DNA of 64,000 nt, from positions 1 to 64,000 of the IMG/VR virus record IMGVR_UViG_3300032288_003533; one strand, 5' to 3'. Source of the stretch: a virus. Made by a program: the position numbers and the translations under genes. Shown here one piece after another: positions 1-64,000 of this stretch; positions within the stretch are counted from its first letter, which is position 1, and each line of letters starts with the position of its first letter. The notes beneath the pieces are model-generated. The model did not search any database. It saw only the letters and a program-made list of their open reading frames with translations, and had not been told where the DNA came from.

Positions 1-552
1 TGGCCTAAACTCTGGGTGTCCATCCATCCCCACATCCATTCTTTTGCCTTTTCCAAGCCTTTTATTGGTTGGGAGGTGGCAATGTCCATGTAGGTGTATA
101 ACCCCCTTATTTAAGCCATTCCAAGAGGCTATGGGGTAGTGGCAAAGCACAAATTTATTATTATCAAATTCAAGTTCAACATAATTGTTTGCACTCAAAA
201 ATAACCTTTGAATATTATCTTTGTTTTTCTCAATATGTTCATCATGATTACCAAGAACAAGGTGGATATTCTTGCAGATTAGTCTATTGTGAAATTCTTC
301 AATACTATCAAACCCCCCAAATGACCAATCACCAAGGCATATTAGTATATCATCTTGATTTACAACAGCATTAATGTTGTTAACAATTGCTGCATTCATT
401 TTATCTAATGATTCAAAATCCCTGGTATTATCTGTTGGGATATCACCAGATTGTGTCCGCCAGTTGGTTGTTCCTCTGCATATATTCTTGTGGTTATAGT
501 GAGGATCACTAAAGAACCAAATTTGTCTTTCTTTTTTAATTTTTAACTTCAT
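1..552 (-). CDS. Calcineurin-like metallophosphoesterase (3' end runs off window)
   Basis: Not in the ORF track. My translation from ATG at 552 is MKLKIKKRRQIWFFSDPHYNH...LGDWSFG...LGNHD...LCHYP...HLHGHCH, containing the DxH, GD, GNHD, H and GHxH motifs. Confidence 0.85.
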   Translation of the reverse strand, partial: MKLKIKKERQIWFFSDPHYNHKNICRGTTNWRTQSGDIPTDNTRDFESLDKMNAAIVNNINAVVNQDDILICLGDWSFGGFDSIEEFHNRLICKNIHLVLGNHDEHIEKNKDNIQRLFLSANNYVELEFDNNKFVLCHYPIASWNGLNKGVIHLHGHCHLPTNKRLGKGKRMDVGMDGHPEFRP

Positions 553-574
553 TTTTTTTTGTTTTGGTGTGATG

Positions 575-582
575 CAAAGATA
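575..582 (-). promoter_or_regulatory. Bacteroidetes sigma-A type -7 box (TAnnTTTG)
   Basis: TATCTTTG on the minus strand just upstream of the phosphoesterase ATG. Equivalent boxes at 1427-1434(-), 14441-14448(-), 16743-16750(+) and 42082-42089(-). Confidence 0.6.
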
Positions 583-604
583 CAAAAAAAATGGGATATT
601 GATA

Positions 605-612
605 TATTTATA
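605..612 (+). promoter_or_regulatory. Putative phage late promoter motif TATTTATA
   Basis: Lies 13 nt upstream of the ATG at 626. The same motif precedes many structural genes (1458, 2331, 15101, 21151, 22197, 26297, 29939, 31180, 36409, 39994). Confidence 0.55.
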
Positions 613-625
613 GTAAAAAAAAATT

Positions 626-943
626 ATGAAAACATTAAGATTAACAGAAACAGAATTAAAAAGATTGGTTCGTAAAGTTATCTCAGAACAATCATTACCA
701 AAGGATATGGAATTTCATACTTACAAAGGTAAAAAAATGATTTCTTTAGGTGTAGATGGTGGTAATATTAAATTATCTGAAATAACAGAAATACATGAAG
801 ATATGAAAAAATTCATAAACTCTCTCCCTAATGGAAGAGTTGTTGGTGAATTGGATTTAGAGCCTGATTACAGTTCTATATATTTAACCCAAGCGTTTGA
901 AACATCATTATCAACTGATGAGTTGGAAGAAAAGTATAAATAA
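626..943 (+). CDS. Hypothetical protein with LTE...ISEQ leader (putative head-packaged protein)
   Basis: 105 aa ORF with N-terminus MKTLRLTETELKRLVRKVISEQ, similar to the 1482 ORF leader. Confidence 0.7.
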   Translation: MKTLRLTETELKRLVRKVISEQSLPKDMEFHTYKGKKMISLGVDGGNIKLSEITEIHEDMKKFINSLPNGRVVGELDLEPDYSSIYLTQAFETSLSTDELEEKYK

Positions 944-948
944 TTAAT

Positions 949-1413
949 TCACTTAAACCAATAAGGGATTTCTCTATTTTTCCAAGTTGCAAAACCTTTT
1001 TTTTCACCAATATAGTAGTTTCTATATGATTGCACAAAATCATCAACTTTATATTGGTCTGGCATAGCCAAAGCTGGTGGGGTAAATCCAATATCTGGAA
1101 TATTTGGCAAATTATTCAAGCACCATTGAATCACATCAGTTGATTTATGGTGTTTGTTGTATCTATATGTATATTCTTTTGATAATTCAAGCCCAAGTTC
1201 ACACAAATATAAATAATTTGTTAAAGATGTTCTGCACCAGATAGTGCAAGGATGATTTTTATGTGCTAACTTATATGGGGGTTCACTATCACCACATAAA
1301 TGGTTTGCTGAACACAATAATTGAGCAGTTTCTAATATCATCTTCACTACATGTTTATCACAATGATATTGGGCATTTACTTGGGGATTTTCATCCAATA
1401 AGAATATGTTCAT
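949..1413 (-). CDS. Pyrimidine-dimer DNA glycosylase-like protein (DenV/Pyr_excise-related family)
   Basis: MNIFLLD...HCDKHVVKMILETAQLL...HKNHPCTIW...ELSKEYTYRY...AMPDQYK...SYRNYY. Start reassigned to ATG 1413. Confidence 0.75.
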   Translation of the reverse strand: MNIFLLDENPQVNAQYHCDKHVVKMILETAQLLCSANHLCGDSEPPYKLAHKNHPCTIWCRTSLTNYLYLCELGLELSKEYTYRYNKHHKSTDVIQWCLNNLPNIPDIGFTPPALAMPDQYKVDDFVQSYRNYYIGEKKGFATWKNREIPYWFK

Positions 1414-1481
1414 ATTTTTTTTTTTGCAAATGTACAAAAATTTTTTATTTTTTTTAATATTTATAAAAAAATAAAAAAATT

Positions 1482-2063
1482 ATGAAAAAAATAAGATTAA
1501 CAGAATCAGATTTAATTAGACTTGTTGATAAAGTTATTAAGAAAAACAAAATAATAGAACAAAAATCAGGTAAATCATATAATATATATTTAGCAGGGCC
1601 TAATGTTTTTAAAAAAGATGCAATTGATGATTTGAATCAAATGAAACAAATATCAAAAAAATATAACCAGATTGGTAATGCACCTATTGATAATGAAGTT
1701 GATTTTACTAAAGTTGGTGCTGCAACTAGAATATTTCATGGTAATATTGATATGATGGATATGTGTGATGTCATTATTGCAAATCTTGAACCATTTAGAG
1801 GTCCAAATGTTGATGATGGTACAGCTTTTGAATTGGGTTATGGGTATTCAAAAAATAAAATTATGTATGGATATATGACTCACTCAGATAAGGAGTTAAA
1901 AGATATTACTGCTGATTTATATGGAGATGATGAAAAATTTCCCCATGTGGAGAATTTTAAATATCCAAGAAATTTGATGATTGTTGATTCTATTAGATCT
2001 TCAGGTGGTGATATATTCAAAACATTTGAAGAATGTGTTAAGCACTTGGTTGAAAACCATTAA
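1482..2063 (+). CDS. Nucleoside 2-deoxyribosyltransferase/nucleotide N-glycosidase family protein with N-terminal LTE...EQ leader
   Basis: IYLAGP, CDVIIANLEPFRG, DDGTAFELGYG and NLMI motifs of the NDT fold follow a ~28 aa leader. Confidence 0.85.
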   Translation: MKKIRLTESDLIRLVDKVIKKNKIIEQKSGKSYNIYLAGPNVFKKDAIDDLNQMKQISKKYNQIGNAPIDNEVDFTKVGAATRIFHGNIDMMDMCDVIIANLEPFRGPNVDDGTAFELGYGYSKNKIMYGYMTHSDKELKDITADLYGDDEKFPHVENFKYPRNLMIVDSIRSSGGDIFKTFEECVKHLVENH

Positions 2064-2069
2064 ATTTAT

Positions 2070-2290
2070 ATTATTCTAGTTATTTTGGTAATAATTTTAT
2101 AATTGTGTTCTACACTATATAGAACAGTATTGTCTTTTATGCTCTAGTTTATGGAGTGTCAATTTCATCATATATATGATGAACAAAACATAATAATTTT
2201 GCAATTTCTAATGTTATTTTAACAATGTGTTCATCAAATTGATATTGGGCATGTATTTGGGAATTTCTTCTAATAAGAATATGTTTATGT
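2070..2290 (-). pseudogene. Decayed duplicate of the 5' part of the 949-1413 glycosylase-like gene
   Basis: Aligns by eye to ~1200-1430 (e.g. gatattgggcat...aataagaatatgtt...tttttttgcaaa). The start codon has become ATA and no intact ORF remains. Confidence 0.7.
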
Positions 2291-2353
2291 TTTTTTTTGC
2301 AAAAATATAAAAATTTTGAATAGTTTGTAATATTTATAATAAAATTAAAAACT

Positions 2354-2911
2354 ATGAATTCTTATTTTTTTAAAATAACAGATGAAGAAAGAACAAATAT
2401 CCTAAATAAACACAAAGAATTATATGATGGATATGTTTCAATGCAGCCTAAAATAAAACAATCAAGACTATCTACATATGATGATATTTCTGATAAAAAA
2501 GGCTTTACACTAACAAATGCAGATTTAGTAAAAGAAGGTAGAGAAAGAGCTTGTGAGCAATGTGGGGGTAGTATGTCAGAAGGTAAATGTTCAGAGTGTG
2601 GTGCAATAAATGAAAACTGGGATACTGATGATATTGATACAGAAACAAATATGGATTTTATAGAAATGGAAGAAATGTATCATAATGAAGATGAGGATGA
2701 AACCATATATGAATTGGAATATGATGAATATGATATGAACCAAATGACAGAATCTTTTGTTAAAGAAGCCAAAAAAATTATTTTATCAGAAACCAGAAAT
2801 GTTAAAACCCCTATTAAGAAAAAAGTTAATGAAACTCATAACTCAAATAATACAATAAATGAAAAATTAGTTGAAATTAAAAATTTTATGCATAGAATTG
2901 CAAAATATTAA
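2354..2911 (+). CDS. Hypothetical acidic protein with small Zn-ribbon (CEQCG...CSECG)
   Basis: 185 aa ORF with two CxxC pairs, an acidic tract and a TATTTATA motif upstream. Confidence 0.7.
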   Translation: MNSYFFKITDEERTNILNKHKELYDGYVSMQPKIKQSRLSTYDDISDKKGFTLTNADLVKEGRERACEQCGGSMSEGKCSECGAINENWDTDDIDTETNMDFIEMEEMYHNEDEDETIYELEYDEYDMNQMTESFVKEAKKIILSETRNVKTPIKKKVNETHNSNNTINEKLVEIKNFMHRIAKY

Positions 2912-2916
2912 AAATA

Positions 2917-3216
2917 ATGGAGATTAAAGATTTGATAAGTTTCTTTGTTGATAAAGAAGCAAATATACTAGATGTAACATTTAGATTAATTGATGATTCA
3001 GATGATGTTATACGCCAAGATCAAATTGATTTTGACCTAACAGAAGAATATGGTTACCAAATACTTCCAGAACATTTATATGTTCCAAATGATGATTCAG
3101 AAACTGATCCAGATGAATTTGAAGAGGATGAGGTTGATAAATCAGAATTGATAAATTTTTTAACAGAATATTATACAATAAATTTAAATCAATTACCAAA
3201 ACAACAAAATTATTAA
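2917..3216 (+). CDS. Hypothetical acidic protein
   Basis: 99 aa ORF in operon spacing with its neighbours. Confidence 0.7.
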   Translation: MEIKDLISFFVDKEANILDVTFRLIDDSDDVIRQDQIDFDLTEEYGYQILPEHLYVPNDDSETDPDEFEEDEVDKSELINFLTEYYTINLNQLPKQQNY

Positions 3217-3220
3217 AATT

Positions 3221-3448
3221 ATGAAAAACAAAAAACAATTTGGTGAGCAAGAAGATAATGCTAAATCATCAACACCAACAACACAAACTAGTAAATGGGA
3301 ATCTGGTGCAACTAGGGGAAAAGCAAATCCAATTGATAGTAAATCAAAATGGGAATCTGGTGCAACTAGGGGTAAAGCAAATCCAATTGATAGTAAATCA
3401 AAATGGGAATCTGGTGCAACTAGGGGTAAAGCAAATCCCCTAAATTAA
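3221..3448 (+). CDS. Small protein with three KWESGATRGKANP repeats
   Basis: 75 aa ORF carrying a 54 bp in-frame tandem repeat. Confidence 0.7.
   Translation: MKNKKQFGEQEDNAKSSTPTTQTSKWESGATRGKANPIDSKSKWESGATRGKANPIDSKSKWESGATRGKANPLN
3293..3438 (+). repeat. 54 bp tandem repeat, ~2.7 copies (coding)
   Basis: aaatgggaatctggtgcaactaggggwaaagcaaatcc starts at 3293, 3347 and 3401. Confidence 0.9.
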
Positions 3449-3449
3449 A

Positions 3450-4670
3450 ATGAGTTATTTGGTAATTACAGAAAGGGAGAAATTTGACATCTTAAAGAGA
3501 TATGGTCTTTTGGTGGAGCAAGAGGAATTTTATTATGATTCTTTAGGCAAAAAATATCCACAAACTGATAATAAACCAACACCAACTTGGAGTTATGGTC
3601 TAACCATAGGTACTAAAATACAGATTGTTATTAATTTTGATTATAATAATACAAAACAAATAAAAGTTAATGATAAATATATCTTAACAAAAGATAAAAT
3701 TGGAAATTTTAATAATAAACCTTCTTTAATTGCTCCAAAAAATTTATTAATAAGTAGCATACAAATAGAGGGTAATGATAATAAAATATATACAATTACT
3801 AAAAAAAATAATGATGATAATCGCACCAAAGCATATCCATATTTAAGACCTGGGGATAAATATTATATGCCCCCAACTGGGCCATTTGCGCCTTCACTAA
3901 ATAGAGAAGAAATTAAATATTTATATGAACCAAACATACCAATACCAGGCATGGGTAAAATGAGTTTTATGGATATTGCTGCTGGGGTTTTAAATTTTGT
4001 ACCATATGGGCAGATATTTTCGGCTTTAATAGAAATAAGTAGTGGTTATTATTTTTTACAAAAAGGAGATAAGTATGAAGCTGGTTTAAGACTTATGTTT
4101 TTATTTATTCCACTAGGTGAATTACCAATTATTAGAAAATTAGGGAAAAAAGTATTTATAGGTTTATTAAAAAAATTAAAAGATTTATCAAAAAACATAG
4201 ATGCAGTAAATAGATTAACCAAAAAAGATTTTGATGGGGTTGTTGAATTATTTAAAGAATTTACTGAAAATGGAAAAACTTTTAAAGAAAAAATTCAAAG
4301 GGGGTTAAAACGTTTAAATTTATTTGTAAAATGGATAAAAGCAATATCTGCATTAAAATTAAAAGATTTTCTTTTTATGTTATATAACTACAATAAATCT
4401 AACCCAGCATCATTTGGTGCTTCTAGTAGAAAATTACTTTTTGTCTTAACAAAAATGTTAGCAAAAGTAGGTATAATTATGGGGAGTTGGGAAGAACTTT
4501 GGGGGATTTTTGCAAGTGAGAAGGATAAGTATCAAAGAGAATTAAATAAAAACTTGGAATCATTAGAAAATAAATCTATGTCTAATTTAGATTCTAGTGA
4601 TATGTATTCAATATTTAATGAAATATCAGCAAATCCAAGTTTATTAAACTATGTTTTAAACCAAAGTTAA
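3450..4670 (+). CDS. Putative virion/ejected protein with PT-TG-like hydrophobic hairpin
   Basis: 406 aa with a leader ending LVEQ. The segment DIAAGVLNFVPYGQIFSALIEISSGYYFLQKGDKYEAGLRLMFLFIP resembles the pre-toxin TG motif. Confidence 0.6.
   Translation: MSYLVITEREKFDILKRYGLLVEQEEFYYDSLGKKYPQTDNKPTPTWSYGLTIGTKIQIVINFDYNNTKQIKVNDKYILTKDKIGNFNNKPSLIAPKNLLISSIQIEGNDNKIYTITKKNNDDNRTKAYPYLRPGDKYYMPPTGPFAPSLNREEIKYLYEPNIPIPGMGKMSFMDIAAGVLNFVPYGQIFSALIEISSGYYFLQKGDKYEAGLRLMFLFIPLGELPIIRKLGKKVFIGLLKKLKDLSKNIDAVNRLTKKDFDGVVELFKEFTENGKTFKEKIQRGLKRLNLFVKWIKAISALKLKDFLFMLYNYNKSNPASFGASSRKLLFVLTKMLAKVGIIMGSWEELWGIFASEKDKYQRELNKNLESLENKSMSNLDSSDMYSIFNEISANPSLLNYVLNQS
3582..3757 (+). repeat. 176 bp direct repeat, copy 1
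   Basis: Near-identical to 6420-6595 (4 mismatches counted by eye). Confidence 0.9.
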
Positions 4671-4673
4671 ATT

Positions 4674-6647
4674 ATGGAAAATAAAGAAAATATAATAAAT
4701 GAATTATATAGGAATATGCAATTAATGCAGATTGATAGTAGTCATTTAAATGAGCAAAAGTTTTTAAGTAGATTATTTAGACAAAGTGGTAAACGTGTTT
4801 TTAAAGATGCGTTAGAAAAATTTATTAAGGATAATCCTAATATTAAAAGTATTATTGATAATCCTAATACAGATAAACAACGTTGGTTTAGAAATGCTTA
4901 TAATAATTGGGTTAATGACCCAAATAATAAAGATTTGCAATATGACTTAATTGATAGATATCTTGATTTAGATACTGCTACTATTTTGTCAAAAACAGAA
5001 ATTTTAGATAAGGTGCTAAATATTGGATATAATAGGTTGTCCAATATTTTAGGAAAAATTATGGAAAATCCACAAAATATAGATAATAGTATTAGTACTT
5101 TTAATATTACAAATCCAAGAGAAATAAATATAATAAAAGAATATTATAATAAATATAAAGAATTTGGTTCTGGTAAGAGACAAAATTTGAAGGTAGATGC
5201 CATAAATAAATACAAACAATTAGCAGATGATTCTGATTATTGGTTTGAGACATTTAACTTTTATAAACAAACAATAAACTCTTTAATTGATGGTTGGAAA
5301 TACGGCAAACAAGGTTTGGAAGTAAAAATGTTAGACAAATATAGAGCATATTTGAATAATATTGAAGGCGTTAAAGATGAAAATAAAATTGAGGAATTAA
5401 CTTTAGTATATAAAAAATCAATAGATAATACCTATAGATCTTATTTAATGATACAAGATGATTTAGCCACAGGATATTTAAATAATCTTACAAATACACT
5501 TAAACAAAAAAGTACAAATCCAAAGGCACTTGAATTTAGTAAAATAATAGAGGAGTTGAAATCAGGTAGTTTGGGTGAAAAATATCCAGGATTTAGATTA
5601 ACTTATTATTTAGCAAATGTTAAGGGTGGAGGGAATATGGGAAAAGTAATTTGGAAATCAATAAATCCAGGGAAGAATAATCTTCAGAATATAATGACTT
5701 TACAATCCAAAAGAATACCAAAGTGGATAATTAATGGGTTAAATTCAAATATTGGGAAAACAATGCGCAGGACACTATTATGGGGAGCATTTCCTAATAA
5801 AGAATTACTATATACACTTATTGCAAATAGTAGAGTAGGAATTCAAAAAAAACAGAAAATGGTATTATATAAATTATATTTACAATATTCTTTTCTTGGT
5901 GCACTTAGAAGTTCTATTCAAACAATATTTATACCAGTAGCATATACATTTTATACTTTGATGCATCTTAATCTTAGGGGTTATTTAGAACAAAATAACA
6001 TACAATTTTTACCAAAATTAACAGATGAAGAGAAAAAACAAATTGATCCAGAAAACTCTTTCATTGATATTGTACGTATTTTTTCAAAGGAATTTTCTAC
6101 TCATTACTATAAAACTTGGGCATCAGTAGGGCAAATTGAAAATGGTGGTTTGGATAGTAAAATATATCAAGTTGCATATGGAATTGGGGTCCCTAATGAA
6201 GTGAAATCATTTAATAATTCAATTATTGCTAATGTTATTACAAAAATGGCTAGTTTTGATATTGGGGGTTTCCCTAATAAAGATTATGATAGTTTTTATA
6301 ATATGGTTTTTAGTAATATTATACCAACTTTAAATGGTTTTTTAAAAGGTATATTAGATGCTGCTAAAAATGAAGGAGATAAGGTTCAAGCAGGTGGCTC
6401 AGATATAACTATAAATAACCCAACTTGGAGTTATGGTCTAACCATAGGTACTAAAATACAGATTGTTATTAATTTTGATTATAATAATACAAAACAAATA
6501 AAAGTTAATAATAAATATACCTTAACAAAAGATAAAATTGGAAATTTTAATAATAAACCTACTTTAATTGCTCCAAAAAATTTATCAATAAGTAGTATAG
6601 AACTAACTGATAATAGTAATAAAATACATAACATAAAAAAACAATAA
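4674..6647 (+). CDS. Large hypothetical protein (putative head/ejected protein)
   Basis: 657 aa with a leader ending LNEQ. Its C-terminal domain is duplicated in the 3450 gene. Confidence 0.7.
   Translation: MENKENIINELYRNMQLMQIDSSHLNEQKFLSRLFRQSGKRVFKDALEKFIKDNPNIKSIIDNPNTDKQRWFRNAYNNWVNDPNNKDLQYDLIDRYLDLDTATILSKTEILDKVLNIGYNRLSNILGKIMENPQNIDNSISTFNITNPREINIIKEYYNKYKEFGSGKRQNLKVDAINKYKQLADDSDYWFETFNFYKQTINSLIDGWKYGKQGLEVKMLDKYRAYLNNIEGVKDENKIEELTLVYKKSIDNTYRSYLMIQDDLATGYLNNLTNTLKQKSTNPKALEFSKIIEELKSGSLGEKYPGFRLTYYLANVKGGGNMGKVIWKSINPGKNNLQNIMTLQSKRIPKWIINGLNSNIGKTMRRTLLWGAFPNKELLYTLIANSRVGIQKKQKMVLYKLYLQYSFLGALRSSIQTIFIPVAYTFYTLMHLNLRGYLEQNNIQFLPKLTDEEKKQIDPENSFIDIVRIFSKEFSTHYYKTWASVGQIENGGLDSKIYQVAYGIGVPNEVKSFNNSIIANVITKMASFDIGGFPNKDYDSFYNMVFSNIIPTLNGFLKGILDAAKNEGDKVQAGGSDITINNPTWSYGLTIGTKIQIVINFDYNNTKQIKVNNKYTLTKDKIGNFNNKPTLIAPKNLSISSIELTDNSNKIHNIKKQ
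6420..6595 (+). repeat. 176 bp direct repeat, copy 2
   Basis: Encodes PTWSYGLTIGTKIQIVINFDYNNTKQIKVN..., the same peptide as in the 3450 ORF. Confidence 0.9.
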
Positions 6648-6649
6648 AT

Positions 6650-7549
6650 ATGGAATTACAAGAAAATATAAATAGGATTAAAGGTTTGATTAATGTTATT
6701 AGTGAACAAAATAGTTCTGATGAATTTGATTCCTTGGTAACTTCAGGTATAACTGATACTGGATTACAAGCACCATTTACTGATGAACCTAAAATTGCAA
6801 GTGGTACTGATACTATTAGTATTAGTGAAAGACAACCATCAAATATAACTAAAAATGAAAATTTAAGAAGACCTTGGGGGGATCCTTATATTTATTACAA
6901 GGCTAAAGATGGTAAATATTATGCTTATAGATGTGGAAAAGAAGCAAGAGACAAAATAAAGCCTTGTCCAGTAATTAAAAGAGAAGATTGGAAAGATGCT
7001 AACCCATATAAAGAGGCAATTGAGCGTTTAGTTTTTACAAATAATAATGCCAATAGTGGTAGTAGTGGTAGTAGTGGTAATAGTGGTAGTAGTGGTAGTA
7101 GTGGTAGTAGTGGTAATGCAGGTCAATCTAATATAGATTATAATGAAATAAAGAATAATTTTAGAAATAGATTTTATGAAATATATGCTTATAATGTGAG
7201 TAAAATTTTATCAAGTACAATAATTGAAGCTCAAAAATTTCCAGAATATAAAATAAAATTGGAAACACCAGATTTAACAGGAGCTAAAGAAGAATCAGTA
7301 GTTGATTTATTAAATGTGTCAAATATTAATATTGATAATACTATTAATTACTTTACAGATTATTATACAAAAAACCCAAGAGTAATTAATTCAAACAATT
7401 ACCAATTTAAAAAATATGTAAGCCAAAATGATCCAGTAAATCAGATATGTGGATTATCAGAAATATTTAAACCATATGATGGTTATCTTGGACATGAAGA
7501 AGTGAAAAATAAAATTAAAAATAAAGGTTTAGTTATAGTTAAAGTTTAA
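6650..7549 (+). CDS. Hypothetical protein with ISEQ leader and (GSS)n linker
   Basis: 299 aa starting MELQENINRIKGLINVISEQ, with an agtggtagt microsatellite at ~7052-7116. Confidence 0.7.
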   Translation: MELQENINRIKGLINVISEQNSSDEFDSLVTSGITDTGLQAPFTDEPKIASGTDTISISERQPSNITKNENLRRPWGDPYIYYKAKDGKYYAYRCGKEARDKIKPCPVIKREDWKDANPYKEAIERLVFTNNNANSGSSGSSGNSGSSGSSGSSGNAGQSNIDYNEIKNNFRNRFYEIYAYNVSKILSSTIIEAQKFPEYKIKLETPDLTGAKEESVVDLLNVSNINIDNTINYFTDYYTKNPRVINSNNYQFKKYVSQNDPVNQICGLSEIFKPYDGYLGHEEVKNKIKNKGLVIVKV

Positions 7550-7625
7550 CATAAAAGAGAATCTTACAGATAGCATCTGTTGATTATAAATCGGTATTAA
7601 AAAGAGGAGGTATTCAAATTTTAGG

Positions 7626-7660
7626 AGAAGGTTGGGATTTACCCAACCTTTTCTTTTTTT
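7626..7660. terminator. Probable intrinsic terminator between convergent genes
   Basis: gaaggttgggatttacccaacctttt hairpin followed by a T-run. Confidence 0.7.
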
Positions 7661-8315
7661 ATTTCTTTTTAGAAATAATAATCTCATCAATAATGCCATA
7701 TGATAAAGATTCATTAGCATCAAGCCACAAATCTCTACTAGCATCCAATTTAACTTGTTCTGCTGTTTTTCCACAATAATCACCCAACAATTTGAAAAGA
7801 ATTTCATTTGTTTTTTGCCATTCTTTCATTGTTATTTCAGCATCTTGGATATTACCATAAGCACCCCCAGAACTTTGGTGGAGCATTGTTTTTGAAAATC
7901 TAAGAGATGTTCTTTTACCTTTTGTTCCAGCACCAAGTATAATGGATCCCATTGATGCAGCCATTCCTGTGTTCACTGTGCGCACATCACAAGCAATATA
8001 GTCCATAACATCAACAATTGATAAACCTGCCTTTACAGAGCCCCCAGGACTATCTATGTGTAATGTAACATCTGATTTTGTAACAGAATCTAGGAACATT
8101 AATTGTGCTTGAATTATGGTTGCCATCCGGTCTTCTATTGGTCCAGCAATCCATATTAATCTATCTCTCATTAATCTTGAAAAGATATCAATTTGTGTTG
8201 CTCTCATTTCCCTTTCTTCAAGAATATAGGGGGTCATAGAGTTTTCAAAATAATCCAAGTGTGATGATGGTTTTCCTAGATGATTAACATAATAGGATTT
8301 AAATTCATTTTTCAT
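7659..8315 (-). CDS. clpP: ATP-dependent Clp protease proteolytic subunit
   Basis: TPYILEE...DIFSRLMRDR, IDSPGGSV, GMAASMGS (catalytic Ser), MLHQ and RDLWL motifs. Start reassigned to MKNEF at 8315. Confidence 0.95.
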   Translation of the reverse strand: MKNEFKSYYVNHLGKPSSHLDYFENSMTPYILEEREMRATQIDIFSRLMRDRLIWIAGPIEDRMATIIQAQLMFLDSVTKSDVTLHIDSPGGSVKAGLSIVDVMDYIACDVRTVNTGMAASMGSIILGAGTKGKRTSLRFSKTMLHQSSGGAYGNIQDAEITMKEWQKTNEILFKLLGDYCGKTAEQVKLDASRDLWLDANESLSYGIIDEIIISKKK

Positions 8316-8352
8316 ATTATTTTGGTTTTTTATAAGTATAATAATTTTTTTG

Positions 8353-8841
8353 TTAAGAAACAAATGATGATTTATAATCTTCCCATATTTTTGAAACAGA
8401 TGATTCATTTGCAAATAAGGTTGGGGTTTTGGGTTGGAATCTTAAAGGCATTTTTGCTTCTTCTGGGGTTTTATCTCCCTTTTTTAGATTACAAGGCAAG
8501 CAACAAGTTATAAGGTTATTCCAAGTATTTTTACCCCCTCTTGATTTTGGCAATATATGATCAATAGTTAAATCCTTTTTTGAACCACAATAAACACATT
8601 CATTATTATCTCTTTTATATAATCTATTTCTATTGACTCTTAAATTTTTCATTTTGTGTGAAATGTAATTAAATAGTCTAATGATTAATGGTTTTGAATA
8701 AATTATGCTTTCACTTCTGATGATATTATCATCATTTTTTATTATTTCTGCTTTCCCTTTAATTACAAGAATTATGGCTCTTTTAAAAGTTGTTATATTT
8801 AAGGGTGTATAATCTGAATTTAGCACTAAAATTGACTCCAT
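8353..8841 (-). CDS. HNH endonuclease
   Basis: LVLN...RD...CVYCG...TIDHILPKSRGG...WNNLITCCLPCNLKKG. Confidence 0.92.
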   Translation of the reverse strand: MESILVLNSDYTPLNITTFKRAIILVIKGKAEIIKNDDNIIRSESIIYSKPLIIRLFNYISHKMKNLRVNRNRLYKRDNNECVYCGSKKDLTIDHILPKSRGGKNTWNNLITCCLPCNLKKGDKTPEEAKMPLRFQPKTPTLFANESSVSKIWEDYKSSFVS

Positions 8842-8872
8842 ATTTTTTTTATAGAAATATAATAAAATAAAA

Positions 8873-8900
8873 AAAGGGTTGCAAGTATTTATGCAACCCA
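8873..8900 (-). terminator. Putative intrinsic terminator
   Basis: gggttgca-agtattta-tgcaaccc stem with an A-run on the left (T-run on the minus strand). Confidence 0.55.
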
Positions 8901-8908
8901 GTTTTATA

Positions 8909-8989
8909 TTAGTTTATGACACTTGGTCGTTTTTTAAACAAACTTATCCGATTTTTTCCAAAAAGACATAACTGGTTTGATATTTTCAT
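8909..8989 (-). CDS. Possible 26 aa micro-ORF (MKISNQLCLFGKNRISLFKKRPSVIN)
   Basis: Below the track cutoff. Preceded by TATTTATT and an A-rich leader, and followed by a terminator. Confidence 0.3.
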   Translation of the reverse strand: MKISNQLCLFGKNRISLFKKRPSVIN

Positions 8990-9109
8990 ATTATTTTTGT
9001 TATATTTAATAAATATTACAAAATAAAAAAGTTAAGTAATATTTCTAGTATAAAAATATATTTTGATTGTTTTTAATCTTTATTTTAGTATATTTATGAA
9101 AAAAAAATT

Positions 9110-9430
9110 ATGGAACTAACAAAAGAAGAACTTGTAGAAAAAATAAATAGTGGTGAGAAGATGGTTGTGGATTTTTACTCTACTACATGTGGACCATGTA
9201 AAATGCTAAAGCCAATGTATGAAAAGTTGGCAAATGAATTAAAAGAGCAAAATTCTGATGTTTCTTTATATACATTTAATGTTCAGAATGATGTAAATTA
9301 TGCAGTAAATGAAGCTGGAGTTAGGGGTGTACCAACAATTAAAAGTTATACATCATCCTTGGTTAAAGACACAATTGTTGGGTTACCAAGTTTAAATGAA
9401 TTGAATGAATTAGTTAATGCATTAAAATAA
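9110..9430 (+). CDS. Thioredoxin
   Basis: VVDFYSTTCGPCKML...GVRGVPT thioredoxin fold with CGPC. Confidence 0.92.
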   Translation: MELTKEELVEKINSGEKMVVDFYSTTCGPCKMLKPMYEKLANELKEQNSDVSLYTFNVQNDVNYAVNEAGVRGVPTIKSYTSSLVKDTIVGLPSLNELNELVNALK

Positions 9431-9435
9431 TTTAT

Positions 9436-10149
9436 ATGACAGACAACAAAGCAATTTTGATAGGTCATTATGGTGGAGATAAAACTCATTCTTTGGCTGC
9501 TTGGAGTTCAACATTTCTTGAACTAGAATTAGAAATGCCAGAACAAATAGAAGAAAGGGTTGATGTAATTATCAATTACATTTTGTCTAATTCAAAAAGA
9601 ATCAGAAACATTGAACAATTGTTGGAATTTTTGGCATCAGAAGGTCACACATCACCTTTTAGATTCAGTACCCTACATTTTGTCACAACAACAGAAATAG
9701 CTACTCACATTCAATTTTTGAAGCATTCTGTGGCATTGGGTGCTGAAAATGCAGAGTCAGCAAGGTATAAAGAATTAAAAGAAGATAAATTCTACTTACC
9801 AAATGATTGGCTTGAGTATGGGGAAACAGGTGAATTTTGGTATAATGCATTAAAAGCACAAAGTGAAAAACTAAATAAAATGTATCACAATTGTTTAAAT
9901 GAGTTAATCCAGGCTGGAATGCCAAAAGCCAGAGCAAAAGAATCTGCAAGATTCTTTAAAATGTACAATTCTCAGTTGAATAGTAATAAGATAATGTCTT
10001 TTGATGGGTTTATTCAAATATATAAGAAAAGAAATTTGTTATCCCCCTCCCAAAAAGAAATTGGTGATGTTCTGGAACAAATGTTAAATGAGATAAAATC
10101 AATACCAAATAACCCATTTAAGGATTCATTAAAAGCATTTGGTCTATAA
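9436..10149 (+). CDS. thyX: Flavin-dependent thymidylate synthase (divergent)
   Basis: GHTSPF, IQFLKH...ESARYKE and AGMPKARAKESARF match the ThyX layout, although the RHR motif is altered. Confidence 0.75.
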   Translation: MTDNKAILIGHYGGDKTHSLAAWSSTFLELELEMPEQIEERVDVIINYILSNSKRIRNIEQLLEFLASEGHTSPFRFSTLHFVTTTEIATHIQFLKHSVALGAENAESARYKELKEDKFYLPNDWLEYGETGEFWYNALKAQSEKLNKMYHNCLNELIQAGMPKARAKESARFFKMYNSQLNSNKIMSFDGFIQIYKKRNLLSPSQKEIGDVLEQMLNEIKSIPNNPFKDSLKAFGL

Positions 10150-10150
10150 T

Positions 10151-10186
10151 AAAAAGGGCTTGTAAAAAAAATTACAAGCCCTTTTC
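10151..10186. terminator. Bidirectional intrinsic terminator
   Basis: aaaaagggcttgtaa...ttacaagcccttttc between convergent genes. Confidence 0.8.
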
Positions 10187-10199
10187 TATTTAGGTTTTT

Positions 10200-10424
10200 T
10201 TATTTACCTTTTTTTGCAGCAACTGGAGTTTCTGCTGGTGTAGCAACTGGTGTTACAACTGCTGGCACTTTAGCAAAGAAAGACCATACAGAACCAATTA
10301 TGGTTGATAATGCACCTACTACTTCAGTAACAAAAGTTTCATCAACAAGTCCTTTTGTAATTAAGAATCCACCAATGAATGTGAGTACATGTCTAACAAT
10401 ACCTAAAATTTGTTCTTTATTCAT
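10200..10424 (-). CDS. Small two-TM membrane protein, putative holin
   Basis: MNKEQILGIVRHVLTFIGGFLITKG...VVGALSTIIGSVWSFFAK. Start reassigned to 10424. Confidence 0.65.
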   Translation of the reverse strand: MNKEQILGIVRHVLTFIGGFLITKGLVDETFVTEVVGALSTIIGSVWSFFAKVPAVVTPVATPAETPVAAKKGK

Positions 10425-10501
10425 TTTAATTTTTTTAATAAAAATGTTTATATATAACAATAATGTTATATTTATAAATATATATAAAAATATAAAAAAG
10501 T

Positions 10502-12205
10502 ATGGAGAGATTGAATATGTTTGATTTTTTTTTATTAAATGAGGGTAGGACTGCTAAAGAATTTAGATTTATAACAGCAAATGAATTTGAATTCATTTAT
10601 AATTGTGTAGATGGTAATGGTAGGTATAGTGATTGGATTACATCAAAAGATAAAAATAAATTAATAAATAAAATTGTAAACTATTTAAATGTTGATACCA
10701 CTTTTTCCAAAGACTTTAGTAGTTTTAAAGATTGTGAAGAAGCCAGAAGAAAAAACATAGAAGCAGCAGGGGGAGATAAAAGAAGAAAAAATTATATAAA
10801 AGGAGATGATAAAAAAAAGAAAGAAGGTGAAGACGATGTACAATTGTTCTGTGATGCTGTGCCTAAATTTATGAATGAATTAGTTCCATTATTATTTAAT
10901 AATATTAATGACTACCCTATTGAGGATAAAAGTAGGTTAAATGAATTTATTTCATTACATATTGATGTTTTTGTTAATTTTTTTGAAAATAGACATAGAG
11001 AGCAATCAAAAGAATTACCAAGAAATTTATTATATAGACAATTAGTTGATGTTTATATGGATAAACCATTTAAAAAAGTTGAAATCCCAGATACATCACC
11101 AAAAGAGGTAATTACAAAACCAGGTAAACCCCCCAAGAAACCAAAAATAGAAACAGAAAATCTTTATATATATGAATTAGAAAAACAAGATCCTAATCAC
11201 ATTTATAAATTATATAATTATGTATTAAGTGGTGGTAATTCAAAAAAGAATATTGGTTATTTATATGATTGCACTAAAAAAAATGAACCAATAGATAAAT
11301 TATTATGTGTTTTAACACATGACAGAGATTTTGCAGCATCTTTTGCTTTTGAAAAAACATTTGAGCATACAACACAGTTTAGACCATACAAAGGAAATAT
11401 ATCTTTTAATTTAACAACAAAGAATTTGAGGGCAGAAATGGCAAAAAAAGAAAAGGAAGAAGAATATAATAATATTAAATTAGATTTCACTATAAAAAAA
11501 TTATATGCTGAATTATTTAATATAATCTTTAAAGATAAAGATATTATAGATTTGTTTTCAAAATGCCTAAACCCTATTAATTCACCTACACAAGATATTA
11601 CTTTTTGTATTCCAAAAGAAAGAGTATTAGAAATATTACAAAATAAATTATCAGATGAAATAGGTGTTTTACTTAAAAAAGATAATGATAAGAAAGCAAA
11701 AGGTGATATTAAAGCAATTAAACCAGTTTATAATTGTGATGATACTACAAAGATGGTAATAAAACCAAATGCTAAAATTGAATTGAAATTTTTCACTATT
11801 GATGAAATTAAAAATGAAGAAAATAATTTACATATTACAAGAATATTAGAACCTGATAGAAACTATATATTTAGTAAAATAGATGCATTACCTAATTTTA
11901 GTAAAGATTCAAAAGAATTTAATACTTTTTTTGATTTAACAATGAATTCAGTGATACAAGTTGTTGAGGATAAAGTTAAAAACTTTAAAAAAGATATTGA
12001 ACAATTTTCAAGACCAACTTCTGGATTATTTATAGCTGGTCCAAAATACATACCAAATAATGGTGGGTGGGTTTATGATATCTACAAAGGAAAGGGATTA
12101 CAAAGGGGTGAAGGTGTTGGAATTAAACTAGAACTACCATCTAACTTTAAAGCATATGATTTAGAATATAATTATGAAAATAGGCAATTTTGTGTAAGAG
12201 ATTAA
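10502..12205 (+). CDS. Hypothetical protein
   Basis: 567 aa ORF with no recognised motif. Confidence 0.7.
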   Translation: MERLNMFDFFLLNEGRTAKEFRFITANEFEFIYNCVDGNGRYSDWITSKDKNKLINKIVNYLNVDTTFSKDFSSFKDCEEARRKNIEAAGGDKRRKNYIKGDDKKKKEGEDDVQLFCDAVPKFMNELVPLLFNNINDYPIEDKSRLNEFISLHIDVFVNFFENRHREQSKELPRNLLYRQLVDVYMDKPFKKVEIPDTSPKEVITKPGKPPKKPKIETENLYIYELEKQDPNHIYKLYNYVLSGGNSKKNIGYLYDCTKKNEPIDKLLCVLTHDRDFAASFAFEKTFEHTTQFRPYKGNISFNLTTKNLRAEMAKKEKEEEYNNIKLDFTIKKLYAELFNIIFKDKDIIDLFSKCLNPINSPTQDITFCIPKERVLEILQNKLSDEIGVLLKKDNDKKAKGDIKAIKPVYNCDDTTKMVIKPNAKIELKFFTIDEIKNEENNLHITRILEPDRNYIFSKIDALPNFSKDSKEFNTFFDLTMNSVIQVVEDKVKNFKKDIEQFSRPTSGLFIAGPKYIPNNGGWVYDIYKGKGLQRGEGVGIKLELPSNFKAYDLEYNYENRQFCVRD

Positions 12206-12438
12206 GGTTTGGTGTTTTTATTGTTAATGAAATCTGCAAATTTTTCACTAGCAATAAATCCTAATCCAGCTATTGCCAACCATACTAATCCTTCAAACAC
12301 ATAATCAGTTATTGTATAATTTGAAAATAAATCAACAATTGATGCAAATATTATTGTTACTGCTGCTGACACCCCAATGGATCTTTTACTTGATATATCA
12401 CCATTTGCTGTTAATAAAGATTTGAAAAATTTTTTCAT
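12202..12438 (-). CDS. Small two-TM membrane protein (holin-like)
   Basis: ISSKR followed by two hydrophobic helices. Directly downstream of the M23 peptidase gene. Confidence 0.6.
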   Translation of the reverse strand: MKKFFKSLLTANGDISSKRSIGVSAAVTIIFASIVDLFSNYTITDYVFEGLVWLAIAGLGFIASEKFADFINNKNTKP

Positions 12439-12439
12439 A

Positions 12440-13765
12440 TTACAATATTTCTAATATTCTATTAATTTCTGTAATTAATTTTTTTGAGGCTGATTTGCTT
12501 TCTAATTTAAATTCAACATATGAATTACTTTTATTTGTTACTGGTAAATCATATGGTGTAGTATATGACTTACTTTTACTTGTTGTTGGTAATTCATAAG
12601 GTTCAGTATATGAGTTGCTTTTATTTGTTGTTGGTAAATCATAAGGTTCAATATATGAGTTACTTTTGTTTGTTGTTGGTAAAGTACTATAACTAGCACC
12701 ACCACCACTACTACTCCACCTATTATTTTTTTTGGGAGCATTTTTTGCTCCATAAACATCAATCAATTTAACTTTAATAATGTTAGCAACACCACCTAAA
12801 CTCACATATACTTCAAAATATTCTGAATTCTTAGGTACTTCACCAATTAATTCATCAAAATTTGTGTTCTTTTCATTTAAATTAAACTTATCACAACATA
12901 CATTAATTATGTATCTTTTACTTTCAAACTCAACTTCTACTTTTTTACAAATACCATCATCACTATTAAGTACTTTGCATTTTGAGAATTTACAATAAAA
13001 TTTCCCAGAACTTGGGTGATATGTGTAAGCATCTTCAAATGTCCCCCCATTTGGTTTAAAAGAACTTCTAATTTTATTACCAATACTTGTTATAGAATCA
13101 GAATCATCAGAATCTTCTTCATTAAGTATTAATGTATATATGTCTTTTAAATTTAATTTTTTACTTTTAAAACTATGTGAAATAACAGATTCATTTTTGT
13201 TTAAATCAACTGCATTGAAATCATCCATTTTACTTAAATCAACTGCATTGAAATCATCCATTTTATTTAAATCAACTGCATTGAAATCACCCATTTTATT
13301 TAAGTAATTTTTATTTTTAATATTAGGGGTTGGTGGTGTTTCATTACTTAAAACAGTTTCTGGGTCTATAAGTACACCATTTCTTCTAACTTCAAAATGT
13401 AAATGTGCGCCAGTAGTATGTCCTTTACCTAAATCACTTAAATCACCACCACTTAATGCTATAATTTGACCAGGGACAACATTCTCATTAGGTTTAACAA
13501 ATAATTTTTTTAAATGGCAATATTTTGTAACAATATTATCTGGGTGTTTAATTTCAATTAGGCCACCACAAGTCCCTTGTGTTATTTCACTACGTAAAAC
13601 AACACCTTTTTCTGGGGCTAAAATTTCAGTACCAGAAGGTATTGCAAAATCAGTTCCTTTGTGAACTCTATTTCCTCTAATAGAACTAACATCATAATAA
13701 TTAGATGAAATTAAATTTGAATTATAATTTTTAAAAGGTGCATATAATTTATTTTCAATAATCAT
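12440..13765 (-). CDS. M23 family peptidase with internal repeats
   Basis: HKGTDF (HxxxD), YCHL and TGAHLHFEVR (HxH) motifs. Contains (LNKMDDFNAVD)x3 and (LPTTNKSNSYxEPY)x4 repeats. Confidence 0.9.
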   Translation of the reverse strand: MIIENKLYAPFKNYNSNLISSNYYDVSSIRGNRVHKGTDFAIPSGTEILAPEKGVVLRSEITQGTCGGLIEIKHPDNIVTKYCHLKKLFVKPNENVVPGQIIALSGGDLSDLGKGHTTGAHLHFEVRRNGVLIDPETVLSNETPPTPNIKNKNYLNKMGDFNAVDLNKMDDFNAVDLSKMDDFNAVDLNKNESVISHSFKSKKLNLKDIYTLILNEEDSDDSDSITSIGNKIRSSFKPNGGTFEDAYTYHPSSGKFYCKFSKCKVLNSDDGICKKVEVEFESKRYIINVCCDKFNLNEKNTNFDELIGEVPKNSEYFEVYVSLGGVANIIKVKLIDVYGAKNAPKKNNRWSSSGGGASYSTLPTTNKSNSYIEPYDLPTTNKSNSYTEPYELPTTSKSKSYTTPYDLPVTNKSNSYVEFKLESKSASKKLITEINRILEIL

Positions 13766-13800
13766 ATTATATTATTTTATATATAAATACCATAATATAA

Positions 13801-14406
13801 TTAAACTATTCTTTTTGATTTAATTATTTCACATAAATTTTCATTATACTCATATATGTCAATACTTTTTTTGTATTTTTTATATAAATCATAATTTTTA
13901 TTTATAATGGATTCATTTTCATTTATAATCTTTTTAACAAAAAAGACATAATTTGAATCTTCTGCATAAATTCTACTTAAAAAACTAAAATACTCCTCTC
14001 TGGATTTTTCTTTATTCCTAAATAAAAATTCTTGAAATAATTTATAATCTTTCACACTATCTGTCCAGCAATCATAAATTGAGAATCCCCTATTTTCCCC
14101 AATAGCAGTAGTTTTTCTTCTTTCTGGATATCTCATACCAAATAAATTTTTATTTTCTGCAAAAATATAACTGGTCATATATCCACTTTCCAATAATGCT
14201 TGTGCAAAAACAATGTCAGGGTATTTGATATCATTATCCAATATTTCAAAATATAATAATAATAATTTTGAATTATTCTCATTAAAGATTTTTTGTTCAT
14301 TGATTTTTATATCATTGATTTCATTCTTTTGAATTTTAACATTTTCTGTTAAAATAATTAAATTAATTGCAATTAATGCAATTGATGCATATATTAATTT
14401 TTTCAT
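13801..14406 (-). CDS. Glucosaminidase/GH73-like muramidase with N-terminal hydrophobic anchor (candidate endolysin)
   Basis: AQALLESG, NLFGM, SVKDY and YAEDSNY motifs, with an N-terminal TM/signal segment. Confidence 0.8.
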   Translation of the reverse strand: MKKLIYASIALIAINLIILTENVKIQKNEINDIKINEQKIFNENNSKLLLLYFEILDNDIKYPDIVFAQALLESGYMTSYIFAENKNLFGMRYPERRKTTAIGENRGFSIYDCWTDSVKDYKLFQEFLFRNKEKSREEYFSFLSRIYAEDSNYVFFVKKIINENESIINKNYDLYKKYKKSIDIYEYNENLCEIIKSKRIV

Positions 14407-14513
14407 AAATTTTTATTTTTGTTATGTAAATAATTTGGTGCAAAGATAATGCAAACCAATTAGATTATATTAATAAATATCAATAATAATCATCTTTTTG
14501 TTTAAAACAAATA

Positions 14514-14542
14514 AAAAGTGCCACAAAATGTGACACTTTCTT
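14514..14542 (-). terminator. Putative terminator after tmRNA
   Basis: aaaaagtgccacaaaatgtgacactttc hairpin immediately 3' of the CCA end. Confidence 0.55.
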
Positions 14543-14964
14543 TGGTGGAGACGCAGGGAATTGAACCCTGGTCTTGCTCATAATTTAGTAAAAAGACTAC
14601 ATGTTTATTCCATAGATTCTGTATGGACACATAAGACAGTTCATATTTTTCCATTTGTACTGCCAACTGTGGGGGGTTCACTTCCACTATTTGCATAGAC
14701 TTACAGGTAGCACCCCAAACCAAAACCTTTGATACAATAAGTAGTATCACACTATAAGGCTTCTGTTCCTAGGTTATATGCCCACCGACCCGGGGTTGTT
14801 ATGACTACTAAGCCGCAACAACAGCATCTTCACGTACTAGACCTAAAGTTGCTAAAGTTTCTAAAGTGTTGCCAGTTAAAGGCTTGAACCAGTTGTTAAT
14901 GAGGTTAATTCAGCCCCAACATGCCTTCTTACCCAATCCACGCCAATCGATACCTTTCGTCCCC
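14543..14964 (-). ncRNA. ssrA: tmRNA (transfer-messenger RNA)
   Basis: 5' GGGGACG pairs with 3' CGTCTCC-ACCA, giving a G3:U70 alanine determinant. T-arm is CAGGGTTCAATTCCCTG, length 422 nt, and an internal tag ORF ends in AA-stop. Confidence 0.93.
14808..14873 (-). other. tmRNA proteolysis tag reading frame (A)GNTLETLATLGLVREDAVVAA*
   Basis: After TTTAACT the frame reads GGC AAC ACT TTA GAA ACT TTA GCA ACT TTA GGT CTA GTA CGT GAA GAT GCT GTT GTT GCG GCT TAG TAG. Confidence 0.8.
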
Positions 14965-15124
14965 TTGTCTTATAAATATCATCATTTCTGTTGATGACAC
15001 AAATATAGATTCCTTTTTTTGATTTTCCAAATGGTTTTTTCATTTTCTTTTAAAATAATTTGATTTGCTGTTTTGTGGATGCAATAATAATATTTAGTTA
15101 TATTTATATATTAAAATATGAATT

Positions 15125-15691
15125 ATGGAAAAAGAAACATTAAAAAACATACTTGATTTTCTTAAACATAATGAGAATAGAAATATTCCATTTATGTGGA
15201 AATTAAAAAATAATGAACCATTCACAGATGATGAATTACACATTAAAGGTGATTTGGTTTTAGAAGAATCAAATATAACATCCTTACCAGAAGGATTAAA
15301 AGTAGGGGGTAGTTTGAATTTAGCAAGTTGCATAGATTTAAAATCATTACCAGACAATTTGAAAGTTGGTGAGAATTTGTCTTTATCTGAAACACGTTTT
15401 AGATTCTTACCAAAAGGCTTGGAAGTTGGGGGTAATTTGGATTTATATGCTTCACAAATAGACTCCTTACCAAAGGACTTGAAGGTTGGCGGGGATTTGA
15501 ATATTGAAGGCACTTACATAGAATTATTACCAAGTGGCTTACAAGTTGGTGGTGATTTATATTTGAATGATAGTGATTTGCATCACAGCATAGATTATGA
15601 TGATAGTGATGAATTAAGGGATATTGTAAAAAAAATGGTTGAACCTGGTTTTATTAAAGGTGAGGTAATTTTTGATGAGTATGATGATTGA
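15125..15691 (+). CDS. Short-LRR family protein (array 1, ~6 repeats)
   Basis: MEKETLK N-cap, xLxLxxxxIxSLPxGLKVGG units and a MVEPGFIKG C-cap. Confidence 0.9.
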   Translation: MEKETLKNILDFLKHNENRNIPFMWKLKNNEPFTDDELHIKGDLVLEESNITSLPEGLKVGGSLNLASCIDLKSLPDNLKVGENLSLSETRFRFLPKGLEVGGNLDLYASQIDSLPKDLKVGGDLNIEGTYIELLPSGLQVGGDLYLNDSDLHHSIDYDDSDELRDIVKKMVEPGFIKGEVIFDEYDD

Positions 15692-15708
15692 TTTAAATTA
15701 AATATATT

Positions 15709-16254
15709 ATGGAAAAAGAAACAATAAAAAACATATTTGAATTTATTGAAAGAAAAGATAATAGAAAAATTCCATTTATGTGGAAATTAAAAAATAATGA
15801 ACCAATAACAGAAGATGATTTGATTGTTAATGGTGATTTGGATTTGAGACCTAGTAGCATAGATTACATAGATATAGAATCATTACCAGAAGGATTAAAA
15901 GTTTCTGGTTGTTTAAATCTTATGGGTTCAGATATGAAACTTTTACCAAAAGGCTTGGAAGTTGGTGGGTATTTGGATTTAAGTTATTCACTTATAAACT
16001 CATTACCAGAAGGTTTAAAAGTTGGTGGGAGTTTATCTTTATTTGATTGTGCATATATGACTTCACTGCCAGAAGGCTTGAAGGTTGGGGGTAATTTAGA
16101 TTTAGGGGCTACAAATATAACATCATTACCAAGAGGGTTAAAAGTTGAGGGTTATATAGAGTTGAATGGTACAAAATTAACAGATTACTCAGATGATGAA
16201 TTAAGAAAAATGGTCAAACCTGGATATATAAAAGGAAGAATAATTAAATTTTAA
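15709..16254 (+). CDS. Short-LRR family protein (array 1, ~6 repeats)
   Basis: Same caps and repeat consensus as 15125. Confidence 0.9.
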   Translation: MEKETIKNIFEFIERKDNRKIPFMWKLKNNEPITEDDLIVNGDLDLRPSSIDYIDIESLPEGLKVSGCLNLMGSDMKLLPKGLEVGGYLDLSYSLINSLPEGLKVGGSLSLFDCAYMTSLPEGLKVGGNLDLGATNITSLPRGLKVEGYIELNGTKLTDYSDDELRKMVKPGYIKGRIIKF

Positions 16255-16257
16255 TTA

Positions 16258-16737
16258 ATGGAAAAAGAAACACTAAAAAAGATATTTGATTTTCTTGAAA
16301 AGAATGATAATAAAAGAAAACCACTTATGTGGAAATTAAAAAACAATATACCAATAACAGAAAAAGATGATTTGATTGTTAAAGGTAGTTTGGATTTATC
16401 TAGTTCAAACATAACCTCACTACCAAAAGGTTTGGAAGTTAAAGGTGGTTTAAGTTTATATGAATCAGAAATAATCTCCTTACCAGAAGGCTTGAAGGTT
16501 GGGGGTGATTTAGATTTAAGAAATTCATATATAGAAAGTTTACCAGAAGGATTGGAAGTTGGGGATGAATTGGATTTAGCATATACATACATAACATCAT
16601 TACCAAAAGGCTTAAAAGTTGGGGGGCTTTTGATTATAATTGAGAGTGATTTATTAAAATATTCTGATGAAGAAATAAGAAAAATGATTGAACCTGGGTA
16701 TATTAAAAAGAAAATAGTTAGAGAATATTATAGATAA
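16258..16737 (+). CDS. Short-LRR family protein (array 1, ~5 repeats)
   Basis: Same caps and repeat consensus as 15125. Confidence 0.9.
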   Translation: MEKETLKKIFDFLEKNDNKRKPLMWKLKNNIPITEKDDLIVKGSLDLSSSNITSLPKGLEVKGGLSLYESEIISLPEGLKVGGDLDLRNSYIESLPEGLEVGDELDLAYTYITSLPKGLKVGGLLIIIESDLLKYSDEEIRKMIEPGYIKKKIVREYYR

Positions 16738-16761
16738 TTTACTATATTTGCATAAAAAAAC

Positions 16762-17559
16762 ATGGACAAAGAACTTTTAAAAGAAATATTATCAATCCCC
16801 TCCTATTCAGGCAAAGAAACAAAGCTGGTTGATTTTATTACCAATTTTTTAAATACTAATGATATCAAATTCACAGTAGATGAGATGAAAAACATTTATT
16901 GTGTAAAAGGTGAAGCGGAGTATTATCCTTGTGTTGTAGCACACACAGATACTGTCCATAACAACACTTTTATAGATGTTAGGACTGAACTTAAACCAAA
17001 CTCCAAAAGAGCCTTAAAAGAGGCTTATAAGGGTTATGATGCAAAAGGAAAACCAACAGGAATTGGTGGTGATGACAAGGCTGGAGTATTTGCTTGTCTT
17101 ACCTTATTAAAGGAATTGCCAGTAATAAAAGCAGCCTTTTTTGTTTCAGAAGAAATTGGTTGCGTGGGATCACTAAAAGCTGATGCAAATTTTTTCCTAG
17201 ATGTGGGTTATGCCATTCAATTTGATGCCCCCTTTGATTGGATGGTAAGTGAAATATCATCTGGGGTTAGATTATTTGATAGAGATAGTAAGTTCTTCAC
17301 AAAGATAGATAAGGTATTAACAGAAAACACAAACCCCCAATATCAATCACACCCATATACCGATATATTTGCCTTAAAGAAATTATTTGATTTTAGTTGT
17401 GTTAATATATCAATAGGATATTATGATTATCACACAAAGGATGAATATGTTGTTTTAGAGGATGTGGAGAAAGGAATTAAAATGGGCAGAGAAATGATAG
17501 AAAGTTTGGGATGTGAAAAATATTACAAAAGATACAAACCATTAAGAATATTAGGATAA
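16762..17559 (+). CDS. M20/M28-clan zinc peptidase
   Basis: AHTDTV, GGDDKAG, SEEIG, QFD and HTKDE metal-ligand motifs. Confidence 0.88.
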   Translation: MDKELLKEILSIPSYSGKETKLVDFITNFLNTNDIKFTVDEMKNIYCVKGEAEYYPCVVAHTDTVHNNTFIDVRTELKPNSKRALKEAYKGYDAKGKPTGIGGDDKAGVFACLTLLKELPVIKAAFFVSEEIGCVGSLKADANFFLDVGYAIQFDAPFDWMVSEISSGVRLFDRDSKFFTKIDKVLTENTNPQYQSHPYTDIFALKKLFDFSCVNISIGYYDYHTKDEYVVLEDVEKGIKMGREMIESLGCEKYYKRYKPLRILG

Positions 17560-17560
17560 A

Positions 17561-17591
17561 AAGAAATGGGGGTTATTAGCCCCCATTTTTA
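17561..17591. terminator. Bidirectional intrinsic terminator
   Basis: aaatgggggttattagcccccatttt between convergent genes. Confidence 0.8.
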
Positions 17592-17592
17592 T

Positions 17593-19593
17593 TTAGTTTA
17601 GAATAACATTTTCATCTTTTGCAGTTAATTGGTATTTGCCCCCTTCTTTTACTGCATCATTTAATACTTCATCAGAAATTAAGTCTTCAATTTTGTCTTG
17701 AATTGCTCGTTTAATTGGTCTAGCACCATAAGTTTCATCAAACCCAATTTTTGATATTAAATCAACAACACTATCATCATAAGTGAAACTGTATTTTGAT
17801 TCTTTTAATCTATCAATCAATTTATCAAGTTCAATTCTTGTGATTTTCTTAACATTCTCATCATTTAGTGTATTGAATACAACTGTATCATCAATACGAT
17901 TTAAGAATTCTGGGGAGAAAAACTTTTTAAGTTCAGCCATTAGCATAGATTTTTTTGCTTCTTCATTGCCATATTTTGAACTAGTGAAACTAATACCTGT
18001 GCCAAAGTCAGAGAATTTCTTGATTCCCAAGTTTGATGTTAGAATGATTATGGTATTTTTAAAGTTAATTGTTTTTCCCATAGCATCAGTAAGATGACCA
18101 TCATCCAGAATTTGCAATAATAAATGGAATACATCTTTATGTGCTTTTTCTATTTCATCAAATAAGATAACAGAATATGGGTTGTTTTTAACTTTTTCAG
18201 TTAATTGGCCACCTTCATCATGTGATACATATCCTGGGGGTGAACCAATCAATCTTGATATGGTGTGTTTTTCTTGGTATTCACTCATATCAACACGAAT
18301 TAATGCCTTTTCATTACCAAACAATTGTTTTGCAAGTTGTTTTGCAAGATGTGTTTTTCCAACACCTGTGGATCCCAAACAAATAAAGCTACCAATTGGT
18401 CGGTTGGGGTCTTTTATGTTTAATCTATTTCTCTTAATTGCTTTAACAATTGAATCAACTGCTTGGTCTTGTCCAATAACATTATCTTTAATCTTTTTAT
18501 CAATATTGATAAGTTTTTGCTTTTCATCAAGATTTAACTGTTCAATTGGGATGTTTGTCATAATTGAAACAACAGAATAAACATCTTCTGAATCAATGGT
18601 TCTTTTATTTTTAATATTATCGTCTTCAAACTTTTTTGTTTCAGCCTCAAGTTTGTTCAATAATTTTAATTCCTTATCTCTAATTTCAGCAGCCAATTCA
18701 TATTCTTGATTAATAACAACCCTTGTTTTTTCTTTTTTTAATTCTGCAATTTTTTCTTTTAACTTTTTAATTGATTCTGGAATTTTAACTTCAACTTGTT
18801 GTCTTGCTCCAACTTCATCAATAACATCAAATCCCTTATCTGGGAATGCCCTATCTGTGATATATCTATCAGCCAATCTAACAGATAGTTCAATTATTTC
18901 ATCACTATATATTGACTTATGAAATGATTCATATTTATCAATAGATTGTTTAATAATTTTTATTGTTTCACTAATTGATGGTTGGTCTAATTTAATTTTT
19001 TGAAATCTTCTTGCCAAAGCACCATCTTTTTCAATTGATTTTTTGTATTCATCAAGAGTTGTTGCACCAATACATTGAATATCTCCTGATGCCAATGCTG
19101 GTTTGAATATGTTTGCACCATCCATAGAATTTGAAGAATTACCAGAACCAATTAATGTGTGAATTTCATCAATAAAAACAATCACATTTGGATTTGATGT
19201 TAGTTCATCAATAATAACTTTCATTCTTTCTTCAAACTGACCCCTATATTTGGTTCCAGCAACAACTGATGTTAAATCCAAATTAACAATTCTTTTGTTC
19301 AGTAAATTTTGTGGACCTTCACCCCTTGAAATCATTAAAGCAACTCCTTCAATTAAGTTAGTTTTACCACAACCAGGTTCACCTAGTATTAGGGGGTTAT
19401 TCTTCTTACGCCTTGATAAGATTTGAGCCAATCGCTTAACCTCTTTTTCTCTACCAATTGACATATCTAACTTCCCCATCTCAGCCAATTTAGATAAGTC
19501 TCTACTGAAATTATCTAAAACAGGTGTTTTTGAACCAGTAGTATTTTTCTTACCTCTGGTTGTTTTTTCATCATCAAAGAAATCAACGTTCAT
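17593..19593 (-). CDS. clpC: ClpC-type AAA+ unfoldase lacking the N-terminal domain
   Basis: Two AAA modules (GEPGCGKT/FIDEIH and GSTGVGKT/FDEIEKAH), a short UVR-type M-domain (QEYELAAEIRD) and DFGTGISF at the ClpP-docking loop position. Only 666 aa. Confidence 0.9.
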   Translation of the reverse strand: MNVDFFDDEKTTRGKKNTTGSKTPVLDNFSRDLSKLAEMGKLDMSIGREKEVKRLAQILSRRKKNNPLILGEPGCGKTNLIEGVALMISRGEGPQNLLNKRIVNLDLTSVVAGTKYRGQFEERMKVIIDELTSNPNVIVFIDEIHTLIGSGNSSNSMDGANIFKPALASGDIQCIGATTLDEYKKSIEKDGALARRFQKIKLDQPSISETIKIIKQSIDKYESFHKSIYSDEIIELSVRLADRYITDRAFPDKGFDVIDEVGARQQVEVKIPESIKKLKEKIAELKKEKTRVVINQEYELAAEIRDKELKLLNKLEAETKKFEDDNIKNKRTIDSEDVYSVVSIMTNIPIEQLNLDEKQKLINIDKKIKDNVIGQDQAVDSIVKAIKRNRLNIKDPNRPIGSFICLGSTGVGKTHLAKQLAKQLFGNEKALIRVDMSEYQEKHTISRLIGSPPGYVSHDEGGQLTEKVKNNPYSVILFDEIEKAHKDVFHLLLQILDDGHLTDAMGKTINFKNTIIILTSNLGIKKFSDFGTGISFTSSKYGNEEAKKSMLMAELKKFFSPEFLNRIDDTVVFNTLNDENVKKITRIELDKLIDRLKESKYSFTYDDSVVDLISKIGFDETYGARPIKRAIQDKIEDLISDEVLNDAVKEGGKYQLTAKDENVILN

Positions 19594-19647
19594 ATCTTAT
19601 TGTTTTTTTATAAATATGCTACAAATTTTATACTAATCAAATAGTTT

Positions 19648-19722
19648 TGACAAATTGTCTTATAATTTCATTGTATTATGACAAATTGTCATATTATTAT
19701 ATAGATAACTGCCATTTTGTCA
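19648..19722. promoter_or_regulatory. Three TG(A/C)CA-N3-TGTC(A/T) palindromic boxes with 31 bp spacing
   Basis: TGACAAATTGTCT at 19648, TGACAAATTGTCA at 19679 and TGCCATTTTGTCA at 19710, between divergent clpC and hsp20. Confidence 0.7.
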
Positions 19723-19735
19723 TATAAAAATATAT

Positions 19736-19750
19736 TGGCATTAAATTTGA
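19736..19750 (+). promoter_or_regulatory. Sigma54-like -24/-12 element upstream of hsp20
   Basis: TGGCATTAAATTTGA compared with consensus TGGCAC-N5-TTGC: correct spacing, but GA instead of GC at -12. Confidence 0.45.
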
Positions 19751-19792
19751 CTTTCTCATAAAAAAAATAAACATTTATAAAAAATCAAAATT

Positions 19793-20185
19793 ATGAGAGA
19801 GAGAGATTTAATTAAATTATTCTTTAATGGGTATCCATTTATTACATCATCTTCATCAAGTACAGGTGCTTTTGATAATTATTTAGATAATTATTTAGAA
19901 ACTAACTACACTATTGATGAAACAAAAGATGGTGCTTATGTGTCCTTTGATGTACCTGGTTTCACCAGAGATAATCTTGAAATATCTATAGAAGATAGAG
20001 TGGTCAAAATTAGTGGTGAAAGGGTTGTCAATAAGAAAGGTGAAGTTAAGAGAATACTTCATAAATACAAAATTGATAGCAACTTTAATGAATCAAACAT
20101 TGAAGCAACAGTATCAAATGGTATTTTAACATTATTCTTACCAAATTACATTGCTAAACCTAAAAAAACAATAACAATTAACTAA
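19793..20185 (+). CDS. Small heat shock protein (Hsp20/alpha-crystallin)
   Basis: [17 protein letters not shown]...ISGER...[15 protein letters not shown]. Confidence 0.92.
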
Positions 20186-20616
20186 TGACAAAAGTAAAAA
20201 TTGAAACAGCAAAGGGAGTTATGATTGCTGAGTTATATGATAATGAAACCCCAATTACAGTTGATAACTTTAAGAAATTAATCAGCAAAGGATTTTATGA
20301 TGGATTAAATTTCCATAGAGTTATCCCCAACTTTATGATTCAGGGGGGTTGCCCAAATGGGGTTGGAAATGGTGGTCCGGGGTATACTATTAAATGTGAG
20401 GTTACTGCTGATAAGCAATACCATGATAGAGGTGTATTGAGTATGGCACATGCTGGCAGAGATACTGGTGGATCACAATTCTTCATATGCCATAATAGGC
20501 AAGGTGTTGCTCATTTGGATGGAAATCATACATGTTTTGGTAAAGTTGTTGATGGCTTGGATGTCATTGATTCAATTAGCCAGGGTGATTTAATAAATAA
20601 AATAACAATAATTTAA
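20185..20616 (+). CDS. Cyclophilin-type peptidyl-prolyl isomerase
   Basis: [36 protein letters not shown] and [10 protein letters not shown]. Confidence 0.95.
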
Positions 20617-20620
20617 AAAA

Positions 20621-21082
20621 ATGAAAAATTTTCTATTATTTTTGGGTTTAATATCCATTTTTTCTTGTGAAAAAGAATTTGCACAAATAAAAGATGTTGT
20701 AAATGAAAAGAAAATAAATACAGTTGTATTAACAATTGATTCTACAACAAAGTACAAAAGTGATTATGACTGGTTTTCTGTTGCATCAAATAGAGAGTAC
20801 AATATGTCAACTGAATTTTTCTTTGCTGATTCTTTGGGGAAGATGGAGAATTTAACATCAATTATAAAAGAAAATCATACTGTAAAATATGAAGTTGATA
20901 GTGTTTTGGGATTTAAAATAAATATTTTGGATAAAACATCAAATGGTCAACCATTGGGTTTATTAACAAATTTTAAAACATCAAAAGCTAATATGGGTAA
21001 TTTAAAAATAACCATATTTAATACACAAAGTTGTACTAATGTATTTGAATACACTTTTCCAACAATTGTGGCAACTCCTTAA
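20621..21082 (+). CDS. Putative lipoprotein
   Basis: MKNFLLFLGLISIFSC lipobox followed by EKE. Confidence 0.75.
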   Translation: MKNFLLFLGLISIFSCEKEFAQIKDVVNEKKINTVVLTIDSTTKYKSDYDWFSVASNREYNMSTEFFFADSLGKMENLTSIIKENHTVKYEVDSVLGFKINILDKTSNGQPLGLLTNFKTSKANMGNLKITIFNTQSCTNVFEYTFPTIVATP

Positions 21083-21110
21083 TATTATTTAAGTGTATTT
21101 TTCCATTACA

Positions 21111-21141
21111 CCCCCTTGCTTAATTGTTTGGGGGTTTTTTT
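21111..21141 (+). terminator. Intrinsic terminator
   Basis: accccc...ggggg stem followed by a T-run. Confidence 0.65.
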
Positions 21142-21174
21142 ATTTTGATATATTTATATATAAAATATCAAATC

Positions 21175-21417
21175 ATGGGAATCACAAAAGAAATCATAAG
21201 TGGAACTAAAATCATTAATGAAATTAAATCTAGTAATATTAAGAAAAGTGAATATGACTTAAACACAAAAAAATTATTGATTACATTCAATAATGATATT
21301 ATGTATGAGTATGATGATGTTCCGCATAAATTATATACTCAATTTAGATTGTCAGAATCGCAGGGTAAATTTTTTAGCGCAAATATTGCTAAAAATTTTA
21401 AATATGTTAAAAAATGA
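21175..21417 (+). CDS. KTSC domain protein
   Basis: SSNIKKSEYD...LLITFNN...YEYDDVP...F..SESQGKFF...I. Start reassigned to ATG 21175. Confidence 0.85.
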   Translation: MGITKEIISGTKIINEIKSSNIKKSEYDLNTKKLLITFNNDIMYEYDDVPHKLYTQFRLSESQGKFFSANIAKNFKYVKK

Positions 21418-22157
21418 AAGATAATATAATTCAAAGTTTTGTTGTTAAAGATACATTAAATCCAAAAGTCTGGGATAGCCCAAATGATATAAAGAAAGCA
21501 AAAATTAAATCTGAAATTAAAAAGGGTTTATTGGATATTGCAAAAGAATTTATTGAATTTCTGGATGAAGAAGTCTTTATTGAGGACATTATATTAACTG
21601 GTTCATTATCAAATTATAATTGGTCAGAATATTCTGATTTTGATTTGCATATTGTTATTGATTTGGATCAATTTGATGATGAGGGTGAAATATATTTAAA
21701 ATTATTTTCAGCAAAGAAATTAATATTTAATGAAAAGCATAATTTAACCATAAAAGGTTATGATGTTGAAGTTTATCCACAAGATTCAAAAGATATACAT
21801 TCAGGTGAAGGTCAATATTCATTAATGAATAGTGAATGGGTTGTTATCCCCAAAAAAGAAAAACCACCAGTTAATAAAGCAAAATTAAAGTTAAAAATTG
21901 ACCATTGGGTTGAGGTTGTTAAAAAAACCTTAATAGATGCAGATAAGTCTTCATTAAAAGTTGCAAAAAGTAATATAAAAAAATTAACAGATAAGTTAAG
22001 GAAGTTTAGGAAAGGTGGATTGGAAAAGGGAGGTGAATTTTCAAATGAAAATTTGGTATATAAGTATTTAAGAAGATCAGGATTGTTGGATAAAATATTT
22101 AATTATCAATACAAGAAGAGAACCAAAGAATTATCTATTGAGAATGAAATTTATTAA
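21414..22157 (+). CDS. Pol-beta superfamily nucleotidyltransferase
   Basis: ILTGSLSNYNW..YSDFDLHI (GS...DxD) and DVEVY motifs. Confidence 0.8.
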   Translation: MKDNIIQSFVVKDTLNPKVWDSPNDIKKAKIKSEIKKGLLDIAKEFIEFLDEEVFIEDIILTGSLSNYNWSEYSDFDLHIVIDLDQFDDEGEIYLKLFSAKKLIFNEKHNLTIKGYDVEVYPQDSKDIHSGEGQYSLMNSEWVVIPKKEKPPVNKAKLKLKIDHWVEVVKKTLIDADKSSLKVAKSNIKKLTDKLRKFRKGGLEKGGEFSNENLVYKYLRRSGLLDKIFNYQYKKRTKELSIENEIY

Positions 22158-22221
22158 ATTTTATTTTTACTATACTAATATTTAATATATTTGATATATT
22201 TATATATAAAAATAAAATAAA

Positions 22222-22416
22222 ATGGCTATAATAAGTGCTAATACTTTTTATGAATATACCAAGGGTATGTTGGGGTTTTTTAGTGGTGACCCTATAACTG
22301 GTACAACCCAAGCACCACACCCACAAACAACTATTGTTAATACAACTGGTGGTACTGATACTGTTATTGAATTATCTGCCATAAAACTAGGTGGAATTAA
22401 TGGTTTAAATAATTAA
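22222..22416 (+). CDS. Small hypothetical (possibly virion) protein
   Basis: 64 aa Thr/Gly-rich ORF with a TATTTATA motif upstream. Confidence 0.65.
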   Translation: MAIISANTFYEYTKGMLGFFSGDPITGTTQAPHPQTTIVNTTGGTDTVIELSAIKLGGINGLNN

Positions 22417-22429
22417 AAAATATAAAAAA

Positions 22430-23722
22430 ATGAGTAAATTAAAACCAATTGGTAGTGAAAAACTACAAGGAAGTGCAAAACTAAATAGAATGTTAGAAAT
22501 TGCTATGTATAAAGAAGTTGATAAACAAAATATCAATGAAAGTAGCACAAAAGAGTATGATATACTATTACCAGATGGTAATAAATATGCAATTGTAAAA
22601 GAAAAGGTTGGGTATATAATAAAAAGAGGTTTAAATGAATCATCATTGGATTATATTGAGCCAATGAAAAATAGAACATATTACAGATCATATTCTCAAG
22701 CATTAAAAAAATTGAATTTAATTACCAAAGAATTAAATGAAATTTATGACAACCCAAATGGTGTTTCATTATTTGGTGAACAAACAAAATATACATTAAA
22801 AACCCCAAAGCCTAAACCGGCTGCTGATGATATGGGTGACACACCACCACCACCTCCAGCAGAACCCCCAGCAGTTCCAGACCCACAATTACCACCATCC
22901 CCATTGGAAGGTGGAGGTGATATGGGTATGCCACCACCAGAAGGGGGTGAAATGCCTGATATGGGTGGTGAAGATATGGGTGAAACGCCTAATATGGGTG
23001 ATGATATGGGTGATGATATGGGTGATGATATGGGTGATGATATGGGAGGTAAAGGTAAAAATGATGCTGAGCAAATTACATTTAAAACAATACAAAAATT
23101 AACAGGTAGATTAACACAAAAAATAAGAACTCTTGAAAATGAAGAAGGTTTAACATCTGAAGAAATTAAGTATGTTCTTAATATGGTTATTTCTTCCTTA
23201 AACATTGAGACTCTTGATGAGGAGGATCTTGACAATGTTATGTCAAAATTTGAAGGGGGTGAAGATATGGATAATATGGGTGCTGATGATATGGGTGAAA
23301 TGCCACCTATGGATGATGAAATGCCTCCTATGGATGATATGGGTGAAATGCCTCCTATGGGTGATGAGATGCCAGATATGGGTGAAATGCCACCACCAGT
23401 AGAAGGTGGGGATGAAAGTTATGCACCAAAAAAGAGATATTCAGAATCCAAAGTGGATAATATTTTATCAAAATATTTTGAATTAAGTCCAGAAGAAAAA
23501 ATATTAGCAGAACAAAAAAAGAACCAAAATGCAAAATTCTTAAAAGAGAATTTAAAATCAATAAATGTTTTATCTGAAACCAAAAATCAATATTTGGCTG
23601 CTGAAAGTTTTTTAAATAAATATAAAAGATTTAAAGTTATGGGCAAAACCAATTTGGGGAATATTATATTGAAATTAAATGAAAGAACAGTTAAAATAAA
23701 TAAAAGAGGAGATATCATATAA
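22430..23722 (+). CDS. Hypothetical protein with Pro/Met/Asp/Gly low-complexity tracts
   Basis: 430 aa with DMGD and MPPMD repeats (12 bp gatatgggtgat units). Confidence 0.75.
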   Translation: MSKLKPIGSEKLQGSAKLNRMLEIAMYKEVDKQNINESSTKEYDILLPDGNKYAIVKEKVGYIIKRGLNESSLDYIEPMKNRTYYRSYSQALKKLNLITKELNEIYDNPNGVSLFGEQTKYTLKTPKPKPAADDMGDTPPPPPAEPPAVPDPQLPPSPLEGGGDMGMPPPEGGEMPDMGGEDMGETPNMGDDMGDDMGDDMGDDMGGKGKNDAEQITFKTIQKLTGRLTQKIRTLENEEGLTSEEIKYVLNMVISSLNIETLDEEDLDNVMSKFEGGEDMDNMGADDMGEMPPMDDEMPPMDDMGEMPPMGDEMPDMGEMPPPVEGGDESYAPKKRYSESKVDNILSKYFELSPEEKILAEQKKNQNAKFLKENLKSINVLSETKNQYLAAESFLNKYKRFKVMGKTNLGNIILKLNERTVKINKRGDII

Positions 23723-24114
23723 TGAATAGATTAGTTTTCATAAACTCATTAGGTGTTAATTATAAAGGTGATTTTATATATGAATTTATATTTTCATCTT
23801 CTGATTCAGTTTGGGGTGAAAATTGGGAAGCCAAACCATCAAATGGATATCCAAAACCACCAGAATTAAAATATATTACAAAAGTTGGACAATTAACAAC
23901 AGAAGATGTGTCATTATATTTAATACAAAATTCAGATTATTTTTCAATGATTGATTCTGTTGATGGCGTTATTGCACTAGGTTGGGAAATAAATGAAGAT
24001 GTTAAAAATAGATTGGTTTTCAAGTTTGGTGAAACTGAACAAGAAATAAAAAATAAACTATATGAAAGAGATTTAGTATTAGAATTTGAAAAAACAATGG
24101 TATATGAAAATTAA
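23722..24114 (+). CDS. Hypothetical protein
   Basis: 130 aa ORF with TAATG coupling to the upstream gene. Confidence 0.7.
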   Translation: MNRLVFINSLGVNYKGDFIYEFIFSSSDSVWGENWEAKPSNGYPKPPELKYITKVGQLTTEDVSLYLIQNSDYFSMIDSVDGVIALGWEINEDVKNRLVFKFGETEQEIKNKLYERDLVLEFEKTMVYEN

Positions 24115-24883
24115 TGAAAAAGTTATATCCCTTTTAGAGGGGGGGTTTTCAATGCAGACATTAAGAAATATGTCTGACAGTAATATAAATTATTTATATT
24201 CAAAATTAGTGAAAGAACAAACTACACCAATGAAGGGTAGTTTTATAACTAAAAATGAACTAAAGGCAAAGCAATTAGTTGGTCAAGGTTATAATGTTAG
24301 ACTTGAGAAAAAAGAAATGGGGGAGGCAAAGAAGAAGTCACAACCAAAAAATCCTTGGGCAATTTGTACAGCACAATTAAAAAAAGAATTTGGCACATCT
24401 GAAAGAAGTGAGTGGACAAAACCACAACTTAAAAAATATGAAAGATGTGTTATGGATGTTAAAAAAGGTGTTAAAGAGGGGTTAAATCCAATTGATGTTT
24501 TTATTGAAAATGAAATGGATAGAATGATTGAATCTTATGTTCAACCTAAAATAACAAAGAGTGAATTATTATTACATTTAAGAGAACAAGATGCACCAAC
24601 AACAAAACCAGTTGTGAAGCCAGCAAAACCAACTACAAAACCAACAAGAAGGGATAATCCATTTATTAACCCAAATCCAAAAGTTAATCCAGCACCAAAA
24701 GCAAATACTGAAACAAAACCAGTTGTGAAGCCAGCAAAACCAACTACAAAACCAACAAGAAGGGATAATCCATTTATTAACCCAAATCCAAAAGTTAATC
24801 CAACACCAAAAGCAATCTCACCTGAAAAAGCAAAAAATGCTATCATAGATAATATTATGGACTTAATAAATTTTGAAAAATAA
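24104..24883 (+). CDS. Hypothetical protein with 37 aa (111 bp) internal duplication
   Basis: Start reassigned to ATG 24104. Contains an NPWAICT motif and TKPVVKPAKPTTKPTRRDNPFINPNPKVNP twice (24602 and 24713). Confidence 0.7.
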   Translation: MKINEKVISLLEGGFSMQTLRNMSDSNINYLYSKLVKEQTTPMKGSFITKNELKAKQLVGQGYNVRLEKKEMGEAKKKSQPKNPWAICTAQLKKEFGTSERSEWTKPQLKKYERCVMDVKKGVKEGLNPIDVFIENEMDRMIESYVQPKITKSELLLHLREQDAPTTKPVVKPAKPTTKPTRRDNPFINPNPKVNPAPKANTETKPVVKPAKPTTKPTRRDNPFINPNPKVNPTPKAISPEKAKNAIIDNIMDLINFEK

Positions 24884-26232
24884 TGAAGGATATAGACAAA
24901 TTAATAAAAAGAAAATTAAAGGAGCAATTAAATTATAGTGGCTCTGAAAGGATGGATCCAAGACTTGAAAAGAAGTTGGCAGACCCTAATAGTATGTTTG
25001 CTAGAAATCCTGCTTTTAAGAGGGGTGCTGCTGATGTTCAAAAATTATATAGTGATTCATTTAATGATTTGGTTGAAAAGGTTAGAAATATGACTGGCAA
25101 GGATGATTTAACCCCAAATGAATTAGCTAGTGTAATATCAAGCACTATGATGCGAAATGTTCAAGCAATTCAACAGATTGAGCAATCAAATAGTAGTGAA
25201 TTGGTAGAAATAGCAGTAGAAGAAACATTAAATGAGATGGAAGTTTCAGATGAAACATTTACTATTAATGCAACATTAGGTATGCCAGGTAGTGATGTAG
25301 TGGGTAAAATGAAAAAAGATAAAGAGGAAATAGAAGATGAATTAACTTTTGAAGAACAAGAGGTTTTAGATGATGAAGTTTTTAAAAGAGATATTATCAA
25401 CGCTTTAATTGGTGGGGTTGCAAAAAAAGTACAATACATTTATGAAAAACCAGAAGTTAAAGCAAGATTGGATGAAATTAATCCAAGATTATTTCAATTA
25501 TATAAATCAACATTACCATTAATTGACCTTTATTTTTATTATTTAAATGAAAGTTTTATGGATGCTGCTAGTAGTGGTGGTGGAGTTGCTGGTGCTGTTG
25601 AAGTTGAAGATGAAGAAGATGAAGAAACAAATGAATTAAAAACTGTTATAAATGCTGCTGGGTTTATATTTCCAGTTCTATGTCATGAGATAGGTAAGGG
25701 CATTCAAGAAGCATTAGCAAGACAAGGTTACCCATCTGACACCAATATGGCTAATATGACATTAGGTCAAGCAGATACATTAAAAGCAGAAACAGAGGGT
25801 TTAAGAATTGGCCCAGCCATCTTAAAGAAGATAAGGAATATTTTACCAATGGATGTTTTAGATAAATCAGATATTGGGTTAATAAATTTCTTTTTTGTTG
25901 AATTATATAAAATACCAGCAAAAGAATTTCTTGATTTAATGAAATATGTTATATCAAATGATTCTAGTGATAATTCATATGCTAAAAATGAATTTAAAAA
26001 CTTAGTTGCTGCTGCAAGAGAAAGTAAGCAAAGATATATTGATTATTTAATGAGTCAATATGAAGAAGAATTTGATGATGGTGGATTAGGTGACCAAGAT
26101 GATGATACAAACACCCCAGATAATACATATTCTGGTGGTAAACAAGTTAAGAATTTTGACCCAAATGATTATGTTGATGTTAGTTTATCACAATTATTGA
26201 AAAATCTGAAAGATGCAAATATGTTAAATTAA
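24883..26232 (+). CDS. Hypothetical protein upstream of terminase
   Basis: 449 aa with a leader ending LKEQ and an LCHEIGKG motif. Confidence 0.75.
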   Translation: MKDIDKLIKRKLKEQLNYSGSERMDPRLEKKLADPNSMFARNPAFKRGAADVQKLYSDSFNDLVEKVRNMTGKDDLTPNELASVISSTMMRNVQAIQQIEQSNSSELVEIAVEETLNEMEVSDETFTINATLGMPGSDVVGKMKKDKEEIEDELTFEEQEVLDDEVFKRDIINALIGGVAKKVQYIYEKPEVKARLDEINPRLFQLYKSTLPLIDLYFYYLNESFMDAASSGGGVAGAVEVEDEEDEETNELKTVINAAGFIFPVLCHEIGKGIQEALARQGYPSDTNMANMTLGQADTLKAETEGLRIGPAILKKIRNILPMDVLDKSDIGLINFFFVELYKIPAKEFLDLMKYVISNDSSDNSYAKNEFKNLVAAARESKQRYIDYLMSQYEEEFDDGGLGDQDDDTNTPDNTYSGGKQVKNFDPNDYVDVSLSQLLKNLKDANMLN

Positions 26233-26252
26233 TTTTTATTTTTCATAGAATT

Positions 26253-26287
26253 AACCCCCATTCTTAATTAGTTTGGGGGTTTTTTTA
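26253..26287 (+). terminator. Intrinsic terminator
   Basis: aaccccca...tgggggtt stem followed by a T-run. Confidence 0.7.
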
Positions 26288-26317
26288 TTTTGTATGTATT
26301 TATAGAAAAAACAAAAT

Positions 26318-28069
26318 ATGACAAGAGATCAAGTATTGATTGAATCAGCCAAATGTATAAAAAGTACACCATATTGTTTAAAGACATACTTGCAAACTTA
26401 TGACAATACAGCAAAAAGATATGTACCATTAGATTTATTTCCAGACCAAGTAAAATTGATTGAAGATTTTGATTTATATAATGAAAATATTGCATTAAAG
26501 TATAGACAAGCAGGAGTATCAACAGTTACAGCAGCTTGGATATCAAAAAGATTGGCATTTGCAAATAGGAATAAACCTGAAAAAATATTAATTATTGCCA
26601 ACAAGTTGGATACTGCTGTTGAGATGGCTAATAAGGTTAGGCATTTTACAGAACAATGGCCTAATTGGGTTGGTATTGGATTTTCATCTGAAAAAAATTC
26701 AGCAAGGCATTTTAAATTAAATAATGATTGTGAGGTTAAAGCAGTAGCAACATCAAAAGATGCATTAAGGGGTTATACTCCAACCACATTAATATTTGAT
26801 GAGGCTGCTTATATTGATGCTGACCCTGACTTCTGGGCAGCTTCTATGGCTTCACTTTCAACTGGTGGTAAGGTTGTGGTAATATCAACCCCAAATGGTT
26901 ATGATCCAATATATTATGAGATATATGACCAAGCATTGCGTAATATGAATGAGTTCAAGATTACTGAAATGGTTTGGTATAGAGATCCAAGATATACAAA
27001 AGATTTATTTATGGTTAAGACAAAAGATATGATTCATTATCTTTTGAATAAAGAAGAATATACCAAAGATGATATAATAGATTTATCCCATGAAAATTCA
27101 TATGAAAGAGACCATCAAAAAGTAATTGAATATATTGAAGAAGGCTATAAGCCATGTTCATCTTGGTATGAGGGGATGGTAAAGAAATTGAAATATGATA
27201 AAAGAAAAGTTTCACAAGAGATTGAAAGTAATTTCTTGGGTTCTGGTGATAATGTATTTGATTCAGAATTATTGACAAATATTTTAAAAAATCAATTGGC
27301 TAATCCTATATCAAAATTAATGGGTAATAGTTTATGGATGTTTAAAGAACCAGAAAATGGACATAGGTATGTTGCAGGTGTTGATGTATCTAGGGGGGAT
27401 TCAGAAGATTTTTCAACAATACAGATTATTGATTTTGATTCACAAGAACAAGTATTAGAATATGTTGGTAAAATACCCCCAGATATATTAGCAGAAGTTG
27501 TTTATAAATGGTGTACATTGTATAAGGCATTTGTTGTTGTTGATTTGACTGGTGGTATGGGAGTTGCAACATCAAGAAAATTACAAGAAATGAATTATCC
27601 TAATTTATATTATGATAATATTGATACAAATAATAAATGGAAATATGATCCAAAAATGAATGAAAGGATTCCAGGTATTAATTTCAATAGTAAAAGGGTT
27701 CAAATGATTGCATCTTATGAAGAAGCATTAAGACATGGATTTAAAATTTATTCAAATAGACTATACAATGAGATGAATACATTTATATATATAAATGGGA
27801 GACCTGATCATCAAAAGGGTCATCATGATGATTGTATTATGGCAATATCAATGGCAACTTATGTTGCTGAGAAGTCTTTCCAAAATTTAGAAAAAATAAC
27901 TAACCACACAAAGGCAATGATTAGTTCTTGGAGTTCATTTACAAATCCATACAAAGAGCAAGCTATGTTTTTTAATCCTATGTTACCAAGTAATGGGGTT
28001 GATAAAATGATAAATGCACCAAATTTAAATGATTATCAAAAATATAATTGGTTATTTGGTGTTAAATAA
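26318..28069 (+). CDS. Terminase large subunit (T4 gp17-like)
   Basis: KYRQAGVST Walker A, LIFDEAA Walker B, ISTPNG motif III, and GVDVSRG..D plus HDDCIMA RNase H-like nuclease motifs. Confidence 0.95.
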   Translation: MTRDQVLIESAKCIKSTPYCLKTYLQTYDNTAKRYVPLDLFPDQVKLIEDFDLYNENIALKYRQAGVSTVTAAWISKRLAFANRNKPEKILIIANKLDTAVEMANKVRHFTEQWPNWVGIGFSSEKNSARHFKLNNDCEVKAVATSKDALRGYTPTTLIFDEAAYIDADPDFWAASMASLSTGGKVVVISTPNGYDPIYYEIYDQALRNMNEFKITEMVWYRDPRYTKDLFMVKTKDMIHYLLNKEEYTKDDIIDLSHENSYERDHQKVIEYIEEGYKPCSSWYEGMVKKLKYDKRKVSQEIESNFLGSGDNVFDSELLTNILKNQLANPISKLMGNSLWMFKEPENGHRYVAGVDVSRGDSEDFSTIQIIDFDSQEQVLEYVGKIPPDILAEVVYKWCTLYKAFVVVDLTGGMGVATSRKLQEMNYPNLYYDNIDTNNKWKYDPKMNERIPGINFNSKRVQMIASYEEALRHGFKIYSNRLYNEMNTFIYINGRPDHQKGHHDDCIMAISMATYVAEKSFQNLEKITNHTKAMISSWSSFTNPYKEQAMFFNPMLPSNGVDKMINAPNLNDYQKYNWLFGVK

Positions 28070-28081
28070 ATTATAAATTTT

Positions 28082-29938
28082 ATGAATAATAATAATCAAA
28101 ATTTAACAATTTGGCAAAGGTTATCTGCAACTTTTGGACCAAATTCATTATTAAATCAAGACATCCCAACTTATAAGTTTGATAAAAAAGAACTTTTAAG
28201 AACTCAAAACAAACTTGATTATGAAAGGGAAAAATTACAAGCACAACAATCATTTTATTTATCAAATCAATGGGCAAAGATTGATAATCATTTATATACG
28301 CAAGCCACATATTATGAGCCAACAAGATTAGCATCAATATATGATTTTGAAAGTATGGAATATACCCCAGAGATTGGTGCAGCATTAGATATATATGCTG
28401 AAGAATCCACAACAACTGATGAGGATGGGCATATGTTACAAATATATTCTGAATCAAAAAGAATAAAATCAGTATTAACTGATTTGTTCAATAATGTTTT
28501 GGACATAAATACATCATTACCAATGTGGACTAGAAATACTTGTAAGTTTGGAGATAATTTTATTTATTTAAAATTAGATCCAGAAAAAGGAATTGTTGGG
28601 GCAAACCAATTGCCAAATATTGAAATAGAAAGATTAGAACCAGGTAGTTCTGAAAAATCACCAAATTATGGGGAAATGTCATCTGAAAACAATTCTTTAA
28701 AATTTAAATGGAAAAACAAACAAATGGAATTTCAACCTTGGGAAATTGCACATTTTAGAATATTGGGGGATGATAGAAAATTACCATATGGAACATCATT
28801 GTTAGAAAAAGCAAGACGTATTTGGAAACAACTTTTATTATCAGAAGATGCTATGTTGATATATAGAACATCAAGAGCGCCAGAACGTAGAGTATTTAAA
28901 GTTTTTGTTGGTAATATGGATGATAATGATGTTGAGGCATATGTACAACGTGTTGCAAATAAATTCAAACGTGAGCAAATTGTTGATAGTAAAACAGGTA
29001 ATGTTGATATGAGGTTTAATCAAATGGCTGTGGATCAAGATTATTTCATACCAGTAAGAGACCCTGGTCAAGTTAGTCCTATTGAAACTTTACCTGGTGG
29101 AACAAATCTTGGTGAAGTTGCAGATATTGAGTATATCCAAAAAAAATTGGTTACAGCATTGAGAATACCAAAAACATTCTTGGGTTTTGAAGATGTTGCT
29201 GGTGAAGGAAAAACTTTAGCATTACAAGATATTAGATTTGCAAGAACAATAAATAGAATTCAAAAATGTATGTTAGCTGAATTAAACAAAATAGCAATTG
29301 TGCATTTGTTTATATTAGGTTTTGAGGATGAATTATCTAATTTCACACTAGGGTTAACAAATCCATCAACTCAATCAGATTTATTGAAAATAGATTTATG
29401 GGAGTCAAAAATTAGATTATATAAAGAAGCAACAGCTGATACTGGTTCAGGTATTGCGCCAACTTCAATTACTTGGGCTAAAAAACATATATTTGGTTGG
29501 TCTGATGAAGATATTAGGTTAGATTTACAACAACAAAGGGTTGAAAGGGCAGCAGCTGAAGAATTAAAACAAACAGCACTTGTTATCAAGAAAACAGGTT
29601 TATTTGATAATATTGATAAATTATATGGTTCAGTATCTGGTGCAACACCAAGTAATCAACCAACCCCACCACCAACAGATGGAATGGATATGGGTGGACT
29701 AGATATGGGTGGACTAGATATGGGAACCCCACCACCTGCACCAGCAGGAGAACCCCCAATTGAAGGAGGTGAAACACCCCCACCAGGAAGTGAGGTAACA
29801 CCAGAATCAAGAATAAAAAATTTAAACATATTACTTGAAAGTAATAAATTTAATGGTGTTAATTATGTTCCTTTAGGTAAGGGTCAAAAATCTTTGAGTG
29901 ATTTGGAAAAAGAACTAAAAAAGTTATTAGGTTCATAA
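28082..29938 (+). CDS. Portal protein (T4 gp20-like)
   Basis: EDAMLIYRTSRAPERRVF, QDYFIPVR, IETLPGG.NL and DIRFARTINRIQ. Confidence 0.95.
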   Translation: MNNNNQNLTIWQRLSATFGPNSLLNQDIPTYKFDKKELLRTQNKLDYEREKLQAQQSFYLSNQWAKIDNHLYTQATYYEPTRLASIYDFESMEYTPEIGAALDIYAEESTTTDEDGHMLQIYSESKRIKSVLTDLFNNVLDINTSLPMWTRNTCKFGDNFIYLKLDPEKGIVGANQLPNIEIERLEPGSSEKSPNYGEMSSENNSLKFKWKNKQMEFQPWEIAHFRILGDDRKLPYGTSLLEKARRIWKQLLLSEDAMLIYRTSRAPERRVFKVFVGNMDDNDVEAYVQRVANKFKREQIVDSKTGNVDMRFNQMAVDQDYFIPVRDPGQVSPIETLPGGTNLGEVADIEYIQKKLVTALRIPKTFLGFEDVAGEGKTLALQDIRFARTINRIQKCMLAELNKIAIVHLFILGFEDELSNFTLGLTNPSTQSDLLKIDLWESKIRLYKEATADTGSGIAPTSITWAKKHIFGWSDEDIRLDLQQQRVERAAAEELKQTALVIKKTGLFDNIDKLYGSVSGATPSNQPTPPPTDGMDMGGLDMGGLDMGTPPPAPAGEPPIEGGETPPPGSEVTPESRIKNLNILLESNKFNGVNYVPLGKGQKSLSDLEKELKKLLGS

Positions 29939-29961
29939 TATTTATAAAAAAAAAGAAAAAT

Positions 29962-30666
29962 ATGAAATTTGGTAAAGTAAAAACAATTATTGAAAATAAT
30001 CTTTCAGAATCTGTAAAAGATAAAAAGATTTTTAAAGAAAACATAAAAAATTTTAAAAAGCATATATTAAGTGATAAAAATTTATCCAAATTATATGTGT
30101 TGTATGGTGATTTATCAAAACCAAGGGGGTTAAGTGAAAGTGCTGCTAAAACTTATCTGGATGAGGGAATTGATTGGGCTAAAAAATTAATTAATAAATC
30201 TAAAATACCTGTTATCTTAAATAAACTGGATAATAATGAGTATGAAAATATTGATAAATTGGTTTATGAATCAACTAAAAGTATTGAAGAATTAATTGAA
30301 ATCAAAAAAAATATTTTAAATACATTGACACAACCAATTAAAATTAATGAAAATAAAATTAACTTGCCAATAAGTTCAATGGTTAAAGTTGTTAATACAA
30401 AAGTTAATGAATATATTAATTCATTAAATGAGGAAACAAAAAAGGAAATTTTAGCATTATTAAAAGAAGATAAGAATAAATTAAATGATGATTTTAAATC
30501 ATTAAAATCTGATACAGAAAAAAAACTGGTTGAACTATCTTTGAATGAAACAAATATTGAAGTTAAAACAAAAATATTAAAAGCTATTGATAAAGTTAAA
30601 AGTGATAAGTTTGATATATTGAATTATTATGAGATAAAAAATTTAAATAAATCATTAAATGGTTAA
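29962..30666 (+). CDS. Hypothetical head-module protein
   Basis: 234 aa ORF between portal and protease, with a TATTTATA motif upstream. Confidence 0.7.
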   Translation: MKFGKVKTIIENNLSESVKDKKIFKENIKNFKKHILSDKNLSKLYVLYGDLSKPRGLSESAAKTYLDEGIDWAKKLINKSKIPVILNKLDNNEYENIDKLVYESTKSIEELIEIKKNILNTLTQPIKINENKINLPISSMVKVVNTKVNEYINSLNEETKKEILALLKEDKNKLNDDFKSLKSDTEKKLVELSLNETNIEVKTKILKAIDKVKSDKFDILNYYEIKNLNKSLNG

Positions 30667-30722
30667 TTTTATTTGATAATTATATTGTTTTTGTTTATTT
30701 TTAAATAAACAATTAACAATCA

Positions 30723-31163
30723 ATGAAGAATGGGAAAAAAATAAGACTTAGGTTATTTAATGATTTAAAAGTATTTTATGGCACTATTGATTATATTGAA
30801 TTAAAATCAATTTACATAAATATCCAATCTTGGGTTCAACCCAAAGATGATTATACTAACTGGAAAAAAATTGTTTGCACCCAGTCTAGGGATATTAAGC
30901 ATACAATATTAGATGTCAATGATTTAAAGTTATTTCATAAATCAACAATTGTTGATTTGGATATTAGACATAGTGGGATTTCATTGGATAAAAAATCTTT
31001 TATGAATCTTGAAATAACTTTATTTGTTAAAGTTGGGGTTGATTTTAAATCAATTGAACTAAAAGACTCTGTTAGAAAAATAATAAAAGAAATATATAAT
31101 AAAAATATTTCAAAAAACAAATATTTTGATTTTTTCATAACAAAAAGAGATTTAATTCAATAA
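30723..31163 (+). CDS. Hypothetical protein
   Basis: 146 aa ORF containing IVDLDIRHSGI...KKSFMNLEITLF. Confidence 0.7.
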   Translation: MKNGKKIRLRLFNDLKVFYGTIDYIELKSIYINIQSWVQPKDDYTNWKKIVCTQSRDIKHTILDVNDLKLFHKSTIVDLDIRHSGISLDKKSFMNLEITLFVKVGVDFKSIELKDSVRKIIKEIYNKNISKNKYFDFFITKRDLIQ

Positions 31164-31201
31164 AACAAAACATTTTATATATTTATTATATAAAATATAA
31201 T

Positions 31202-31903
31202 ATGAATAGTTTAAGAATACTAGAAGCAAATGAAATTGGTCATGGAATATTAATTGAGGCAGATGCTGGGTGGATTAATCCCAAAGACCAATTAAATATT
31301 AATTTAATACAAGAAAACAAGAAGTTAGATTATAAGAACCCTTTTGAATTTTATGCTGTATTGCAAAAGCATGATGTACCAAATAGAAATGGTAGAACAT
31401 ACCCTGAAAAAATATTAAAAAGGGAGGCTGAAAGATACAAAAAAATTATTGAAAAGGGTTTATCTACTTCTGAATTAAATCACCCCGAATCATCCTTAAT
31501 TGACTTAGATAGAGTTGCTCACTTAATAACAGATATTTGGTGGGATAATAATATACTAATGGGCAAATTATTGTTATTAACTTCTCCTGGCTTCCATGAG
31601 AGGGGTATTGTATCAACCAAGGGTGATGTTGCCGCAAATCTAATGAGGCAAGGAGTAAGCCTAGGAATCAGTTCTAGGGGGGTTGGATCACTTAAAAAAG
31701 TTGGGGAGAAAAATGAGGTTCAAGATGATTTTGAATTGATTTGTTTTGATTTGGTTTCATCGCCATCAACGCCTGGGGCATACCTATTCTCAAATAAGGA
31801 AGATAGGCATAAGTATGATGAGAAATTGGAAGAAGAAAAGAAAATTGACCCATCAAATAATATATTAAAATTAATGAATAAACTTGATAGTTATTTAAAA
31901 TGA
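31202..31903 (+). CDS. Prohead core protease (T4 gp21-like)
   Basis: NRNGRTYP, ELNHPE, GISSRGVGS and FDLVSSPSTPGAY. Confidence 0.95.
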   Translation: MNSLRILEANEIGHGILIEADAGWINPKDQLNINLIQENKKLDYKNPFEFYAVLQKHDVPNRNGRTYPEKILKREAERYKKIIEKGLSTSELNHPESSLIDLDRVAHLITDIWWDNNILMGKLLLLTSPGFHERGIVSTKGDVAANLMRQGVSLGISSRGVGSLKKVGEKNEVQDDFELICFDLVSSPSTPGAYLFSNKEDRHKYDEKLEEEKKIDPSNNILKLMNKLDSYLK

Positions 31904-33210
31904 AAAAAGAAACAATAAGAAAAATAATTGATTTTATTGAAAATCAAGAAAAAAAAGCACCAACAATTAAAGGTTCTTTCTTATGGAAACTTGTGGTTCA
32001 GGAACCATTAACAAAAGAAGAGTTAAATCATAAAGGTAATTTGGATTTGACACATTCAACAATAACACAATTACCAAAAGGATTGAAAGTTGGGGGATAT
32101 TTAAATTTAGGAGCAACAGAAATAGAATTTTTACCAGAAGGATTGGAAGTTGGAGGTGGTTTATCTTTAGCATTTTCAAATATAAAATCCTTACCAAAAG
32201 GCTTGAAAGTTAGGGGGGATTTGAATTTAGATAATACAAAAATAACTTCATTACCAGAAGGATTGAAAGTTGGGGGTGTTATATATGCAACAGATTCTAA
32301 TCTACTTAATTTATTAGAAATACCAAAAAACATAGAAACTGAAGGAATTATAACTAACACCAAATTATTACTTAATCCAAATTTAAAAATAAATAGGGGT
32401 TTGAATTTATCAAATTCAAAAATAACATCCTTACCAAAAGGATTAAAAGTTAATGGTAATTTGATATTGAGTATTTCAAAAATAACAGAATTACCAAAAG
32501 GTTTGGAAGTTGGAGGTGATTTGGACTTAAATAATTCAAAAATAACCTCATTACCAGAAGGATTGAAAGTTGGAGGTATGATTTATGCAAATATGTTTAA
32601 TTTAGTAGAAATACCAAAAAATATAGAAACTATAGGAATTATAACTAACACCAATGTACTACTTTCAAGTTTAACAATAAAAAATAACTTGTATTTAGCA
32701 GGTTCAAAAATAACCTCATTACCAAAAGGCTTGAAAGTTTATGGGAATATGAGTTTAGGGCAGAGTAAAATAAAAACATTACCAGAAGGGTTAGAAGTTG
32801 GTGGTTGGCTAAATATTTCTGATACTATGATAAGAACATTACCAAAAGGATTAAAAGTTGGTGGTTCTCTGGTTATATCTTATACAAGGATAGGAAAACT
32901 ACCAAAAGGATTAAAAGTTGGGGGTATTATCTATGCAGATAAAACTTATCTATCTAATATAGATGAAATACCAAAAGATGTAATAACTAGTGGAATTTTA
33001 ACTCACAACAAATTAATAATTAATCCAAATTTACCAATAAATAATGACTTAGATTTATCTAAGTCAACAATAAATTCATTACCAAAAGGATTAAAAGTTA
33101 ATGGTAATTTAAATATTAAGAAATCAAGATTGGCAGTACATTCAGACAATGGTTTATTAGAAATGATTGGGGATGATGGCTATATAAAAGGTTCAATAAT
33201 TAGATATTAA
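31900..33210 (+). CDS. Short-LRR family protein (array 2) with three atypical inserted segments
   Basis: 436 aa, ATGA overlap with the protease stop. Standard repeats are interrupted three times by IYA...EIPKNIETxGIITNT. Confidence 0.9.
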   Translation: MKKETIRKIIDFIENQEKKAPTIKGSFLWKLVVQEPLTKEELNHKGNLDLTHSTITQLPKGLKVGGYLNLGATEIEFLPEGLEVGGGLSLAFSNIKSLPKGLKVRGDLNLDNTKITSLPEGLKVGGVIYATDSNLLNLLEIPKNIETEGIITNTKLLLNPNLKINRGLNLSNSKITSLPKGLKVNGNLILSISKITELPKGLEVGGDLDLNNSKITSLPEGLKVGGMIYANMFNLVEIPKNIETIGIITNTNVLLSSLTIKNNLYLAGSKITSLPKGLKVYGNMSLGQSKIKTLPEGLEVGGWLNISDTMIRTLPKGLKVGGSLVISYTRIGKLPKGLKVGGIIYADKTYLSNIDEIPKDVITSGILTHNKLIINPNLPINNDLDLSKSTINSLPKGLKVNGNLNIKKSRLAVHSDNGLLEMIGDDGYIKGSIIRY

Positions 33211-33611
33211 TGGAAATAGCAACATTAAAAAACATATTTAATTTCCTTGAAGGAAGTGAAAAAAAGTTCTCCATAAAATGGAAAATGATGAATAAAATCC
33301 CCTTTACTAAAGAACAATTACACGTCAAAGGTGATTTGGATTTACAAGGGGAAGACATACAACAATTGCCAGATGGGCTATATGTTAAACGTAATTTATT
33401 GTTAAATGCCACACCAATAAAAAAATTGCCAAAAGGTTTAAGAGTTGGTGGCAATTTGGAATTACAAGATTGTGAAAATTTAAAATCCCTACCAAAAGAT
33501 TTAAAAGTTCGTGGGGGTATATGGCTTGCTGGTACACCATTAGGAAGAATGTCAGATGAGAAAATATTAAACATAGTAAAACCAGATGGTTATATAGGTA
33601 AAATATATTAA
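33210..33611 (+). CDS. Short-LRR family protein (array 2, ~4 repeats)
   Basis: Same caps and repeat consensus, TAATG coupled. Confidence 0.9.
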   Translation: MEIATLKNIFNFLEGSEKKFSIKWKMMNKIPFTKEQLHVKGDLDLQGEDIQQLPDGLYVKRNLLLNATPIKKLPKGLRVGGNLELQDCENLKSLPKDLKVRGGIWLAGTPLGRMSDEKILNIVKPDGYIGKIY

Positions 33612-33612
33612 A

Positions 33613-34203
33613 ATGAAAGAAGAAACATTAGGAAAGATATTTGAATTTATCAAAGAAAACAGCAAACAAAATTTACCATTATTTTGGAAAATGAAAAATA
33701 ATATACCATTAACAGAAGAAGATTTGACTGTTAAAGGTGATTTAAATTTACATAATTCAAAAATAACATCCTTACCAGATGGATTAAAAGTTGAGGGTGA
33801 ATTGGATTTATCATATTCAAATATAAAATCATTACCAAAAGGTTTAATAGTTAATAGCCACTTAATATTAGAAGAATCAGAAATACGTTCTTTACCAGAA
33901 GGTTTAAAAGTTGGGGGCAATTTAATGTTAGCAAGTTGTGAATATATTTTTTCATTACCAAAAGGATTAAAAGTTGGACATATTTTAGATTTAACAAAAT
34001 CAAATATAAAAACATTACCAGAAGGATTGGAGGTTGGACATAGTTTATGGCTATTTGGATGTTGGGGTTTAACCTCATTACCAAAAGGCTTGAAAGTTGG
34101 GGGTGACTTAAATATTTATAAAACAAAATTAGAAGAATATTCAGATGATGAATTAAGAGAAATGATTAAACCAGGATTTATAAAAGGTTCAATAAATAGA
34201 TAA
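33613..34203 (+). CDS. Short-LRR family protein (array 2, ~7 repeats)
   Basis: Same caps and repeat consensus. Confidence 0.9.
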   Translation: MKEETLGKIFEFIKENSKQNLPLFWKMKNNIPLTEEDLTVKGDLNLHNSKITSLPDGLKVEGELDLSYSNIKSLPKGLIVNSHLILEESEIRSLPEGLKVGGNLMLASCEYIFSLPKGLKVGHILDLTKSNIKTLPEGLEVGHSLWLFGCWGLTSLPKGLKVGGDLNIYKTKLEEYSDDELREMIKPGFIKGSINR

Positions 34204-34205
34204 TA

Positions 34206-34796
34206 ATGGAAAAAGAAACATTAAAAAGAATATTTGATTTTATTGAAGGGAATGAAGGGCATAAAAAACCATTATTTTGGAAATTGAAAAATAATATACC
34301 ATTAACAGAAGAAGATTTAACTGTTAAAGGTGATTTAAATTTAGAAAATTCAAAAATAACATCCTTACCAGATGGTTTGAAAGTTGAGGGTGATTTGATG
34401 TTAACCTTTTCAAAAATAACCTCATTACCAGATAATTTACAAGTTGGGGGTCATTTAAACATAGTTGGTTGTGATGCCATAAACTCATTACCAAAAGGAT
34501 TAAAAGTTGGCGACAGTATTCAATTATCCCCAAAACGAATAGTTTCCATTGGGGAAGGATTGTTTGTTGGTGGGGATTTAAATTTATTTAATAGCCAAAT
34601 AAAATCATTACCCCAAGGAGTTAAAATTGGGGGGGAGTTAGGTTTATCCTTTACAAAACTAGAAACATTACCAAAAGGTTTGATAGTTAAAGGTGGTTTG
34701 GAGATTGCTGGAACACCATTAGAAAACTATTCAAATAAAGAATTAAGAGATATGGTTAAACCTGGTGTTATAAAAGGTCCAATAATTAGAGATTAG
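34206..34796 (+). CDS. Short-LRR family protein (array 2, ~7 repeats)
   Basis: Same caps and repeat consensus. Confidence 0.9.
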   Translation: MEKETLKRIFDFIEGNEGHKKPLFWKLKNNIPLTEEDLTVKGDLNLENSKITSLPDGLKVEGDLMLTFSKITSLPDNLQVGGHLNIVGCDAINSLPKGLKVGDSIQLSPKRIVSIGEGLFVGGDLNLFNSQIKSLPQGVKIGGELGLSFTKLETLPKGLIVKGGLEIAGTPLENYSNKELRDMVKPGVIKGPIIRD

Positions 34797-34798
34797 AA

Positions 34799-36022
34799 AT
34801 GAAAATAGAAACATTAAAAAGAATATTTGATTTTATTGAAAATAAAGAAAACAAAAAACATAAAGCCAAAGCAACTTTAAAGTGGAAGTTGTTTTTTAAT
34901 GAACCATTAACAAAAGATGATTTGATTGTTAATGGAAATTTGGATTTGGCAAATTCAAAAATAACATCTTTACCTGAAGGATTGGAAATTAAGGGTACTT
35001 TGGATTTAAGAAATTGCACAAGTTTAACATCATTACCACAAGGATTGAAAGTTGGGGGTAATTTATATTTAATTAGTTCAAAAATAACATCTTTGCCTGA
35101 AGGATTGGAAATTAAGGGTACTTTGGATTTAAGAAATTGCACAAGTTTAACATCATTACCAGAAGGATTAGAAGTTGGTGGTGATTTAAATTTATCTAAT
35201 TGCACAAGTTTAACATCATTACCACAAGGATTGAAAGTTAAAGGAGATTTAGATTTATATGGTTGTAAAAACTTAAAATACTTACCAATAGGATTGATAG
35301 TTGTTGGTGATATAAATTTACAATACTCAACAATAACAACCTTACCAGAAGGCTTAAAAGTTGGTGGTGATTTGAATTTATATAATTGCAAAAGTTTAAA
35401 ATCCCTACCAAAAGTATTGAAAGTTGGTGGTTTTTTAAATTTAAACAAATGCACAAGTTTAACATCATTACCAGAAGGATTAGAAGTTGGGGGTACATTA
35501 TATTTAAAGAATTGTTCCAAATTAAAATCATTACCAATAGGGTTGAAAATTGGGGAGGCTTTGCAATTGAATGATACAAATATAACTACTCTCCCAAAAG
35601 ATTTGAAATTTGTTACTGATTTGGATTTATCAGGTTCTAAAATAATGTCATTACCAGATAATTTACATGTTAGGGGTAGGTTAGATTTGGCTTTTTGCGA
35701 AAATTTAACTTCATTACCAACTGGATTAAAAGTTGATGGTGATTTAATATTAACCTTTGCAAAAATAACCTCATTACCAGATAATTTACAAGTTGGCAAA
35801 TATTTGGATTTGGGTAATACAAAAATAACTTCACTACCTAAAGGGTTAAAAGTTGGTAGTAGATTGAATATAAGTGGTACACAAATAACCTCATTACCAA
35901 AAGGACTAAAAGTTGGAGAAAATTTACTTATAGTGAACACAAATTTAAAAAAATATACTGATGAGGAATTAAGAGAAATGGTTAAGCCTGGATTTATAAA
36001 AGGTGAAATATATAGAGGATAA
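34799..36022 (+). CDS. Short-LRR family protein (array 2, ~17 repeats)
   Basis: 407 aa, containing a recent internal duplication offset by 123 bp (34954 and 35077). Confidence 0.9.
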   Translation: MKIETLKRIFDFIENKENKKHKAKATLKWKLFFNEPLTKDDLIVNGNLDLANSKITSLPEGLEIKGTLDLRNCTSLTSLPQGLKVGGNLYLISSKITSLPEGLEIKGTLDLRNCTSLTSLPEGLEVGGDLNLSNCTSLTSLPQGLKVKGDLDLYGCKNLKYLPIGLIVVGDINLQYSTITTLPEGLKVGGDLNLYNCKSLKSLPKVLKVGGFLNLNKCTSLTSLPEGLEVGGTLYLKNCSKLKSLPIGLKIGEALQLNDTNITTLPKDLKFVTDLDLSGSKIMSLPDNLHVRGRLDLAFCENLTSLPTGLKVDGDLILTFAKITSLPDNLQVGKYLDLGNTKITSLPKGLKVGSRLNISGTQITSLPKGLKVGENLLIVNTNLKKYTDEELREMVKPGFIKGEIYRG

Positions 36023-36097
36023 AAAAATTTAATTATTTTTAATTATTTTTACAAAAAAAATAACTATATTTATACAAACAAATAAAAAACAATACCT

Positions 36098-36307
36098 ATG
36101 GATGAAAAATTCTTTGTTGCCAAATTAACTTTTTCTCTACCTGATGAGAATACTGGTAAAATGAAAAAAGTAAGAGAAGAGAAACTAGTGAAGGGTTATT
36201 CTGTAACAGATGTTGAAGCAAAAGTTACTGAAAAATATCAAAATTTCACACAAGATTGGAGGATAACTTCTGTATCAGAATCAAAAATTGATGAAGTTTT
36301 TCAATAA
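36098..36307 (+). CDS. DUF4494-like small protein
   Basis: FFVAKL...ENTGKMKKVREEKLVKGYSVTDVEAKV...ITSVSESKIDEVF resembles the Bacteroidetes DUF4494 pattern. Confidence 0.65.
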   Translation: MDEKFFVAKLTFSLPDENTGKMKKVREEKLVKGYSVTDVEAKVTEKYQNFTQDWRITSVSESKIDEVFQ

Positions 36308-36327
36308 AAACTAATTGTTTTTCTCTT

Positions 36328-36362
36328 AAACCCCTAGCATAAAAAATGTTAGGGGTTTTTTA
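36328..36362 (+). terminator. Intrinsic terminator
   Basis: aaacccctagca...tgttaggggttttt. Confidence 0.75.
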
Positions 36363-36435
36363 TTTTAAAAAAAATAATGATAATCAGTAACTTTTTTACT
36401 TTTTGATATATTTATTATAAAAATAAATAAAAATT

Positions 36436-38121
36436 ATGCAACCAGAAAAAAATTTAGTAGAAGAAGCACTAATTCAAATGAAACAAATTGAAGATGTGCT
36501 TGCAGAAAACGCAAAAGGAATACTTTCTTCAACAATGAAGGAAGAAATCGAAGAGTTGGTTAAAGAATCTTTAAATGAACAAGAAGATATTGAAGATGAT
36601 GAGACTGATTTAGATATGGATGATAATGAATCTGAGTTAGATATGGAAGATGATATGGATATGGAAGATGATATGGAAGATGAGGATGAAATGGATATGG
36701 AAGATGACATAGAAGATGAGGATGAAATGGATATGGATGATGATGTGATTGATATGAGGGGTGCATCACAAAGTGAACTTTTAAAAGTGTTTAAAGCAAT
36801 GGATGATGAAGATGGTATAATTATATCAAAAGATGGTAATGATATTTCATTAACTGATGAAGATTCTGATTCTGAATATTTAATAAAACTAGGTGAACAA
36901 ATAGAAGATTTTGGTTCTGGTATGGATGATGATATGGAATATGATGCTCAAGAACATGGTATGAGATATTTTAATGATGACGATGAAGAAGGTGATTTTG
37001 AACCTTTTGATGACGAAAATGAAGATGTTGATATGGACTATGCTATGAGCAAAAGACTTGGTTTGAAATATTTTAATGACAACGAAGATGATGATGATAT
37101 GGAATTTGATGATCAAGATTATCAACCAATAGAAGAGGAAGATTATGATACTCAATCAACAATTGATAAAATTTTTGAAAAAACAAATAAAAATAACAAT
37201 ATTATTTATGAAATAGAAATGGAAGACGAAGAAGAGTTTGATATGGAAGATGAAGAAGAGTTTGATATGGAAGATGAAGAAGAGTTTGATATGGATATGG
37301 AAGATGATGAAGATTTTGATTGTTCTAATTTTAGCACTTCAGATTATTTAGCCAAAAACCCAAAAGCAACAATTTCAGATGTATATGATTATTTAAAAGA
37401 AAAAGGTTGTTTAAGTGGTAGTGCTGATAGTATTGGGGAAGATTATAATTATTTAGGTGAAGCTAAAAAGGCTTCCAAATTTAAGTACAAGATGCCAAAA
37501 AATGGGTTTAATGAAAAAATGAAAGAGGGTCCTAAAAAAATGGGAACAGGTAAAGCCAAGTTTGATTATGACAAATCTGGTGCAAATGTTGGTGGTAAAA
37601 TGAAAAAAGTATCAACTAGCAAAAAACAAGAAACAAAAGAAGCATCAAGAACTTATGGTATGGGAAGTAAAGCTGGTAGAGGTCTAAAGAAAGGCATAAC
37701 ACCAAATAGAAATTTACATTTAGAAGCTCTGGAAAACCAAGTTTTAGAATTAAAACAAAAGAATAATGATTATAAAAAATCATTAAATATTTTCAGAGAG
37801 AAACTAAACGATGTTGCAATTTTCAATGCTAATTTGGCATATGCAACAAGATTGTTCACAGAACACTCAACTACTAAAAAAGAAAAAATAAACATTTTAA
37901 GGAGATTTGATAATGTACAAACATTACAAGAATCAAAAAACTTATATTCAACTATAAATAATGAGTTGTCAAAAGATTCAAAATCACCTTTAAGTGAATC
38001 TGTTAATCGTAAAATATCAAATGTTGCATCAACAGGTTCATCTGCTAACTTGATTGAATCAAAAACTTATGAAAATCCTCAATTTTTGAGGATGAAGGAT
38101 TTGATGGGTAAATTAGGTTAA
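36436..38121 (+). CDS. Prohead scaffold/core protein
   Basis: Immediately upstream of MCP, with very acidic D/E/M repeats, a coiled-coil C-terminus and many LxE sites. Confidence 0.8.
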   Translation: MQPEKNLVEEALIQMKQIEDVLAENAKGILSSTMKEEIEELVKESLNEQEDIEDDETDLDMDDNESELDMEDDMDMEDDMEDEDEMDMEDDIEDEDEMDMDDDVIDMRGASQSELLKVFKAMDDEDGIIISKDGNDISLTDEDSDSEYLIKLGEQIEDFGSGMDDDMEYDAQEHGMRYFNDDDEEGDFEPFDDENEDVDMDYAMSKRLGLKYFNDNEDDDDMEFDDQDYQPIEEEDYDTQSTIDKIFEKTNKNNNIIYEIEMEDEEEFDMEDEEEFDMEDEEEFDMDMEDDEDFDCSNFSTSDYLAKNPKATISDVYDYLKEKGCLSGSADSIGEDYNYLGEAKKASKFKYKMPKNGFNEKMKEGPKKMGTGKAKFDYDKSGANVGGKMKKVSTSKKQETKEASRTYGMGSKAGRGLKKGITPNRNLHLEALENQVLELKQKNNDYKKSLNIFREKLNDVAIFNANLAYATRLFTEHSTTKKEKINILRRFDNVQTLQESKNLYSTINNELSKDSKSPLSESVNRKISNVASTGSSANLIESKTYENPQFLRMKDLMGKLG

Positions 38122-38147
38122 TAAAAATAAATAAAAAAAAATAAAAA

Positions 38148-39929
38148 ATGGGAGCATTATTAGAATCAGGTCTTGTTGGTAATATTGGGTTGAAACACCT
38201 TAAAGTTATCAAAGAGGACACAATTAACAAATGGAATAAATTAGGATTCCTTGAAGGCTTAAAAGGTCATTTAAAAGAGAATGTTGCACAGTTGTATGAA
38301 AACCAAGCATCATATCTTATTAATGAAGCAGCTAGTACATCTGATACTGGTGCATTTGAAACAGTTGTTTTCCCAATTGTTAGGAGAGTATTCTCTAAAT
38401 TATTGGCAAATGATATTGTTTCAGTACAAGCAATGAATTTACCTATTGGTAAATTATTCTTCTTTGTACCTCAAATTCAAGAAAGAACTAATACTACTGA
38501 ACATTGGGCACCTTATGGTTCACCTAATGCAGCAACTGGTCAAACACCATCTTCTGGTTATGATTCAAACACATATAAAAATCTATATGATAGATTTTAT
38601 GAAGGTAGCGAGCCTGGTTTAAATCCAGAAGGTCTTTATGACTATTCAAAAGGGCAATATTCTGCTATAACATCAAATTTAACTACTGTTGCTTGGTCTA
38701 ATGGTGAATTAATTGCTTCTGCTTATTCACAGACTGACTATAGAAAAGTATTAGTTGTTATGTCTGGATTCACAGGTGATGGTGCAGGTAAATTAATTGG
38801 CCCAGATGGTCATCCAATGGATAATGAAAGTTTCTTAGCTGGTTTAGTAGTTTTAGGAGTATCAACAAATTCAACAACTTCAGGTAGTACAAATACTCCA
38901 TATTTATTTAGAGTTGTTACTCAAAAATATGGAAAAGGTATTGTGCAATATGGATCACAAACATCACATACATTTGGTAGTTATACTGATGGTGGTGGTA
39001 CTTATAATAATATTTGTGATGCTGAAGGTAAAATATATTTAGAGATTGATTTACAAACTCCAGCAACTGTGGGTGCAAATTCTTTAGATGGTTATACTGG
39101 ATCAACATTTACATCTTCAACAGCAGCAGGTAATGCGCTAAAATGTGTTTATAGAGTTTATAAAAATCTTGAATTTGAAGATAAAATTGGTGAGGTTTCT
39201 TTTGATTTACAATCTGTAACTGTTTCAGTAACTGAACGTAAATTAAGAGCACAATGGTCACCAGAAATGGCACAAGATGTTGCTGCATTCCATAACATTG
39301 ATGCTGAAGCAGAATTAACTGCTTTATTATCAGAGCAAATTGCAGCTGAAATTGATAGAGAAATTTTAAGAGACCTTAGAAAAGGTGCTGCTTGGAACTT
39401 ACGTTGGGATTACAATGGTTGGAAGAGATTGGGTACAAATGCTATCCCTTACACACAGAAAGACTGGAATCAAACATTAATCACAACTATTAACCAAGTA
39501 TCAGCACAAATCCACAAATCAACATTGAGAGGTGGAGCAAACTGGATTGTGGTTTCTTCTGAAGTTAGTGCAGTTTTTGATGATTTAGAATACTTCCATG
39601 TATCAAATGCATCTCCTGAACAAGACCAATATAATATGGGTATTGAAAGAGTTGGTACATTAGCTGGACGTTACCAAGTTTATAGAGATCCTTATTTCCC
39701 AGCAAATACAATTTTGTTAGGACACAAAGGAACATCTTTACTTGATACTGGATATATTTATGCACCATATGTACCTCTGCAATTAACACCAACTATGTAT
39801 AATCCATTTAACTTTACACCAATCAAAGGTATTATGACACGTTATGCTAAGAAAATGGTTAATAATCGTTTCTATGGTAGAATTACTGTTGATGGTGTTA
39901 GAACATTTGACTTACAAGAGTTGAGATAA
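38148..39929 (+). CDS. Major capsid protein (T4 gp23-like)
   Basis: PIVRRVF...VSVQAMNLP, RKLRAQWSPEMAQD, DAEAELTALLSEQIAAEIDREI, YAPYVPL and GIMTRY. Confidence 0.97.
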   Translation: MGALLESGLVGNIGLKHLKVIKEDTINKWNKLGFLEGLKGHLKENVAQLYENQASYLINEAASTSDTGAFETVVFPIVRRVFSKLLANDIVSVQAMNLPIGKLFFFVPQIQERTNTTEHWAPYGSPNAATGQTPSSGYDSNTYKNLYDRFYEGSEPGLNPEGLYDYSKGQYSAITSNLTTVAWSNGELIASAYSQTDYRKVLVVMSGFTGDGAGKLIGPDGHPMDNESFLAGLVVLGVSTNSTTSGSTNTPYLFRVVTQKYGKGIVQYGSQTSHTFGSYTDGGGTYNNICDAEGKIYLEIDLQTPATVGANSLDGYTGSTFTSSTAAGNALKCVYRVYKNLEFEDKIGEVSFDLQSVTVSVTERKLRAQWSPEMAQDVAAFHNIDAEAELTALLSEQIAAEIDREILRDLRKGAAWNLRWDYNGWKRLGTNAIPYTQKDWNQTLITTINQVSAQIHKSTLRGGANWIVVSSEVSAVFDDLEYFHVSNASPEQDQYNMGIERVGTLAGRYQVYRDPYFPANTILLGHKGTSLLDTGYIYAPYVPLQLTPTMYNPFNFTPIKGIMTRYAKKMVNNRFYGRITVDGVRTFDLQELR

Positions 39930-39950
39930 TCAATTTTATATTGAAATAAT

Positions 39951-39984
39951 AAGAAGGGTTGCATTTTTTTGCAGCCCTTTTTTT
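39951..39984 (+). terminator. Intrinsic terminator after MCP
   Basis: aagggttgca...tgcagccctt followed by a T-run. Confidence 0.8.
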
Positions 39985-40013
39985 ATTTGTAGATATTTAT
40001 AAATAAAAATATT

Positions 40014-40373
40014 ATGAAAAATAATCCATCATTTTTGAATGAAGATTTACGGGTTTGGTTTGGTGATAAAAAAAAACCAAAAGGTAGCAGCCAACCAAAA
40101 GGACCTTGGGTTAATATATGCAGAAAAGATTCAAATGGTAAGCATCCCCCTTGTGGTAGAGAATCTGATAGTAAGGGTGCTTATCCTAAATGTAGAGCAG
40201 CAGGTGTTGCTGGTAAGATGAGTGATGCTGAAAAGAAGTCAGCTTGTGCAAAGAAAAGAAAGGCTGAAAAACAAAATCCAAAATCTGGAACTGGTAATAA
40301 GCCAACAATGGTCACAAATGAGATAATAAGAAGAGTTATTAAGGAATTTATAAATGATAATCAGAAGCATTAA
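40014..40373 (+). CDS. Small basic Cys-containing protein
   Basis: LNEDLRVWFG...GPWVNICR...PPCGR...YPKC, K/R-rich. Confidence 0.7.
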   Translation: MKNNPSFLNEDLRVWFGDKKKPKGSSQPKGPWVNICRKDSNGKHPPCGRESDSKGAYPKCRAAGVAGKMSDAEKKSACAKKRKAEKQNPKSGTGNKPTMVTNEIIRRVIKEFINDNQKH

Positions 40374-41535
40374 CTTCACCAACAAATTTAACATAATCTT
40401 TATTAATAAATGAACAATTTGAAACGCCATCAGTTCTTCTTGATATTATAAATAAAACTTTGTTATTTTGTACAAATAAAATATATAAGTAACCTTGTTC
40501 ATCTAAATATAATTCAACTTTAACATTGCCAGTTATTTCATCAAAAGAAACATATTTATATTGTATTTTATTGCCATCTTTTATTATCAAATTTCTCTTT
40601 GGTTTTATATTAAATGCCTCCCATGCAAAACCTAATTCAACCATTCTAAAAATTGAAATGAATTGATTTGCATTTATTTCACATATTTCTTTTCTTTTAT
40701 TAAATTCAATACTAATAATATCTTTGGCTTTTTCTGCAATTTTTCTATTATTTTGTATTTTTTTTTCTATATTTGAGTAATATTTTTTTCTATTTACTTC
40801 AGCATATTTTTTATTTTTTTCTAATTCTTCTTTATTTTTTGCTGATTTTTCTTTAATTTTTTCTAATTCTTCTTTGTATAATTTTACTTTTTCATTATAT
40901 TCTATATCTTCTATATTTAATTTAGAATAATCATTATCAAGTTCTTTTTTTCTTAATTTAATTTCTTTAACCTCATTTTTAATTTTATTAGTTTGTGATT
41001 TAATTTTATCATATTCTTTTTTAATTTGACTAGCTTCATTTTTAATTATATTGGTTACCCTTTCAAGTTCTTTGGTACTTTCATCCTTATTATCTTCTGG
41101 GAATAAAAAATTATAAATAGGATTATTACAAGTTTTTAAAAGATAAAAAACTGGGTATTTAATATTTGAATCACTTCCTTTTATAAAATTATTAATTGTT
41201 GTTTCAGATAAATTAGGAAATTTAAAACTATCATTAGGATTACTATAATTTTTTGCATCAAATACTTCGCTTACACCATCAATATCAATTAAATAATCAC
41301 CCTTTAATGATGCACTAGCATTCATTCTATGAAATTTACCCATTTTTTGTTTAAATTGAGTTGTAGCAGTTCTTCTTTTTGTTTTATATTCAGATGTTCT
41401 TGAATCAATATTTATAAATATATTTTTACCATTAGGTTTGTTGGTTAATTTTTCAAACAAATCTGTATTGATTAATTTATCAAAAACAATAGCTTCAAAT
41501 TTTTTACCTTCTTTTGAGGCTGATGTATTATTCAT
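40348..41535 (-). CDS. Putative PD-(D/E)xK-like nuclease with central coiled coil
   Basis: EGKKFEAIV...KGDYLID...FDAKNY fits an E...D...DxK pattern, followed by a long K/E coiled coil. Confidence 0.45.
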   Translation of the reverse strand: MNNTSASKEGKKFEAIVFDKLINTDLFEKLTNKPNGKNIFINIDSRTSEYKTKRRTATTQFKQKMGKFHRMNASASLKGDYLIDIDGVSEVFDAKNYSNPNDSFKFPNLSETTINNFIKGSDSNIKYPVFYLLKTCNNPIYNFLFPEDNKDESTKELERVTNIIKNEASQIKKEYDKIKSQTNKIKNEVKEIKLRKKELDNDYSKLNIEDIEYNEKVKLYKEELEKIKEKSAKNKEELEKNKKYAEVNRKKYYSNIEKKIQNNRKIAEKAKDIISIEFNKRKEICEINANQFISIFRMVELGFAWEAFNIKPKRNLIIKDGNKIQYKYVSFDEITGNVKVELYLDEQGYLYILFVQNNKVLFIISRRTDGVSNCSFINKDYVKFVGEVNASDYHL

Positions 41536-41595
41536 TTAATTTAAAATTTTGGTTGATTAATTTATAGTTATAATAACTAATATTTTTTAAATAAG

Positions 41596-41643
41596 TGATA
41601 ATTCAAATTATCATACAAATAGATGATAATTCAAATTATCATA
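41596..41643. promoter_or_regulatory. Two direct copies of palindrome TGATAATT-CA-AATTATCA (operator-like)
   Basis: tgataattcaaattatcata at 41596 and 41624, upstream of the 40348-41535 gene. Confidence 0.6.
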
Positions 41644-41653
41644 TTTTAATACT

Positions 41654-42067
41654 CTAAAAGGATTCGACCTTAATTAAAAAGTTTTCCTTTAGGTAATTTG
41701 ATAACTCATAAAAGGTATCAAATTTTGATTGCATTTTATCATCAAATTTACTGACAATATCAACATGTGTTTGATGATGATTAATAAAAAACTTGAAAAC
41801 TTCATATTCAAAAATCATATGAATTTCTCTATCATATATATTGATAAAGATATTTTCATCTTCAAGATAAATTAATCTTTCTGGTGATTTTGCTGAATAT
41901 GCAAGTTTAACATCTGGATTGTCCAGCATTTTAAAGATAATATTTTTACATCTAATTTCATCCTCTGTTGGATTAGTTAGTGCCAAGATATTTTCTTTAA
42001 ATGAATTAACTAGGGGGGTTAACCAATTACCTTCTTTAAGATAGTTGTCCCAAGATTTAATGTTCAT
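41654..42067 (-). CDS. Hypothetical protein
   Basis: Start reassigned to MNIKSW at 42067, downstream of a TAnnTTTG box. Confidence 0.65.
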   Translation of the reverse strand: MNIKSWDNYLKEGNWLTPLVNSFKENILALTNPTEDEIRCKNIIFKMLDNPDVKLAYSAKSPERLIYLEDENIFINIYDREIHMIFEYEVFKFFINHHQTHVDIVSKFDDKMQSKFDTFYELSNYLKENFLIKVESF

Positions 42068-42119
42068 AGTTTTTTTTATTACAAATATACTACAAGTTGT
42101 TTTAAAAATCAAATTACAT

Positions 42120-42668
42120 TCATTCCCATTCAGGATCCTCATCTAGTATATCGCCTTTAATATATCCAGGCTTAACCATTTTTTTTAATTGTTCTTCAGT
42201 GTATTTAGTTAACTTTGTGTAAGTTATATTTAATCCATCATCAACTTTCAATCCTTTTGGTAATGAGTTTAATTTGTAACAATGATTTAAATATAATGTA
42301 CCATTAACTTTTAACCCATCTGGTAATGATTCAAGTTGTTCGCAACCATATAAATCCAAATCACCACTAACTTTCAATCCTTTTGGTAATGATGTTATAT
42401 TTGAATATTGTAAAGTTAAATCACCCCCAACTTCCAATCCTTCTGGTAATGAAGTTATTTTTGAATAGTCTAAATTCAAATTGCCACTAACTTTCAATCC
42501 TTCTGGTAATGAAGTTATTTTAAAATTTGATAAATCCAAATCATCATCAATGTTTAATTCATCTTTTGTTAATGGTGAACCATTTGTTATTTTCCATAAA
42601 AATGGAATTTTTGCACCATCTAACTTTTCAAGAAAATTAAATATATTCTTTAGTGTTTCTTTTTCCAT
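42120..42668 (-). CDS. Short-LRR family protein (array 3, ~6 repeats)
   Basis: Same caps and repeat consensus. Confidence 0.9.
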   Translation of the reverse strand: MEKETLKNIFNFLEKLDGAKIPFLWKITNGSPLTKDELNIDDDLDLSNFKITSLPEGLKVSGNLNLDYSKITSLPEGLEVGGDLTLQYSNITSLPKGLKVSGDLDLYGCEQLESLPDGLKVNGTLYLNHCYKLNSLPKGLKVDDGLNITYTKLTKYTEEQLKKMVKPGYIKGDILDEDPEWE

Positions 42669-43198
42669 TATCTAATTATATTATTTATATATCCAGGATT
42701 AACCATTTGCCTTAATTCCTCAGTTGAATATTTTGTTAATGGTGTATTTTTAATAAACAAACGACCCCCAACTTTCAACCCTTTTGGTAATGATGTTATA
42801 TTTGAATGTTTCAAATCCAAAAATCTCCCAACTTTTAATCCTTCTGGTAGTGAAGTTATATTTGCACAATCAAATAAAGATAAACTCCCACCAACTTTCA
42901 ACCCTTTTGGTAATGATGTTATATTTGAATATCCCAAATCCAAAAACCCCCCAACTTCTAATCCTTCTGGTAATGATTGTATATTTTTACAACCATATAA
43001 ACTTAAATTAGCCTCAACTTTCAATCCATCTGGTAATGATTCAATATCTGTTTTTGTTAAATCCAAATCCCCTTTAACAATCAAATCATCTTTTTCTGTT
43101 ATTGGTATATTGTTTTGTAATTTCCACATAAGTGGTGCATTATGCTCACCATTTTCTTCAAGAAAATCAAATATCTTTTTTAGTGTTTCTTTTTCCAT
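42668..43198 (-). CDS. Short-LRR family protein (array 3, ~6 repeats)
   Basis: Same caps and repeat consensus, AGATAATG coupling. Confidence 0.9.
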   Translation of the reverse strand: MEKETLKKIFDFLEENGEHNAPLMWKLQNNIPITEKDDLIVKGDLDLTKTDIESLPDGLKVEANLSLYGCKNIQSLPEGLEVGGFLDLGYSNITSLPKGLKVGGSLSLFDCANITSLPEGLKVGRFLDLKHSNITSLPKGLKVGGRLFIKNTPLTKYSTEELRQMVNPGYINNIIR

Positions 43199-43845
43199 TA
43201 TCTTTCTATTTTTCCAAGTATAAATCCTGGTTTAACCATATCTCTTAATTCCTTATCTGAAAATTTTGCTAACCCAGACTCGTCAATGGCTAAATTACCA
43301 TAAACCTCCAACCCTTTTGGTAATGAAGTTAAATTTTTGCAACGCATTAAATTTAACAATCTATTAACTTTTAATTCTTTTGGTAAAAATTCTATCTCTG
43401 AATCCTCCAAAGATAATATACCAACTTCCATTCCTTCTGGTAATGATTCCAAATATGGGGTAGTATTTAAATTTAATTCACCTTCAATTTTCAATCCTTC
43501 TGGTAATGATTGTATTTGTGTATATGATAAATCCAAATCTAATTTAACTTTTAATCTTTTTGGTAATTTTCTTATTTCTGTATAATTTAAAACTAAATGT
43601 CCCCCAACTTCCAATCCTTCTGGCAATGATTTAATATCTGAATTTTGTAAAAACAAATCACCTTCAACTTTCAATCCTTCTGGCAATTCTTCTATCTCTA
43701 AATCTGATAAATTCAAATCACCTTTAACATGTAAATCATCTTCTGTTAATGGAAAACCATTTGACCATTTCCACCTAAGTGGCGTATTCCTATTATCCTT
43801 CTTTTCAAGGAAATTAAATATCTTTTTTAGTGTTTCTTTTTCCAT
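43198..43845 (-). CDS. Short-LRR family protein (array 3, ~8 repeats)
   Basis: Same caps and repeat consensus, AGATAATG coupling. Confidence 0.9.
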   Translation of the reverse strand: MEKETLKKIFNFLEKKDNRNTPLRWKWSNGFPLTEDDLHVKGDLNLSDLEIEELPEGLKVEGDLFLQNSDIKSLPEGLEVGGHLVLNYTEIRKLPKRLKVKLDLDLSYTQIQSLPEGLKIEGELNLNTTPYLESLPEGMEVGILSLEDSEIEFLPKELKVNRLLNLMRCKNLTSLPKGLEVYGNLAIDESGLAKFSDKELRDMVKPGFILGKIER

Positions 43846-43848
43846 TAT

Positions 43849-44271
43849 CTATCCTTTCTTCCATTTGCCCCCCAATTTCTTATAACGTTTTGCTGCTGCA
43901 CCATTACAATATGCGCTTGGGCATACTTTATACCTTGACCTTGCCCAACTCAAACATTGACTCCATAACTTGGGATTTGTTGGTTTATTCTTTTTTTCTT
44001 TTGCTTCTGTTATGTTTTGGTTATCTCTGTTTTCAAATTCATTCATCATAAAATCAAAAACTTGATCCAAGTTTTCTTTTGCAACTGTCACATGGTCATC
44101 AGCCCAATCATGTCCATTATTCAATAATTCATTAATTTCATCAGGTTGAAGTTCAAGCAATAATTCACATTGTCTTTTAATTTGTTTTAAGTTTCCAAAA
44201 AACATATAATTTTCTGTTGCTTGCTCATTTATTGCATTCTTAACAATTTTTTTAATTACTGGATGTATCAT
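43849..44271 (-). CDS. Hypothetical protein with INEQ leader and basic C-terminal domain (DUF5872-like)
   Basis: WADDH motif and PTNPKLWSQC...PSAY.NG...KRYKKLGGKW. Confidence 0.65.
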   Translation of the reverse strand: MIHPVIKKIVKNAINEQATENYMFFGNLKQIKRQCELLLELQPDEINELLNNGHDWADDHVTVAKENLDQVFDFMMNEFENRDNQNITEAKEKKNKPTNPKLWSQCLSWARSRYKVCPSAYCNGAAAKRYKKLGGKWKKG

Positions 44272-44409
44272 ATCTTATTTTTTATATAAATATCATTATT
44301 CTTTATTTTGATTATGGCTCTCATATTTTGATTTTAAGAGGCTTTTTGTTTTAACCTATTACTATGTCATCTTTATTAAAATATGCTGTTGTGGTTAAAT
44401 TGTGTGTGG

Positions 44410-44949
44410 TTATATCCTAATTATTCCTTGTATATAACCAGGCTTAACCATTTCTCTTAATTCTTCATTAGTAAATTTGGCTAAATTATGTTTATTATCT
44501 ATATTTAAATATCCTTTAACTATTAGTCCTTTTGGTAATCTATTTATTGGTGTGTTCATTATTATTAACCAAGTATTAATCACTAACCCTTCTGGTAGTG
44601 AAGTTACTTTTGAATTTTGTAAATATAAAGAAGTACCAATTTTAATATCATCTGGTATTTTTTTTATATTAGAGTATGATAAATCCAAAATAACACCAAC
44701 TTTCAATCCTTTTGGTAATTCTTCTAATTTTGAAAATCTAGTAATCATATTGCCTTTAACTTCCAAATTATCTGGCAATGATTTTAAATTTGAATCTGAT
44801 AAATCCAAATCACCATTAACAACTAAATCTTCTTTTGTTAGGGGTTCACCAAAATTTAATTTCCAAATAAAGTTATCTCTATTTTTATGTTTTTTGTTTT
44901 CATTCTTCTGAAGAAAATCAAATATTTTTTTTATTGTTTCTTTTTCCAT
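44410..44949 (-). CDS. Short-LRR family protein (array 4, ~6 repeats)
   Basis: Same caps and repeat consensus. Confidence 0.9.
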   Translation of the reverse strand: MEKETIKKIFDFLQKNENKKHKNRDNFIWKLNFGEPLTKEDLVVNGDLDLSDSNLKSLPDNLEVKGNMITRFSKLEELPKGLKVGVILDLSYSNIKKIPDDIKIGTSLYLQNSKVTSLPEGLVINTWLIIMNTPINRLPKGLIVKGYLNIDNKHNLAKFTNEELREMVKPGYIQGIIRI

Positions 44950-45557
44950 TATCTAATTATTTGCTCCTTTATAAATCCAGGTTTAACCATATTTCTTAAT
45001 TCTTCATCAGAAAATTTTACTAATGGTGATCCACTTATAATTAAATTCCCCCTAACTTTCAACCCTTTTGGTAATGATGTTAAACTTGTGCAATTTTCTA
45101 AATACAAATCACGACCAACTTCCAATCCTTCTGGCAAAGATGTTAAACTTGTGCAATTTTCTAAATCTAAATTATGCGCAACTTTCAATCCTTTTGGTAA
45201 AGATATTAAATTTGTTGAATTTTCTAAATATAAAGATGCTCCAAGTTCTAATCCTCTTGGCAGTGAAATTAAATCTTCACAACCTTCTAAATCTAAACGA
45301 CCCCCAACTTTTAAGTTATCAGGTAATGATTTAATAGATGAATAATTTAAAATCAAATAACCACCAACTTTCAACCCATCTGGTAATGAGGTTATTTTTG
45401 AATATGATAAATCCAAATTACCTTTTACATTTAACTCTTCTTCTGTTATTGGTTCATCAAATTTTAATTTCCAAATAATGCTATCCCTATCTTTATGTTT
45501 TTTATTTTCTTCCTTTTCAAGAAAATCAAGTATATTTTTTATTGTTTCTTTTTCCAT
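44949..45557 (-). CDS. Short-LRR family protein (array 4, ~7 repeats)
   Basis: Same caps and repeat consensus. Confidence 0.9.
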   Translation of the reverse strand: MEKETIKNILDFLEKEENKKHKDRDSIIWKLKFDEPITEEELNVKGNLDLSYSKITSLPDGLKVGGYLILNYSSIKSLPDNLKVGGRLDLEGCEDLISLPRGLELGASLYLENSTNLISLPKGLKVAHNLDLENCTSLTSLPEGLEVGRDLYLENCTSLTSLPKGLKVRGNLIISGSPLVKFSDEELRNMVKPGFIKEQIIR

Positions 45558-46036
45558 TATCTTTCTATATTTCCTTTTATATAACCATCTGGTTTGACCA
45601 TTTCTCTTATTTTTTCATCTGAAAGTTTTGCTAATGGAGTGTTTACAATATTTAAATCACATTTAACTTTTAAACCTTTTGGTAATGTTTCTATATCTGA
45701 ATATGATAAATCCAGATTACGACCAACATATAAATCACCTGGCAAGGATTTAAAACGGGTCCATTCAAAATTCAAATCACCCTCAACAAATAATTTTTCT
45801 GGGAATGTTTTTAAACTTGAGAACCGAAAATCAGCATCTCCTATAACTTTTAACCCTTTTGGTAAATGTTGTATATTTAAGCCAGATATATCCAAATCAC
45901 CTCTAACAATTAAATCTTCTTTTATTGATGGGTCATTAAACATAAATTTCCACCTTAAAGTTCCTTTGTCTTTATGTTTTTTATTATCTTCTTTTTCAAT
46001 AAATTCAAGTATATTTTTTAGTGTTTCTATTTCCAT
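45557..46036 (-). CDS. Short-LRR family protein (array 4, ~5 repeats)
   Basis: Same caps and repeat consensus. Confidence 0.9.
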   Translation of the reverse strand: MEIETLKNILEFIEKEDNKKHKDKGTLRWKFMFNDPSIKEDLIVRGDLDISGLNIQHLPKGLKVIGDADFRFSSLKTFPEKLFVEGDLNFEWTRFKSLPGDLYVGRNLDLSYSDIETLPKGLKVKCDLNIVNTPLAKLSDEKIREMVKPDGYIKGNIER

Positions 46037-46506
46037 TATCTAATTATATTTCCTTTAAATGAACCATTATTTAAATTTTTATTTCTTCTTATTTCATCAT
46101 CTGTATATTTTTTGGCAAGGAAGGATTCTCCTATATATAAATTACCACCAACATATAAATTTTTTGGAATTTCTTCAATATCTGAATGTCTGAAAAATAA
46201 ATCACCCCCAACATATAAATTGTCTGGTAATGATTCTATATTTGTATGTGATAAGTTAAAACTATCCTTAACATATAACCCTTCTGGTAATGATTCTATT
46301 AGTGAACCCAATAGCCACAATTTACCTTCAACTCTCATCCCATCAGGTAATGAGGTTACAGTTGTAAATTCCAAATTCAAATTGCCTTTTATATTTAAAT
46401 CCTCTTTTGTTAGTTCATTATTTACCCATTTCCATAAAAATGGTGTTTTGATATCATCATTTTCTTCAAGGAATTCAAATATTTTTTTTATTGTTTCTTT
46501 TTCCAT
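46036..46506 (-). CDS. Short-LRR family protein (array 4, ~5 repeats)
   Basis: Same N-cap, variant C-cap (KYTDDEIRR...GSFKGNIIR). Confidence 0.9.
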   Translation of the reverse strand: MEKETIKKIFEFLEENDDIKTPFLWKWVNNELTKEDLNIKGNLNLEFTTVTSLPDGMRVEGKLWLLGSLIESLPEGLYVKDSFNLSHTNIESLPDNLYVGGDLFFRHSDIEEIPKNLYVGGNLYIGESFLAKKYTDDEIRRNKNLNNGSFKGNIIR

Positions 46507-47213
46507 TATCTAACTATTTTTCCTTTTATAAATCCAGGTTGAATCATCTTTCTTAATCTATAATTACTAATTTCATCTAAATGGGAAAGATTCAACATTA
46601 TAGATCCATAAACTTTCAACCCTTTTGGTAATGAGGTTAAATCTGTTAGTCTTAAATCCAAATCTCCCCCAACTTTCAATCCTTCAGGTAATGATTGTAT
46701 ATTTTTACAACCAAATAACACCAAATCTTTCCTAACTTCAAGTCCTTCTGGTAATGAAGTTATTTTTGTATTATTTAAAACTAAATGCCCTCCAACTTTC
46801 AATCCTTCTGGTAATGAAGTTATTTTTGTATCATTTAAATACAAATCCCTACCAACTTTCAATCCTTTTGGTAGGAAGGTTATATCTGTATTAGATGACA
46901 ACAAATTACCACCAACTTCCAATCCTTCTGGTAATGAAGTTATTTTTGTTGACCCTAAATTTAAATCACCACCAACTTTCAAACCTTCTGGCAATGAGGT
47001 TATTTTTGATTTTCTTACATCAAAATTACCACCAACTTTTAATCCTTCTGGTAATGAGGTTATTGTTGCTCCATAAAACCACAAATTACCTATAACATCT
47101 AAATCTTCTTTGGTTATTGGCTTATTATTTAATATTTTCCATTTAAATGGTGCTCTATGTTCTCCTTTCTCTTCAAGGAATTCAAATATTCTTTTTAATG
47201 TTTCTTTTTCCAT
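46506..47213 (-). CDS. Short-LRR family protein (array 4, ~9 repeats)
   Basis: Same caps and repeat consensus. Confidence 0.9.
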   Translation of the reverse strand: MEKETLKRIFEFLEEKGEHRAPFKWKILNNKPITKEDLDVIGNLWFYGATITSLPEGLKVGGNFDVRKSKITSLPEGLKVGGDLNLGSTKITSLPEGLEVGGNLLSSNTDITFLPKGLKVGRDLYLNDTKITSLPEGLKVGGHLVLNNTKITSLPEGLEVRKDLVLFGCKNIQSLPEGLKVGGDLDLRLTDLTSLPKGLKVYGSIMLNLSHLDEISNYRLRKMIQPGFIKGKIVR

Positions 47214-47698
47214 TATCTAACTATTTTTCCTTTTATATAACCATCTGAACCAATCATCTTTAATAAAACAGAATCTGAAAGTTTTGCCAATGGTGTTTTT
47301 ATAAGATATAAATTTTCTTCAACTTTCAACCCTTCTGGTAATGATGTTAAACTTGTGCAATTTTCTAAATATAAATAATCCCCAACTTCCAATCCTTCTG
47401 GCAATGATGTTAAACTTGTGCAATTTTCTAAAGATAACTTCCCCCCAACTTTTAACCCTTTTGGTAAGGATGTTAAATTTGTGCAATTATATAAATTTAA
47501 ATAATCTTTAATTTCCAATCCTTCTGGTAATGATGTTATTTTTAAATTTGCCAAATTTAAATTATCTACAATCAAATCATCTTTTGTTAATGGTTCATTG
47601 AAAAATAATTTCCATCTTAAAGTTCCCTTGTTTTTATTTTTTTTGTTTTCTTTATCTTCAAGAAAATCAAATATTTTTTTTAATGTTTTATTTTCCAT
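47213..47698 (-). CDS. Short-LRR family protein (array 4, ~5 repeats)
   Basis: TAATG-coupled to the upstream 500 aa gene. Confidence 0.9.
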   Translation of the reverse strand: MENKTLKKIFDFLEDKENKKNKNKGTLRWKLFFNEPLTKDDLIVDNLNLANLKITSLPEGLEIKDYLNLYNCTNLTSLPKGLKVGGKLSLENCTSLTSLPEGLEVGDYLYLENCTSLTSLPEGLKVEENLYLIKTPLAKLSDSVLLKMIGSDGYIKGKIVR

Positions 47699-49200
47699 TA
47701 TTTTTTATTTACGATAAAAAAGTGCAATTGTTTTTTGTATGTGGTAATCTCCCCAGCAATTTGAACCTTTAAATCAACAAAGTATTTATTTGGTATTTTA
47801 TCTCTTGTGTCAAAATTAAAATAATATTCATTTGGTGTTCTGTTAAATTCTGTCCAATCTTGAACTTGAACTTGGGTTTCCCCCTCCTTAACATAAACAC
47901 GATAAAATCCTTTAATGTTTGTTAATAATTCACTTGTGCTATATGCTTTTTTAATTATGACCCCAATCTTTCTAACATCAGTATTGAGTATTTTTTCCCC
48001 TTGCATAATGTTATAGAAATCAAAATTATATGTTTCACTTTCTGTTGTTTTTGTTCCAGTTTTAATTCTGTTATTCATACCATATAGTATAAATTCATTT
48101 TCAACATTAGGTAATGTAATTCCATTTAAGGTCATCCCACTCCAAACATCAGTAAACACCATAGGTGTTGTATATCCACTAAATGAATTTGGTACAGATA
48201 CTTCATAAACTCCCTTGGTTATTAATCTTGTTGGTAAGTTTGCACAACCAACAACAACATCCCCATCATTGTCAAATATATTAACAATTGGATTATTATC
48301 CAAATTTGAGTATGAATCTTCATCTGTTACATAAAGATATAATTTATTTATCCTATTCTTAACAAAATTATTTCTATCATCCTTAATCAAATCATCATAA
48401 GTTGTTAATAAATAAGGTTCATAAAATGTCTGGGTATGCCTTGAAAAGAAGCCAACAGAATAGCTTTCTGTTAAGCCTGTTGCGTTTTCATAAGATGGGG
48501 GATATGCAATACCCCAACCAGAATAAGATGTGGTAGAGCCACTTAAAATGTCATTTATTTCATTTGTCATATCAAATGAAATATCTTCATTACCAAATTC
48601 AAAATGTTGGGTATCAATAATGGTTAATCCAGAATAATTAACATTTCCATTATTTTTATTGTTATAAATCCCAGATTCTGTCCAACCACTTATTGTTTTA
48701 CCACTAAACCAATTGGAGGGAGTATCAGCAAATGAATTATCATCTTTAATAACCAAAGGGTATTTTGCCCCGGATCCAGAATTAAGATTTTTTGAATAAT
48801 TTGTATAATCATATCCAACACCTTCATCCCAATACTGAACATAACCAGTATTACCACTGCTCAATGGTATTCTAAATAAAACCAAATCAAAAGAAGATGC
48901 CCTACGTTTTTGGCTTGGCATTTTTCCATTTAATAAAGATTCATCAAAAGATGCTGTATTTTTTAATACTAATGTGTGTGTAACACTTGATAATGAACCA
49001 CTAAATATGATATCATCATTGACTTTATCAATTAGGGGTTGTAAATTTAAATCAAATATTAGCCTTGTTGGACCATATGCTGGAATTAAATAATCTGTTG
49101 CACCATAAGTTAACTCAATAACAGGGTTTCTACCTGTATTTGTTTTTGAATTTGCAATTAAAGTGTTATTTCTATTAAAATAAGATAGATGAATTGACAT
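47698..49200 (-). CDS. Putative virion structural protein
   Basis: 500 aa, beta-rich (WDEGVGYDY, GFFSRHTQTFYEPYL). Next to the gp5-like gene, with a TATTTATT motif upstream. Confidence 0.6.
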   Translation of the reverse strand: MSIHLSYFNRNNTLIANSKTNTGRNPVIELTYGATDYLIPAYGPTRLIFDLNLQPLIDKVNDDIIFSGSLSSVTHTLVLKNTASFDESLLNGKMPSQKRRASSFDLVLFRIPLSSGNTGYVQYWDEGVGYDYTNYSKNLNSGSGAKYPLVIKDDNSFADTPSNWFSGKTISGWTESGIYNNKNNGNVNYSGLTIIDTQHFEFGNEDISFDMTNEINDILSGSTTSYSGWGIAYPPSYENATGLTESYSVGFFSRHTQTFYEPYLLTTYDDLIKDDRNNFVKNRINKLYLYVTDEDSYSNLDNNPIVNIFDNDGDVVVGCANLPTRLITKGVYEVSVPNSFSGYTTPMVFTDVWSGMTLNGITLPNVENEFILYGMNNRIKTGTKTTESETYNFDFYNIMQGEKILNTDVRKIGVIIKKAYSTSELLTNIKGFYRVYVKEGETQVQVQDWTEFNRTPNEYYFNFDTRDKIPNKYFVDLKVQIAGEITTYKKQLHFFIVNKK

Positions 49201-49218
49201 TTTTTTATTTAATAAATA

Positions 49219-50721
49219 TCAATTAATTCTAATTTTTTTGCTTAATATTTTTCTTGTGGCCAATGATAATTCCTTTAATAAATTATCTATTGTTGATCCA
49301 TCTTCTGTAACAGAAACTGGAGGTAACCCCGGAAATGGATGTGCATGAGTTATTAAAAATCTAACAATTAAATTTAACAATTCTAACAATTCTTCACCTC
49401 TAACAGATGAAGATGTATTTGGGTATATACTATCAATTATTTTCTCTTGGGTAATTCCATACATAGTATCATTCAAATCTATTTTAGTTTTATTTGGTGC
49501 TGGTTCTGAATTGTGAGATAATAAATAAATATCATCAGCCCCAATTAGAGTTGATGTATTTACTTCATTAAGTATTTTAGTTTCAACTATTTTGGATAAT
49601 TCATTTAATGTTGGTATCTTGGTGTTACCTTTTGAATATATAAATCCATATCCACCTATTTTAGAAAATTTATCAAATTTTATTTGATTGTTAATATCAA
49701 TTAAATTTTGAGAAGGTAATTTTCCATAAGTATTATTTAATCTTAATTGTGTTGCAAATCCAGGTCTAAAAAATATGGGGTATTTAATTTCATTTTCCAA
49801 AAATAATTGTGTCCCATCATCTAATTTTAGAATATTATCACAATCAAAAATAAATTTATTTATAAATGCTATTGCATCTGATTTTGGTAAACCATTAAAA
49901 GATGCTCTAGCTCTAATTGATTTTAAATCATCAATAGAACTATTTACATTAATTTTATCTATGTTTACTTTTTCATTTTGTTTTAATGAATATAAATTTA
50001 TCACTCCATTAAAATTTTCTGTTGCATCTGGATTTTGAATAATCCATTCAATTAGAAATTTTGTAGATAAAACTTTATTTCTTTCAAATTCAAAATCAAC
50101 ATTTGGTAAAACAACTTTGCGTGTATCATATTTGGAAACTTGAATAAAGGATCTATTTTCATTTGGTGTTGGAAATTCTTTGGGGTTTAATTCTCCCTTA
50201 TATTTACCCGAACGTATTATAACATCATTATCTTTAACAACAACATCAGATGTTCCTCTACCTACAATTCCAGCATCTTGGGGTTCAATAAATAAACCCT
50301 TTGTTTTTAATTTTCTATAAGACCCATCTAAATTTTTTAAACTTAAATTTTTTATATATCTTCTTCCTGAACCTTTATTAATTTTTCCTTCAGTTGAACT
50401 ATTCAAAGATGCTCTCATTGGGGAAGTAAAATCTGATTGTATATAATATTGGTCATCAAATCTGTAATCTTTATTTGAGAAGATAACTAAAACTAGTTCT
50501 CCAACAACTAAAGGTGAACTAAGATAATAAGGTAACAAAGGTTTAAATATAAAAGGATCTCTAGGTCCCCATATATCTTTTTTAATATCAAAAGGTGGAT
50601 TTGTAATTGAATTTAATATTGCCTCATTTCTATCAGATTCAATTGTTGCTCTAATGCGTCCAACCATATCTGGATCATCAATATGTGTAATTATTGCTGG
50701 AAATAATATTCTATTATCCAT
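49219..50721 (-). CDS. Baseplate hub/spike protein (gp5/gpV-like)
   Basis: N-terminal OB-fold pattern IDDPDMVGRIRA...P..GELVLVIF, GRGTSD beta region, and C-terminal HAH (HxH metal-binding tip). Confidence 0.7.
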   Translation of the reverse strand: MDNRILFPAIITHIDDPDMVGRIRATIESDRNEAILNSITNPPFDIKKDIWGPRDPFIFKPLLPYYLSSPLVVGELVLVIFSNKDYRFDDQYYIQSDFTSPMRASLNSSTEGKINKGSGRRYIKNLSLKNLDGSYRKLKTKGLFIEPQDAGIVGRGTSDVVVKDNDVIIRSGKYKGELNPKEFPTPNENRSFIQVSKYDTRKVVLPNVDFEFERNKVLSTKFLIEWIIQNPDATENFNGVINLYSLKQNEKVNIDKINVNSSIDDLKSIRARASFNGLPKSDAIAFINKFIFDCDNILKLDDGTQLFLENEIKYPIFFRPGFATQLRLNNTYGKLPSQNLIDINNQIKFDKFSKIGGYGFIYSKGNTKIPTLNELSKIVETKILNEVNTSTLIGADDIYLLSHNSEPAPNKTKIDLNDTMYGITQEKIIDSIYPNTSSSVRGEELLELLNLIVRFLITHAHPFPGLPPVSVTEDGSTIDNLLKELSLATRKILSKKIRIN

Positions 50722-50944
50722 TTTGTCTACTATTATATTCTTTTAGTATTATAGTATACAACTCTTCTATTTTATCTAATTTATGTGTTAAGTTTATAAC
50801 TATATCTTTAGTGAAATTAAATTCATTATTTAAATAATCAAGAGTATTTGTAATTTCAACATTACTCTTTTCTTTTAACTTTTTTGAAAATTCAATAACA
50901 TTATCAATACTATTTTCCATATTACCCATGTCTTTTTTTGGCAA
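50714..50944 (-). CDS. Small hypothetical coiled-coil protein
   Basis: Fills the gap between 50922 and 49219. The start may be the internal ATG at 50920. Confidence 0.6.
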   Translation of the reverse strand: MPKKDMGNMENSIDNVIEFSKKLKEKSNVEITNTLDYLNNEFNFTKDIVINLTHKLDKIEELYTIILKEYNSRQNG

Positions 50945-52967
50945 AAACTCTACCAGTTAATAATGGATCAATAAATCCATCAACAGCACCATTTGCAATT
51001 TCTTCATTATCCATACCATTTATTATAGATTCAGCAAATAATAAAACTCTATTTGGTGTCCCATCTAATAAGGGTTCGGTAGGTAAACCCAAATTCTGCA
51101 TTTCAGAAATAACATTTATTTTTGCTCTTTCATTTGAAAACCCAGGTAAAAATTGTGCCCCAATCAATAGGGGTGGAGGTATAGGTATTATTGTAGATTT
51201 TGTTAAAATATTTATTGAATTTAATATTTTATTGATGTTGTCAACAACACTTTTACATTTTTTAAAATCAGTTATTGTTGATATAATACCAATTAAACTA
51301 GAACTCAATGCCAATATTATTTGTTTTTGTTTTTTTGTATAATTTTTAAAAACACCCCCAATAACTCTTGATACTATTTTTTTTAATTTACCTTTTAAAA
51401 TATTAAAAAGTTCTTTTATAAAAAGTTCAAGAATTCTTTTTGTTACATTTTGTAAATATGTTTTATATTTTTTTGCAAAAAATTCAGCACTTTCAACAGT
51501 TTCTTTTGTGAAATTATTTATTGATTTTTCATTTTGTTTTATAAATTTTGTTGCTTGATTTTTTAAATCATTATATTTTTTATTAGTTGTTTTTTCAATA
51601 ACTTGACCCAACACCATAATAGGAAATAATACTTTGGGGGAAATTATAGATTCTAATAGTGCATTAACAAATGAAAATAATGTTGAGTTATTGTTAGTTA
51701 AATTATTATTATTTAATACATTTAATACAGAATTTGTTAATTCATCACTTTTTGAGTTTGGCGTTAGTTTATCAAACCCATCAACAATTTCTTTTGCATA
51801 ATCAACTATTATGTCATAATCAATTGGTTGATTAACAACTCCACAATCATCAAAATTTAAAATTTTATTTACATAGTTGTTAATTTTATCATCAATATCC
51901 CTTAACTCTATCTCTGAAAATGTGAAAAAATCATCACTCTCATCATCTAATTCTGGGATTTTGGCAATACCACTAATATCAATACTGTCACTATTGTCAA
52001 AACATTTTCCACAAATTCTTTCAATAAGAATTTTAAATTTAGATTTGTCACTAATTTCTTTGGGGGAACTACTTTGTGTTATATCTGTACCATCTAGTAT
52101 GTAGTTGAATATATTTTTTATTAAATTGTTGAAATCAAAAATATTTATACTTTCATAATAATCAGATATAAATTTACTATAAAAATTAAATTCATCATTA
52201 CCACTTAATAGTGTTACAGCAATAAAGTCCCCACTTTCATTTAAATCATTTTTTTTTGTATATTTAAAATCAAATAATGGTAAACCTGATTTACCATTAT
52301 ATGTTTTATTATACTTCTTATAGAAACTTTCTTCTGGGTTAAGAATCCTGTTATATATTTCATAGTTTAATGGGAAGTCCAAACTCCCACCATAATTTTT
52401 ATACAAATTGTTATTAATAGAATTTTGTATAGATGTTGGACTTGTTTTTTCATAGAAAAAAATTCCACTTGTTGAGTCTGGGTCTTTTTTTAAGTTATTC
52501 CATAAATCTAAATTTTTTATAGGAACATAAATTTGACTTTCAATAGGTATTTTTATGTTAAAATTAGATTTAAAATCAACTATATTTAGTGTTGGAAAAG
52601 TTTGATCATCCCTACAACCTATTAATTTTATGGCCTCTTCTTTTAATATGTTTTTTATTTCTGGAATATTTTTTATAACAATATTAGAGAATGACTTTAA
52701 TAATTTATTGTTTGTATCAGCACCTTCACCATCTATTTTTTTTATAAAAGAGATTAGTTGATTAAATAAAGTGGGTGTTTTATTTTTTTTTAAATTATTA
52801 GGTGAGTTAGAAATCCCAATACTATTATTTATATTAGATACTTTTTTATCAAAAAATATTTGAGCCTGTGCTCTGGCATCTTCAGATGCTTTAGTGCTAC
52901 TTAAATAAGTTGTAAATGCATCAATTTGACTACTAATTTTTTTGTACTCATTTAATAGGCTTGGCAT
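50922..52967 (-). CDS. Large hypothetical protein
   Basis: 681 aa ORF in the same operon as the spike gene. Confidence 0.75.
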   Translation of the reverse strand: MPSLLNEYKKISSQIDAFTTYLSSTKASEDARAQAQIFFDKKVSNINNSIGISNSPNNLKKNKTPTLFNQLISFIKKIDGEGADTNNKLLKSFSNIVIKNIPEIKNILKEEAIKLIGCRDDQTFPTLNIVDFKSNFNIKIPIESQIYVPIKNLDLWNNLKKDPDSTSGIFFYEKTSPTSIQNSINNNLYKNYGGSLDFPLNYEIYNRILNPEESFYKKYNKTYNGKSGLPLFDFKYTKKNDLNESGDFIAVTLLSGNDEFNFYSKFISDYYESINIFDFNNLIKNIFNYILDGTDITQSSSPKEISDKSKFKILIERICGKCFDNSDSIDISGIAKIPELDDESDDFFTFSEIELRDIDDKINNYVNKILNFDDCGVVNQPIDYDIIVDYAKEIVDGFDKLTPNSKSDELTNSVLNVLNNNNLTNNNSTLFSFVNALLESIISPKVLFPIMVLGQVIEKTTNKKYNDLKNQATKFIKQNEKSINNFTKETVESAEFFAKKYKTYLQNVTKRILELFIKELFNILKGKLKKIVSRVIGGVFKNYTKKQKQIILALSSSLIGIISTITDFKKCKSVVDNINKILNSINILTKSTIIPIPPPLLIGAQFLPGFSNERAKINVISEMQNLGLPTEPLLDGTPNRVLLFAESIINGMDNEEIANGAVDGFIDPLLTGRVFAKKRHG

Positions 52968-52971
52968 AATA

Positions 52972-53337
52972 TTATTTTAATGTGTAATTATTGACTTCAT
53001 TGTCAATATCTTTATCTAATAAATTTTGTAATAATGATTCATCTAAATCAGCAAATGAATATGATGTTTCATCTTTACTCATTTTCTCCCAAATGCTTGA
53101 TTGTAATTTAGATAGACTTAATTTTTTTTCAACACATTCATTTATAATTTTTTGTTGTTTTTCAATAACAGGTCCAATCATAGTCATATCTTCTGGGTCT
53201 TTCAGCATAGCTAACATTTTATTTTGAATGCGTATTGCTGTGGTTCTTTGTTCAACAAGTTCATTATAAATTTCTTGCATTAAATTTAAAATAGAGTCTT
53301 TATTAAATGCAATTTCTTTTTTAAGTGGTCTAGGCAT
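52972..53337 (-). CDS. Hypothetical helical protein
   Basis: 121 aa ORF in operon spacing. Confidence 0.7.
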   Translation of the reverse strand: MPRPLKKEIAFNKDSILNLMQEIYNELVEQRTTAIRIQNKMLAMLKDPEDMTMIGPVIEKQQKIINECVEKKLSLSKLQSSIWEKMSKDETSYSFADLDESLLQNLLDKDIDNEVNNYTLK

Positions 53338-53340
53338 ATA

Positions 53341-54075
53341 CTATATAATTTTATTTACAATAAAAATATAAAGAGATTTGAATTTCTTTAAAGAAACTCT
53401 AATCTCTTTTGTTGTTAAATTTGTCATCTCCCTTAATGACAATAATATTAGATTTTTATTAAATTTTGAATTATCTGTTGATGTAAATATTGTTTCATAT
53501 TTTTCAAACACATCAATTAAAGCTAATCCTAATTTTCTTTCATTATCATTTAAATTTTGAGTATCAACAAAGTCTTTTAATTTTATTGTATATTCTATAA
53601 TTATAGTATCTAAATCTATAACATCATCATCAATACTGTAAACCATATCAGATCTCTCTTCTATTGATGAAGATATGTCTTCATATGATACTTTTCTATT
53701 TATTTCTTTTTGGTCTTTAAGAATTTGACCCATCAGATAATTTTTGCATATTGTACCAAAGTAAGAATATGCTTTTTTATTTTTAGATGGTTTAAATTTA
53801 TCTACTTTGGTCATAAGAAAAGAATGGACATCTGTATGAATATCATTGAAGTCCATATCTTTTCTGTATAATCTATATCGTCTAATTATTGACGATATCA
53901 TCTTATCTAATGGCTTTCTAAGAAATTGATTATATATGTTATTTTTTTCTTGTGTAGTTTCAGCAGTTAGAAAATCAATAACAGCATTTTCTTCTCTGGT
54001 GTCAAAGTAGTTTTCTTTTGGTTTCTTTTTTATTTTCTTAGATTCATTTTCTATAACATCAACTTGACTTATCAT
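53341..54075 (-). CDS. Phage sigma factor, T4 gp55-like (late transcription)
   Basis: NYF...E.AV..F, then KVDKFKPSKNKKAYSYFGTICKNYL, matching the sigma region 2 pattern (F.P.K...A.SYF..I..N) of gp55-like factors. Confidence 0.7.
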   Translation of the reverse strand: MISQVDVIENESKKIKKKPKENYFDTREENAVIDFLTAETTQEKNNIYNQFLRKPLDKMISSIIRRYRLYRKDMDFNDIHTDVHSFLMTKVDKFKPSKNKKAYSYFGTICKNYLMGQILKDQKEINRKVSYEDISSSIEERSDMVYSIDDDVIDLDTIIIEYTIKLKDFVDTQNLNDNERKLGLALIDVFEKYETIFTSTDNSKFNKNLILLSLREMTNLTTKEIRVSLKKFKSLYIFIVNKII

Positions 54076-54881
54076 TAAGATTTTTCAATTTCATATTTTA
54101 TTTCTCTATCTGTTGTGAAAAAATATTCTTTTTTTGCAGTCTGAAGCCAAAATTTAACCTCATCCTCATTTATTTTATCTTTATCAAATTTATAATTCCA
54201 AAAAATAGATCCTTCTCTCAAATTTGTATGTTTATACCCTATTCTAGGTATAGTCATAATTGATGCTTCATTATATGTTAACCTTAATAAAAATTCATAC
54301 CCAAAAGTTAATTTCATAGAAGGTTTAAATCCCCCAATATTAATAAATATATCTTTCTTCATAATAATTCCAGATGTTTGAAAATTTTGGTAATCATGAA
54401 GAATATCATTTGTTAAAATACCCATTTCTTGTGTGAAATTTGCTGCAAAAGTTGCCTCATTTGTGAATCCTGCAAATGATTCTTTTGAATCAACATCAAC
54501 AACAATTGGTAAAAATGTTTTATAATCAGGGTAAACTTCTGCATACTTTTTAAAATTCTTAAACCAAATATTTGAATATTCATCATCAAATTCAAAAAAA
54601 CTAACCCATTCAGATGTTGAATTTTCAACCCCATAATTAACTTGGGCACAATAATTTGGGTCTTTATCCCATACTATTTTCTTAACATTTAAATTTCTAA
54701 AATCAAAATTATTTAAAAATTCAACAAGAGTATCTTCATTTGTGTGTACAATAACTAATTCATCAAAATATTCATATTGATTATCCAAAGATTTAATTGC
54801 TTTTTCAAAAAAAGTATTGAAATCTTTTGCTTTTGATGATTTAATAGGTAGTATAACTGATAGTGATAAGTTTGTACTCAT
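54075..54881 (-). CDS. Glycosyltransferase, GT-A (GT2-like)
   Basis: LSVILPI, QVNYGV...WVSFFEFDD (DXD-like) and IGGF. Confidence 0.8.
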   Translation of the reverse strand: MSTNLSLSVILPIKSSKAKDFNTFFEKAIKSLDNQYEYFDELVIVHTNEDTLVEFLNNFDFRNLNVKKIVWDKDPNYCAQVNYGVENSTSEWVSFFEFDDEYSNIWFKNFKKYAEVYPDYKTFLPIVVDVDSKESFAGFTNEATFAANFTQEMGILTNDILHDYQNFQTSGIIMKKDIFINIGGFKPSMKLTFGYEFLLRLTYNEASIMTIPRIGYKHTNLREGSIFWNYKFDKDKINEDEVKFWLQTAKKEYFFTTDREIKYEIEKS

Positions 54882-54882
54882 T

Positions 54883-55929
54883 TTATATTTTATTTAATTG
54901 TTCTTGAAAAGCATTTATTCTATTTTCAAAATAGTTATTAAAACAATCCAATGTTGCTTTTGTAAATTTATCTTTATTTTGGTATTCTTTTGCTGTTGTT
55001 TCTAATTCATTATATAAGTCTATAGTAATAGAATCTTCAAGCCAATTTTGTATAAATTCAGCAATATAATCAACTAATTTTAGTTTATCTTGAACCCATA
55101 TACCATTTTTATCAGTCATCCATTCTGGAATTAAATCTGGTATTTTACCAATAACTGGAATTCCACAAGACATAGATTCTAATGGGAAAGTACCAAAACC
55201 ACTTATGTCATCTATCCAAACACTTAAAAAACAATTTTTTAATGAATTTGAAAATTCTACATTTGATAACCCTCTCATATCCCTAAATGTGAACCATCTA
55301 AATTGGGGGTATTTTAAATAAAATTGTTTAACTATATTAATGGTATCACTTTGGTCTCTTGTATGCATAGCAATAATTGGCATTGGGGGTAATTTTGGCT
55401 TGTCAAAATTATCAGAAATAAATGGTGTAATTACATCATATGAAATTTTCTTCATATATGAATCAATTTCATTTTTTTGTTTTTCACTTGTTGTTATACA
55501 TTTTAAAAAGCCAAAAGAAGTCCATGCTTGTCCAGGTTGCAATGTTTCCAGAATATATGAATAAGATTGTGCTAAAACAATTTTACCACATGGTAAATCT
55601 TTTATCTGCTCCATAATGAATCCATATATTTCAGGTAGAACAATAAAGTCTTCTGGACTTATTTCTAAATTTTCCCCATCAATAGATTTGTGAGGTAATT
55701 TTGTCATATAACTTTCATCAAGCCAAGAACTAACACCAGTATAGTCTTTTTTTTCATGTAAAATAATAGAATTAAATCCATTATCTTTTAATGCAATAGC
55801 CATATCATAAATATATTTTATAGATGCCCTAGCATTACCTTTTGTATCTTGGGCAACAAAATAAATTCTTGATTGTCTATTTTTTAAAATATTTAAAGAA
55901 TTTTCAATTTTTGGTTTTATATCATTCAT
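54883..55929 (-). CDS. Glycosyltransferase, GT-B (GT4-like)
   Basis: DFIVLPEI and SGFGTFPLESMSCGIPVIG motifs. Confidence 0.75.
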   Translation of the reverse strand: MNDIKPKIENSLNILKNRQSRIYFVAQDTKGNARASIKYIYDMAIALKDNGFNSIILHEKKDYTGVSSWLDESYMTKLPHKSIDGENLEISPEDFIVLPEIYGFIMEQIKDLPCGKIVLAQSYSYILETLQPGQAWTSFGFLKCITTSEKQKNEIDSYMKKISYDVITPFISDNFDKPKLPPMPIIAMHTRDQSDTINIVKQFYLKYPQFRWFTFRDMRGLSNVEFSNSLKNCFLSVWIDDISGFGTFPLESMSCGIPVIGKIPDLIPEWMTDKNGIWVQDKLKLVDYIAEFIQNWLEDSITIDLYNELETTAKEYQNKDKFTKATLDCFNNYFENRINAFQEQLNKI

Positions 55930-55930
55930 A

Positions 55931-56212
55931 TTAATAGTGGTTTATTATTTTTTTGTTTAATAAAGTGTTGAATGCCATTTTAAATGGTATTGTTAAATCT
56001 TTAGCAGAATTTATTCCTAATTTATCATCAATATCATCTGCTTCAGATAATACAACATCTAACATTAATTTTACAAGTTCATATTTAATTATATTTATTT
56101 TTGTTTCAGTTTCACCTGATGTTGATGTTGATGTTTCAACTGAACTCATATCAACATATTTCTCAATAACATCTAAATCAACATAATAATGTTCTCCAAA
56201 TATTTTTAACAT
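55931..56212 (-). CDS. Hypothetical protein
   Basis: 93 aa ORF ending FKMAFNTLL.KKII. Confidence 0.7.
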   Translation of the reverse strand: MLKIFGEHYYVDLDVIEKYVDMSSVETSTSTSGETETKINIIKYELVKLMLDVVLSEADDIDDKLGINSAKDLTIPFKMAFNTLLNKKIINHY

Positions 56213-56793
56213 ATTTCCAATATTTTTTCTTTTAATTGGTTTATTTTTTGTATAACAAATTTTGTTTTAATATTTTTATTATACTCTTGCTCATACTTTA
56301 TAAAAATTTTATTATTAGGTATTTCTAATAATAAACTAGGATTTGCTGTAAGTAAAACATCTATTGAATTTATCATATCATTTTTTGTCTGTTCACTATA
56401 AAATTTTATATTTTCTACTAAACAAGAAAATTTTGACAAAAAAAACAATGTTGCTGGTTTGGATTTTCCAATTTCATCTGACACAATAATAATTTCATGA
56501 TTATTCCTCATATCCAAATAAAAATCATTTAAATCATTCATTCCAGTATATTCAATAGATGCAGCATGCCCAAATATTTCCATTGGATGCTCAATATATA
56601 AAAAATTATATAAATCATCATCCAGTGGAAATTTAAAATGATTTAAAAGATTTAAGGAATCAATTGGGTAATTTATTTCATATTTAAATTCTGAATCATT
56701 ATCTTCATTTGAAACATAAAACTTATCATAAACTTGTTCTATCTTCCCAAGAGTATCCCTTAATACTCCATTTAAATCAATTGCTATCTTCAT
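56206..56793 (-). CDS. HAD-fold 5'(3')-deoxyribonucleotidase-like protein
   Basis: MKIAIDLNGVLRD, a DxDGV variant with the second Asp replaced by Asn. Confidence 0.6.
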   Translation of the reverse strand: MKIAIDLNGVLRDTLGKIEQVYDKFYVSNEDNDSEFKYEINYPIDSLNLLNHFKFPLDDDLYNFLYIEHPMEIFGHAASIEYTGMNDLNDFYLDMRNNHEIIIVSDEIGKSKPATLFFLSKFSCLVENIKFYSEQTKNDMINSIDVLLTANPSLLLEIPNNKIFIKYEQEYNKNIKTKFVIQKINQLKEKILEIC

Positions 56794-57508
56794 ATTTTTT
56801 CAATATTTTACTAATTATTGGGTTTCTAACAATATCCTCTTGTCCAAATTCATGCCTTGCAATATCATCAATATCATTTAATTTTTGCATTGCATCATAT
56901 AAACCAGTCCCCCTCTTGTCTTTATATCTATCAGTTTGTTCCAAATCACCAGATATAAAAAATTTAGTATTAAAACCTATTCTTGTCAATAGTAATTTCA
57001 TTTGGTTTGGTGTAGTGTTTTGGGCTTCCTCCAATACCAATATAGTGTTATCAATGTTTATACCCCTCATATAAGCAAGTGCCATAACCTCAATAACCTC
57101 CATATCCATTAATTTTTCACGGATATTTTTTCCAATTATTTTATTCAACAAGTAAAATGATGGATAAATATATGGATCCATTTTCTCATTGACTGTTCCT
57201 GGTAGGGCACCAAGTTTCTCTTCTGCTTCAACTGCTGGTTTAACAATCACCAATTTATCATATGTATTGTTAGGGTCTGCAAGTAAATCAACTGCTGCCT
57301 TCATTGACATATAACTCTTGCCAGTTCCTGCTGGACCAACACATATTGTGATTTGGTGATTTAACAATTTATCATAATAAATTGCTTGATTGTCATTTAG
57401 GAATTTCTCTTTTGTTTTCTTTTTTAGCAAACTACAAATTTGGCTTTTTCTTGATTGGGGAGCTAACTCAACCTCATCTTCTTTTTTCACAAATCTTCTT
57501 CTCGTCAT
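56777..57508 (-). CDS. phoH: PhoH-family ATPase
   Basis: GPAGTGKS, KPAVEAEEKLGALPG, LAYMRG, EEAQN, LLTRIG, GDLEQTD and DIVRNP. Confidence 0.93.
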   Translation of the reverse strand: MTRRRFVKKEDEVELAPQSRKSQICSLLKKKTKEKFLNDNQAIYYDKLLNHQITICVGPAGTGKSYMSMKAAVDLLADPNNTYDKLVIVKPAVEAEEKLGALPGTVNEKMDPYIYPSFYLLNKIIGKNIREKLMDMEVIEVMALAYMRGINIDNTILVLEEAQNTTPNQMKLLLTRIGFNTKFFISGDLEQTDRYKDKRGTGLYDAMQKLNDIDDIARHEFGQEDIVRNPIISKILKKYEDSN

Positions 57509-57578
57509 TAAATTGTTTTTATTTAATAAATAACAAGTGATATTATTTATATATCCATTTTTAATTATTAAATTAATA

Positions 57579-58931
57579 TTAAGTTTTATTTTTTAAAAAT
57601 AAATCCAAATCTTCTGGTGTACCTAGTCCCCACATTTTTGTTGCTTTAAATGTTATTATTTTTTTACCACCATTAATTGCTTCATTAAAAACAGGGCAAA
57701 CATAAAATTCATTATTAACTCTAATATTATTAGCAATCATTTGTTCAGCATATTTTACAAAATCTGAACCATTTTTCCAAAAATAATACCCCACAGTTGC
57801 TATATTTGATATAGGATTTTTTTCTTCAACCCTTTTCACAAAGTTATTATTGTCTAATTCAACAAATGACCATTTAGGATGGGTTGATTCAAATGTAACT
57901 ATACCTCCATCAAAATTAGTTTCTTGCATTTTATACATAAAGTCACTTGAACTCCATTCAACAAACTGATCAGAGTTGGCAAAAAATAATGGATTATCAT
58001 TATCTATATATTCTTTTGCTAACAAAGCAGTACAAGCGGCACCTTCTGTAATTCCATCAACATCAATTATCTTACAATTGGGGGTTATTAGGTTTAATAA
58101 TGTGTCTAAATTATATTTTTTTCTATGACTTTTTTGGACAACATAAATAAAATTAGCATCTAAGTTTAGATTATCCACAACAACTTGTATCATAGGCTTA
58201 CCATTAATATCAATTAATGGTTTTGGGAAAGTATATCCAGCTTTCTCAAATCTACTTCCAGCACCTGCCATTGGTATTAAAACATTTAGTTTTTCATTTT
58301 TCCATTTTGGATTATTTTCCATTTTTAAAGTATTAATATGTTTATTTATATTAAAATATGTCACATCATTTGGGGATATAACTCTCATAACATTTGAATT
58401 GGATCTATTTGCTGCCAATAAACCAAAAGGTGAATCTTCAACAATTAATGTTTCTTTGGGTAAGAATCCAAAATATGAAATTGTTTTCCAATACATTTCT
58501 GGGTGGGGTTTTGAATTATTCACATCCTCATTGGATACAATATAATCAAAATATTCAATTATATCTAATTTAGATAAAACAGTTAGAATAGTTTTTCTAA
58601 TACTATTAGAGCAAACTGCTATTTTGTAATTTTCTTTTGCTAATTCTTTTATAGTATTTTTTAATATGCTATTTGGTTTTATTTTCTTTAATTCTTCAAT
58701 AGTTAATTTTTGTTTTTTTAACCATATATCATTATATAATGATGGGGGTAAACCTTTACTTGTTGTTAATAATGTTAGTTTTTCATTTGTCTTTAACCCA
58801 TCATATTTATTTAAATGTTCCTCCCAGGATATCTCATATTTATTACCTAATGCTTCATTTAAAGTCTTATAATGAATGTTTTTTGCATCAACCAATACAC
58901 CATCTAAGTCAAAAATTATTAATTTAATCAT
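57579..58931 (-). CDS. HAD phosphatase fused to sugar-nucleotidyltransferase-like domain
   Basis: N-terminal FDLDGVL...KPHPE...EDS. C-terminal LIPMAGAGSRF...PKPLI...NSDQ...GLGTPEDL. Confidence 0.88.
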   Translation of the reverse strand: MIKLIIFDLDGVLVDAKNIHYKTLNEALGNKYEISWEEHLNKYDGLKTNEKLTLLTTSKGLPPSLYNDIWLKKQKLTIEELKKIKPNSILKNTIKELAKENYKIAVCSNSIRKTILTVLSKLDIIEYFDYIVSNEDVNNSKPHPEMYWKTISYFGFLPKETLIVEDSPFGLLAANRSNSNVMRVISPNDVTYFNINKHINTLKMENNPKWKNEKLNVLIPMAGAGSRFEKAGYTFPKPLIDINGKPMIQVVVDNLNLDANFIYVVQKSHRKKYNLDTLLNLITPNCKIIDVDGITEGAACTALLAKEYIDNDNPLFFANSDQFVEWSSSDFMYKMQETNFDGGIVTFESTHPKWSFVELDNNNFVKRVEEKNPISNIATVGYYFWKNGSDFVKYAEQMIANNIRVNNEFYVCPVFNEAINGGKKIITFKATKMWGLGTPEDLDLFLKNKT

Positions 58932-58944
58932 TTTTTATTATGTT

Positions 58945-59592
58945 TTATCTAACAAAAGAAAATATTGTATGCCCCATATATGAATCTATCAAATTATCAA
59001 TATAATTTATATCACCACCAAATTTTAATATTTTATGATTTATTTCATGAGTCATCTTATTCTCTATTAATAATTCATTTATTGATTTTTGAAAAATATC
59101 TAAATACTTTCTAGGGAAAATCCATAAATTATCATCACAATTACCAGAAGGATGTTCAACAGTTATATTAAATTTATTTAAATCTATATTAAATATATCA
59201 TATTTTTTATGAAAAAAAATATCAAAACGTGTGAAAATAAAATAGTCATAATTTTTATTTCTTAATTTTTCTTCTTCAATAATCATAGAAATTAATATAT
59301 TTAAATGATTTAATTGTGCCACCCAAGTATTTGATGAGATATTAGTTTGGCTAGTAAATGTGTATTTTTTAGATTTATAATCTCTTACTAGTATACTATT
59401 TAACTTATCATTTATATTATATGATGACATAAATGTATCTATTTTATTATCATATAATAATAACTCATCATAAATCATTTCATTATGATTTTTTATTGTT
59501 TCATCTAATTTATTTAACAAATATTTATCAACACCATATTGCCTAATATAATTAATATTAAAGACACCTTTGTAACATATTCCAATATCCAT
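58945..59592 (-). CDS. Putative glycosyltransferase
   Basis: IGICYKG...YDYFIFTRFDI...CDD pattern, within the glycosylation cluster. Confidence 0.6.
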   Translation of the reverse strand: MDIGICYKGVFNINYIRQYGVDKYLLNKLDETIKNHNEMIYDELLLYDNKIDTFMSSYNINDKLNSILVRDYKSKKYTFTSQTNISSNTWVAQLNHLNILISMIIEEEKLRNKNYDYFIFTRFDIFFHKKYDIFNIDLNKFNITVEHPSGNCDDNLWIFPRKYLDIFQKSINELLIENKMTHEINHKILKFGGDINYIDNLIDSYMGHTIFSFVR

Positions 59593-59601
59593 TTTTTTAA
59601 A

Positions 59602-60297
59602 TTAAAAAATACCACGTTTATTTTTATCAATATTATATTCAGTTAGAATAATATCTAATTCATTTTTATACTCCAAGTAATTCCATTTACCTCTAACTAT
59701 TGCTGTTGCAATATATGGGAAAACTAAACTATCATAGTGACAACTCCCCCTCTTTGACTCCCCACCTATTTTACACATAAAATCTTTATTATTATTTATA
59801 ATTGCATTTTCTAATTCATATATATTTAAAGATGGTAGTTCATTTAATTTTTCATATAATGTGTCTTTTAATATAAGTGTTGGTTGTATAGAAAATTTAG
59901 AATATCCATTTAAAATTAATGTTGAATCAATATGTGGGGTAGAATTATTTACATCATCTACATAAATCAATTTTATGCTACTAGCACTCTTGTCTTTAAT
60001 ATACCCAATATATCTTTCAATAATTTTATTATTTGGTTTATCATACAAAAACATATCTTCATGTATAAATAAAAAATAATCACACAATAATTTATCTAAA
60101 CTATCTTTAATTCTATCAGAATATTTTTTTTTATCATCATATAAAATAATATTACATTTAACTGGAATATTAGAATCATAATCATTAACTAAAACATATA
60201 ATTTTGAATCTGGCAAAAATTTATTTATTTGTCCAAAGAAAGGTGCCCAAGCATCTTTATAGTCAGTATGAGTATATACTAATATATTTAACTCCAT
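59602..60297 (-). CDS. Putative glycosyltransferase
   Basis: YFLFIHEDMFL, QPT and AIVRGKW, within the glycosylation cluster. Confidence 0.6.
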   Translation of the reverse strand: MELNILVYTHTDYKDAWAPFFGQINKFLPDSKLYVLVNDYDSNIPVKCNIILYDDKKKYSDRIKDSLDKLLCDYFLFIHEDMFLYDKPNNKIIERYIGYIKDKSASSIKLIYVDDVNNSTPHIDSTLILNGYSKFSIQPTLILKDTLYEKLNELPSLNIYELENAIINNNKDFMCKIGGESKRGSCHYDSLVFPYIATAIVRGKWNYLEYKNELDIILTEYNIDKNKRGIF

Positions 60298-61013
60298 ATT
60301 GTGTTTAATGTTATTTTATTATCCCATAAACCATTTTCTAACATCCACCATTTATAAAATGCAATTGAGTTAGACAAATCCCCTATATTACCTTCTATAT
60401 TTTTTGCAAATTTGTGAAAATTGGAATCTAAATACATATTTTTTTCCAAACAATCATATAATTTAGTAAAATTATGCATAATTTCATATGAACCATAAAA
60501 CCACATATCAGGTGGACCCATATGAAAATGATTCCAATTAGCCATATAGATTTTATTTTTTTTTATATTTTTTATAAAATTTATGCATTGAACTGGGTAT
60601 GGGTTATGCCTCCCAGGTCCAGAAGTATTTCTATTTATTCTCCCTAAATCAAACCTTGATTTTACAACTATATCATATTTTTTATTATCTTCATATAACA
60701 ATTTAAAAACTTCACTAATACTATAAAAATGTGACAAAACATTCTGTGGGGGTCTAGGTGGTGCTATTAAATTATTTAATCCTCTTTCATTAATTAACTT
60801 TGAAAAATCTTTTTGGTAGTCAAATTTAAAATTTATAGGATTATATAGACTTATTATTTGATTTTTTTTATCCACATCCCAGCTATGTATATATACATCA
60901 ACATCATTTTTATTTATTATGTTTTCATTTATATATTTATAACCATCCACACCATTTGATGATGAATCTTCAATTGAGTTGAAAAGCCCATGTAAGCAAA
61001 GTGCAATTCTCAT
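60288..61013 (-). CDS. Putative glycosyltransferase
   Basis: RIALCLHG...DVYIHSWD...YDIVVKSRFDL...PDMWFYG. Confidence 0.65.
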   Translation of the reverse strand: MRIALCLHGLFNSIEDSSSNGVDGYKYINENIINKNDVDVYIHSWDVDKKNQIISLYNPINFKFDYQKDFSKLINERGLNNLIAPPRPPQNVLSHFYSISEVFKLLYEDNKKYDIVVKSRFDLGRINRNTSGPGRHNPYPVQCINFIKNIKKNKIYMANWNHFHMGPPDMWFYGSYEIMHNFTKLYDCLEKNMYLDSNFHKFAKNIEGNIGDLSNSIAFYKWWMLENGLWDNKITLNTIWS

Positions 61014-61015
61014 TA

Positions 61016-61654
61016 TTATATTACTTTATTATTTTTAAATATAGTGAAATTTGTTAAATCTCTATACCCATTGTGTTCATCTAAATCATCATTATGCATT
61101 GGCATATTTTGCATAAGAGCAAGACCATGTGATGCTTGTTGTGGAGTTATGTACATATTCCATCCAAGCATTTCAATATCATCCTCATGATATAGTTTTT
61201 CGCTTCTACCTTCATATCTGGCTTTTTTAAACCAATTAAATGCATCTTCATTATCTGTAAGAATCATACCACCTTTACCTATTTTTAAGTGTTTTTTTAT
61301 ATGAAATGACAAACACATAAATGTATTTGGTATATACATATTAGATGTGAATCTTTTTGCTGAGTCATATATTGGGTATGGTTTTAATTGGTAAATACCT
61401 TTCCAATTATTAGTTTCTTCTGTTGTGTCAAAGACAACTTCTCCTCCAGCATGTATAATTGATTGAGGTACAGATAAATAAGTTTTTGAAGGTATTGTAA
61501 TTTCACCAACATTTAAATATTTGCATACTAAAAATATAGCATTAGTACAATTATCAACAGATATTGCATATGGAGCATTAGTATAATTAGCAATTTCTTC
61601 TTCAAAATTTTTAACAATTGAAAAAGGATTATTATTTGGTTTTTTATATTTCAT
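61016..61654 (-). CDS. DegT/DnrJ/EryC1/StrS-family PLP aminotransferase (short form)
   Basis: FEEEIANY...NCTNA, DSA and LSFHIKKHL..GKGGMILTD. Confidence 0.85.
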   Translation of the reverse strand: MKYKKPNNNPFSIVKNFEEEIANYTNAPYAISVDNCTNAIFLVCKYLNVGEITIPSKTYLSVPQSIIHAGGEVVFDTTEETNNWKGIYQLKPYPIYDSAKRFTSNMYIPNTFMCLSFHIKKHLKIGKGGMILTDNEDAFNWFKKARYEGRSEKLYHEDDIEMLGWNMYITPQQASHGLALMQNMPMHNDDLDEHNGYRDLTNFTIFKNNKVI

Positions 61655-62051
61655 ATTTTAAATAAAATAAATTGTTATCACTTTTTATAATTTTAAATTT
61701 ATTTTTTATAAACAAATTTAAACTAGATTTATTTGATTTTAACACTTTAACATCAATATTTGGATTATTTTCAATAATTTTAGACAGCATAAATTTTGCA
61801 ACTCCTTGTTTTTTAAAATTCCAATGAGTACATATTCTTAAATCATTATCAACAACACCAACATAACCAGTAGGTGTATCTCCACTTAAACATATGAAGT
61901 AACAATTATGATATTTTTGCATATACAAAATTTGGTCTTCTTTAGTTATTTTTGACTTATTTATAAATCCATTTTCATTTTTAGGATGAGTTCTGAGGGT
62001 TCTAATAAATTCATAGTACTTTTCATCACAAGCAACTAATTTCAATTCCAT
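61644..62051 (-). CDS. GNAT N-acetyltransferase
   Basis: GYVGV...FKKQGVAK...NKSSLNLFIKNKF. Adjacent to the aminotransferase. Confidence 0.8.
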   Translation of the reverse strand: MELKLVACDEKYYEFIRTLRTHPKNENGFINKSKITKEDQILYMQKYHNCYFICLSGDTPTGYVGVVDNDLRICTHWNFKKQGVAKFMLSKIIENNPNIDVKVLKSNKSSLNLFIKNKFKIIKSDNNLFYLKYEI

Positions 62052-62830
62052 AAACATTCCATATTTAGATGATTTTTTCCTTTATTTAACCAATATTCTT
62101 GTAAGTATAATCTACTATATTTCCAACTATCTAGTGATAGTAATGGATTTAATGTACTCCCAATTTCTAAATAAGTGTTATTATTTGAAGTTTTATGCAA
62201 TTCATGTATTAGTAAATTACTAAAACTAGCAGCAGATACTAAAAATAATTTATTTGTTATATTATAATCTATAATATATTTTTTAATAATATCAATTAAA
62301 TAATAATCATTAATAAATGAATTTTTACCTACTCTAAAATCCTTTTCTACTAAAAAAGGTAAATTTTTAAAATCAGCATTTTCATTAACAACAAAAATAA
62401 TTTCTTTTTTTTCAAAAATTGGCACTATTTCTTTCATATATCTTTCATAATTGCCATTTATTAGTAGATTTGCCCAAGTTAAAGTTTCTGAATCTCCCCC
62501 AGCCAAATCAATCATCCATTTAAACACACTATAATCAACATCAGGTCTAGTACAAATTCCCCTATAAAAGTTAGGTAAATTACAAGCCAATGATTCTTCT
62601 AGTTTTTTTCTAAAAAATTCATGTTTTCCTGGAATAAATTGTTTGTGTTCTTCATTAGTGTAAATACCATAACCTTTTTCTTTGTCAATTATATAGTGAT
62701 TATCATTTAATTCTAAATGTTTATTTTGTAATACAAATAATTCACCATCAGAAAATCTGGTAAATGAAAAATTAATATTATTTTCCAAATTAAATTTTAA
62801 TTTATCAAAGTCACCACTAAATGTTTTCAT
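62042..62830 (-). CDS. Putative GT-D fold (DUF1792-like) glycosyltransferase
   Basis: FSFTRFSDGE at the N-terminus and YLEIGS at the C-terminus. Confidence 0.65.
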   Translation of the reverse strand: MKTFSGDFDKLKFNLENNINFSFTRFSDGELFVLQNKHLELNDNHYIIDKEKGYGIYTNEEHKQFIPGKHEFFRKKLEESLACNLPNFYRGICTRPDVDYSVFKWMIDLAGGDSETLTWANLLINGNYERYMKEIVPIFEKKEIIFVVNENADFKNLPFLVEKDFRVGKNSFINDYYLIDIIKKYIIDYNITNKLFLVSAASFSNLLIHELHKTSNNNTYLEIGSTLNPLLSLDSWKYSRLYLQEYWLNKGKNHLNMECLWN

Positions 62831-63573
62831 AATACTTTTTTTCTTTTAACTATAAAACTTTTATACTCTTCAATATGCTTTTCTTCACTATACAAATAAT
62901 ACATCCCAAGATTGTGTTTTTTATTAAATTCACTAAGTCTTTCTTTTCTAATTTTTTGTTTATATAAAAAATCATTTAGACCTAAATATTTATAATGTAG
63001 CATTTTTAAGTTATTATCAACACAATATTTAACATCCCCAATTGGATTTGCAATATGGCAACCAAAACTATAATTTATATCAGATATTTTATTTGGGTTA
63101 AACATCATTAGTTTGTCATTGCTACTTCCAATTATGCCATATTGAACTTTTTCTATTAGATTATCATTATCATCCAAGATTAAATCTTCATCACCTATCA
63201 TATGATAACCTTCTGGTTTGAATATAGTATAACCTTTTTCTTTTGAATCATTAAGAAACTCATACATATTTGGGTGGTATAAAAATTCATCTGCATCCCC
63301 AATTATAACAAAATCACATTTGCCAATACTATCCCTCCACAAATTGTTTTTCATCCTAAGGTATAAATCATCTCTAACTTCATTTTTAGAATCCCAACTA
63401 ACAATTGATGTATTGGGAAATGAATTAATTATTTCAATGCTTCTATCATTTGATTTATTATCCAAAAATATAATTTTATCACAAAATTTTGAATAGTACT
63501 TTATCAAATGTGGTAATATGTATTCTTCATTATAACATAAAAAATACGCATGTACTATTGGTTTATTTTCCAT
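62827..63573 (-). CDS. Glycosyltransferase family 2-like
   Basis: CYNEE...LDNKSNDRS...GDADEFL...LHYKY. Confidence 0.85.
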   Translation of the reverse strand: MENKPIVHAYFLCYNEEYILPHLIKYYSKFCDKIIFLDNKSNDRSIEIINSFPNTSIVSWDSKNEVRDDLYLRMKNNLWRDSIGKCDFVIIGDADEFLYHPNMYEFLNDSKEKGYTIFKPEGYHMIGDEDLILDDNDNLIEKVQYGIIGSSNDKLMMFNPNKISDINYSFGCHIANPIGDVKYCVDNNLKMLHYKYLGLNDFLYKQKIRKERLSEFNKKHNLGMYYLYSEEKHIEEYKSFIVKRKKVL

Positions 63574-64000
63574 TTTTTAATAATTTGAATCCTTTATCCA
63601 AATAACCCATAAAAGCATTATTCATTGTTGACATATTTTGCATATTTTTTGATATTGCAACCCCATCTGATCCTATTGTCCAAGCAGAATCTGGTTTGCT
63701 GCCCCACATTTCCCTATCATCCATCGGGTGAGGTGGAACGTATGTTTTTTTATTTGTGTATTTTTGTAGAGTATATGAAAAATGCATATCTTCACCAACC
63801 AAAACACTATGATTAATATCTGGTAACTCTCTCCAAAAAGTTGCCAAATCTTCTCTTTTAAAGAACCAAGAATGCCCAACAATATCAACAACTTCTGTTT
63901 TTTCATTTGGTCTATCCCACCCAACTCTTACATTCTGAACATAGTTTTTTTCATTCAAAAATTTAACACCAATTGTGCCTAATAATCCATCATATTCTTG
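63563..64000 (-). CDS. Putative glycosyltransferase (5' end beyond window)
   Basis: The frame is open to the window edge (QEYDGLLGTIGVKF...). Contains VDIVGHSWFF and GEDMHFS. Confidence 0.65.
   Translation of the reverse strand, partial: QEYDGLLGTIGVKFLNEKNYVQNVRVGWDRPNEKTEVVDIVGHSWFFKREDLATFWRELPDINHSVLVGEDMHFSYTLQKYTNKKTYVPPHPMDDREMWGSKPDSAWTIGSDGVAISKNMQNMSTMNNAFMGYLDKGFKLLKNGK

Follow-up and report, generated by a model that had tools for sequence, protein, structure and literature searches.

The window analyzed here, a stretch of 64,000 nucleotides, is part of the genome of an uncultured giant T4-like phage of roughly 300 kb. It carries 17 intact paralogs encoding LRR proteins, which lie in four arrays with a summed length of 10,683 nt, or 14% of the 76,232-b contig. 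HMMs of the N-cap and C-cap matched these 17 ORFs and no others in the contig. The original prediction of 17 intact ORFs in four arrays was thereby borne out in full, every gene lying where it had been placed:

15125-16737, plus strand: array A, three LRR genes
15125..15691, plus strand: LRR gene of array A, 188 aa (N-cap E 2.5e-29, C-cap E 6.9e-11)
15709..16254, plus strand: LRR gene of array A, 181 aa (cap HMMs; G003 ortholog, 90% identity)
16258..16737, plus strand: LRR gene of array A, 159 aa (cap HMMs; G003 ortholog, 94% identity)
31900-36022, plus strand: array B, five LRR genes
31900..33210, plus strand: LRR gene of array B, 436 aa (cap HMMs)
33210..33611, plus strand: LRR gene of array B, 133 aa, the smallest member (cap HMMs)
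33613..34203, plus strand: LRR gene of array B, 196 aa, the modeled member (AlphaFold2; PDB profile match)
34206..34796, plus strand: LRR gene of array B, 196 aa (cap HMMs; orthologs in G003, 86%, and G001, 80%)
34799..36022, plus strand: LRR gene of array B, 407 aa, 16 anchors (sequence, repeat anchors)
42120-43845, minus strand: array C, three LRR genes
42120..42668, minus strand: LRR gene of array C, 182 aa (cap HMMs)
42668..43198, minus strand: LRR gene of array C, 176 aa (cap HMMs)
43198..43845, minus strand: LRR gene of array C, 215 aa (cap HMMs)
44410-47698, minus strand: array D, six LRR genes
44410..44949, minus strand: LRR gene of array D, 179 aa (cap HMMs; G001 ortholog, 78%)
44949..45557, minus strand: LRR gene of array D, 202 aa (cap HMMs)
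45557..46036, minus strand: LRR gene of array D, 159 aa (cap HMMs)
46036..46506, minus strand: LRR gene of array D, 156 aa (cap HMMs)
46506..47213, minus strand: LRR gene of array D, 235 aa (cap HMMs)
47213..47698, minus strand: LRR gene of array D, 161 aa (cap HMMs)

Neighboring LRR genes are translationally coupled as strings via TAATG or ATGA overlaps. Moreover, the start of gene 31900..33210 overlaps the stop of the prohead protease gene (ATGA), and the start of gene 47213..47698 overlaps the stop of a conserved 500-aa gene (47698-49200). Three irregular segments of 56-60 residues lie inside the product of 31900..33210, while gene 34799..36022 contains internal duplications, including a 66-nt exact internal repeat, and yielded weak Pfam matches to LRR_EndoS and LRR_4. 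With the latter gene, 47213..47698 shares 82.6% identity over its own first 380 nt. Clear orthologs in G001 were found for only two genes, one of them 44410..44949.

The LP-anchored repeats have a period of 20 or 21 residues, and each gene contains 3-16 LP anchors plus one leading partial repeat, in agreement with the 4 to ~17 repeats predicted. The fixed scaffold (LPxGLxVGG..L.L..[S/T/C].[I/L]) shows an entropy of 0.1-1.2 bits over 81 repeats, against 3.0-3.4 bits at positions 10, 12, 14, 15, and 17 from LP, with all other positions in between at 1.7-2.5 bits. This per-position check concentrates the variation at xLxLxx[S/T]x, very much as had been claimed for xLxLxx. In a wider set drawn from three phages (83 proteins, 213 distinct 20-mers), entropy at the variable positions reaches 3.1-3.7 bits, and the scaffold stays at or below 1.2 bits in 272 distinct repeats too, indicating that an LRR-type tandem repeat core is present. 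In LRR solenoids generally, the residues of the xLxLxx strand, together with the ascending loop, line the concave sheet; on the basis of predicted secondary structure and this canonical geometry, the variable residues of the phage proteins are predicted to sit on the concave binding face. The AlphaFold2 model of the 33613..34203 product (pLDDT 91.5, pTM 0.82), with two short strands per repeat, is a confident one for this single member and suggests that the family members are curved LRR solenoids; all Foldseek and profile matches of the family are LRR proteins. The caps, predicted to consist of two helices (N-cap) and of a helix plus a short hairpin (C-cap), appear to be family specific. Their claimed constancy stands insofar as both are present in all 17 proteins, but the Glu of the F[LI]E motif is missing in 3 of the 17. 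No other domains were found in the 17 proteins (Pfam, sequence), and their N termini read as hydrophilic amphipathic helices, consistent with the predicted absence of signal peptides. Cysteines are scarce (0-3 in most genes, none in the caps). Finally, D, N, S, and Y abound at the variable positions of the three-phage repeat set and the pI of the LRR proteins ranges from 4.4 to 9.5, which together point to diversified surfaces.

The closest solved relative is Vibrio alginolyticus FlrP (PDB 8z5u/8z5w/8z60), a bacterial protein of the periplasm that is present in single copy, binds the flagellar rod, and has a Sec signal at residues 1-19 (bioRxiv 10.64898/2025.12.04.692373). The similarity is strong at the profile level (E 2e-35 for 33613..34203 against 8z5u_0) and recognizable by Foldseek (E 1e-4, TM 0.59-0.64): both proteins are beta-solenoids of about 200 aa with two short strands per coil and the repeat type LPxGLxV.G.L.L... 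However, FlrP has neither the phage N-cap nor the C-cap and belongs to no gene family, whereas the phage proteins have hydrophilic N-terminal helices in place of a Sec signal. Next among the PDB relatives are designed LRRs, SspH1/SlrP, and VLR-derived repebodies. Type III effectors of the SspH1, SlrP, IpaH, and YopM class (LRR profile matches with E 1e-12 to 1e-13), which are delivered into the target cell and bind host proteins, share the 20-22-residue LP-motif LRRs and a helical N-terminal cap, but in the phage proteins a secretion signal is missing, as is any effector domain, NEL ligase included. Full-length membership in these effector families was rejected (NCBIfam, 22-59 bits versus cutoffs of 1113-1243). 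As for the proposed parallel with lamprey VLRs, the cap-repeats-cap architecture holds, as do the variable concave strand and variable module number shared with lamprey and hagfish VLRs and repebodies; the profile matches (E 1e-8 to 1e-12), however, run through the repeats only. VLR caps are disulfide-knotted LRRNT and LRRCT modules, and VLR diversity is built somatically from incomplete cassettes, whereas the phage has 17 complete capped genes with unrelated, helical, Cys-poor caps that lack Cys knots, and its diversity is inherited, with no somatic assembly.

The probable timing of expression is judged from the following elements:

15100..15110, plus strand: late-type promoter-like motif ATATTTATATA, 16 nt before the start of array A
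29938..29948, plus strand: late-type motif ATATTTATATA, at the head of the unit running from 29962 through the protease to array B
31202..31903, plus strand: prohead core protease, T4 gp21 type (Pfam Peptidase_S77, E 3.7e-23; phrog_207)
36328..36358, plus strand: terminator-like hairpin of 13 pairs, after array B and a 69-aa gene
44283..44293, minus strand: late-type motif ATATTTATATA, before gene 43849-44271

Upstream of genes, the late-type motif is enriched 11-fold. The genes for terminase, protease, scaffold, tail sheath, and head-tail adaptor have it 9-25 nt ahead of their ATG, as do LRR arrays. It also precedes the ClpC and M20 peptidase genes; the DNA polymerase and DnaB genes are not preceded by it. 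Array B, directly coupled to the protease gene and flanked on its other side by the scaffold/gp23 genes, is inside the prohead operon, and no terminator-like site was found on the plus strand of its unit before 36328. Every relative examined carries 1-5 LRR genes at this protease-scaffold site. On the other strand, gene 43849-44271 continues into array C via the junction AGATAATGGAAA, a motif with eight exact occurrences; no late-type motif was found near array D. With at least three of the four arrays in or behind motif units of virion genes, and one of them in the prohead operon, the LRR proteins are, judging by this sequence motif, probably made late, with the particle; the motif's presence before the ClpC and M20 peptidase genes and its absence near array D count against such timing. 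This link, together with the strain-level gain or loss of whole genes described below, is new in this analysis.

The family is not confined to this genome. A 90%-complete, 270-kb relative has 41 copies at about nine sites, some of its arrays lying among nonstructural genes, and a 107-kb fragment has 25; like all 17 ORFs here, nearly all of these 66 are intact, with both caps. Across diverged lineages, the family takes up 8-14% of the genome. More than 2,000 relatives, all unnamed, were found in metagenomes, the Atlas clusters containing the family are 85-100% viral, and a search of 185,579 prokaryote genomes yielded no capped homolog. The multigene family is phage specific. The nearest isolates (42-46% MCP identity) do not have it. 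Our literature search found no paper on it, in line with the view that it had not previously been characterized.

As predicted, array content is not fixed across relatives, with per-site gene counts of 1-5, 0-4, and 6-10. Strain L001, 98% identical, is without exactly one whole gene (31900-33210), the junction falling at the start codon. Repeat number also differs between orthologs, given that the 176-aa product of 42668..43198 pairs by its caps with that of a 134-aa G003 gene. The omega of LRR orthologs is 0.18-0.74, compared with about 0.1 for other and neighboring genes; scaffold sites give 0.14 and variable-face sites 0.70, and in close orthologs the cap classes (variable linker included) keep pace with the variable face. 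Ortholog evolution is thus relaxed or diversifying. Since omega does not rise above 1 in any site class and the caps change no more slowly than the variable face, relaxed constraint could by itself account for what is seen; moreover, LRR families in general show high entropy at solvent-exposed strand positions, which weakens the binder reading. A search of the contig and of four related records, including one that is 90% complete, gave no RVT_1 match indicative of a reverse transcriptase or DGR, control genomes being positive, and no recent gene conversion was seen, the paralogs being 69-83% identical at the DNA level with no pair above 83%. In both respects the family differs from DGR targets. 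The predicted library of different binders therefore survives as a capped LRR family with focused variability, but not as one that is diversified in an active sense: without a reverse transcriptase or recent conversion, the set looks inherited.

It seems very improbable to us that this is a selfishly expanding tandem family under relaxed constraint, without paralog-specific function. Omega values of 0.2-0.7, a freely varying copy number, and conserved junctions that favor unequal crossing-over would all fit, but the intactness of the ORFs and their caps, the low scaffold omega, and the retention of so large a share of a size-limited genome across diverged lineages all speak against it. Unlikely, though less so, is the idea that the constant N-cap serves for capsid targeting, as the T4 CTS does, and loads the proteins into the prohead, from which they would be ejected with the DNA to neutralize host defenses before any phage gene is expressed. 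The location of array B in each relative and the late-type promoter units argue for this, as does the precedent of T4 IPI, IPII, and IPIII, diverse and fast-changing small proteins of a T4-type phage that likewise share a constant N terminus and form a hypervariable set in which only the targeting sequence is conserved (PMC3012670). Further points in its favor are that N-cap residues are lineage specific across paralogs (T5 and K/N8 in G000/G003, A/Q5 and R8 in G001) and that an N-cap in G001 (205033-205371), preceded by its own late-type motif, is fused to a non-LRR domain, the single exception to the rule that the constant N-cap is joined to the same LRR body. Unlike the T4 internal proteins, however, the LRR family, known here from its genes, does not conserve the (L/I)xE cleavage site: besides the loss of Glu noted above, P3 is Phe and not Leu or Ile. 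The phage's apparent own leader is an amphipathic helix ending in [ILV]xEQ, present on at least nine other proteins, including the scaffold (12 of 21 occurrences are within the first 60 residues), and since none of the LRR genes has this signature, the reading of the N-cap as a cleaved capsid-targeting leader is not supported. In addition, the N-terminal helix has the wide hydrophobic face expected of a structural cap, the pI is heterogeneous and not uniformly basic, and G001 has many of its arrays outside structural modules.

We regard it as decidedly improbable that the proteins are virion-surface accessory adhesins, attached to a capsid or tail protein by their caps, with variable faces that bind host-envelope glycans or proteins and so widen or tune adsorption. 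Apparent late-type coexpression, judged from the motifs, a D/N/S/Y-rich variable face, and the translational coupling of array D to the strongly conserved 500-aa protein, which has Ig-like beta-sandwich domains and whose gene belongs to a string also encoding a tape-measure-like protein, are compatible with such a role, and LRR domains occur on proposed host-recognition fibers of phage Goslar (bioRxiv 10.64898/2026.04.21.720040). Against this, the proteins lack an anchoring domain apart from the small caps, which are under no stronger constraint than the remaining protein; the model of the 500-aa neighbor is poor (pLDDT 53) with generic fold matches; and 41 different decorations on one docking site would be without precedent. 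Equally hard to credit as the selfish family is a set of substrate adaptors for phage ClpC/ClpP, with caps docking on ClpC and variable faces picking host proteins for degradation, for which poxvirus ankyrin/F-box proteins offer an analogy. Although array A adjoins ClpC and M20 peptidase genes in three phages, with ClpP and tmRNA close by within the window and all of these carrying the promoter-like motif, clpC is near only one of about nine array sites, and the proteins do not resemble the known adaptors MecA, McsB, or ClpS.

On balance, we consider it reasonably likely that this one phage-specific family is an inherited, fast-changing repertoire of candidate binders, renewed by birth and death. 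Each gene would yield a small, soluble, capped solenoid without a signal peptide, and each paralog, differing in variable residues and repeat number, would present a different binding surface, so that the phage would carry a germline repertoire of binders. Rather than by targeted mutagenesis, this repertoire may shift by birth and death, as ordinary homologous recombination at the conserved sequences of caps and scaffold adds, removes, and reshuffles whole genes or repeats in fixed genomic hot spots. Plant NLR/R-gene clusters undergo comparable birth and death, via unequal crossing-over, gene conversion, and repeat indels, with variation at solvent-exposed strand positions, but plant NLRs are host immune receptors with signaling domains, unlike the phage LRR proteins. 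Translation would be coupled and expression late, alongside the particle, and the putative targets would be host (or rival) proteins, perhaps the defense or regulatory proteins first proposed. As the site of action, the cytoplasm of the producing cell is the leading candidate, at less than even odds; carriage inside the head with delivery to the next cell is a lesser possibility, display on the particle is distinctly unlikely, and the remainder falls to other sites. Rather unlikely, too, is the more far-reaching version, in which the N-cap serves for capsid loading or particle docking and each particle ships a premade library of dozens of different thin LRR binders, delivered with the DNA to disarm whatever defense proteins the next host has.

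Families of this kind are known from large eukaryotic viruses: the FNIP-LRR and ankyrin families of mimivirus and CroV and the ankyrin families of poxviruses comprise dozens of tandem, strain-variable paralogs and are proposed host-factor binders (PMC5753266, PMC9525666). The phage family resembles them in its tandem clusters, variable copy number (17, 25, and 41), and sizeable genome share, but they differ in their eukaryotic hosts and repeat types, and our literature search found no described bacteriophage counterpart. If the 17 to more than 40 cassette-swapped paralogs are indeed binders, they would constitute that counterpart, as well as one to host LRR immune repertoires. To our knowledge, phage counterdefense proteins described to date come from single genes or from small sets; should the shipped-library reading prove true, the family would amount to a protein-level combinatorial counterdefense repertoire, renewed by cassette exchange between phages. 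As binders, the proteins would also provide a compact (130-200 aa), cysteine-poor scaffold of natural origin, along with a catalogue of thousands of natural variants. Two questions are thereby made testable: to what use large phages put paralog families in bulk, and whether the products are delivered with the particle.

All 17 capped leucine-rich-repeat (LRR) genes were recovered by open reading frame (ORF) listing and translation, intact, at exactly the coordinates of the original prediction and in the same four arrays:

15125-16737, + strand, array A, three LRR genes
31900-36022, + strand, array B, five LRR genes
42120-43845, - strand, array C, three LRR genes
44410-47698, - strand, array D, six LRR genes

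Cap HMMs, covering the first 50 and the last 32 residues of the proteins, matched these 17 ORFs and no other ORF of the 76,232-base contig, 14% of which (10,683 nt) is taken up by LRR genes. The repeat unit spans 20 or 21 residues. Each gene has one leading partial repeat in addition to its LP anchors, which number 3 to 16, and the 436-amino-acid (aa) gene of array B contains three irregular segments of 56 to 60 residues each. The claim that the proteins have no visible signal peptide holds for all 17 N termini, as judged from the sequences. Since their pI values span 4.4 to 9.5, a role as DNA mimics or histone-like proteins was rejected.

The completeness of the IMG/VR record is estimated at 24%, implying a full genome of about 300 kb. 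The contig carries a T4-type head module (large terminase, gp20-type portal, Peptidase_S77 prohead protease, and gp23-type capsid protein); its closest isolates, Flavobacterium phage immuto and Microcystis phage Mel-JY01, share a capsid identity of only 42 to 46%, and the LRR family was found in neither. The host of the phage probably belongs to the Flavobacteriia. The start of array B overlaps the stop codon of the prohead protease gene (ATGA), and its end lies 76 nt from a gene for a 69-aa protein, beyond which follow the genes for an acidic scaffold-like protein and the capsid protein. Three other features belong to the surroundings of the arrays:

14543-14964, - strand, tmRNA (Rfam RF00023, 87.1 bits, E = 4e-34, full length)
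38148-39929, + strand, gp23-type capsid protein, 593 aa
47698-49200, - strand, gene for a 500-aa protein, upstream of array D

ARAGORN reported no tmRNA at 14543-14964. Together with the tmRNA, the region around array A (7659-20616) contains genes for ClpP-like, thioredoxin, ThyX-like, M20-type peptidase, Hsp20-like, and cyclophilin-like proteins and for a ClpC-like ATPase (phrog_4871, E = 4e-228), and its gene arrangement is kept both in the closest relative (G003) and in a 270-kb relative (G001). Because the best Pfam Gp23 stretch begins only near residue 318, the sequence of the capsid protein suggests a large N-terminal or inserted region. The 500-aa protein, constant in length and with approximately 60% identity across more than 3,000 metagenome proteins, is encoded by a core gene of this phage group; it received no assignment from Pfam, PHROGs, or NCBIfam, and its AlphaFold model is poor (pLDDT 53; generic Ig-like fold matches) except for two Ig-like beta-sandwich domains in the C-terminal half.

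As had been predicted, variation is concentrated rather than spread evenly over the repeat. In the aligned repeats, per-position entropy (counted from LP) is 0.1 to 1.0 bit at positions 1, 2, 5, 7, 11, 13, and 18, compared to 3.0 to 3.4 bits at positions 10, 12, 14, 15, and 17, with the remaining surface positions at 1.7 to 2.5 bits; when the set is widened to 83 proteins of the family from three phages (213 distinct 20-mers), entropy at the variable positions reaches 3.1 to 3.7 bits, and D, N, S, and Y are frequent there. Taken alone, such focused variability shows a usable binding face and not selection for diversity, since the same pattern is common to LRR families generally. From a 23-sequence alignment of an array B gene (33613-34200), AlphaFold2 produced a confident model (pLDDT 91.5, pTM 0.82) with a short strand at "KV" and another at "LxL" in each repeat; the repeats are preceded by two helices (residues 3 to 17, pLDDT 60 to 72, and residues 23 to 28) and followed by a helix pair and two short strands. 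The variable residues sit beside and after the LxL strand. In LRR solenoids, that strand forms the concave sheet and the residues following it form the ascending loop, and by this established geometry the variable residues would lie on both. Among solved structures, the closest relative is Vibrio FlrP (profile E = 2e-35, Foldseek E = 1e-4), a periplasmic LRR protein that sits on the flagellar rod, followed by designed LRRs, the LRR domains of SspH1, SlrP, and IpaH, and VLR-derived repebodies. Pfam, PHROGs, and NCBIfam gave LRR matches that were weak and far under their cutoffs.

Selection was estimated (Nei-Gojobori) from orthologs shared by the contig and G003. The dN/dS ratio (omega) of LRR genes is 0.18 to 0.74, versus about 0.04 to 0.2 in most neighbors. 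Split by site class, omega is 0.14 for the scaffold, 0.35 for other repeat positions, and 0.70 for the variable face; the N-cap and C-cap classes, both of which include variable linkers, are at 0.81 and 0.82, and no gene or site class in this ortholog set exceeds 1, so that positive selection is not shown. Both relaxed constraint and diversifying selection acting on some of the sites are compatible with these values. The synonymous divergence of LRR orthologs (dS of 0.04 to 0.18 versus 0.2 to 0.6 in neighbors) comes from high-identity pairs only, in mosaic genomes, for which reason we dropped it as a sign of recent cassette exchange; codon bias was excluded as its cause (ENC of 31 versus 33.7).

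The term "diversified" in the original prediction stands in the sense of inherited birth-and-death with rapid cassette turnover but not in that of an active mechanism. Five records contain no reverse transcriptase and the window no near-identical paralog tracts, which led us to reject active diversification (DGR); with DNA identities among the window's paralogs of 69 to 83%, the diversity is old and inherited and not made on the spot. Array sites are conserved among relatives, but array content, as anticipated, is not fixed: the protease-scaffold site has 1 to 5 LRR genes (each of the nine loci seen has one or more), 6 to 10 follow gene 47698, and 0 to 4 lie between 43849 and 41654. Site-consistent orthologs (70 to 98% identity) of 11 to 13 of the 17 genes are present in G003, the rest being without counterpart, and G001, with core genes 80 to 93% identical, has orthologs of only two. 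A 98%-identical strain from another sample (L001) lacks exactly the 436-aa gene, the junction being the start codon. Eight exact copies of AGATAATGGAAA join LRR genes head to tail and are natural substrates of unequal crossing-over; exact modules of 30 to 46 nt common to different arrays are compatible with gene conversion, although they are near chance level at ~75% identity. Cap-based trees pair genes of unequal repeat number (e.g., 176 aa and 134 aa). In the same trees, the G001 copies group together, and N-cap residues are lineage specific across paralogs, which indicates lineage-specific expansion, cap homogenization, or coevolution with a common partner. The portal segment of L001 (opposite 27600-29900) is only 70 to 91% identical to the window, the remainder being 98% identical, and this segment is a mosaic replacement within an essential head gene; it also explains why the LRR genes of L001 seemed closer than their flanks.

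An 8-mer, TATTTATA, in the wider form (A)TATTTATA(W)A (e.g., at 15100, 21150, 22196, 29938, 36066, 39993, and 44283), lies 9 to 25 nt upstream of the ATG in 15 of the 94 genes here and in 51 of 369 in G001, an 11-fold enrichment before start codons over the genome. It heads the genes for terminase, prohead protease, scaffold, tail sheath (phrog_23), and head-tail adaptor, as well as those for ClpC and the M20 peptidase, and is absent ahead of the DNA polymerase and DnaB genes of G001. We take it to be a candidate late promoter for the phages of this group, distinct from the T4 late promoter TATAAATA. The motif stands directly ahead of array A, ahead of gene 43849-44271, which continues into array C, and ahead of the unit beginning at 29962, which includes the protease and array B and has no terminator-like site before 36328. 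From this sharing of a motif with virion genes, we infer late coexpression for three of the four arrays; array D, with no such motif nearby, is coupled to a codirectional string of conserved genes (47698-57508). A scan for sigma-70-type promoters gave no more matches than shuffled sequence.

The main rival to a library of binders is that the LRR proteins are head cargo, loaded into the prohead via the N-cap. The internal proteins of T4, a hypervariable counterdefense set, share a targeting leader that is removed by gp21 after (L/I)xE (PMC3012670). The position of array B is suggestive in this respect, and the N-cap, with its lineage-specific signatures, looks modular: a 112-aa G001 protein (L053:5033-5371; G001 205033-205371, - strand) joins approximately 40 N-cap residues to an unrelated, non-LRR C-terminal part of 70 residues and has its own late-type motif. 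However, the phage's own leader signature, [ILV]xEQ, occurs on none of the 17 LRR genes, and the F[LI]E motif of the N-cap places a Phe at P3 and is missing its Glu in three of them, so that a gp21-cleaved capsid-targeting sequence is disfavored. Moreover, the five conserved hydrophobic residues of the first helix line up on a single broad face, as they would in a structural cap, and helical caps are known from YopM-class LRR proteins, to which this helix can be likened. Head cargo survives as a rival, but an unlikely one. The leader signature itself falls within the first 60 residues in 12 of its 21 occurrences in the proteome and ends an amphipathic N-terminal helix in nine or more unrelated proteins, among which are a run of five consecutive ones and the acidic scaffold-like protein. 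Proteins with this leader are encoded at

626-7549
24104-26232
36436-38121
43849-44271

and many of their G001 relatives start with MK..RLTE..L..L[IV]KR[IV]I.EQ and have the late-type motif. These leaders are probably prohead-protease propeptides or capsid-targeting leaders, marking the real internal-protein set of the phage.

More than 2,000 metagenome proteins match the LRR family, all of them unnamed and lacking a Pfam domain; viral proteins make up 85 to 100% of the nearest Atlas clusters, and a few BFVD entries (34 to 37% identity) are titled "leucine-rich repeat [uncultured Caudovirales phage]." From IMG/VR, 42 loci were recovered. In G001 (90% complete), 41 members are spread over about nine sites and account for 8.1% of the DNA, and a 107-kb fragment has 25 (12.3%). 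No capped relative came up in a pattern scan of 185,579 prokaryote species, each represented by one genome, and the family was absent from the isolated phages examined. The same repeat type with other ends occurs in a more distant T4-like record and in the temperate Edwardsiella phage Edno5, the only isolated phage with it, so the repeat unit predates these caps. The Edno5 gene (L063:5986-6729) is flanked by cI and exo/recT in the early-left region. The record G005 (L064-L067) has at least six LRR proteins of 231 to 506 aa with other N- and C-terminal modules, sharing a conserved C-terminal motif that ends in KFAKFF. The literature searched gave no description of a phage family of such proteins; among published systems, the repeat-protein families of giant viruses come nearest. 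The LRR family is phage specific and uncharacterized, and it belongs with two known kinds of system, LRR binders and multigene families of repeat proteins in viruses. The underlying observation is confirmed, and the reading of these proteins with the best support, though unproven, is that of a library of binders differing in specificity.

What the first reader, a model, noticed from the sequence alone, without database searches (positions are those of the whole stretch)
15709..47698. LRR paralogs are mosaics sharing modules across distant arrays
Seen: blocks recur in otherwise different genes, including across arrays on opposite strands. GLKVGGSLSLFDCA is in 15709 and 42668. NNIPITEKDDLIVKG is in 16258 and 42668. 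WKLFFNEPLTKDDLIV is in 34799 and 47213. GCKNIQSLPEGL is in 42668 and 46506. LENCTSLTSLPEGLEVG is in 44949 and 47213. LTFxKITSLPDNLQVG is in 34206 and 34799. The C-cap variant LL(E/K)MIGxDGYIKG is in 31900 and 47213. Inference: cassette-like gene conversion or recombination using the conserved ttaccagaagg...aaagttgg scaffold DNA as crossover points, generating new binding surfaces combinatorially.
Basis: partly seen in the sequence, partly recalled or inferred. Interest (0 to 1): 0.8.

Follow-up and report, generated by a model that had tools for sequence, protein, structure and literature searches.

The report
Recombining LRR gene family in phage
An uncultured T4-like phage carries 17 small leucine-rich-repeat genes in four arrays. 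They are patchworks of one another, made by ordinary homologous recombination at their conserved repeat and cap DNA: a familiar mechanism acting on a phage gene family I found described nowhere.

Summary
Observation confirmed. All seven shared peptides are in the named genes, and similar modules are about nine times commoner between genes than column shuffling predicts.

Interpretation supported in its core:
- The front and back ends of the 17 paralogs give conflicting trees (calibrated partition test p=0.003; AU tests reject swapped trees).
- Related phage contigs show explicit recombinants, each with MaxChi p<0.0005: a fusion of 33613 and 34206; a chimera of the 42668 type (array C) with the 15709 type, sitting in array A; and a swapped C-cap in the window's own 42668.
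- Two-unit indels and whole-gene gains and losses also separate strains that are about 95% identical in protein.
- Three of the four crossovers or indel junctions I located lie in the ttaccagaagg...aaagttgg scaffold. The fourth lies in the conserved N-cap.

Caveats. Most of the seven cited blocks are old: they occur in orthologues in other phages, and codon identity in similar units is 80% against a 65% codon-bias baseline. Two blocks are uninformative. Nothing points to a programmed cassette machine: no reverse transcriptase was found, all genes are complete, and orthologues are mostly 86-98% conserved.

Function as binders is inferred, not shown. This scan reached the same conclusion on at least four other related phage contigs.

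The parts
15125..16737 (+). Array A: three LRR genes, 15125-15691 (188 aa), 15709-16254 (181 aa) and 16258-16737 (159 aa)
   Evidence: ORFs and translations; segmentation into N-cap, 4-5 units and C-cap. The related phage R1 has 7 genes here and R2 has 5-6.
31900..36022 (+). Array B, directly after the prohead protease: 31900-33210 (436 aa), 33210-33611 (133), 33613-34203 (196), 34206-34796 (196), 34799-36022 (407)
   Evidence: The protease gene 31202-31903 matches phrog_207. R1 has 253-133-196 here and L067 has 435-133-196-366.
42120..43845 (-). Array C: 43198-43845 (215 aa), 42668-43198 (176), 42120-42668 (182)
   Evidence: R1 has 154-215-134-188 and L081 has 134-154-215-134-176-188.
44410..47698 (-). 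Array D: 47213-47698 (161 aa), 46506-47213 (235), 46036-46506 (156), 45557-46036 (159), 44949-45557 (202), 44410-44949 (179). Neighbouring genes overlap by one base (TAATG).
   Evidence: R1 lacks 47213 and has three extra genes between the 235-aa and 156-aa genes.
   Evidence: The within-window triplet test is only moderate (p=0.018).
42826..42922 (-). SLSLFDCA unit of 42668 (gene nt 277-373), 90-96% identical to 15709 nt 286-382 (window 15994-16090). This shared unit contains the crossover of the R2 chimera.
42668..42767 (-). It derives from a 134-aa paralog that is absent from this genome but present in L081 and R1.
   Evidence: Triplet test: informative sites read almost all A up to nt 430 (31 of 34), then 12 B in a row; MaxChi 33.6, p<0.0005. 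38/38 nt identical to L081_2317. Breakpoint at nt 430-432 inside AAAGTTGG.
33673..33805 (+). Stretch of 33613 (gene nt 61-193) that is 92-98% identical to the same part of 34206 (window 34266-34398). It is the substrate of the unequal crossover that fused the two genes in R1, L067 and probably L099.
   Evidence: Painting. The R1 and L067 single 196-aa gene is the 5' end of 33613 plus the rest of 34206: MaxChi 101 and 110, p<0.0005. Crossover interval nt 62-139.
34937..35182 (+). Two-unit (41 aa, 123 nt) tandem duplication inside 34799 (units 1-2 and 3-4). It is absent from the L067 orthologue.
   Evidence: Alignment with a clean 41-aa gap whose junction lies in SLP(Q/E)GL. TRF finds period 123, 4 copies, 78% matches.
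45053..45173 (-). Two NCTSLT units of 44949 (gene nt 385-505), 88-98% identical to 47213 nt 259-379 (window 47320-47440)
   Evidence: N tree groups 34799+47213 (UFBoot 90) and C tree groups 31900+47213 (89). Constraint AU tests.
35723..35807 (+). LTFAKITSLPDNLQVG unit of 34799 (gene nt 925-1009), 85-96% identical to 34206 nt 169-253 (window 34374-34458) at a different ordinal position (unit 14 against unit 2)

Best explanation
The 17 genes are a birth-and-death multigene family of small capped LRR solenoids. Each has an N-cap, 3 to about 16 units of 20-21 aa, and a C-cap.

Their mosaic structure comes from general homologous recombination between paralogs. The DNA stretches that every copy must conserve serve as homology patches: the ...ITSLPxGLxVGG scaffold of each unit, the N-cap and the C-cap.

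Three kinds of event follow:
- In-register unequal crossovers add or delete units, fuse neighbouring genes, and add or remove whole genes.
- Non-reciprocal exchange (gene conversion) moves caps and unit blocks between copies.
- These exchanges also occur between arrays on opposite strands.

A crossover in the scaffold keeps both the reading frame and the solenoid register, so most products remain foldable.

Shown here: recombinants, breakpoints, unit and gene indels between strains, and incongruent trees within this genome.

Inferred: that the proteins are binders whose variable xLxLxx face sets specificity; that new combinations are selected for; and that the phage's own T4-type recombination system does the work.

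Exchange runs on an evolutionary, strain-to-strain timescale. It is not a programmed per-infection process.
For: Family anatomy.

Fold: AlphaFold2 solenoid, mean pLDDT 91.7. Foldseek hits to SspH1, IpaH and Leptospira LRR domains.

Within the window:
- N-block and C-block trees conflict.
- Calibrated partition test p=0.003.
- Site incompatibility is higher between blocks than within them, p=0.004.
- Patchy 60-180-nt stretches at 88-98% identity sit in genes that are about 63-71% identical overall.

Between strains (R1 shares 93-97% protein identity in most flanking genes):
- L084_10001 is 42668-type for nt 1-338 and L087_8816/15709-type from nt 360. Informative sites read mostly A (33 of 37), then 46 B in a row; p<0.0005. 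It sits in array A, whereas 42668 sits in array C.
- The single 196-aa gene of R1 and L067 is 33613 5' plus 34206 3'.
- The window's 42668 carries the C-cap of a 134-aa gene that is missing here.
- Exact two-unit (41-aa) indels separate the 176-aa from the 134-aa gene and the 407-aa from the 366-aa gene.
- All four arrays differ in gene content between W, R1, L081, L067 and L083/L084.

Breakpoints lie in the scaffold or the N-cap. The scaffold is 69% identical between units against 55% for the variable half, and 1.7% of inter-gene unit pairs share an exact run of at least 20 nt.

Assembly error is unlikely. The R1 arrangement recurs in contigs from six or more samples, and the L084 chimera recurs in L083.
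Against: Within-window triplet tests are only moderately significant (p=0.012-0.018), and the Mantel test of N against C similarity is not decisive (p=0.077).

The longest exact match between paralogs is 46 nt, and intra-gene repeats are only 64-83% identical. Most exchange visible inside this genome is therefore old.

Two of the seven blocks cannot be told apart from saturated common ancestry.

No recombinase gene was found on the 76-kb record, although the record is only about 24% complete.

pN/pS on orthologue pairs shows relaxed constraint at variable positions (0.5 to 1.65) against 0.16 in the scaffold. It does not show clear positive selection, and the counts are small and contaminated by recombinant tracts.

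Function is untested.
Confidence: 0.85

Rival explanations
1. There is no exchange. The shared blocks reflect common ancestry of unit types, a strong repeat consensus and AT-rich codon bias, and the mosaic appearance is an illusion.
For: Codon bias alone gives 65% identical codons at identical residues. WKLFFNEPLTKDDLIV and DGYIKG fit that baseline. Several cited pairs are simply each other's closest paralogs in the N-cap, namely 34799/47213 and 16258/42668. The blocks are also present in orthologues of other phages.
Against: Partition test p=0.003 and AU rejections. Explicit chimeras with long uninterrupted runs of parent-specific sites, p<0.0005. Similar units occur at different ordinal positions.
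Confidence: 0.05
2. A programmed diversification system. Candidates are a donor-cassette gene-conversion system like lamprey VLR assembly or bacterial antigenic variation, or a reverse-transcriptase (DGR) system. Either would rewrite LRR genes at high frequency.
For: The modular LRR units with conserved flanks resemble the VLR cassette logic (my own knowledge, not tested here). The arrays differ between close strains.
Against: All 17 genes are complete capped ORFs, and I saw no partial silent cassettes. No reverse transcriptase on the 76-kb record. Orthologues are mostly 86-98% identical between phages. Shared modules within the genome have partly decayed synonymous sites. No long identical tracts.
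Confidence: 0.03
3. The chimeras are artefacts of short-read metagenome assembly across repeated paralogs from co-occurring strains.
For: All sequences are metagenome contigs. Crossovers lie in stretches identical between the parents, which is where assemblers can switch.
Against: The same arrangements recur in independent samples: the R1 type in L089-L093 and L095, the fusion gene also in the more diverged L067, the L084 chimera in L083, and the exact 42668 protein on 4 contigs. The identical stretches at the crossovers are only about 20-60 nt.
Confidence: 0.04

Closest known systems
Modular shuffling in the hyperplastic regions of T4-type phages through recombination at short conserved cassettes (PeSLs; Arbiol et al. 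2010, PMC2839356; Comeau et al. 2014, PMC4122927)
   Same: A T4-like phage pair about 95% identical in protein differs mainly by insertions, deletions and replacements of small non-essential genes, produced by recombination between short repeated sequences (abstract read). The W/R1 comparison here looks the same.
   Different: Here the recombination substrate is coding DNA of the genes themselves (scaffold, N-cap, C-cap). It is not an intergenic promoter/stem-loop cassette: genes in arrays C and D overlap by one base, so there is no room for one. Exchange also occurs inside genes and yields chimeric proteins.
Tandem LRR gene clusters that evolve by unequal crossing-over and gene conversion, such as plant NLR/R-gene clusters and Listeria internalins (my own knowledge, not read here)
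   Same: Tandem arrays, variable repeat number, chimeric paralogs, variation concentrated in the xLxLxx positions, conserved scaffold.
   Different: The genes are encoded by a virus of bacteria and are tiny (133-436 aa), with no NB-ARC, signal peptide or anchor domain seen. There are four arrays on both strands of one phage genome.
LRR domains of IpaH/SspH/YopM-type bacterial effectors, and the LRR protein gp47 of Edwardsiella phage Edno5 (PMC6372524)
   Same: Short 20-21-residue LRR units with an LPxxL motif. Foldseek prob 0.98 to SspH1 LRR. tblastn finds 52% identity over 120 aa to Edno5 gene 47.
   Different: No NEL E3-ligase or other effector domain. The family has its own N-cap and C-cap. 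It is a multigene family in a lytic-type T4-like phage, not a single moron gene in a prophage.
Lamprey VLR assembly from LRR cassettes (my own knowledge)
   Same: New LRR proteins arise by joining modules at short homologies in conserved LRR framework DNA.
   Different: There is no incomplete acceptor gene, no silent partial cassettes and no evidence of a dedicated enzyme. Events are evolutionary, not somatic or per generation.
T4 internal proteins (IPI-III) with a capsid-targeting sequence (my own knowledge; reviews PMC3012670 and PMC9026906 were listed but not read)
   Same: Small, variable, non-essential-looking genes with a shared N-terminal leader. Array B sits between the prohead protease and the capsid genes.
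   Different: Packaging and cleavage are untested. The N-terminal helices are modelled as part of the folded cap (pLDDT 74-86). The FLE/FIE motif is not the canonical (L/I)xE arrangement.

Membership tests
Leucine-rich repeat superfamily (short bacterial-type units) | Tandem 20-29-residue units with a conserved Leu pattern that form a curved solenoid | tested here: met
   101 units of 20-21 aa with the pattern xLxLxx(C)xxIxSLPxGLxVGG. AlphaFold2 solenoid with regular short strands, pLDDT 91.7. Foldseek hits to SspH1, IpaH, Leptospira LRR and VLR structures.
Leucine-rich repeat superfamily (short bacterial-type units) | Match to a curated Pfam LRR model above its cut-off | tested here: inconclusive
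   Only 34799 passes one model (LRR_EndoS, 28.7 against 27.9 bits). Four of the six proteins tested have no Pfam LRR match and 47213 is below cut-off.
IpaH/SspH NEL effectors | C-terminal novel E3 ligase (NEL) domain after the LRR | tested here: not met
   The proteins end in a ~30-aa C-cap directly after the last unit. No NEL hit in Pfam.
Diversity-generating retroelement target | Nearby reverse transcriptase and template/variable repeat pair | tested here: not met
   No RVT_1 match in the 76-kb record. Caveat: the record is about 24% complete.
Donor-cassette antigenic or VLR-type variation | One expressed incomplete or complete acceptor gene plus arrays of silent partial cassettes | tested here: not met
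   All 17 copies are complete ORFs with start, N-cap, units, C-cap and stop.
PeSL-mediated modular shuffling (T4-type hyperplastic regions) | Intergenic early promoter plus stem-loop cassettes at the exchange points | tested here: not met
   Genes in arrays C and D share their boundary base (coordinates). The located crossovers lie inside coding scaffold or cap DNA. No promoter scan was run.
Birth-and-death multigene family with unequal crossing-over and gene conversion | Copy-number and repeat-number differences between close relatives, chimeric genes with sharp breakpoints, incongruent phylogenies along the gene | tested here: met
T4-type internal (capsid-packaged) proteins | N-terminal capsid-targeting leader removed by the prohead protease; presence in virions | not testable with these tools
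   Only position next to the protease gene and a conserved N-terminal helix are available.

The most novel reading that the evidence does not exclude
The four arrays form a phage-encoded repertoire of binder proteins aimed at variable host targets such as defence proteins or surface structures. They may be loaded into the capsid through the shared N-terminal leader and injected. Recombination of modules between paralogs and between co-infecting strains would be the selected way of producing new specificities. That would make this a viral counterpart of the LRR-based recognition repertoires of plants and jawless vertebrates.
Probability: 0.25. Interest if true: 0.85.

Novelty: new variant of a known kind. 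Interest (0 to 1): 0.5.

Why it matters
Phages are known to shuffle accessory genes, and LRR gene clusters are known to recombine. A phage devoting about 11 kb of a 64-kb stretch to 17 recombining LRR genes is something I found described nowhere. The family has more than 2,300 metagenomic relatives, and the Atlas clusters most like it are almost all viral.

If these proteins are host-directed binders, the arrays would be a natural library of small, stable scaffolds with variable specificity. They would also offer a tractable system for studying how recombination builds new binding proteins during phage-host arms races.

The breakpoints found here tell an experimenter which junctions tolerate swapping.

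Tried and rejected
- Megablast of array B against 50,697 phage records: no match.
- tblastn against the same records found only Edwardsiella phage Edno5.
- Pfam gave only weak LRR hits, and PHROGs gave nothing useful for the LRR genes.
- BLASTN for long high-identity HSPs between paralogs found only four of 41-57 nt at 88-90% identity. I therefore dropped the idea of long recent conversion tracts inside this genome.
- Within-window triplet tests (42668 against 16258/15709; 47213 against 34799/44949) gave only p=0.012-0.018 and poor alignments because repeat numbers differ. I rely on the cross-genome triplets instead.
- The Mantel test was not decisive (p=0.077).
- The swapped-tree AU test alone could over-reject with short alignments, so I calibrated with 638 random codon partitions.
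- pN/pS by position class showed no clear positive selection.
- The L083/L084 gene indel is a clean extra gene, not a fusion.
- Searches for reverse transcriptase and RecA on the record were negative, but the record is incomplete.
- Three literature searches found no description of this family.


Full report
CONTEXT. The window is bases 1-64000 of a 76,232-base IMG/VR virus record that CheckV rates about 24% complete. GC content is about 27%. It carries T4-type head genes: large terminase at 26318, portal at 28082, prohead protease at 31202 and major capsid protein at 38148. The closest cultured capsid relatives are only 42-43% identical: Microcystis phage Mel-JY01 and Flavobacterium phages vB_FspM_immuto.

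THE FAMILY. Seventeen ORFs encode one family of small proteins (133-436 aa), arranged in four arrays:
- Array A: 15125-16737, + strand, 3 genes.
- Array B: 31900-36022, + strand, 5 genes, directly after the protease.
- Array C: 42120-43845, - strand, 3 genes.
- Array D: 44410-47698, - strand, 6 genes.

No further copies lie in the remaining 12 kb of the record.

ANATOMY. Each protein has three parts:
- an N-cap of about 42-46 aa (MEKETLKKIFDFLE...WKL.NN.P.T..DL.V.G);
- 3 to about 16 units of 20 or 21 aa, with consensus xLxLxx(C)xxIxSLPxGLxVGG;
- a C-cap of about 30 aa (...YSDEELR.MVKPGYIKG.I.R).

An AlphaFold2 model of 42668 built from a 23-sequence alignment is a confident solenoid: mean pLDDT 91.7, two N-terminal helices, regular short strands and a helical C-cap. 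Foldseek finds LRR domains of SspH1, IpaH proteins, Leptospira LRR proteins and VLRs. The top hit is a 180-residue chain of a polar flagellar motor structure, 8z5u. Curated Pfam LRR models barely register.

The family has more than 2,300 relatives in metagenome protein collections, and their lengths step by one unit (134, 156, 176-181 aa). The language-model Atlas places it among clusters that are 85-100% viral. Among 50,697 deposited phage genomes, only Edwardsiella phage Edno5 gene 47 matches.

CHECK OF THE OBSERVATION. Four pairs link arrays on opposite strands.

Because the repeat consensus is strong, I tested chance in two ways. First, I shuffled residues within unit columns. That predicts 4.7 inter-gene unit pairs with at least 16 of 21 identical residues; 41 are observed. 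For at least 17 identical the figures are 0.6 predicted and 14 observed.

Second, I looked at codons. AT-rich codon bias gives 65% identical codons at identical residues even between dissimilar units. Similar units reach 80% (p=3e-16). Taken singly, four of the seven blocks exceed the codon-usage expectation at P<0.02 (0.003-0.019), GCKNIQSLPEGL is borderline (P=0.054), and two do not exceed it: WKLFFNEPLTKDDLIV and DGYIKG.

The sharing is therefore real and not simple convergence. It is also not fresh. The longest exact match between two paralogs is 46 nt, and repeats within genes are only 64-83% identical.

IS IT MOSAIC, OR ONLY A FAMILY TREE? WITHIN THE WINDOW. I aligned the N-cap plus first unit (the N block) and the last unit plus C-cap (the C block) of all 17 genes at codon level. 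Nearest neighbours differ between the two ends. For example, 34799 pairs with 47213 in the N block (87% nt), but in the C block 47213 pairs with 44949 and 31900, while 34799 pairs with 33613 and 44410.

The maximum-likelihood trees conflict: N gives 34799+47213 (support 90) and 33613+34206 (96), while C gives 31900+47213 (89) and 34799+44410 (90). The supporting tests are:
- AU tests reject the other block's sister pairs jointly (p=0.010 and 0.003).
- AU tests reject the other block's whole tree (p=1e-6 and 3e-5).
- Whole-tree swaps can over-reject on short alignments, so I calibrated. The likelihood gain from giving each block its own topology is 49.3 lnL units. In 638 random codon partitions of the same sizes it reached that value once (p=0.003).
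- Pairwise site incompatibility is higher between blocks than within them (p=0.004).

A sliding 48-nt 'painting' of each gene against the other 16 shows patches of 60-180 nt at 88-98% identity, inside genes that are about 63-71% identical overall. The donors change along the gene. In 42668, for instance, the donor is 16258 for the N-cap, 46506 for unit 2 and 15709 for unit 4. Some donor units sit at different ordinal positions: 34206 unit 2 matches 34799 unit 14.

DIRECT EVIDENCE FROM RELATED PHAGES. Scans of IMG/VR with the capsid protein and with 42668 returned 100 loci.

One lineage, R1 (for example contig 3300044991_001618, loci L087 and L091), shares 93-97% protein identity with the window in most flanking genes. 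Most window LRR genes have positional orthologues there or in L081, L067 and L084, at 86-98% identity. Paralogs within the window are at most 66% identical. The paralogs are therefore old and are not being homogenised.

All four arrays nevertheless differ in gene content (gene lengths in aa):
- Array A: window 188-181-159; R1 167-156-116-181-174-183-159.
- Array B: window 436-133-196-196-407; R1 253-133-196; L067 435-133-196-366.
- Array C: window 215-176-182; R1 154-215-134-188; L081 134-154-215-134-176-188.
- Array D: window 161-235-156-159-202-179; R1 235-198-(gap)-179-157-156-159-202-179.

L083 and L084 differ by one whole 176-aa gene.

Three chimeras are unambiguous by a maximum-chi-square triplet test with permutation.

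1. L084_10001 sits in array A of phage R2, between orthologues of 13801 and 16762. It follows the 42668 type, an array C gene in the window and in L081, up to nt 338. From nt 360 it follows the L087_8816/15709 type. Informative sites read mostly A (33 of 37), then 46 B in a row; p<0.0005. The crossover interval is ...AATATAACTTCACTACCAGAAGG..., that is ITSLPEG of the shared SLSLFDCA unit. The 73-kb R2 record holds no other close copy of 42668. Sequence has therefore moved between arrays on opposite strands.

2. The single 196-aa gene of R1 and L067 follows 33613 for the first 62-114 nt and 34206 for the rest (MaxChi 101 and 110, p<0.0005). The L099 orthologue, also a single 196-aa gene, was not triplet-tested. 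This is the product expected from an unequal crossover between the two tandem genes, inside the stretch where they are 92-98% identical (gene nt 61-193).

3. The window's own 42668 follows its L081 orthologue to nt 430, then switches to the C-cap of a neighbouring 134-aa gene. That gene exists in L081 and R1 but not in the window. Twelve of 12 informative sites and 38 of 38 nt support the switch (p<0.0005). The breakpoint is inside AAAGTTGG.

Two further differences are exact in-register indels of two units (41 aa). One separates the 176-aa from the 134-aa gene. The other separates the 407-aa 34799 from its 366-aa L067 orthologue, with the junction in SLP(Q/E)GL.

Assembly error is unlikely. 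The R1 arrangement recurs in contigs from at least six samples, the fusion gene recurs in the more diverged L067, the L084 chimera recurs in L083, and the exact 42668 protein is recorded on four contigs.

TIMING. The cited blocks are present, often with the same codons, in orthologues in the other phages. Their codon identity sits only part of the way from the 65% baseline to 100%. The three chimeras, the unit indels and the gene gains and losses show that the same process has continued since that split.

MECHANISM. The scaffold half of a unit (consensus ACATCATTACCAGAAGGATTGAAAGTTGGGGGT) is 69% identical between units of different genes, against 55% for the variable half. About 1.7% of inter-gene unit pairs, roughly 80 pairs, share an exact run of at least 20 nt. 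The N-cap begins with up to 42 identical nt.

These stretches are the natural substrates for general homologous recombination, which is very active in T4-type phages (established knowledge). No recombinase gene lies on this partial record.

An exchange in the scaffold preserves both frame and solenoid register. That explains why every copy is an intact ORF.

I found nothing that indicates a dedicated diversification machine. There is no reverse transcriptase, there are no partial silent cassettes, and the orthologues are conserved.

FUNCTION (INFERRED). Variation is concentrated at unit positions 0, 2, 4, 5, 8 and 10, which include the xLxLxx face. pN/pS between orthologues is 0.16 in the scaffold, against 0.5 at the concave positions and 1.65 at the loop positions. 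The counts are small and include recombinant tracts.

This pattern fits binder proteins with a variable recognition face, but no partner is known. Array B's position between the prohead protease and the capsid genes, together with the shared N-terminal helix, makes a packaged, injected role conceivable. Another first-reader note on this genome proposes this; I did not test it.

COMPARISON WITH WHAT IS KNOWN.
- The closest phage precedent is modular shuffling in T4-type hyperplastic regions by recombination at short conserved PeSL cassettes. It was described for a phage pair with 95.8% protein identity (PMC2839356). Here the homology lies within the coding DNA, and the products include chimeric proteins.
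- The closest general precedent is the birth-and-death evolution of tandem LRR gene clusters (my own knowledge).
- The unit type resembles the LRR domains of IpaH, SspH and YopM, but there is no ligase domain.
- Three literature searches found no description of such a family in a phage.
- Follow-up agents of this scan reached the same conclusion on at least four other related phage contigs.

VERDICT. Recombination at conserved scaffold and cap DNA is supported. 'Cassette-like' holds only in the loose sense. The mechanism is ordinary; the gene family and its scale in a phage are the interesting part.

Noticed in passing
window 38148-39929: The major capsid protein is 593 aa, but the PHROG capsid profile covers only residues 303-570, so about 300 N-terminal residues are unexplained. 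It is also only 83% identical to the R1 orthologue, while most neighbouring genes are 93-98% identical.
   Followed up: no
window 24601-24815: A 111-nt tandem duplication with 99% matches (1.9 copies) inside the ORF 24086-24883, much fresher than any LRR repeat.
   Followed up: no
window 36436-38121: A 561-aa gene between array B and the capsid gene, full of acidic D/E/M repeats (periods 12-36 nt) with no PHROG match. It may be a scaffold-like protein. It is 76% identical to R1.
   Followed up: no
window 34786-35940 (- strand) and other antisense ORFs across the arrays (e.g. 44887-45345, 45594-46043, 46112-46513): Long open frames run antisense to the LRR genes (up to 384 aa). They co-vary with the sense genes and are most likely by-products of the repeat composition, not genes.
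   Followed up: partly
window 12440-13765: A 441-aa ORF on the - strand has no counterpart in the R1 or R2 loci that cover this neighbourhood, so there is a gene-level indel outside the LRR arrays. The neighbouring 10502-12205 is only 79% and 45% identical.
   Followed up: no
PDB 8z5u chain 0 versus the 42668 model: The best structural match (E 4.5e-5, 24% identity, 177 alignment columns against a 180-residue chain) is a chain in a polar flagellar motor cryo-EM structure, ahead of the IpaH and SspH LRR domains.
   Followed up: no
L090:6229-6498: In one R1-type contig the orthologue of 46036 is open for only 89 aa, against 156 aa in five sister contigs. This may be a disrupted copy or an assembly difference.
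   Followed up: no
L091:17741-18502 versus window 31900-33210: The first gene of array B is 436 aa in the window, with three super-repeats of about 120 aa that each contain an IYA...EIPK...IITN spacer.
   Followed up: partly
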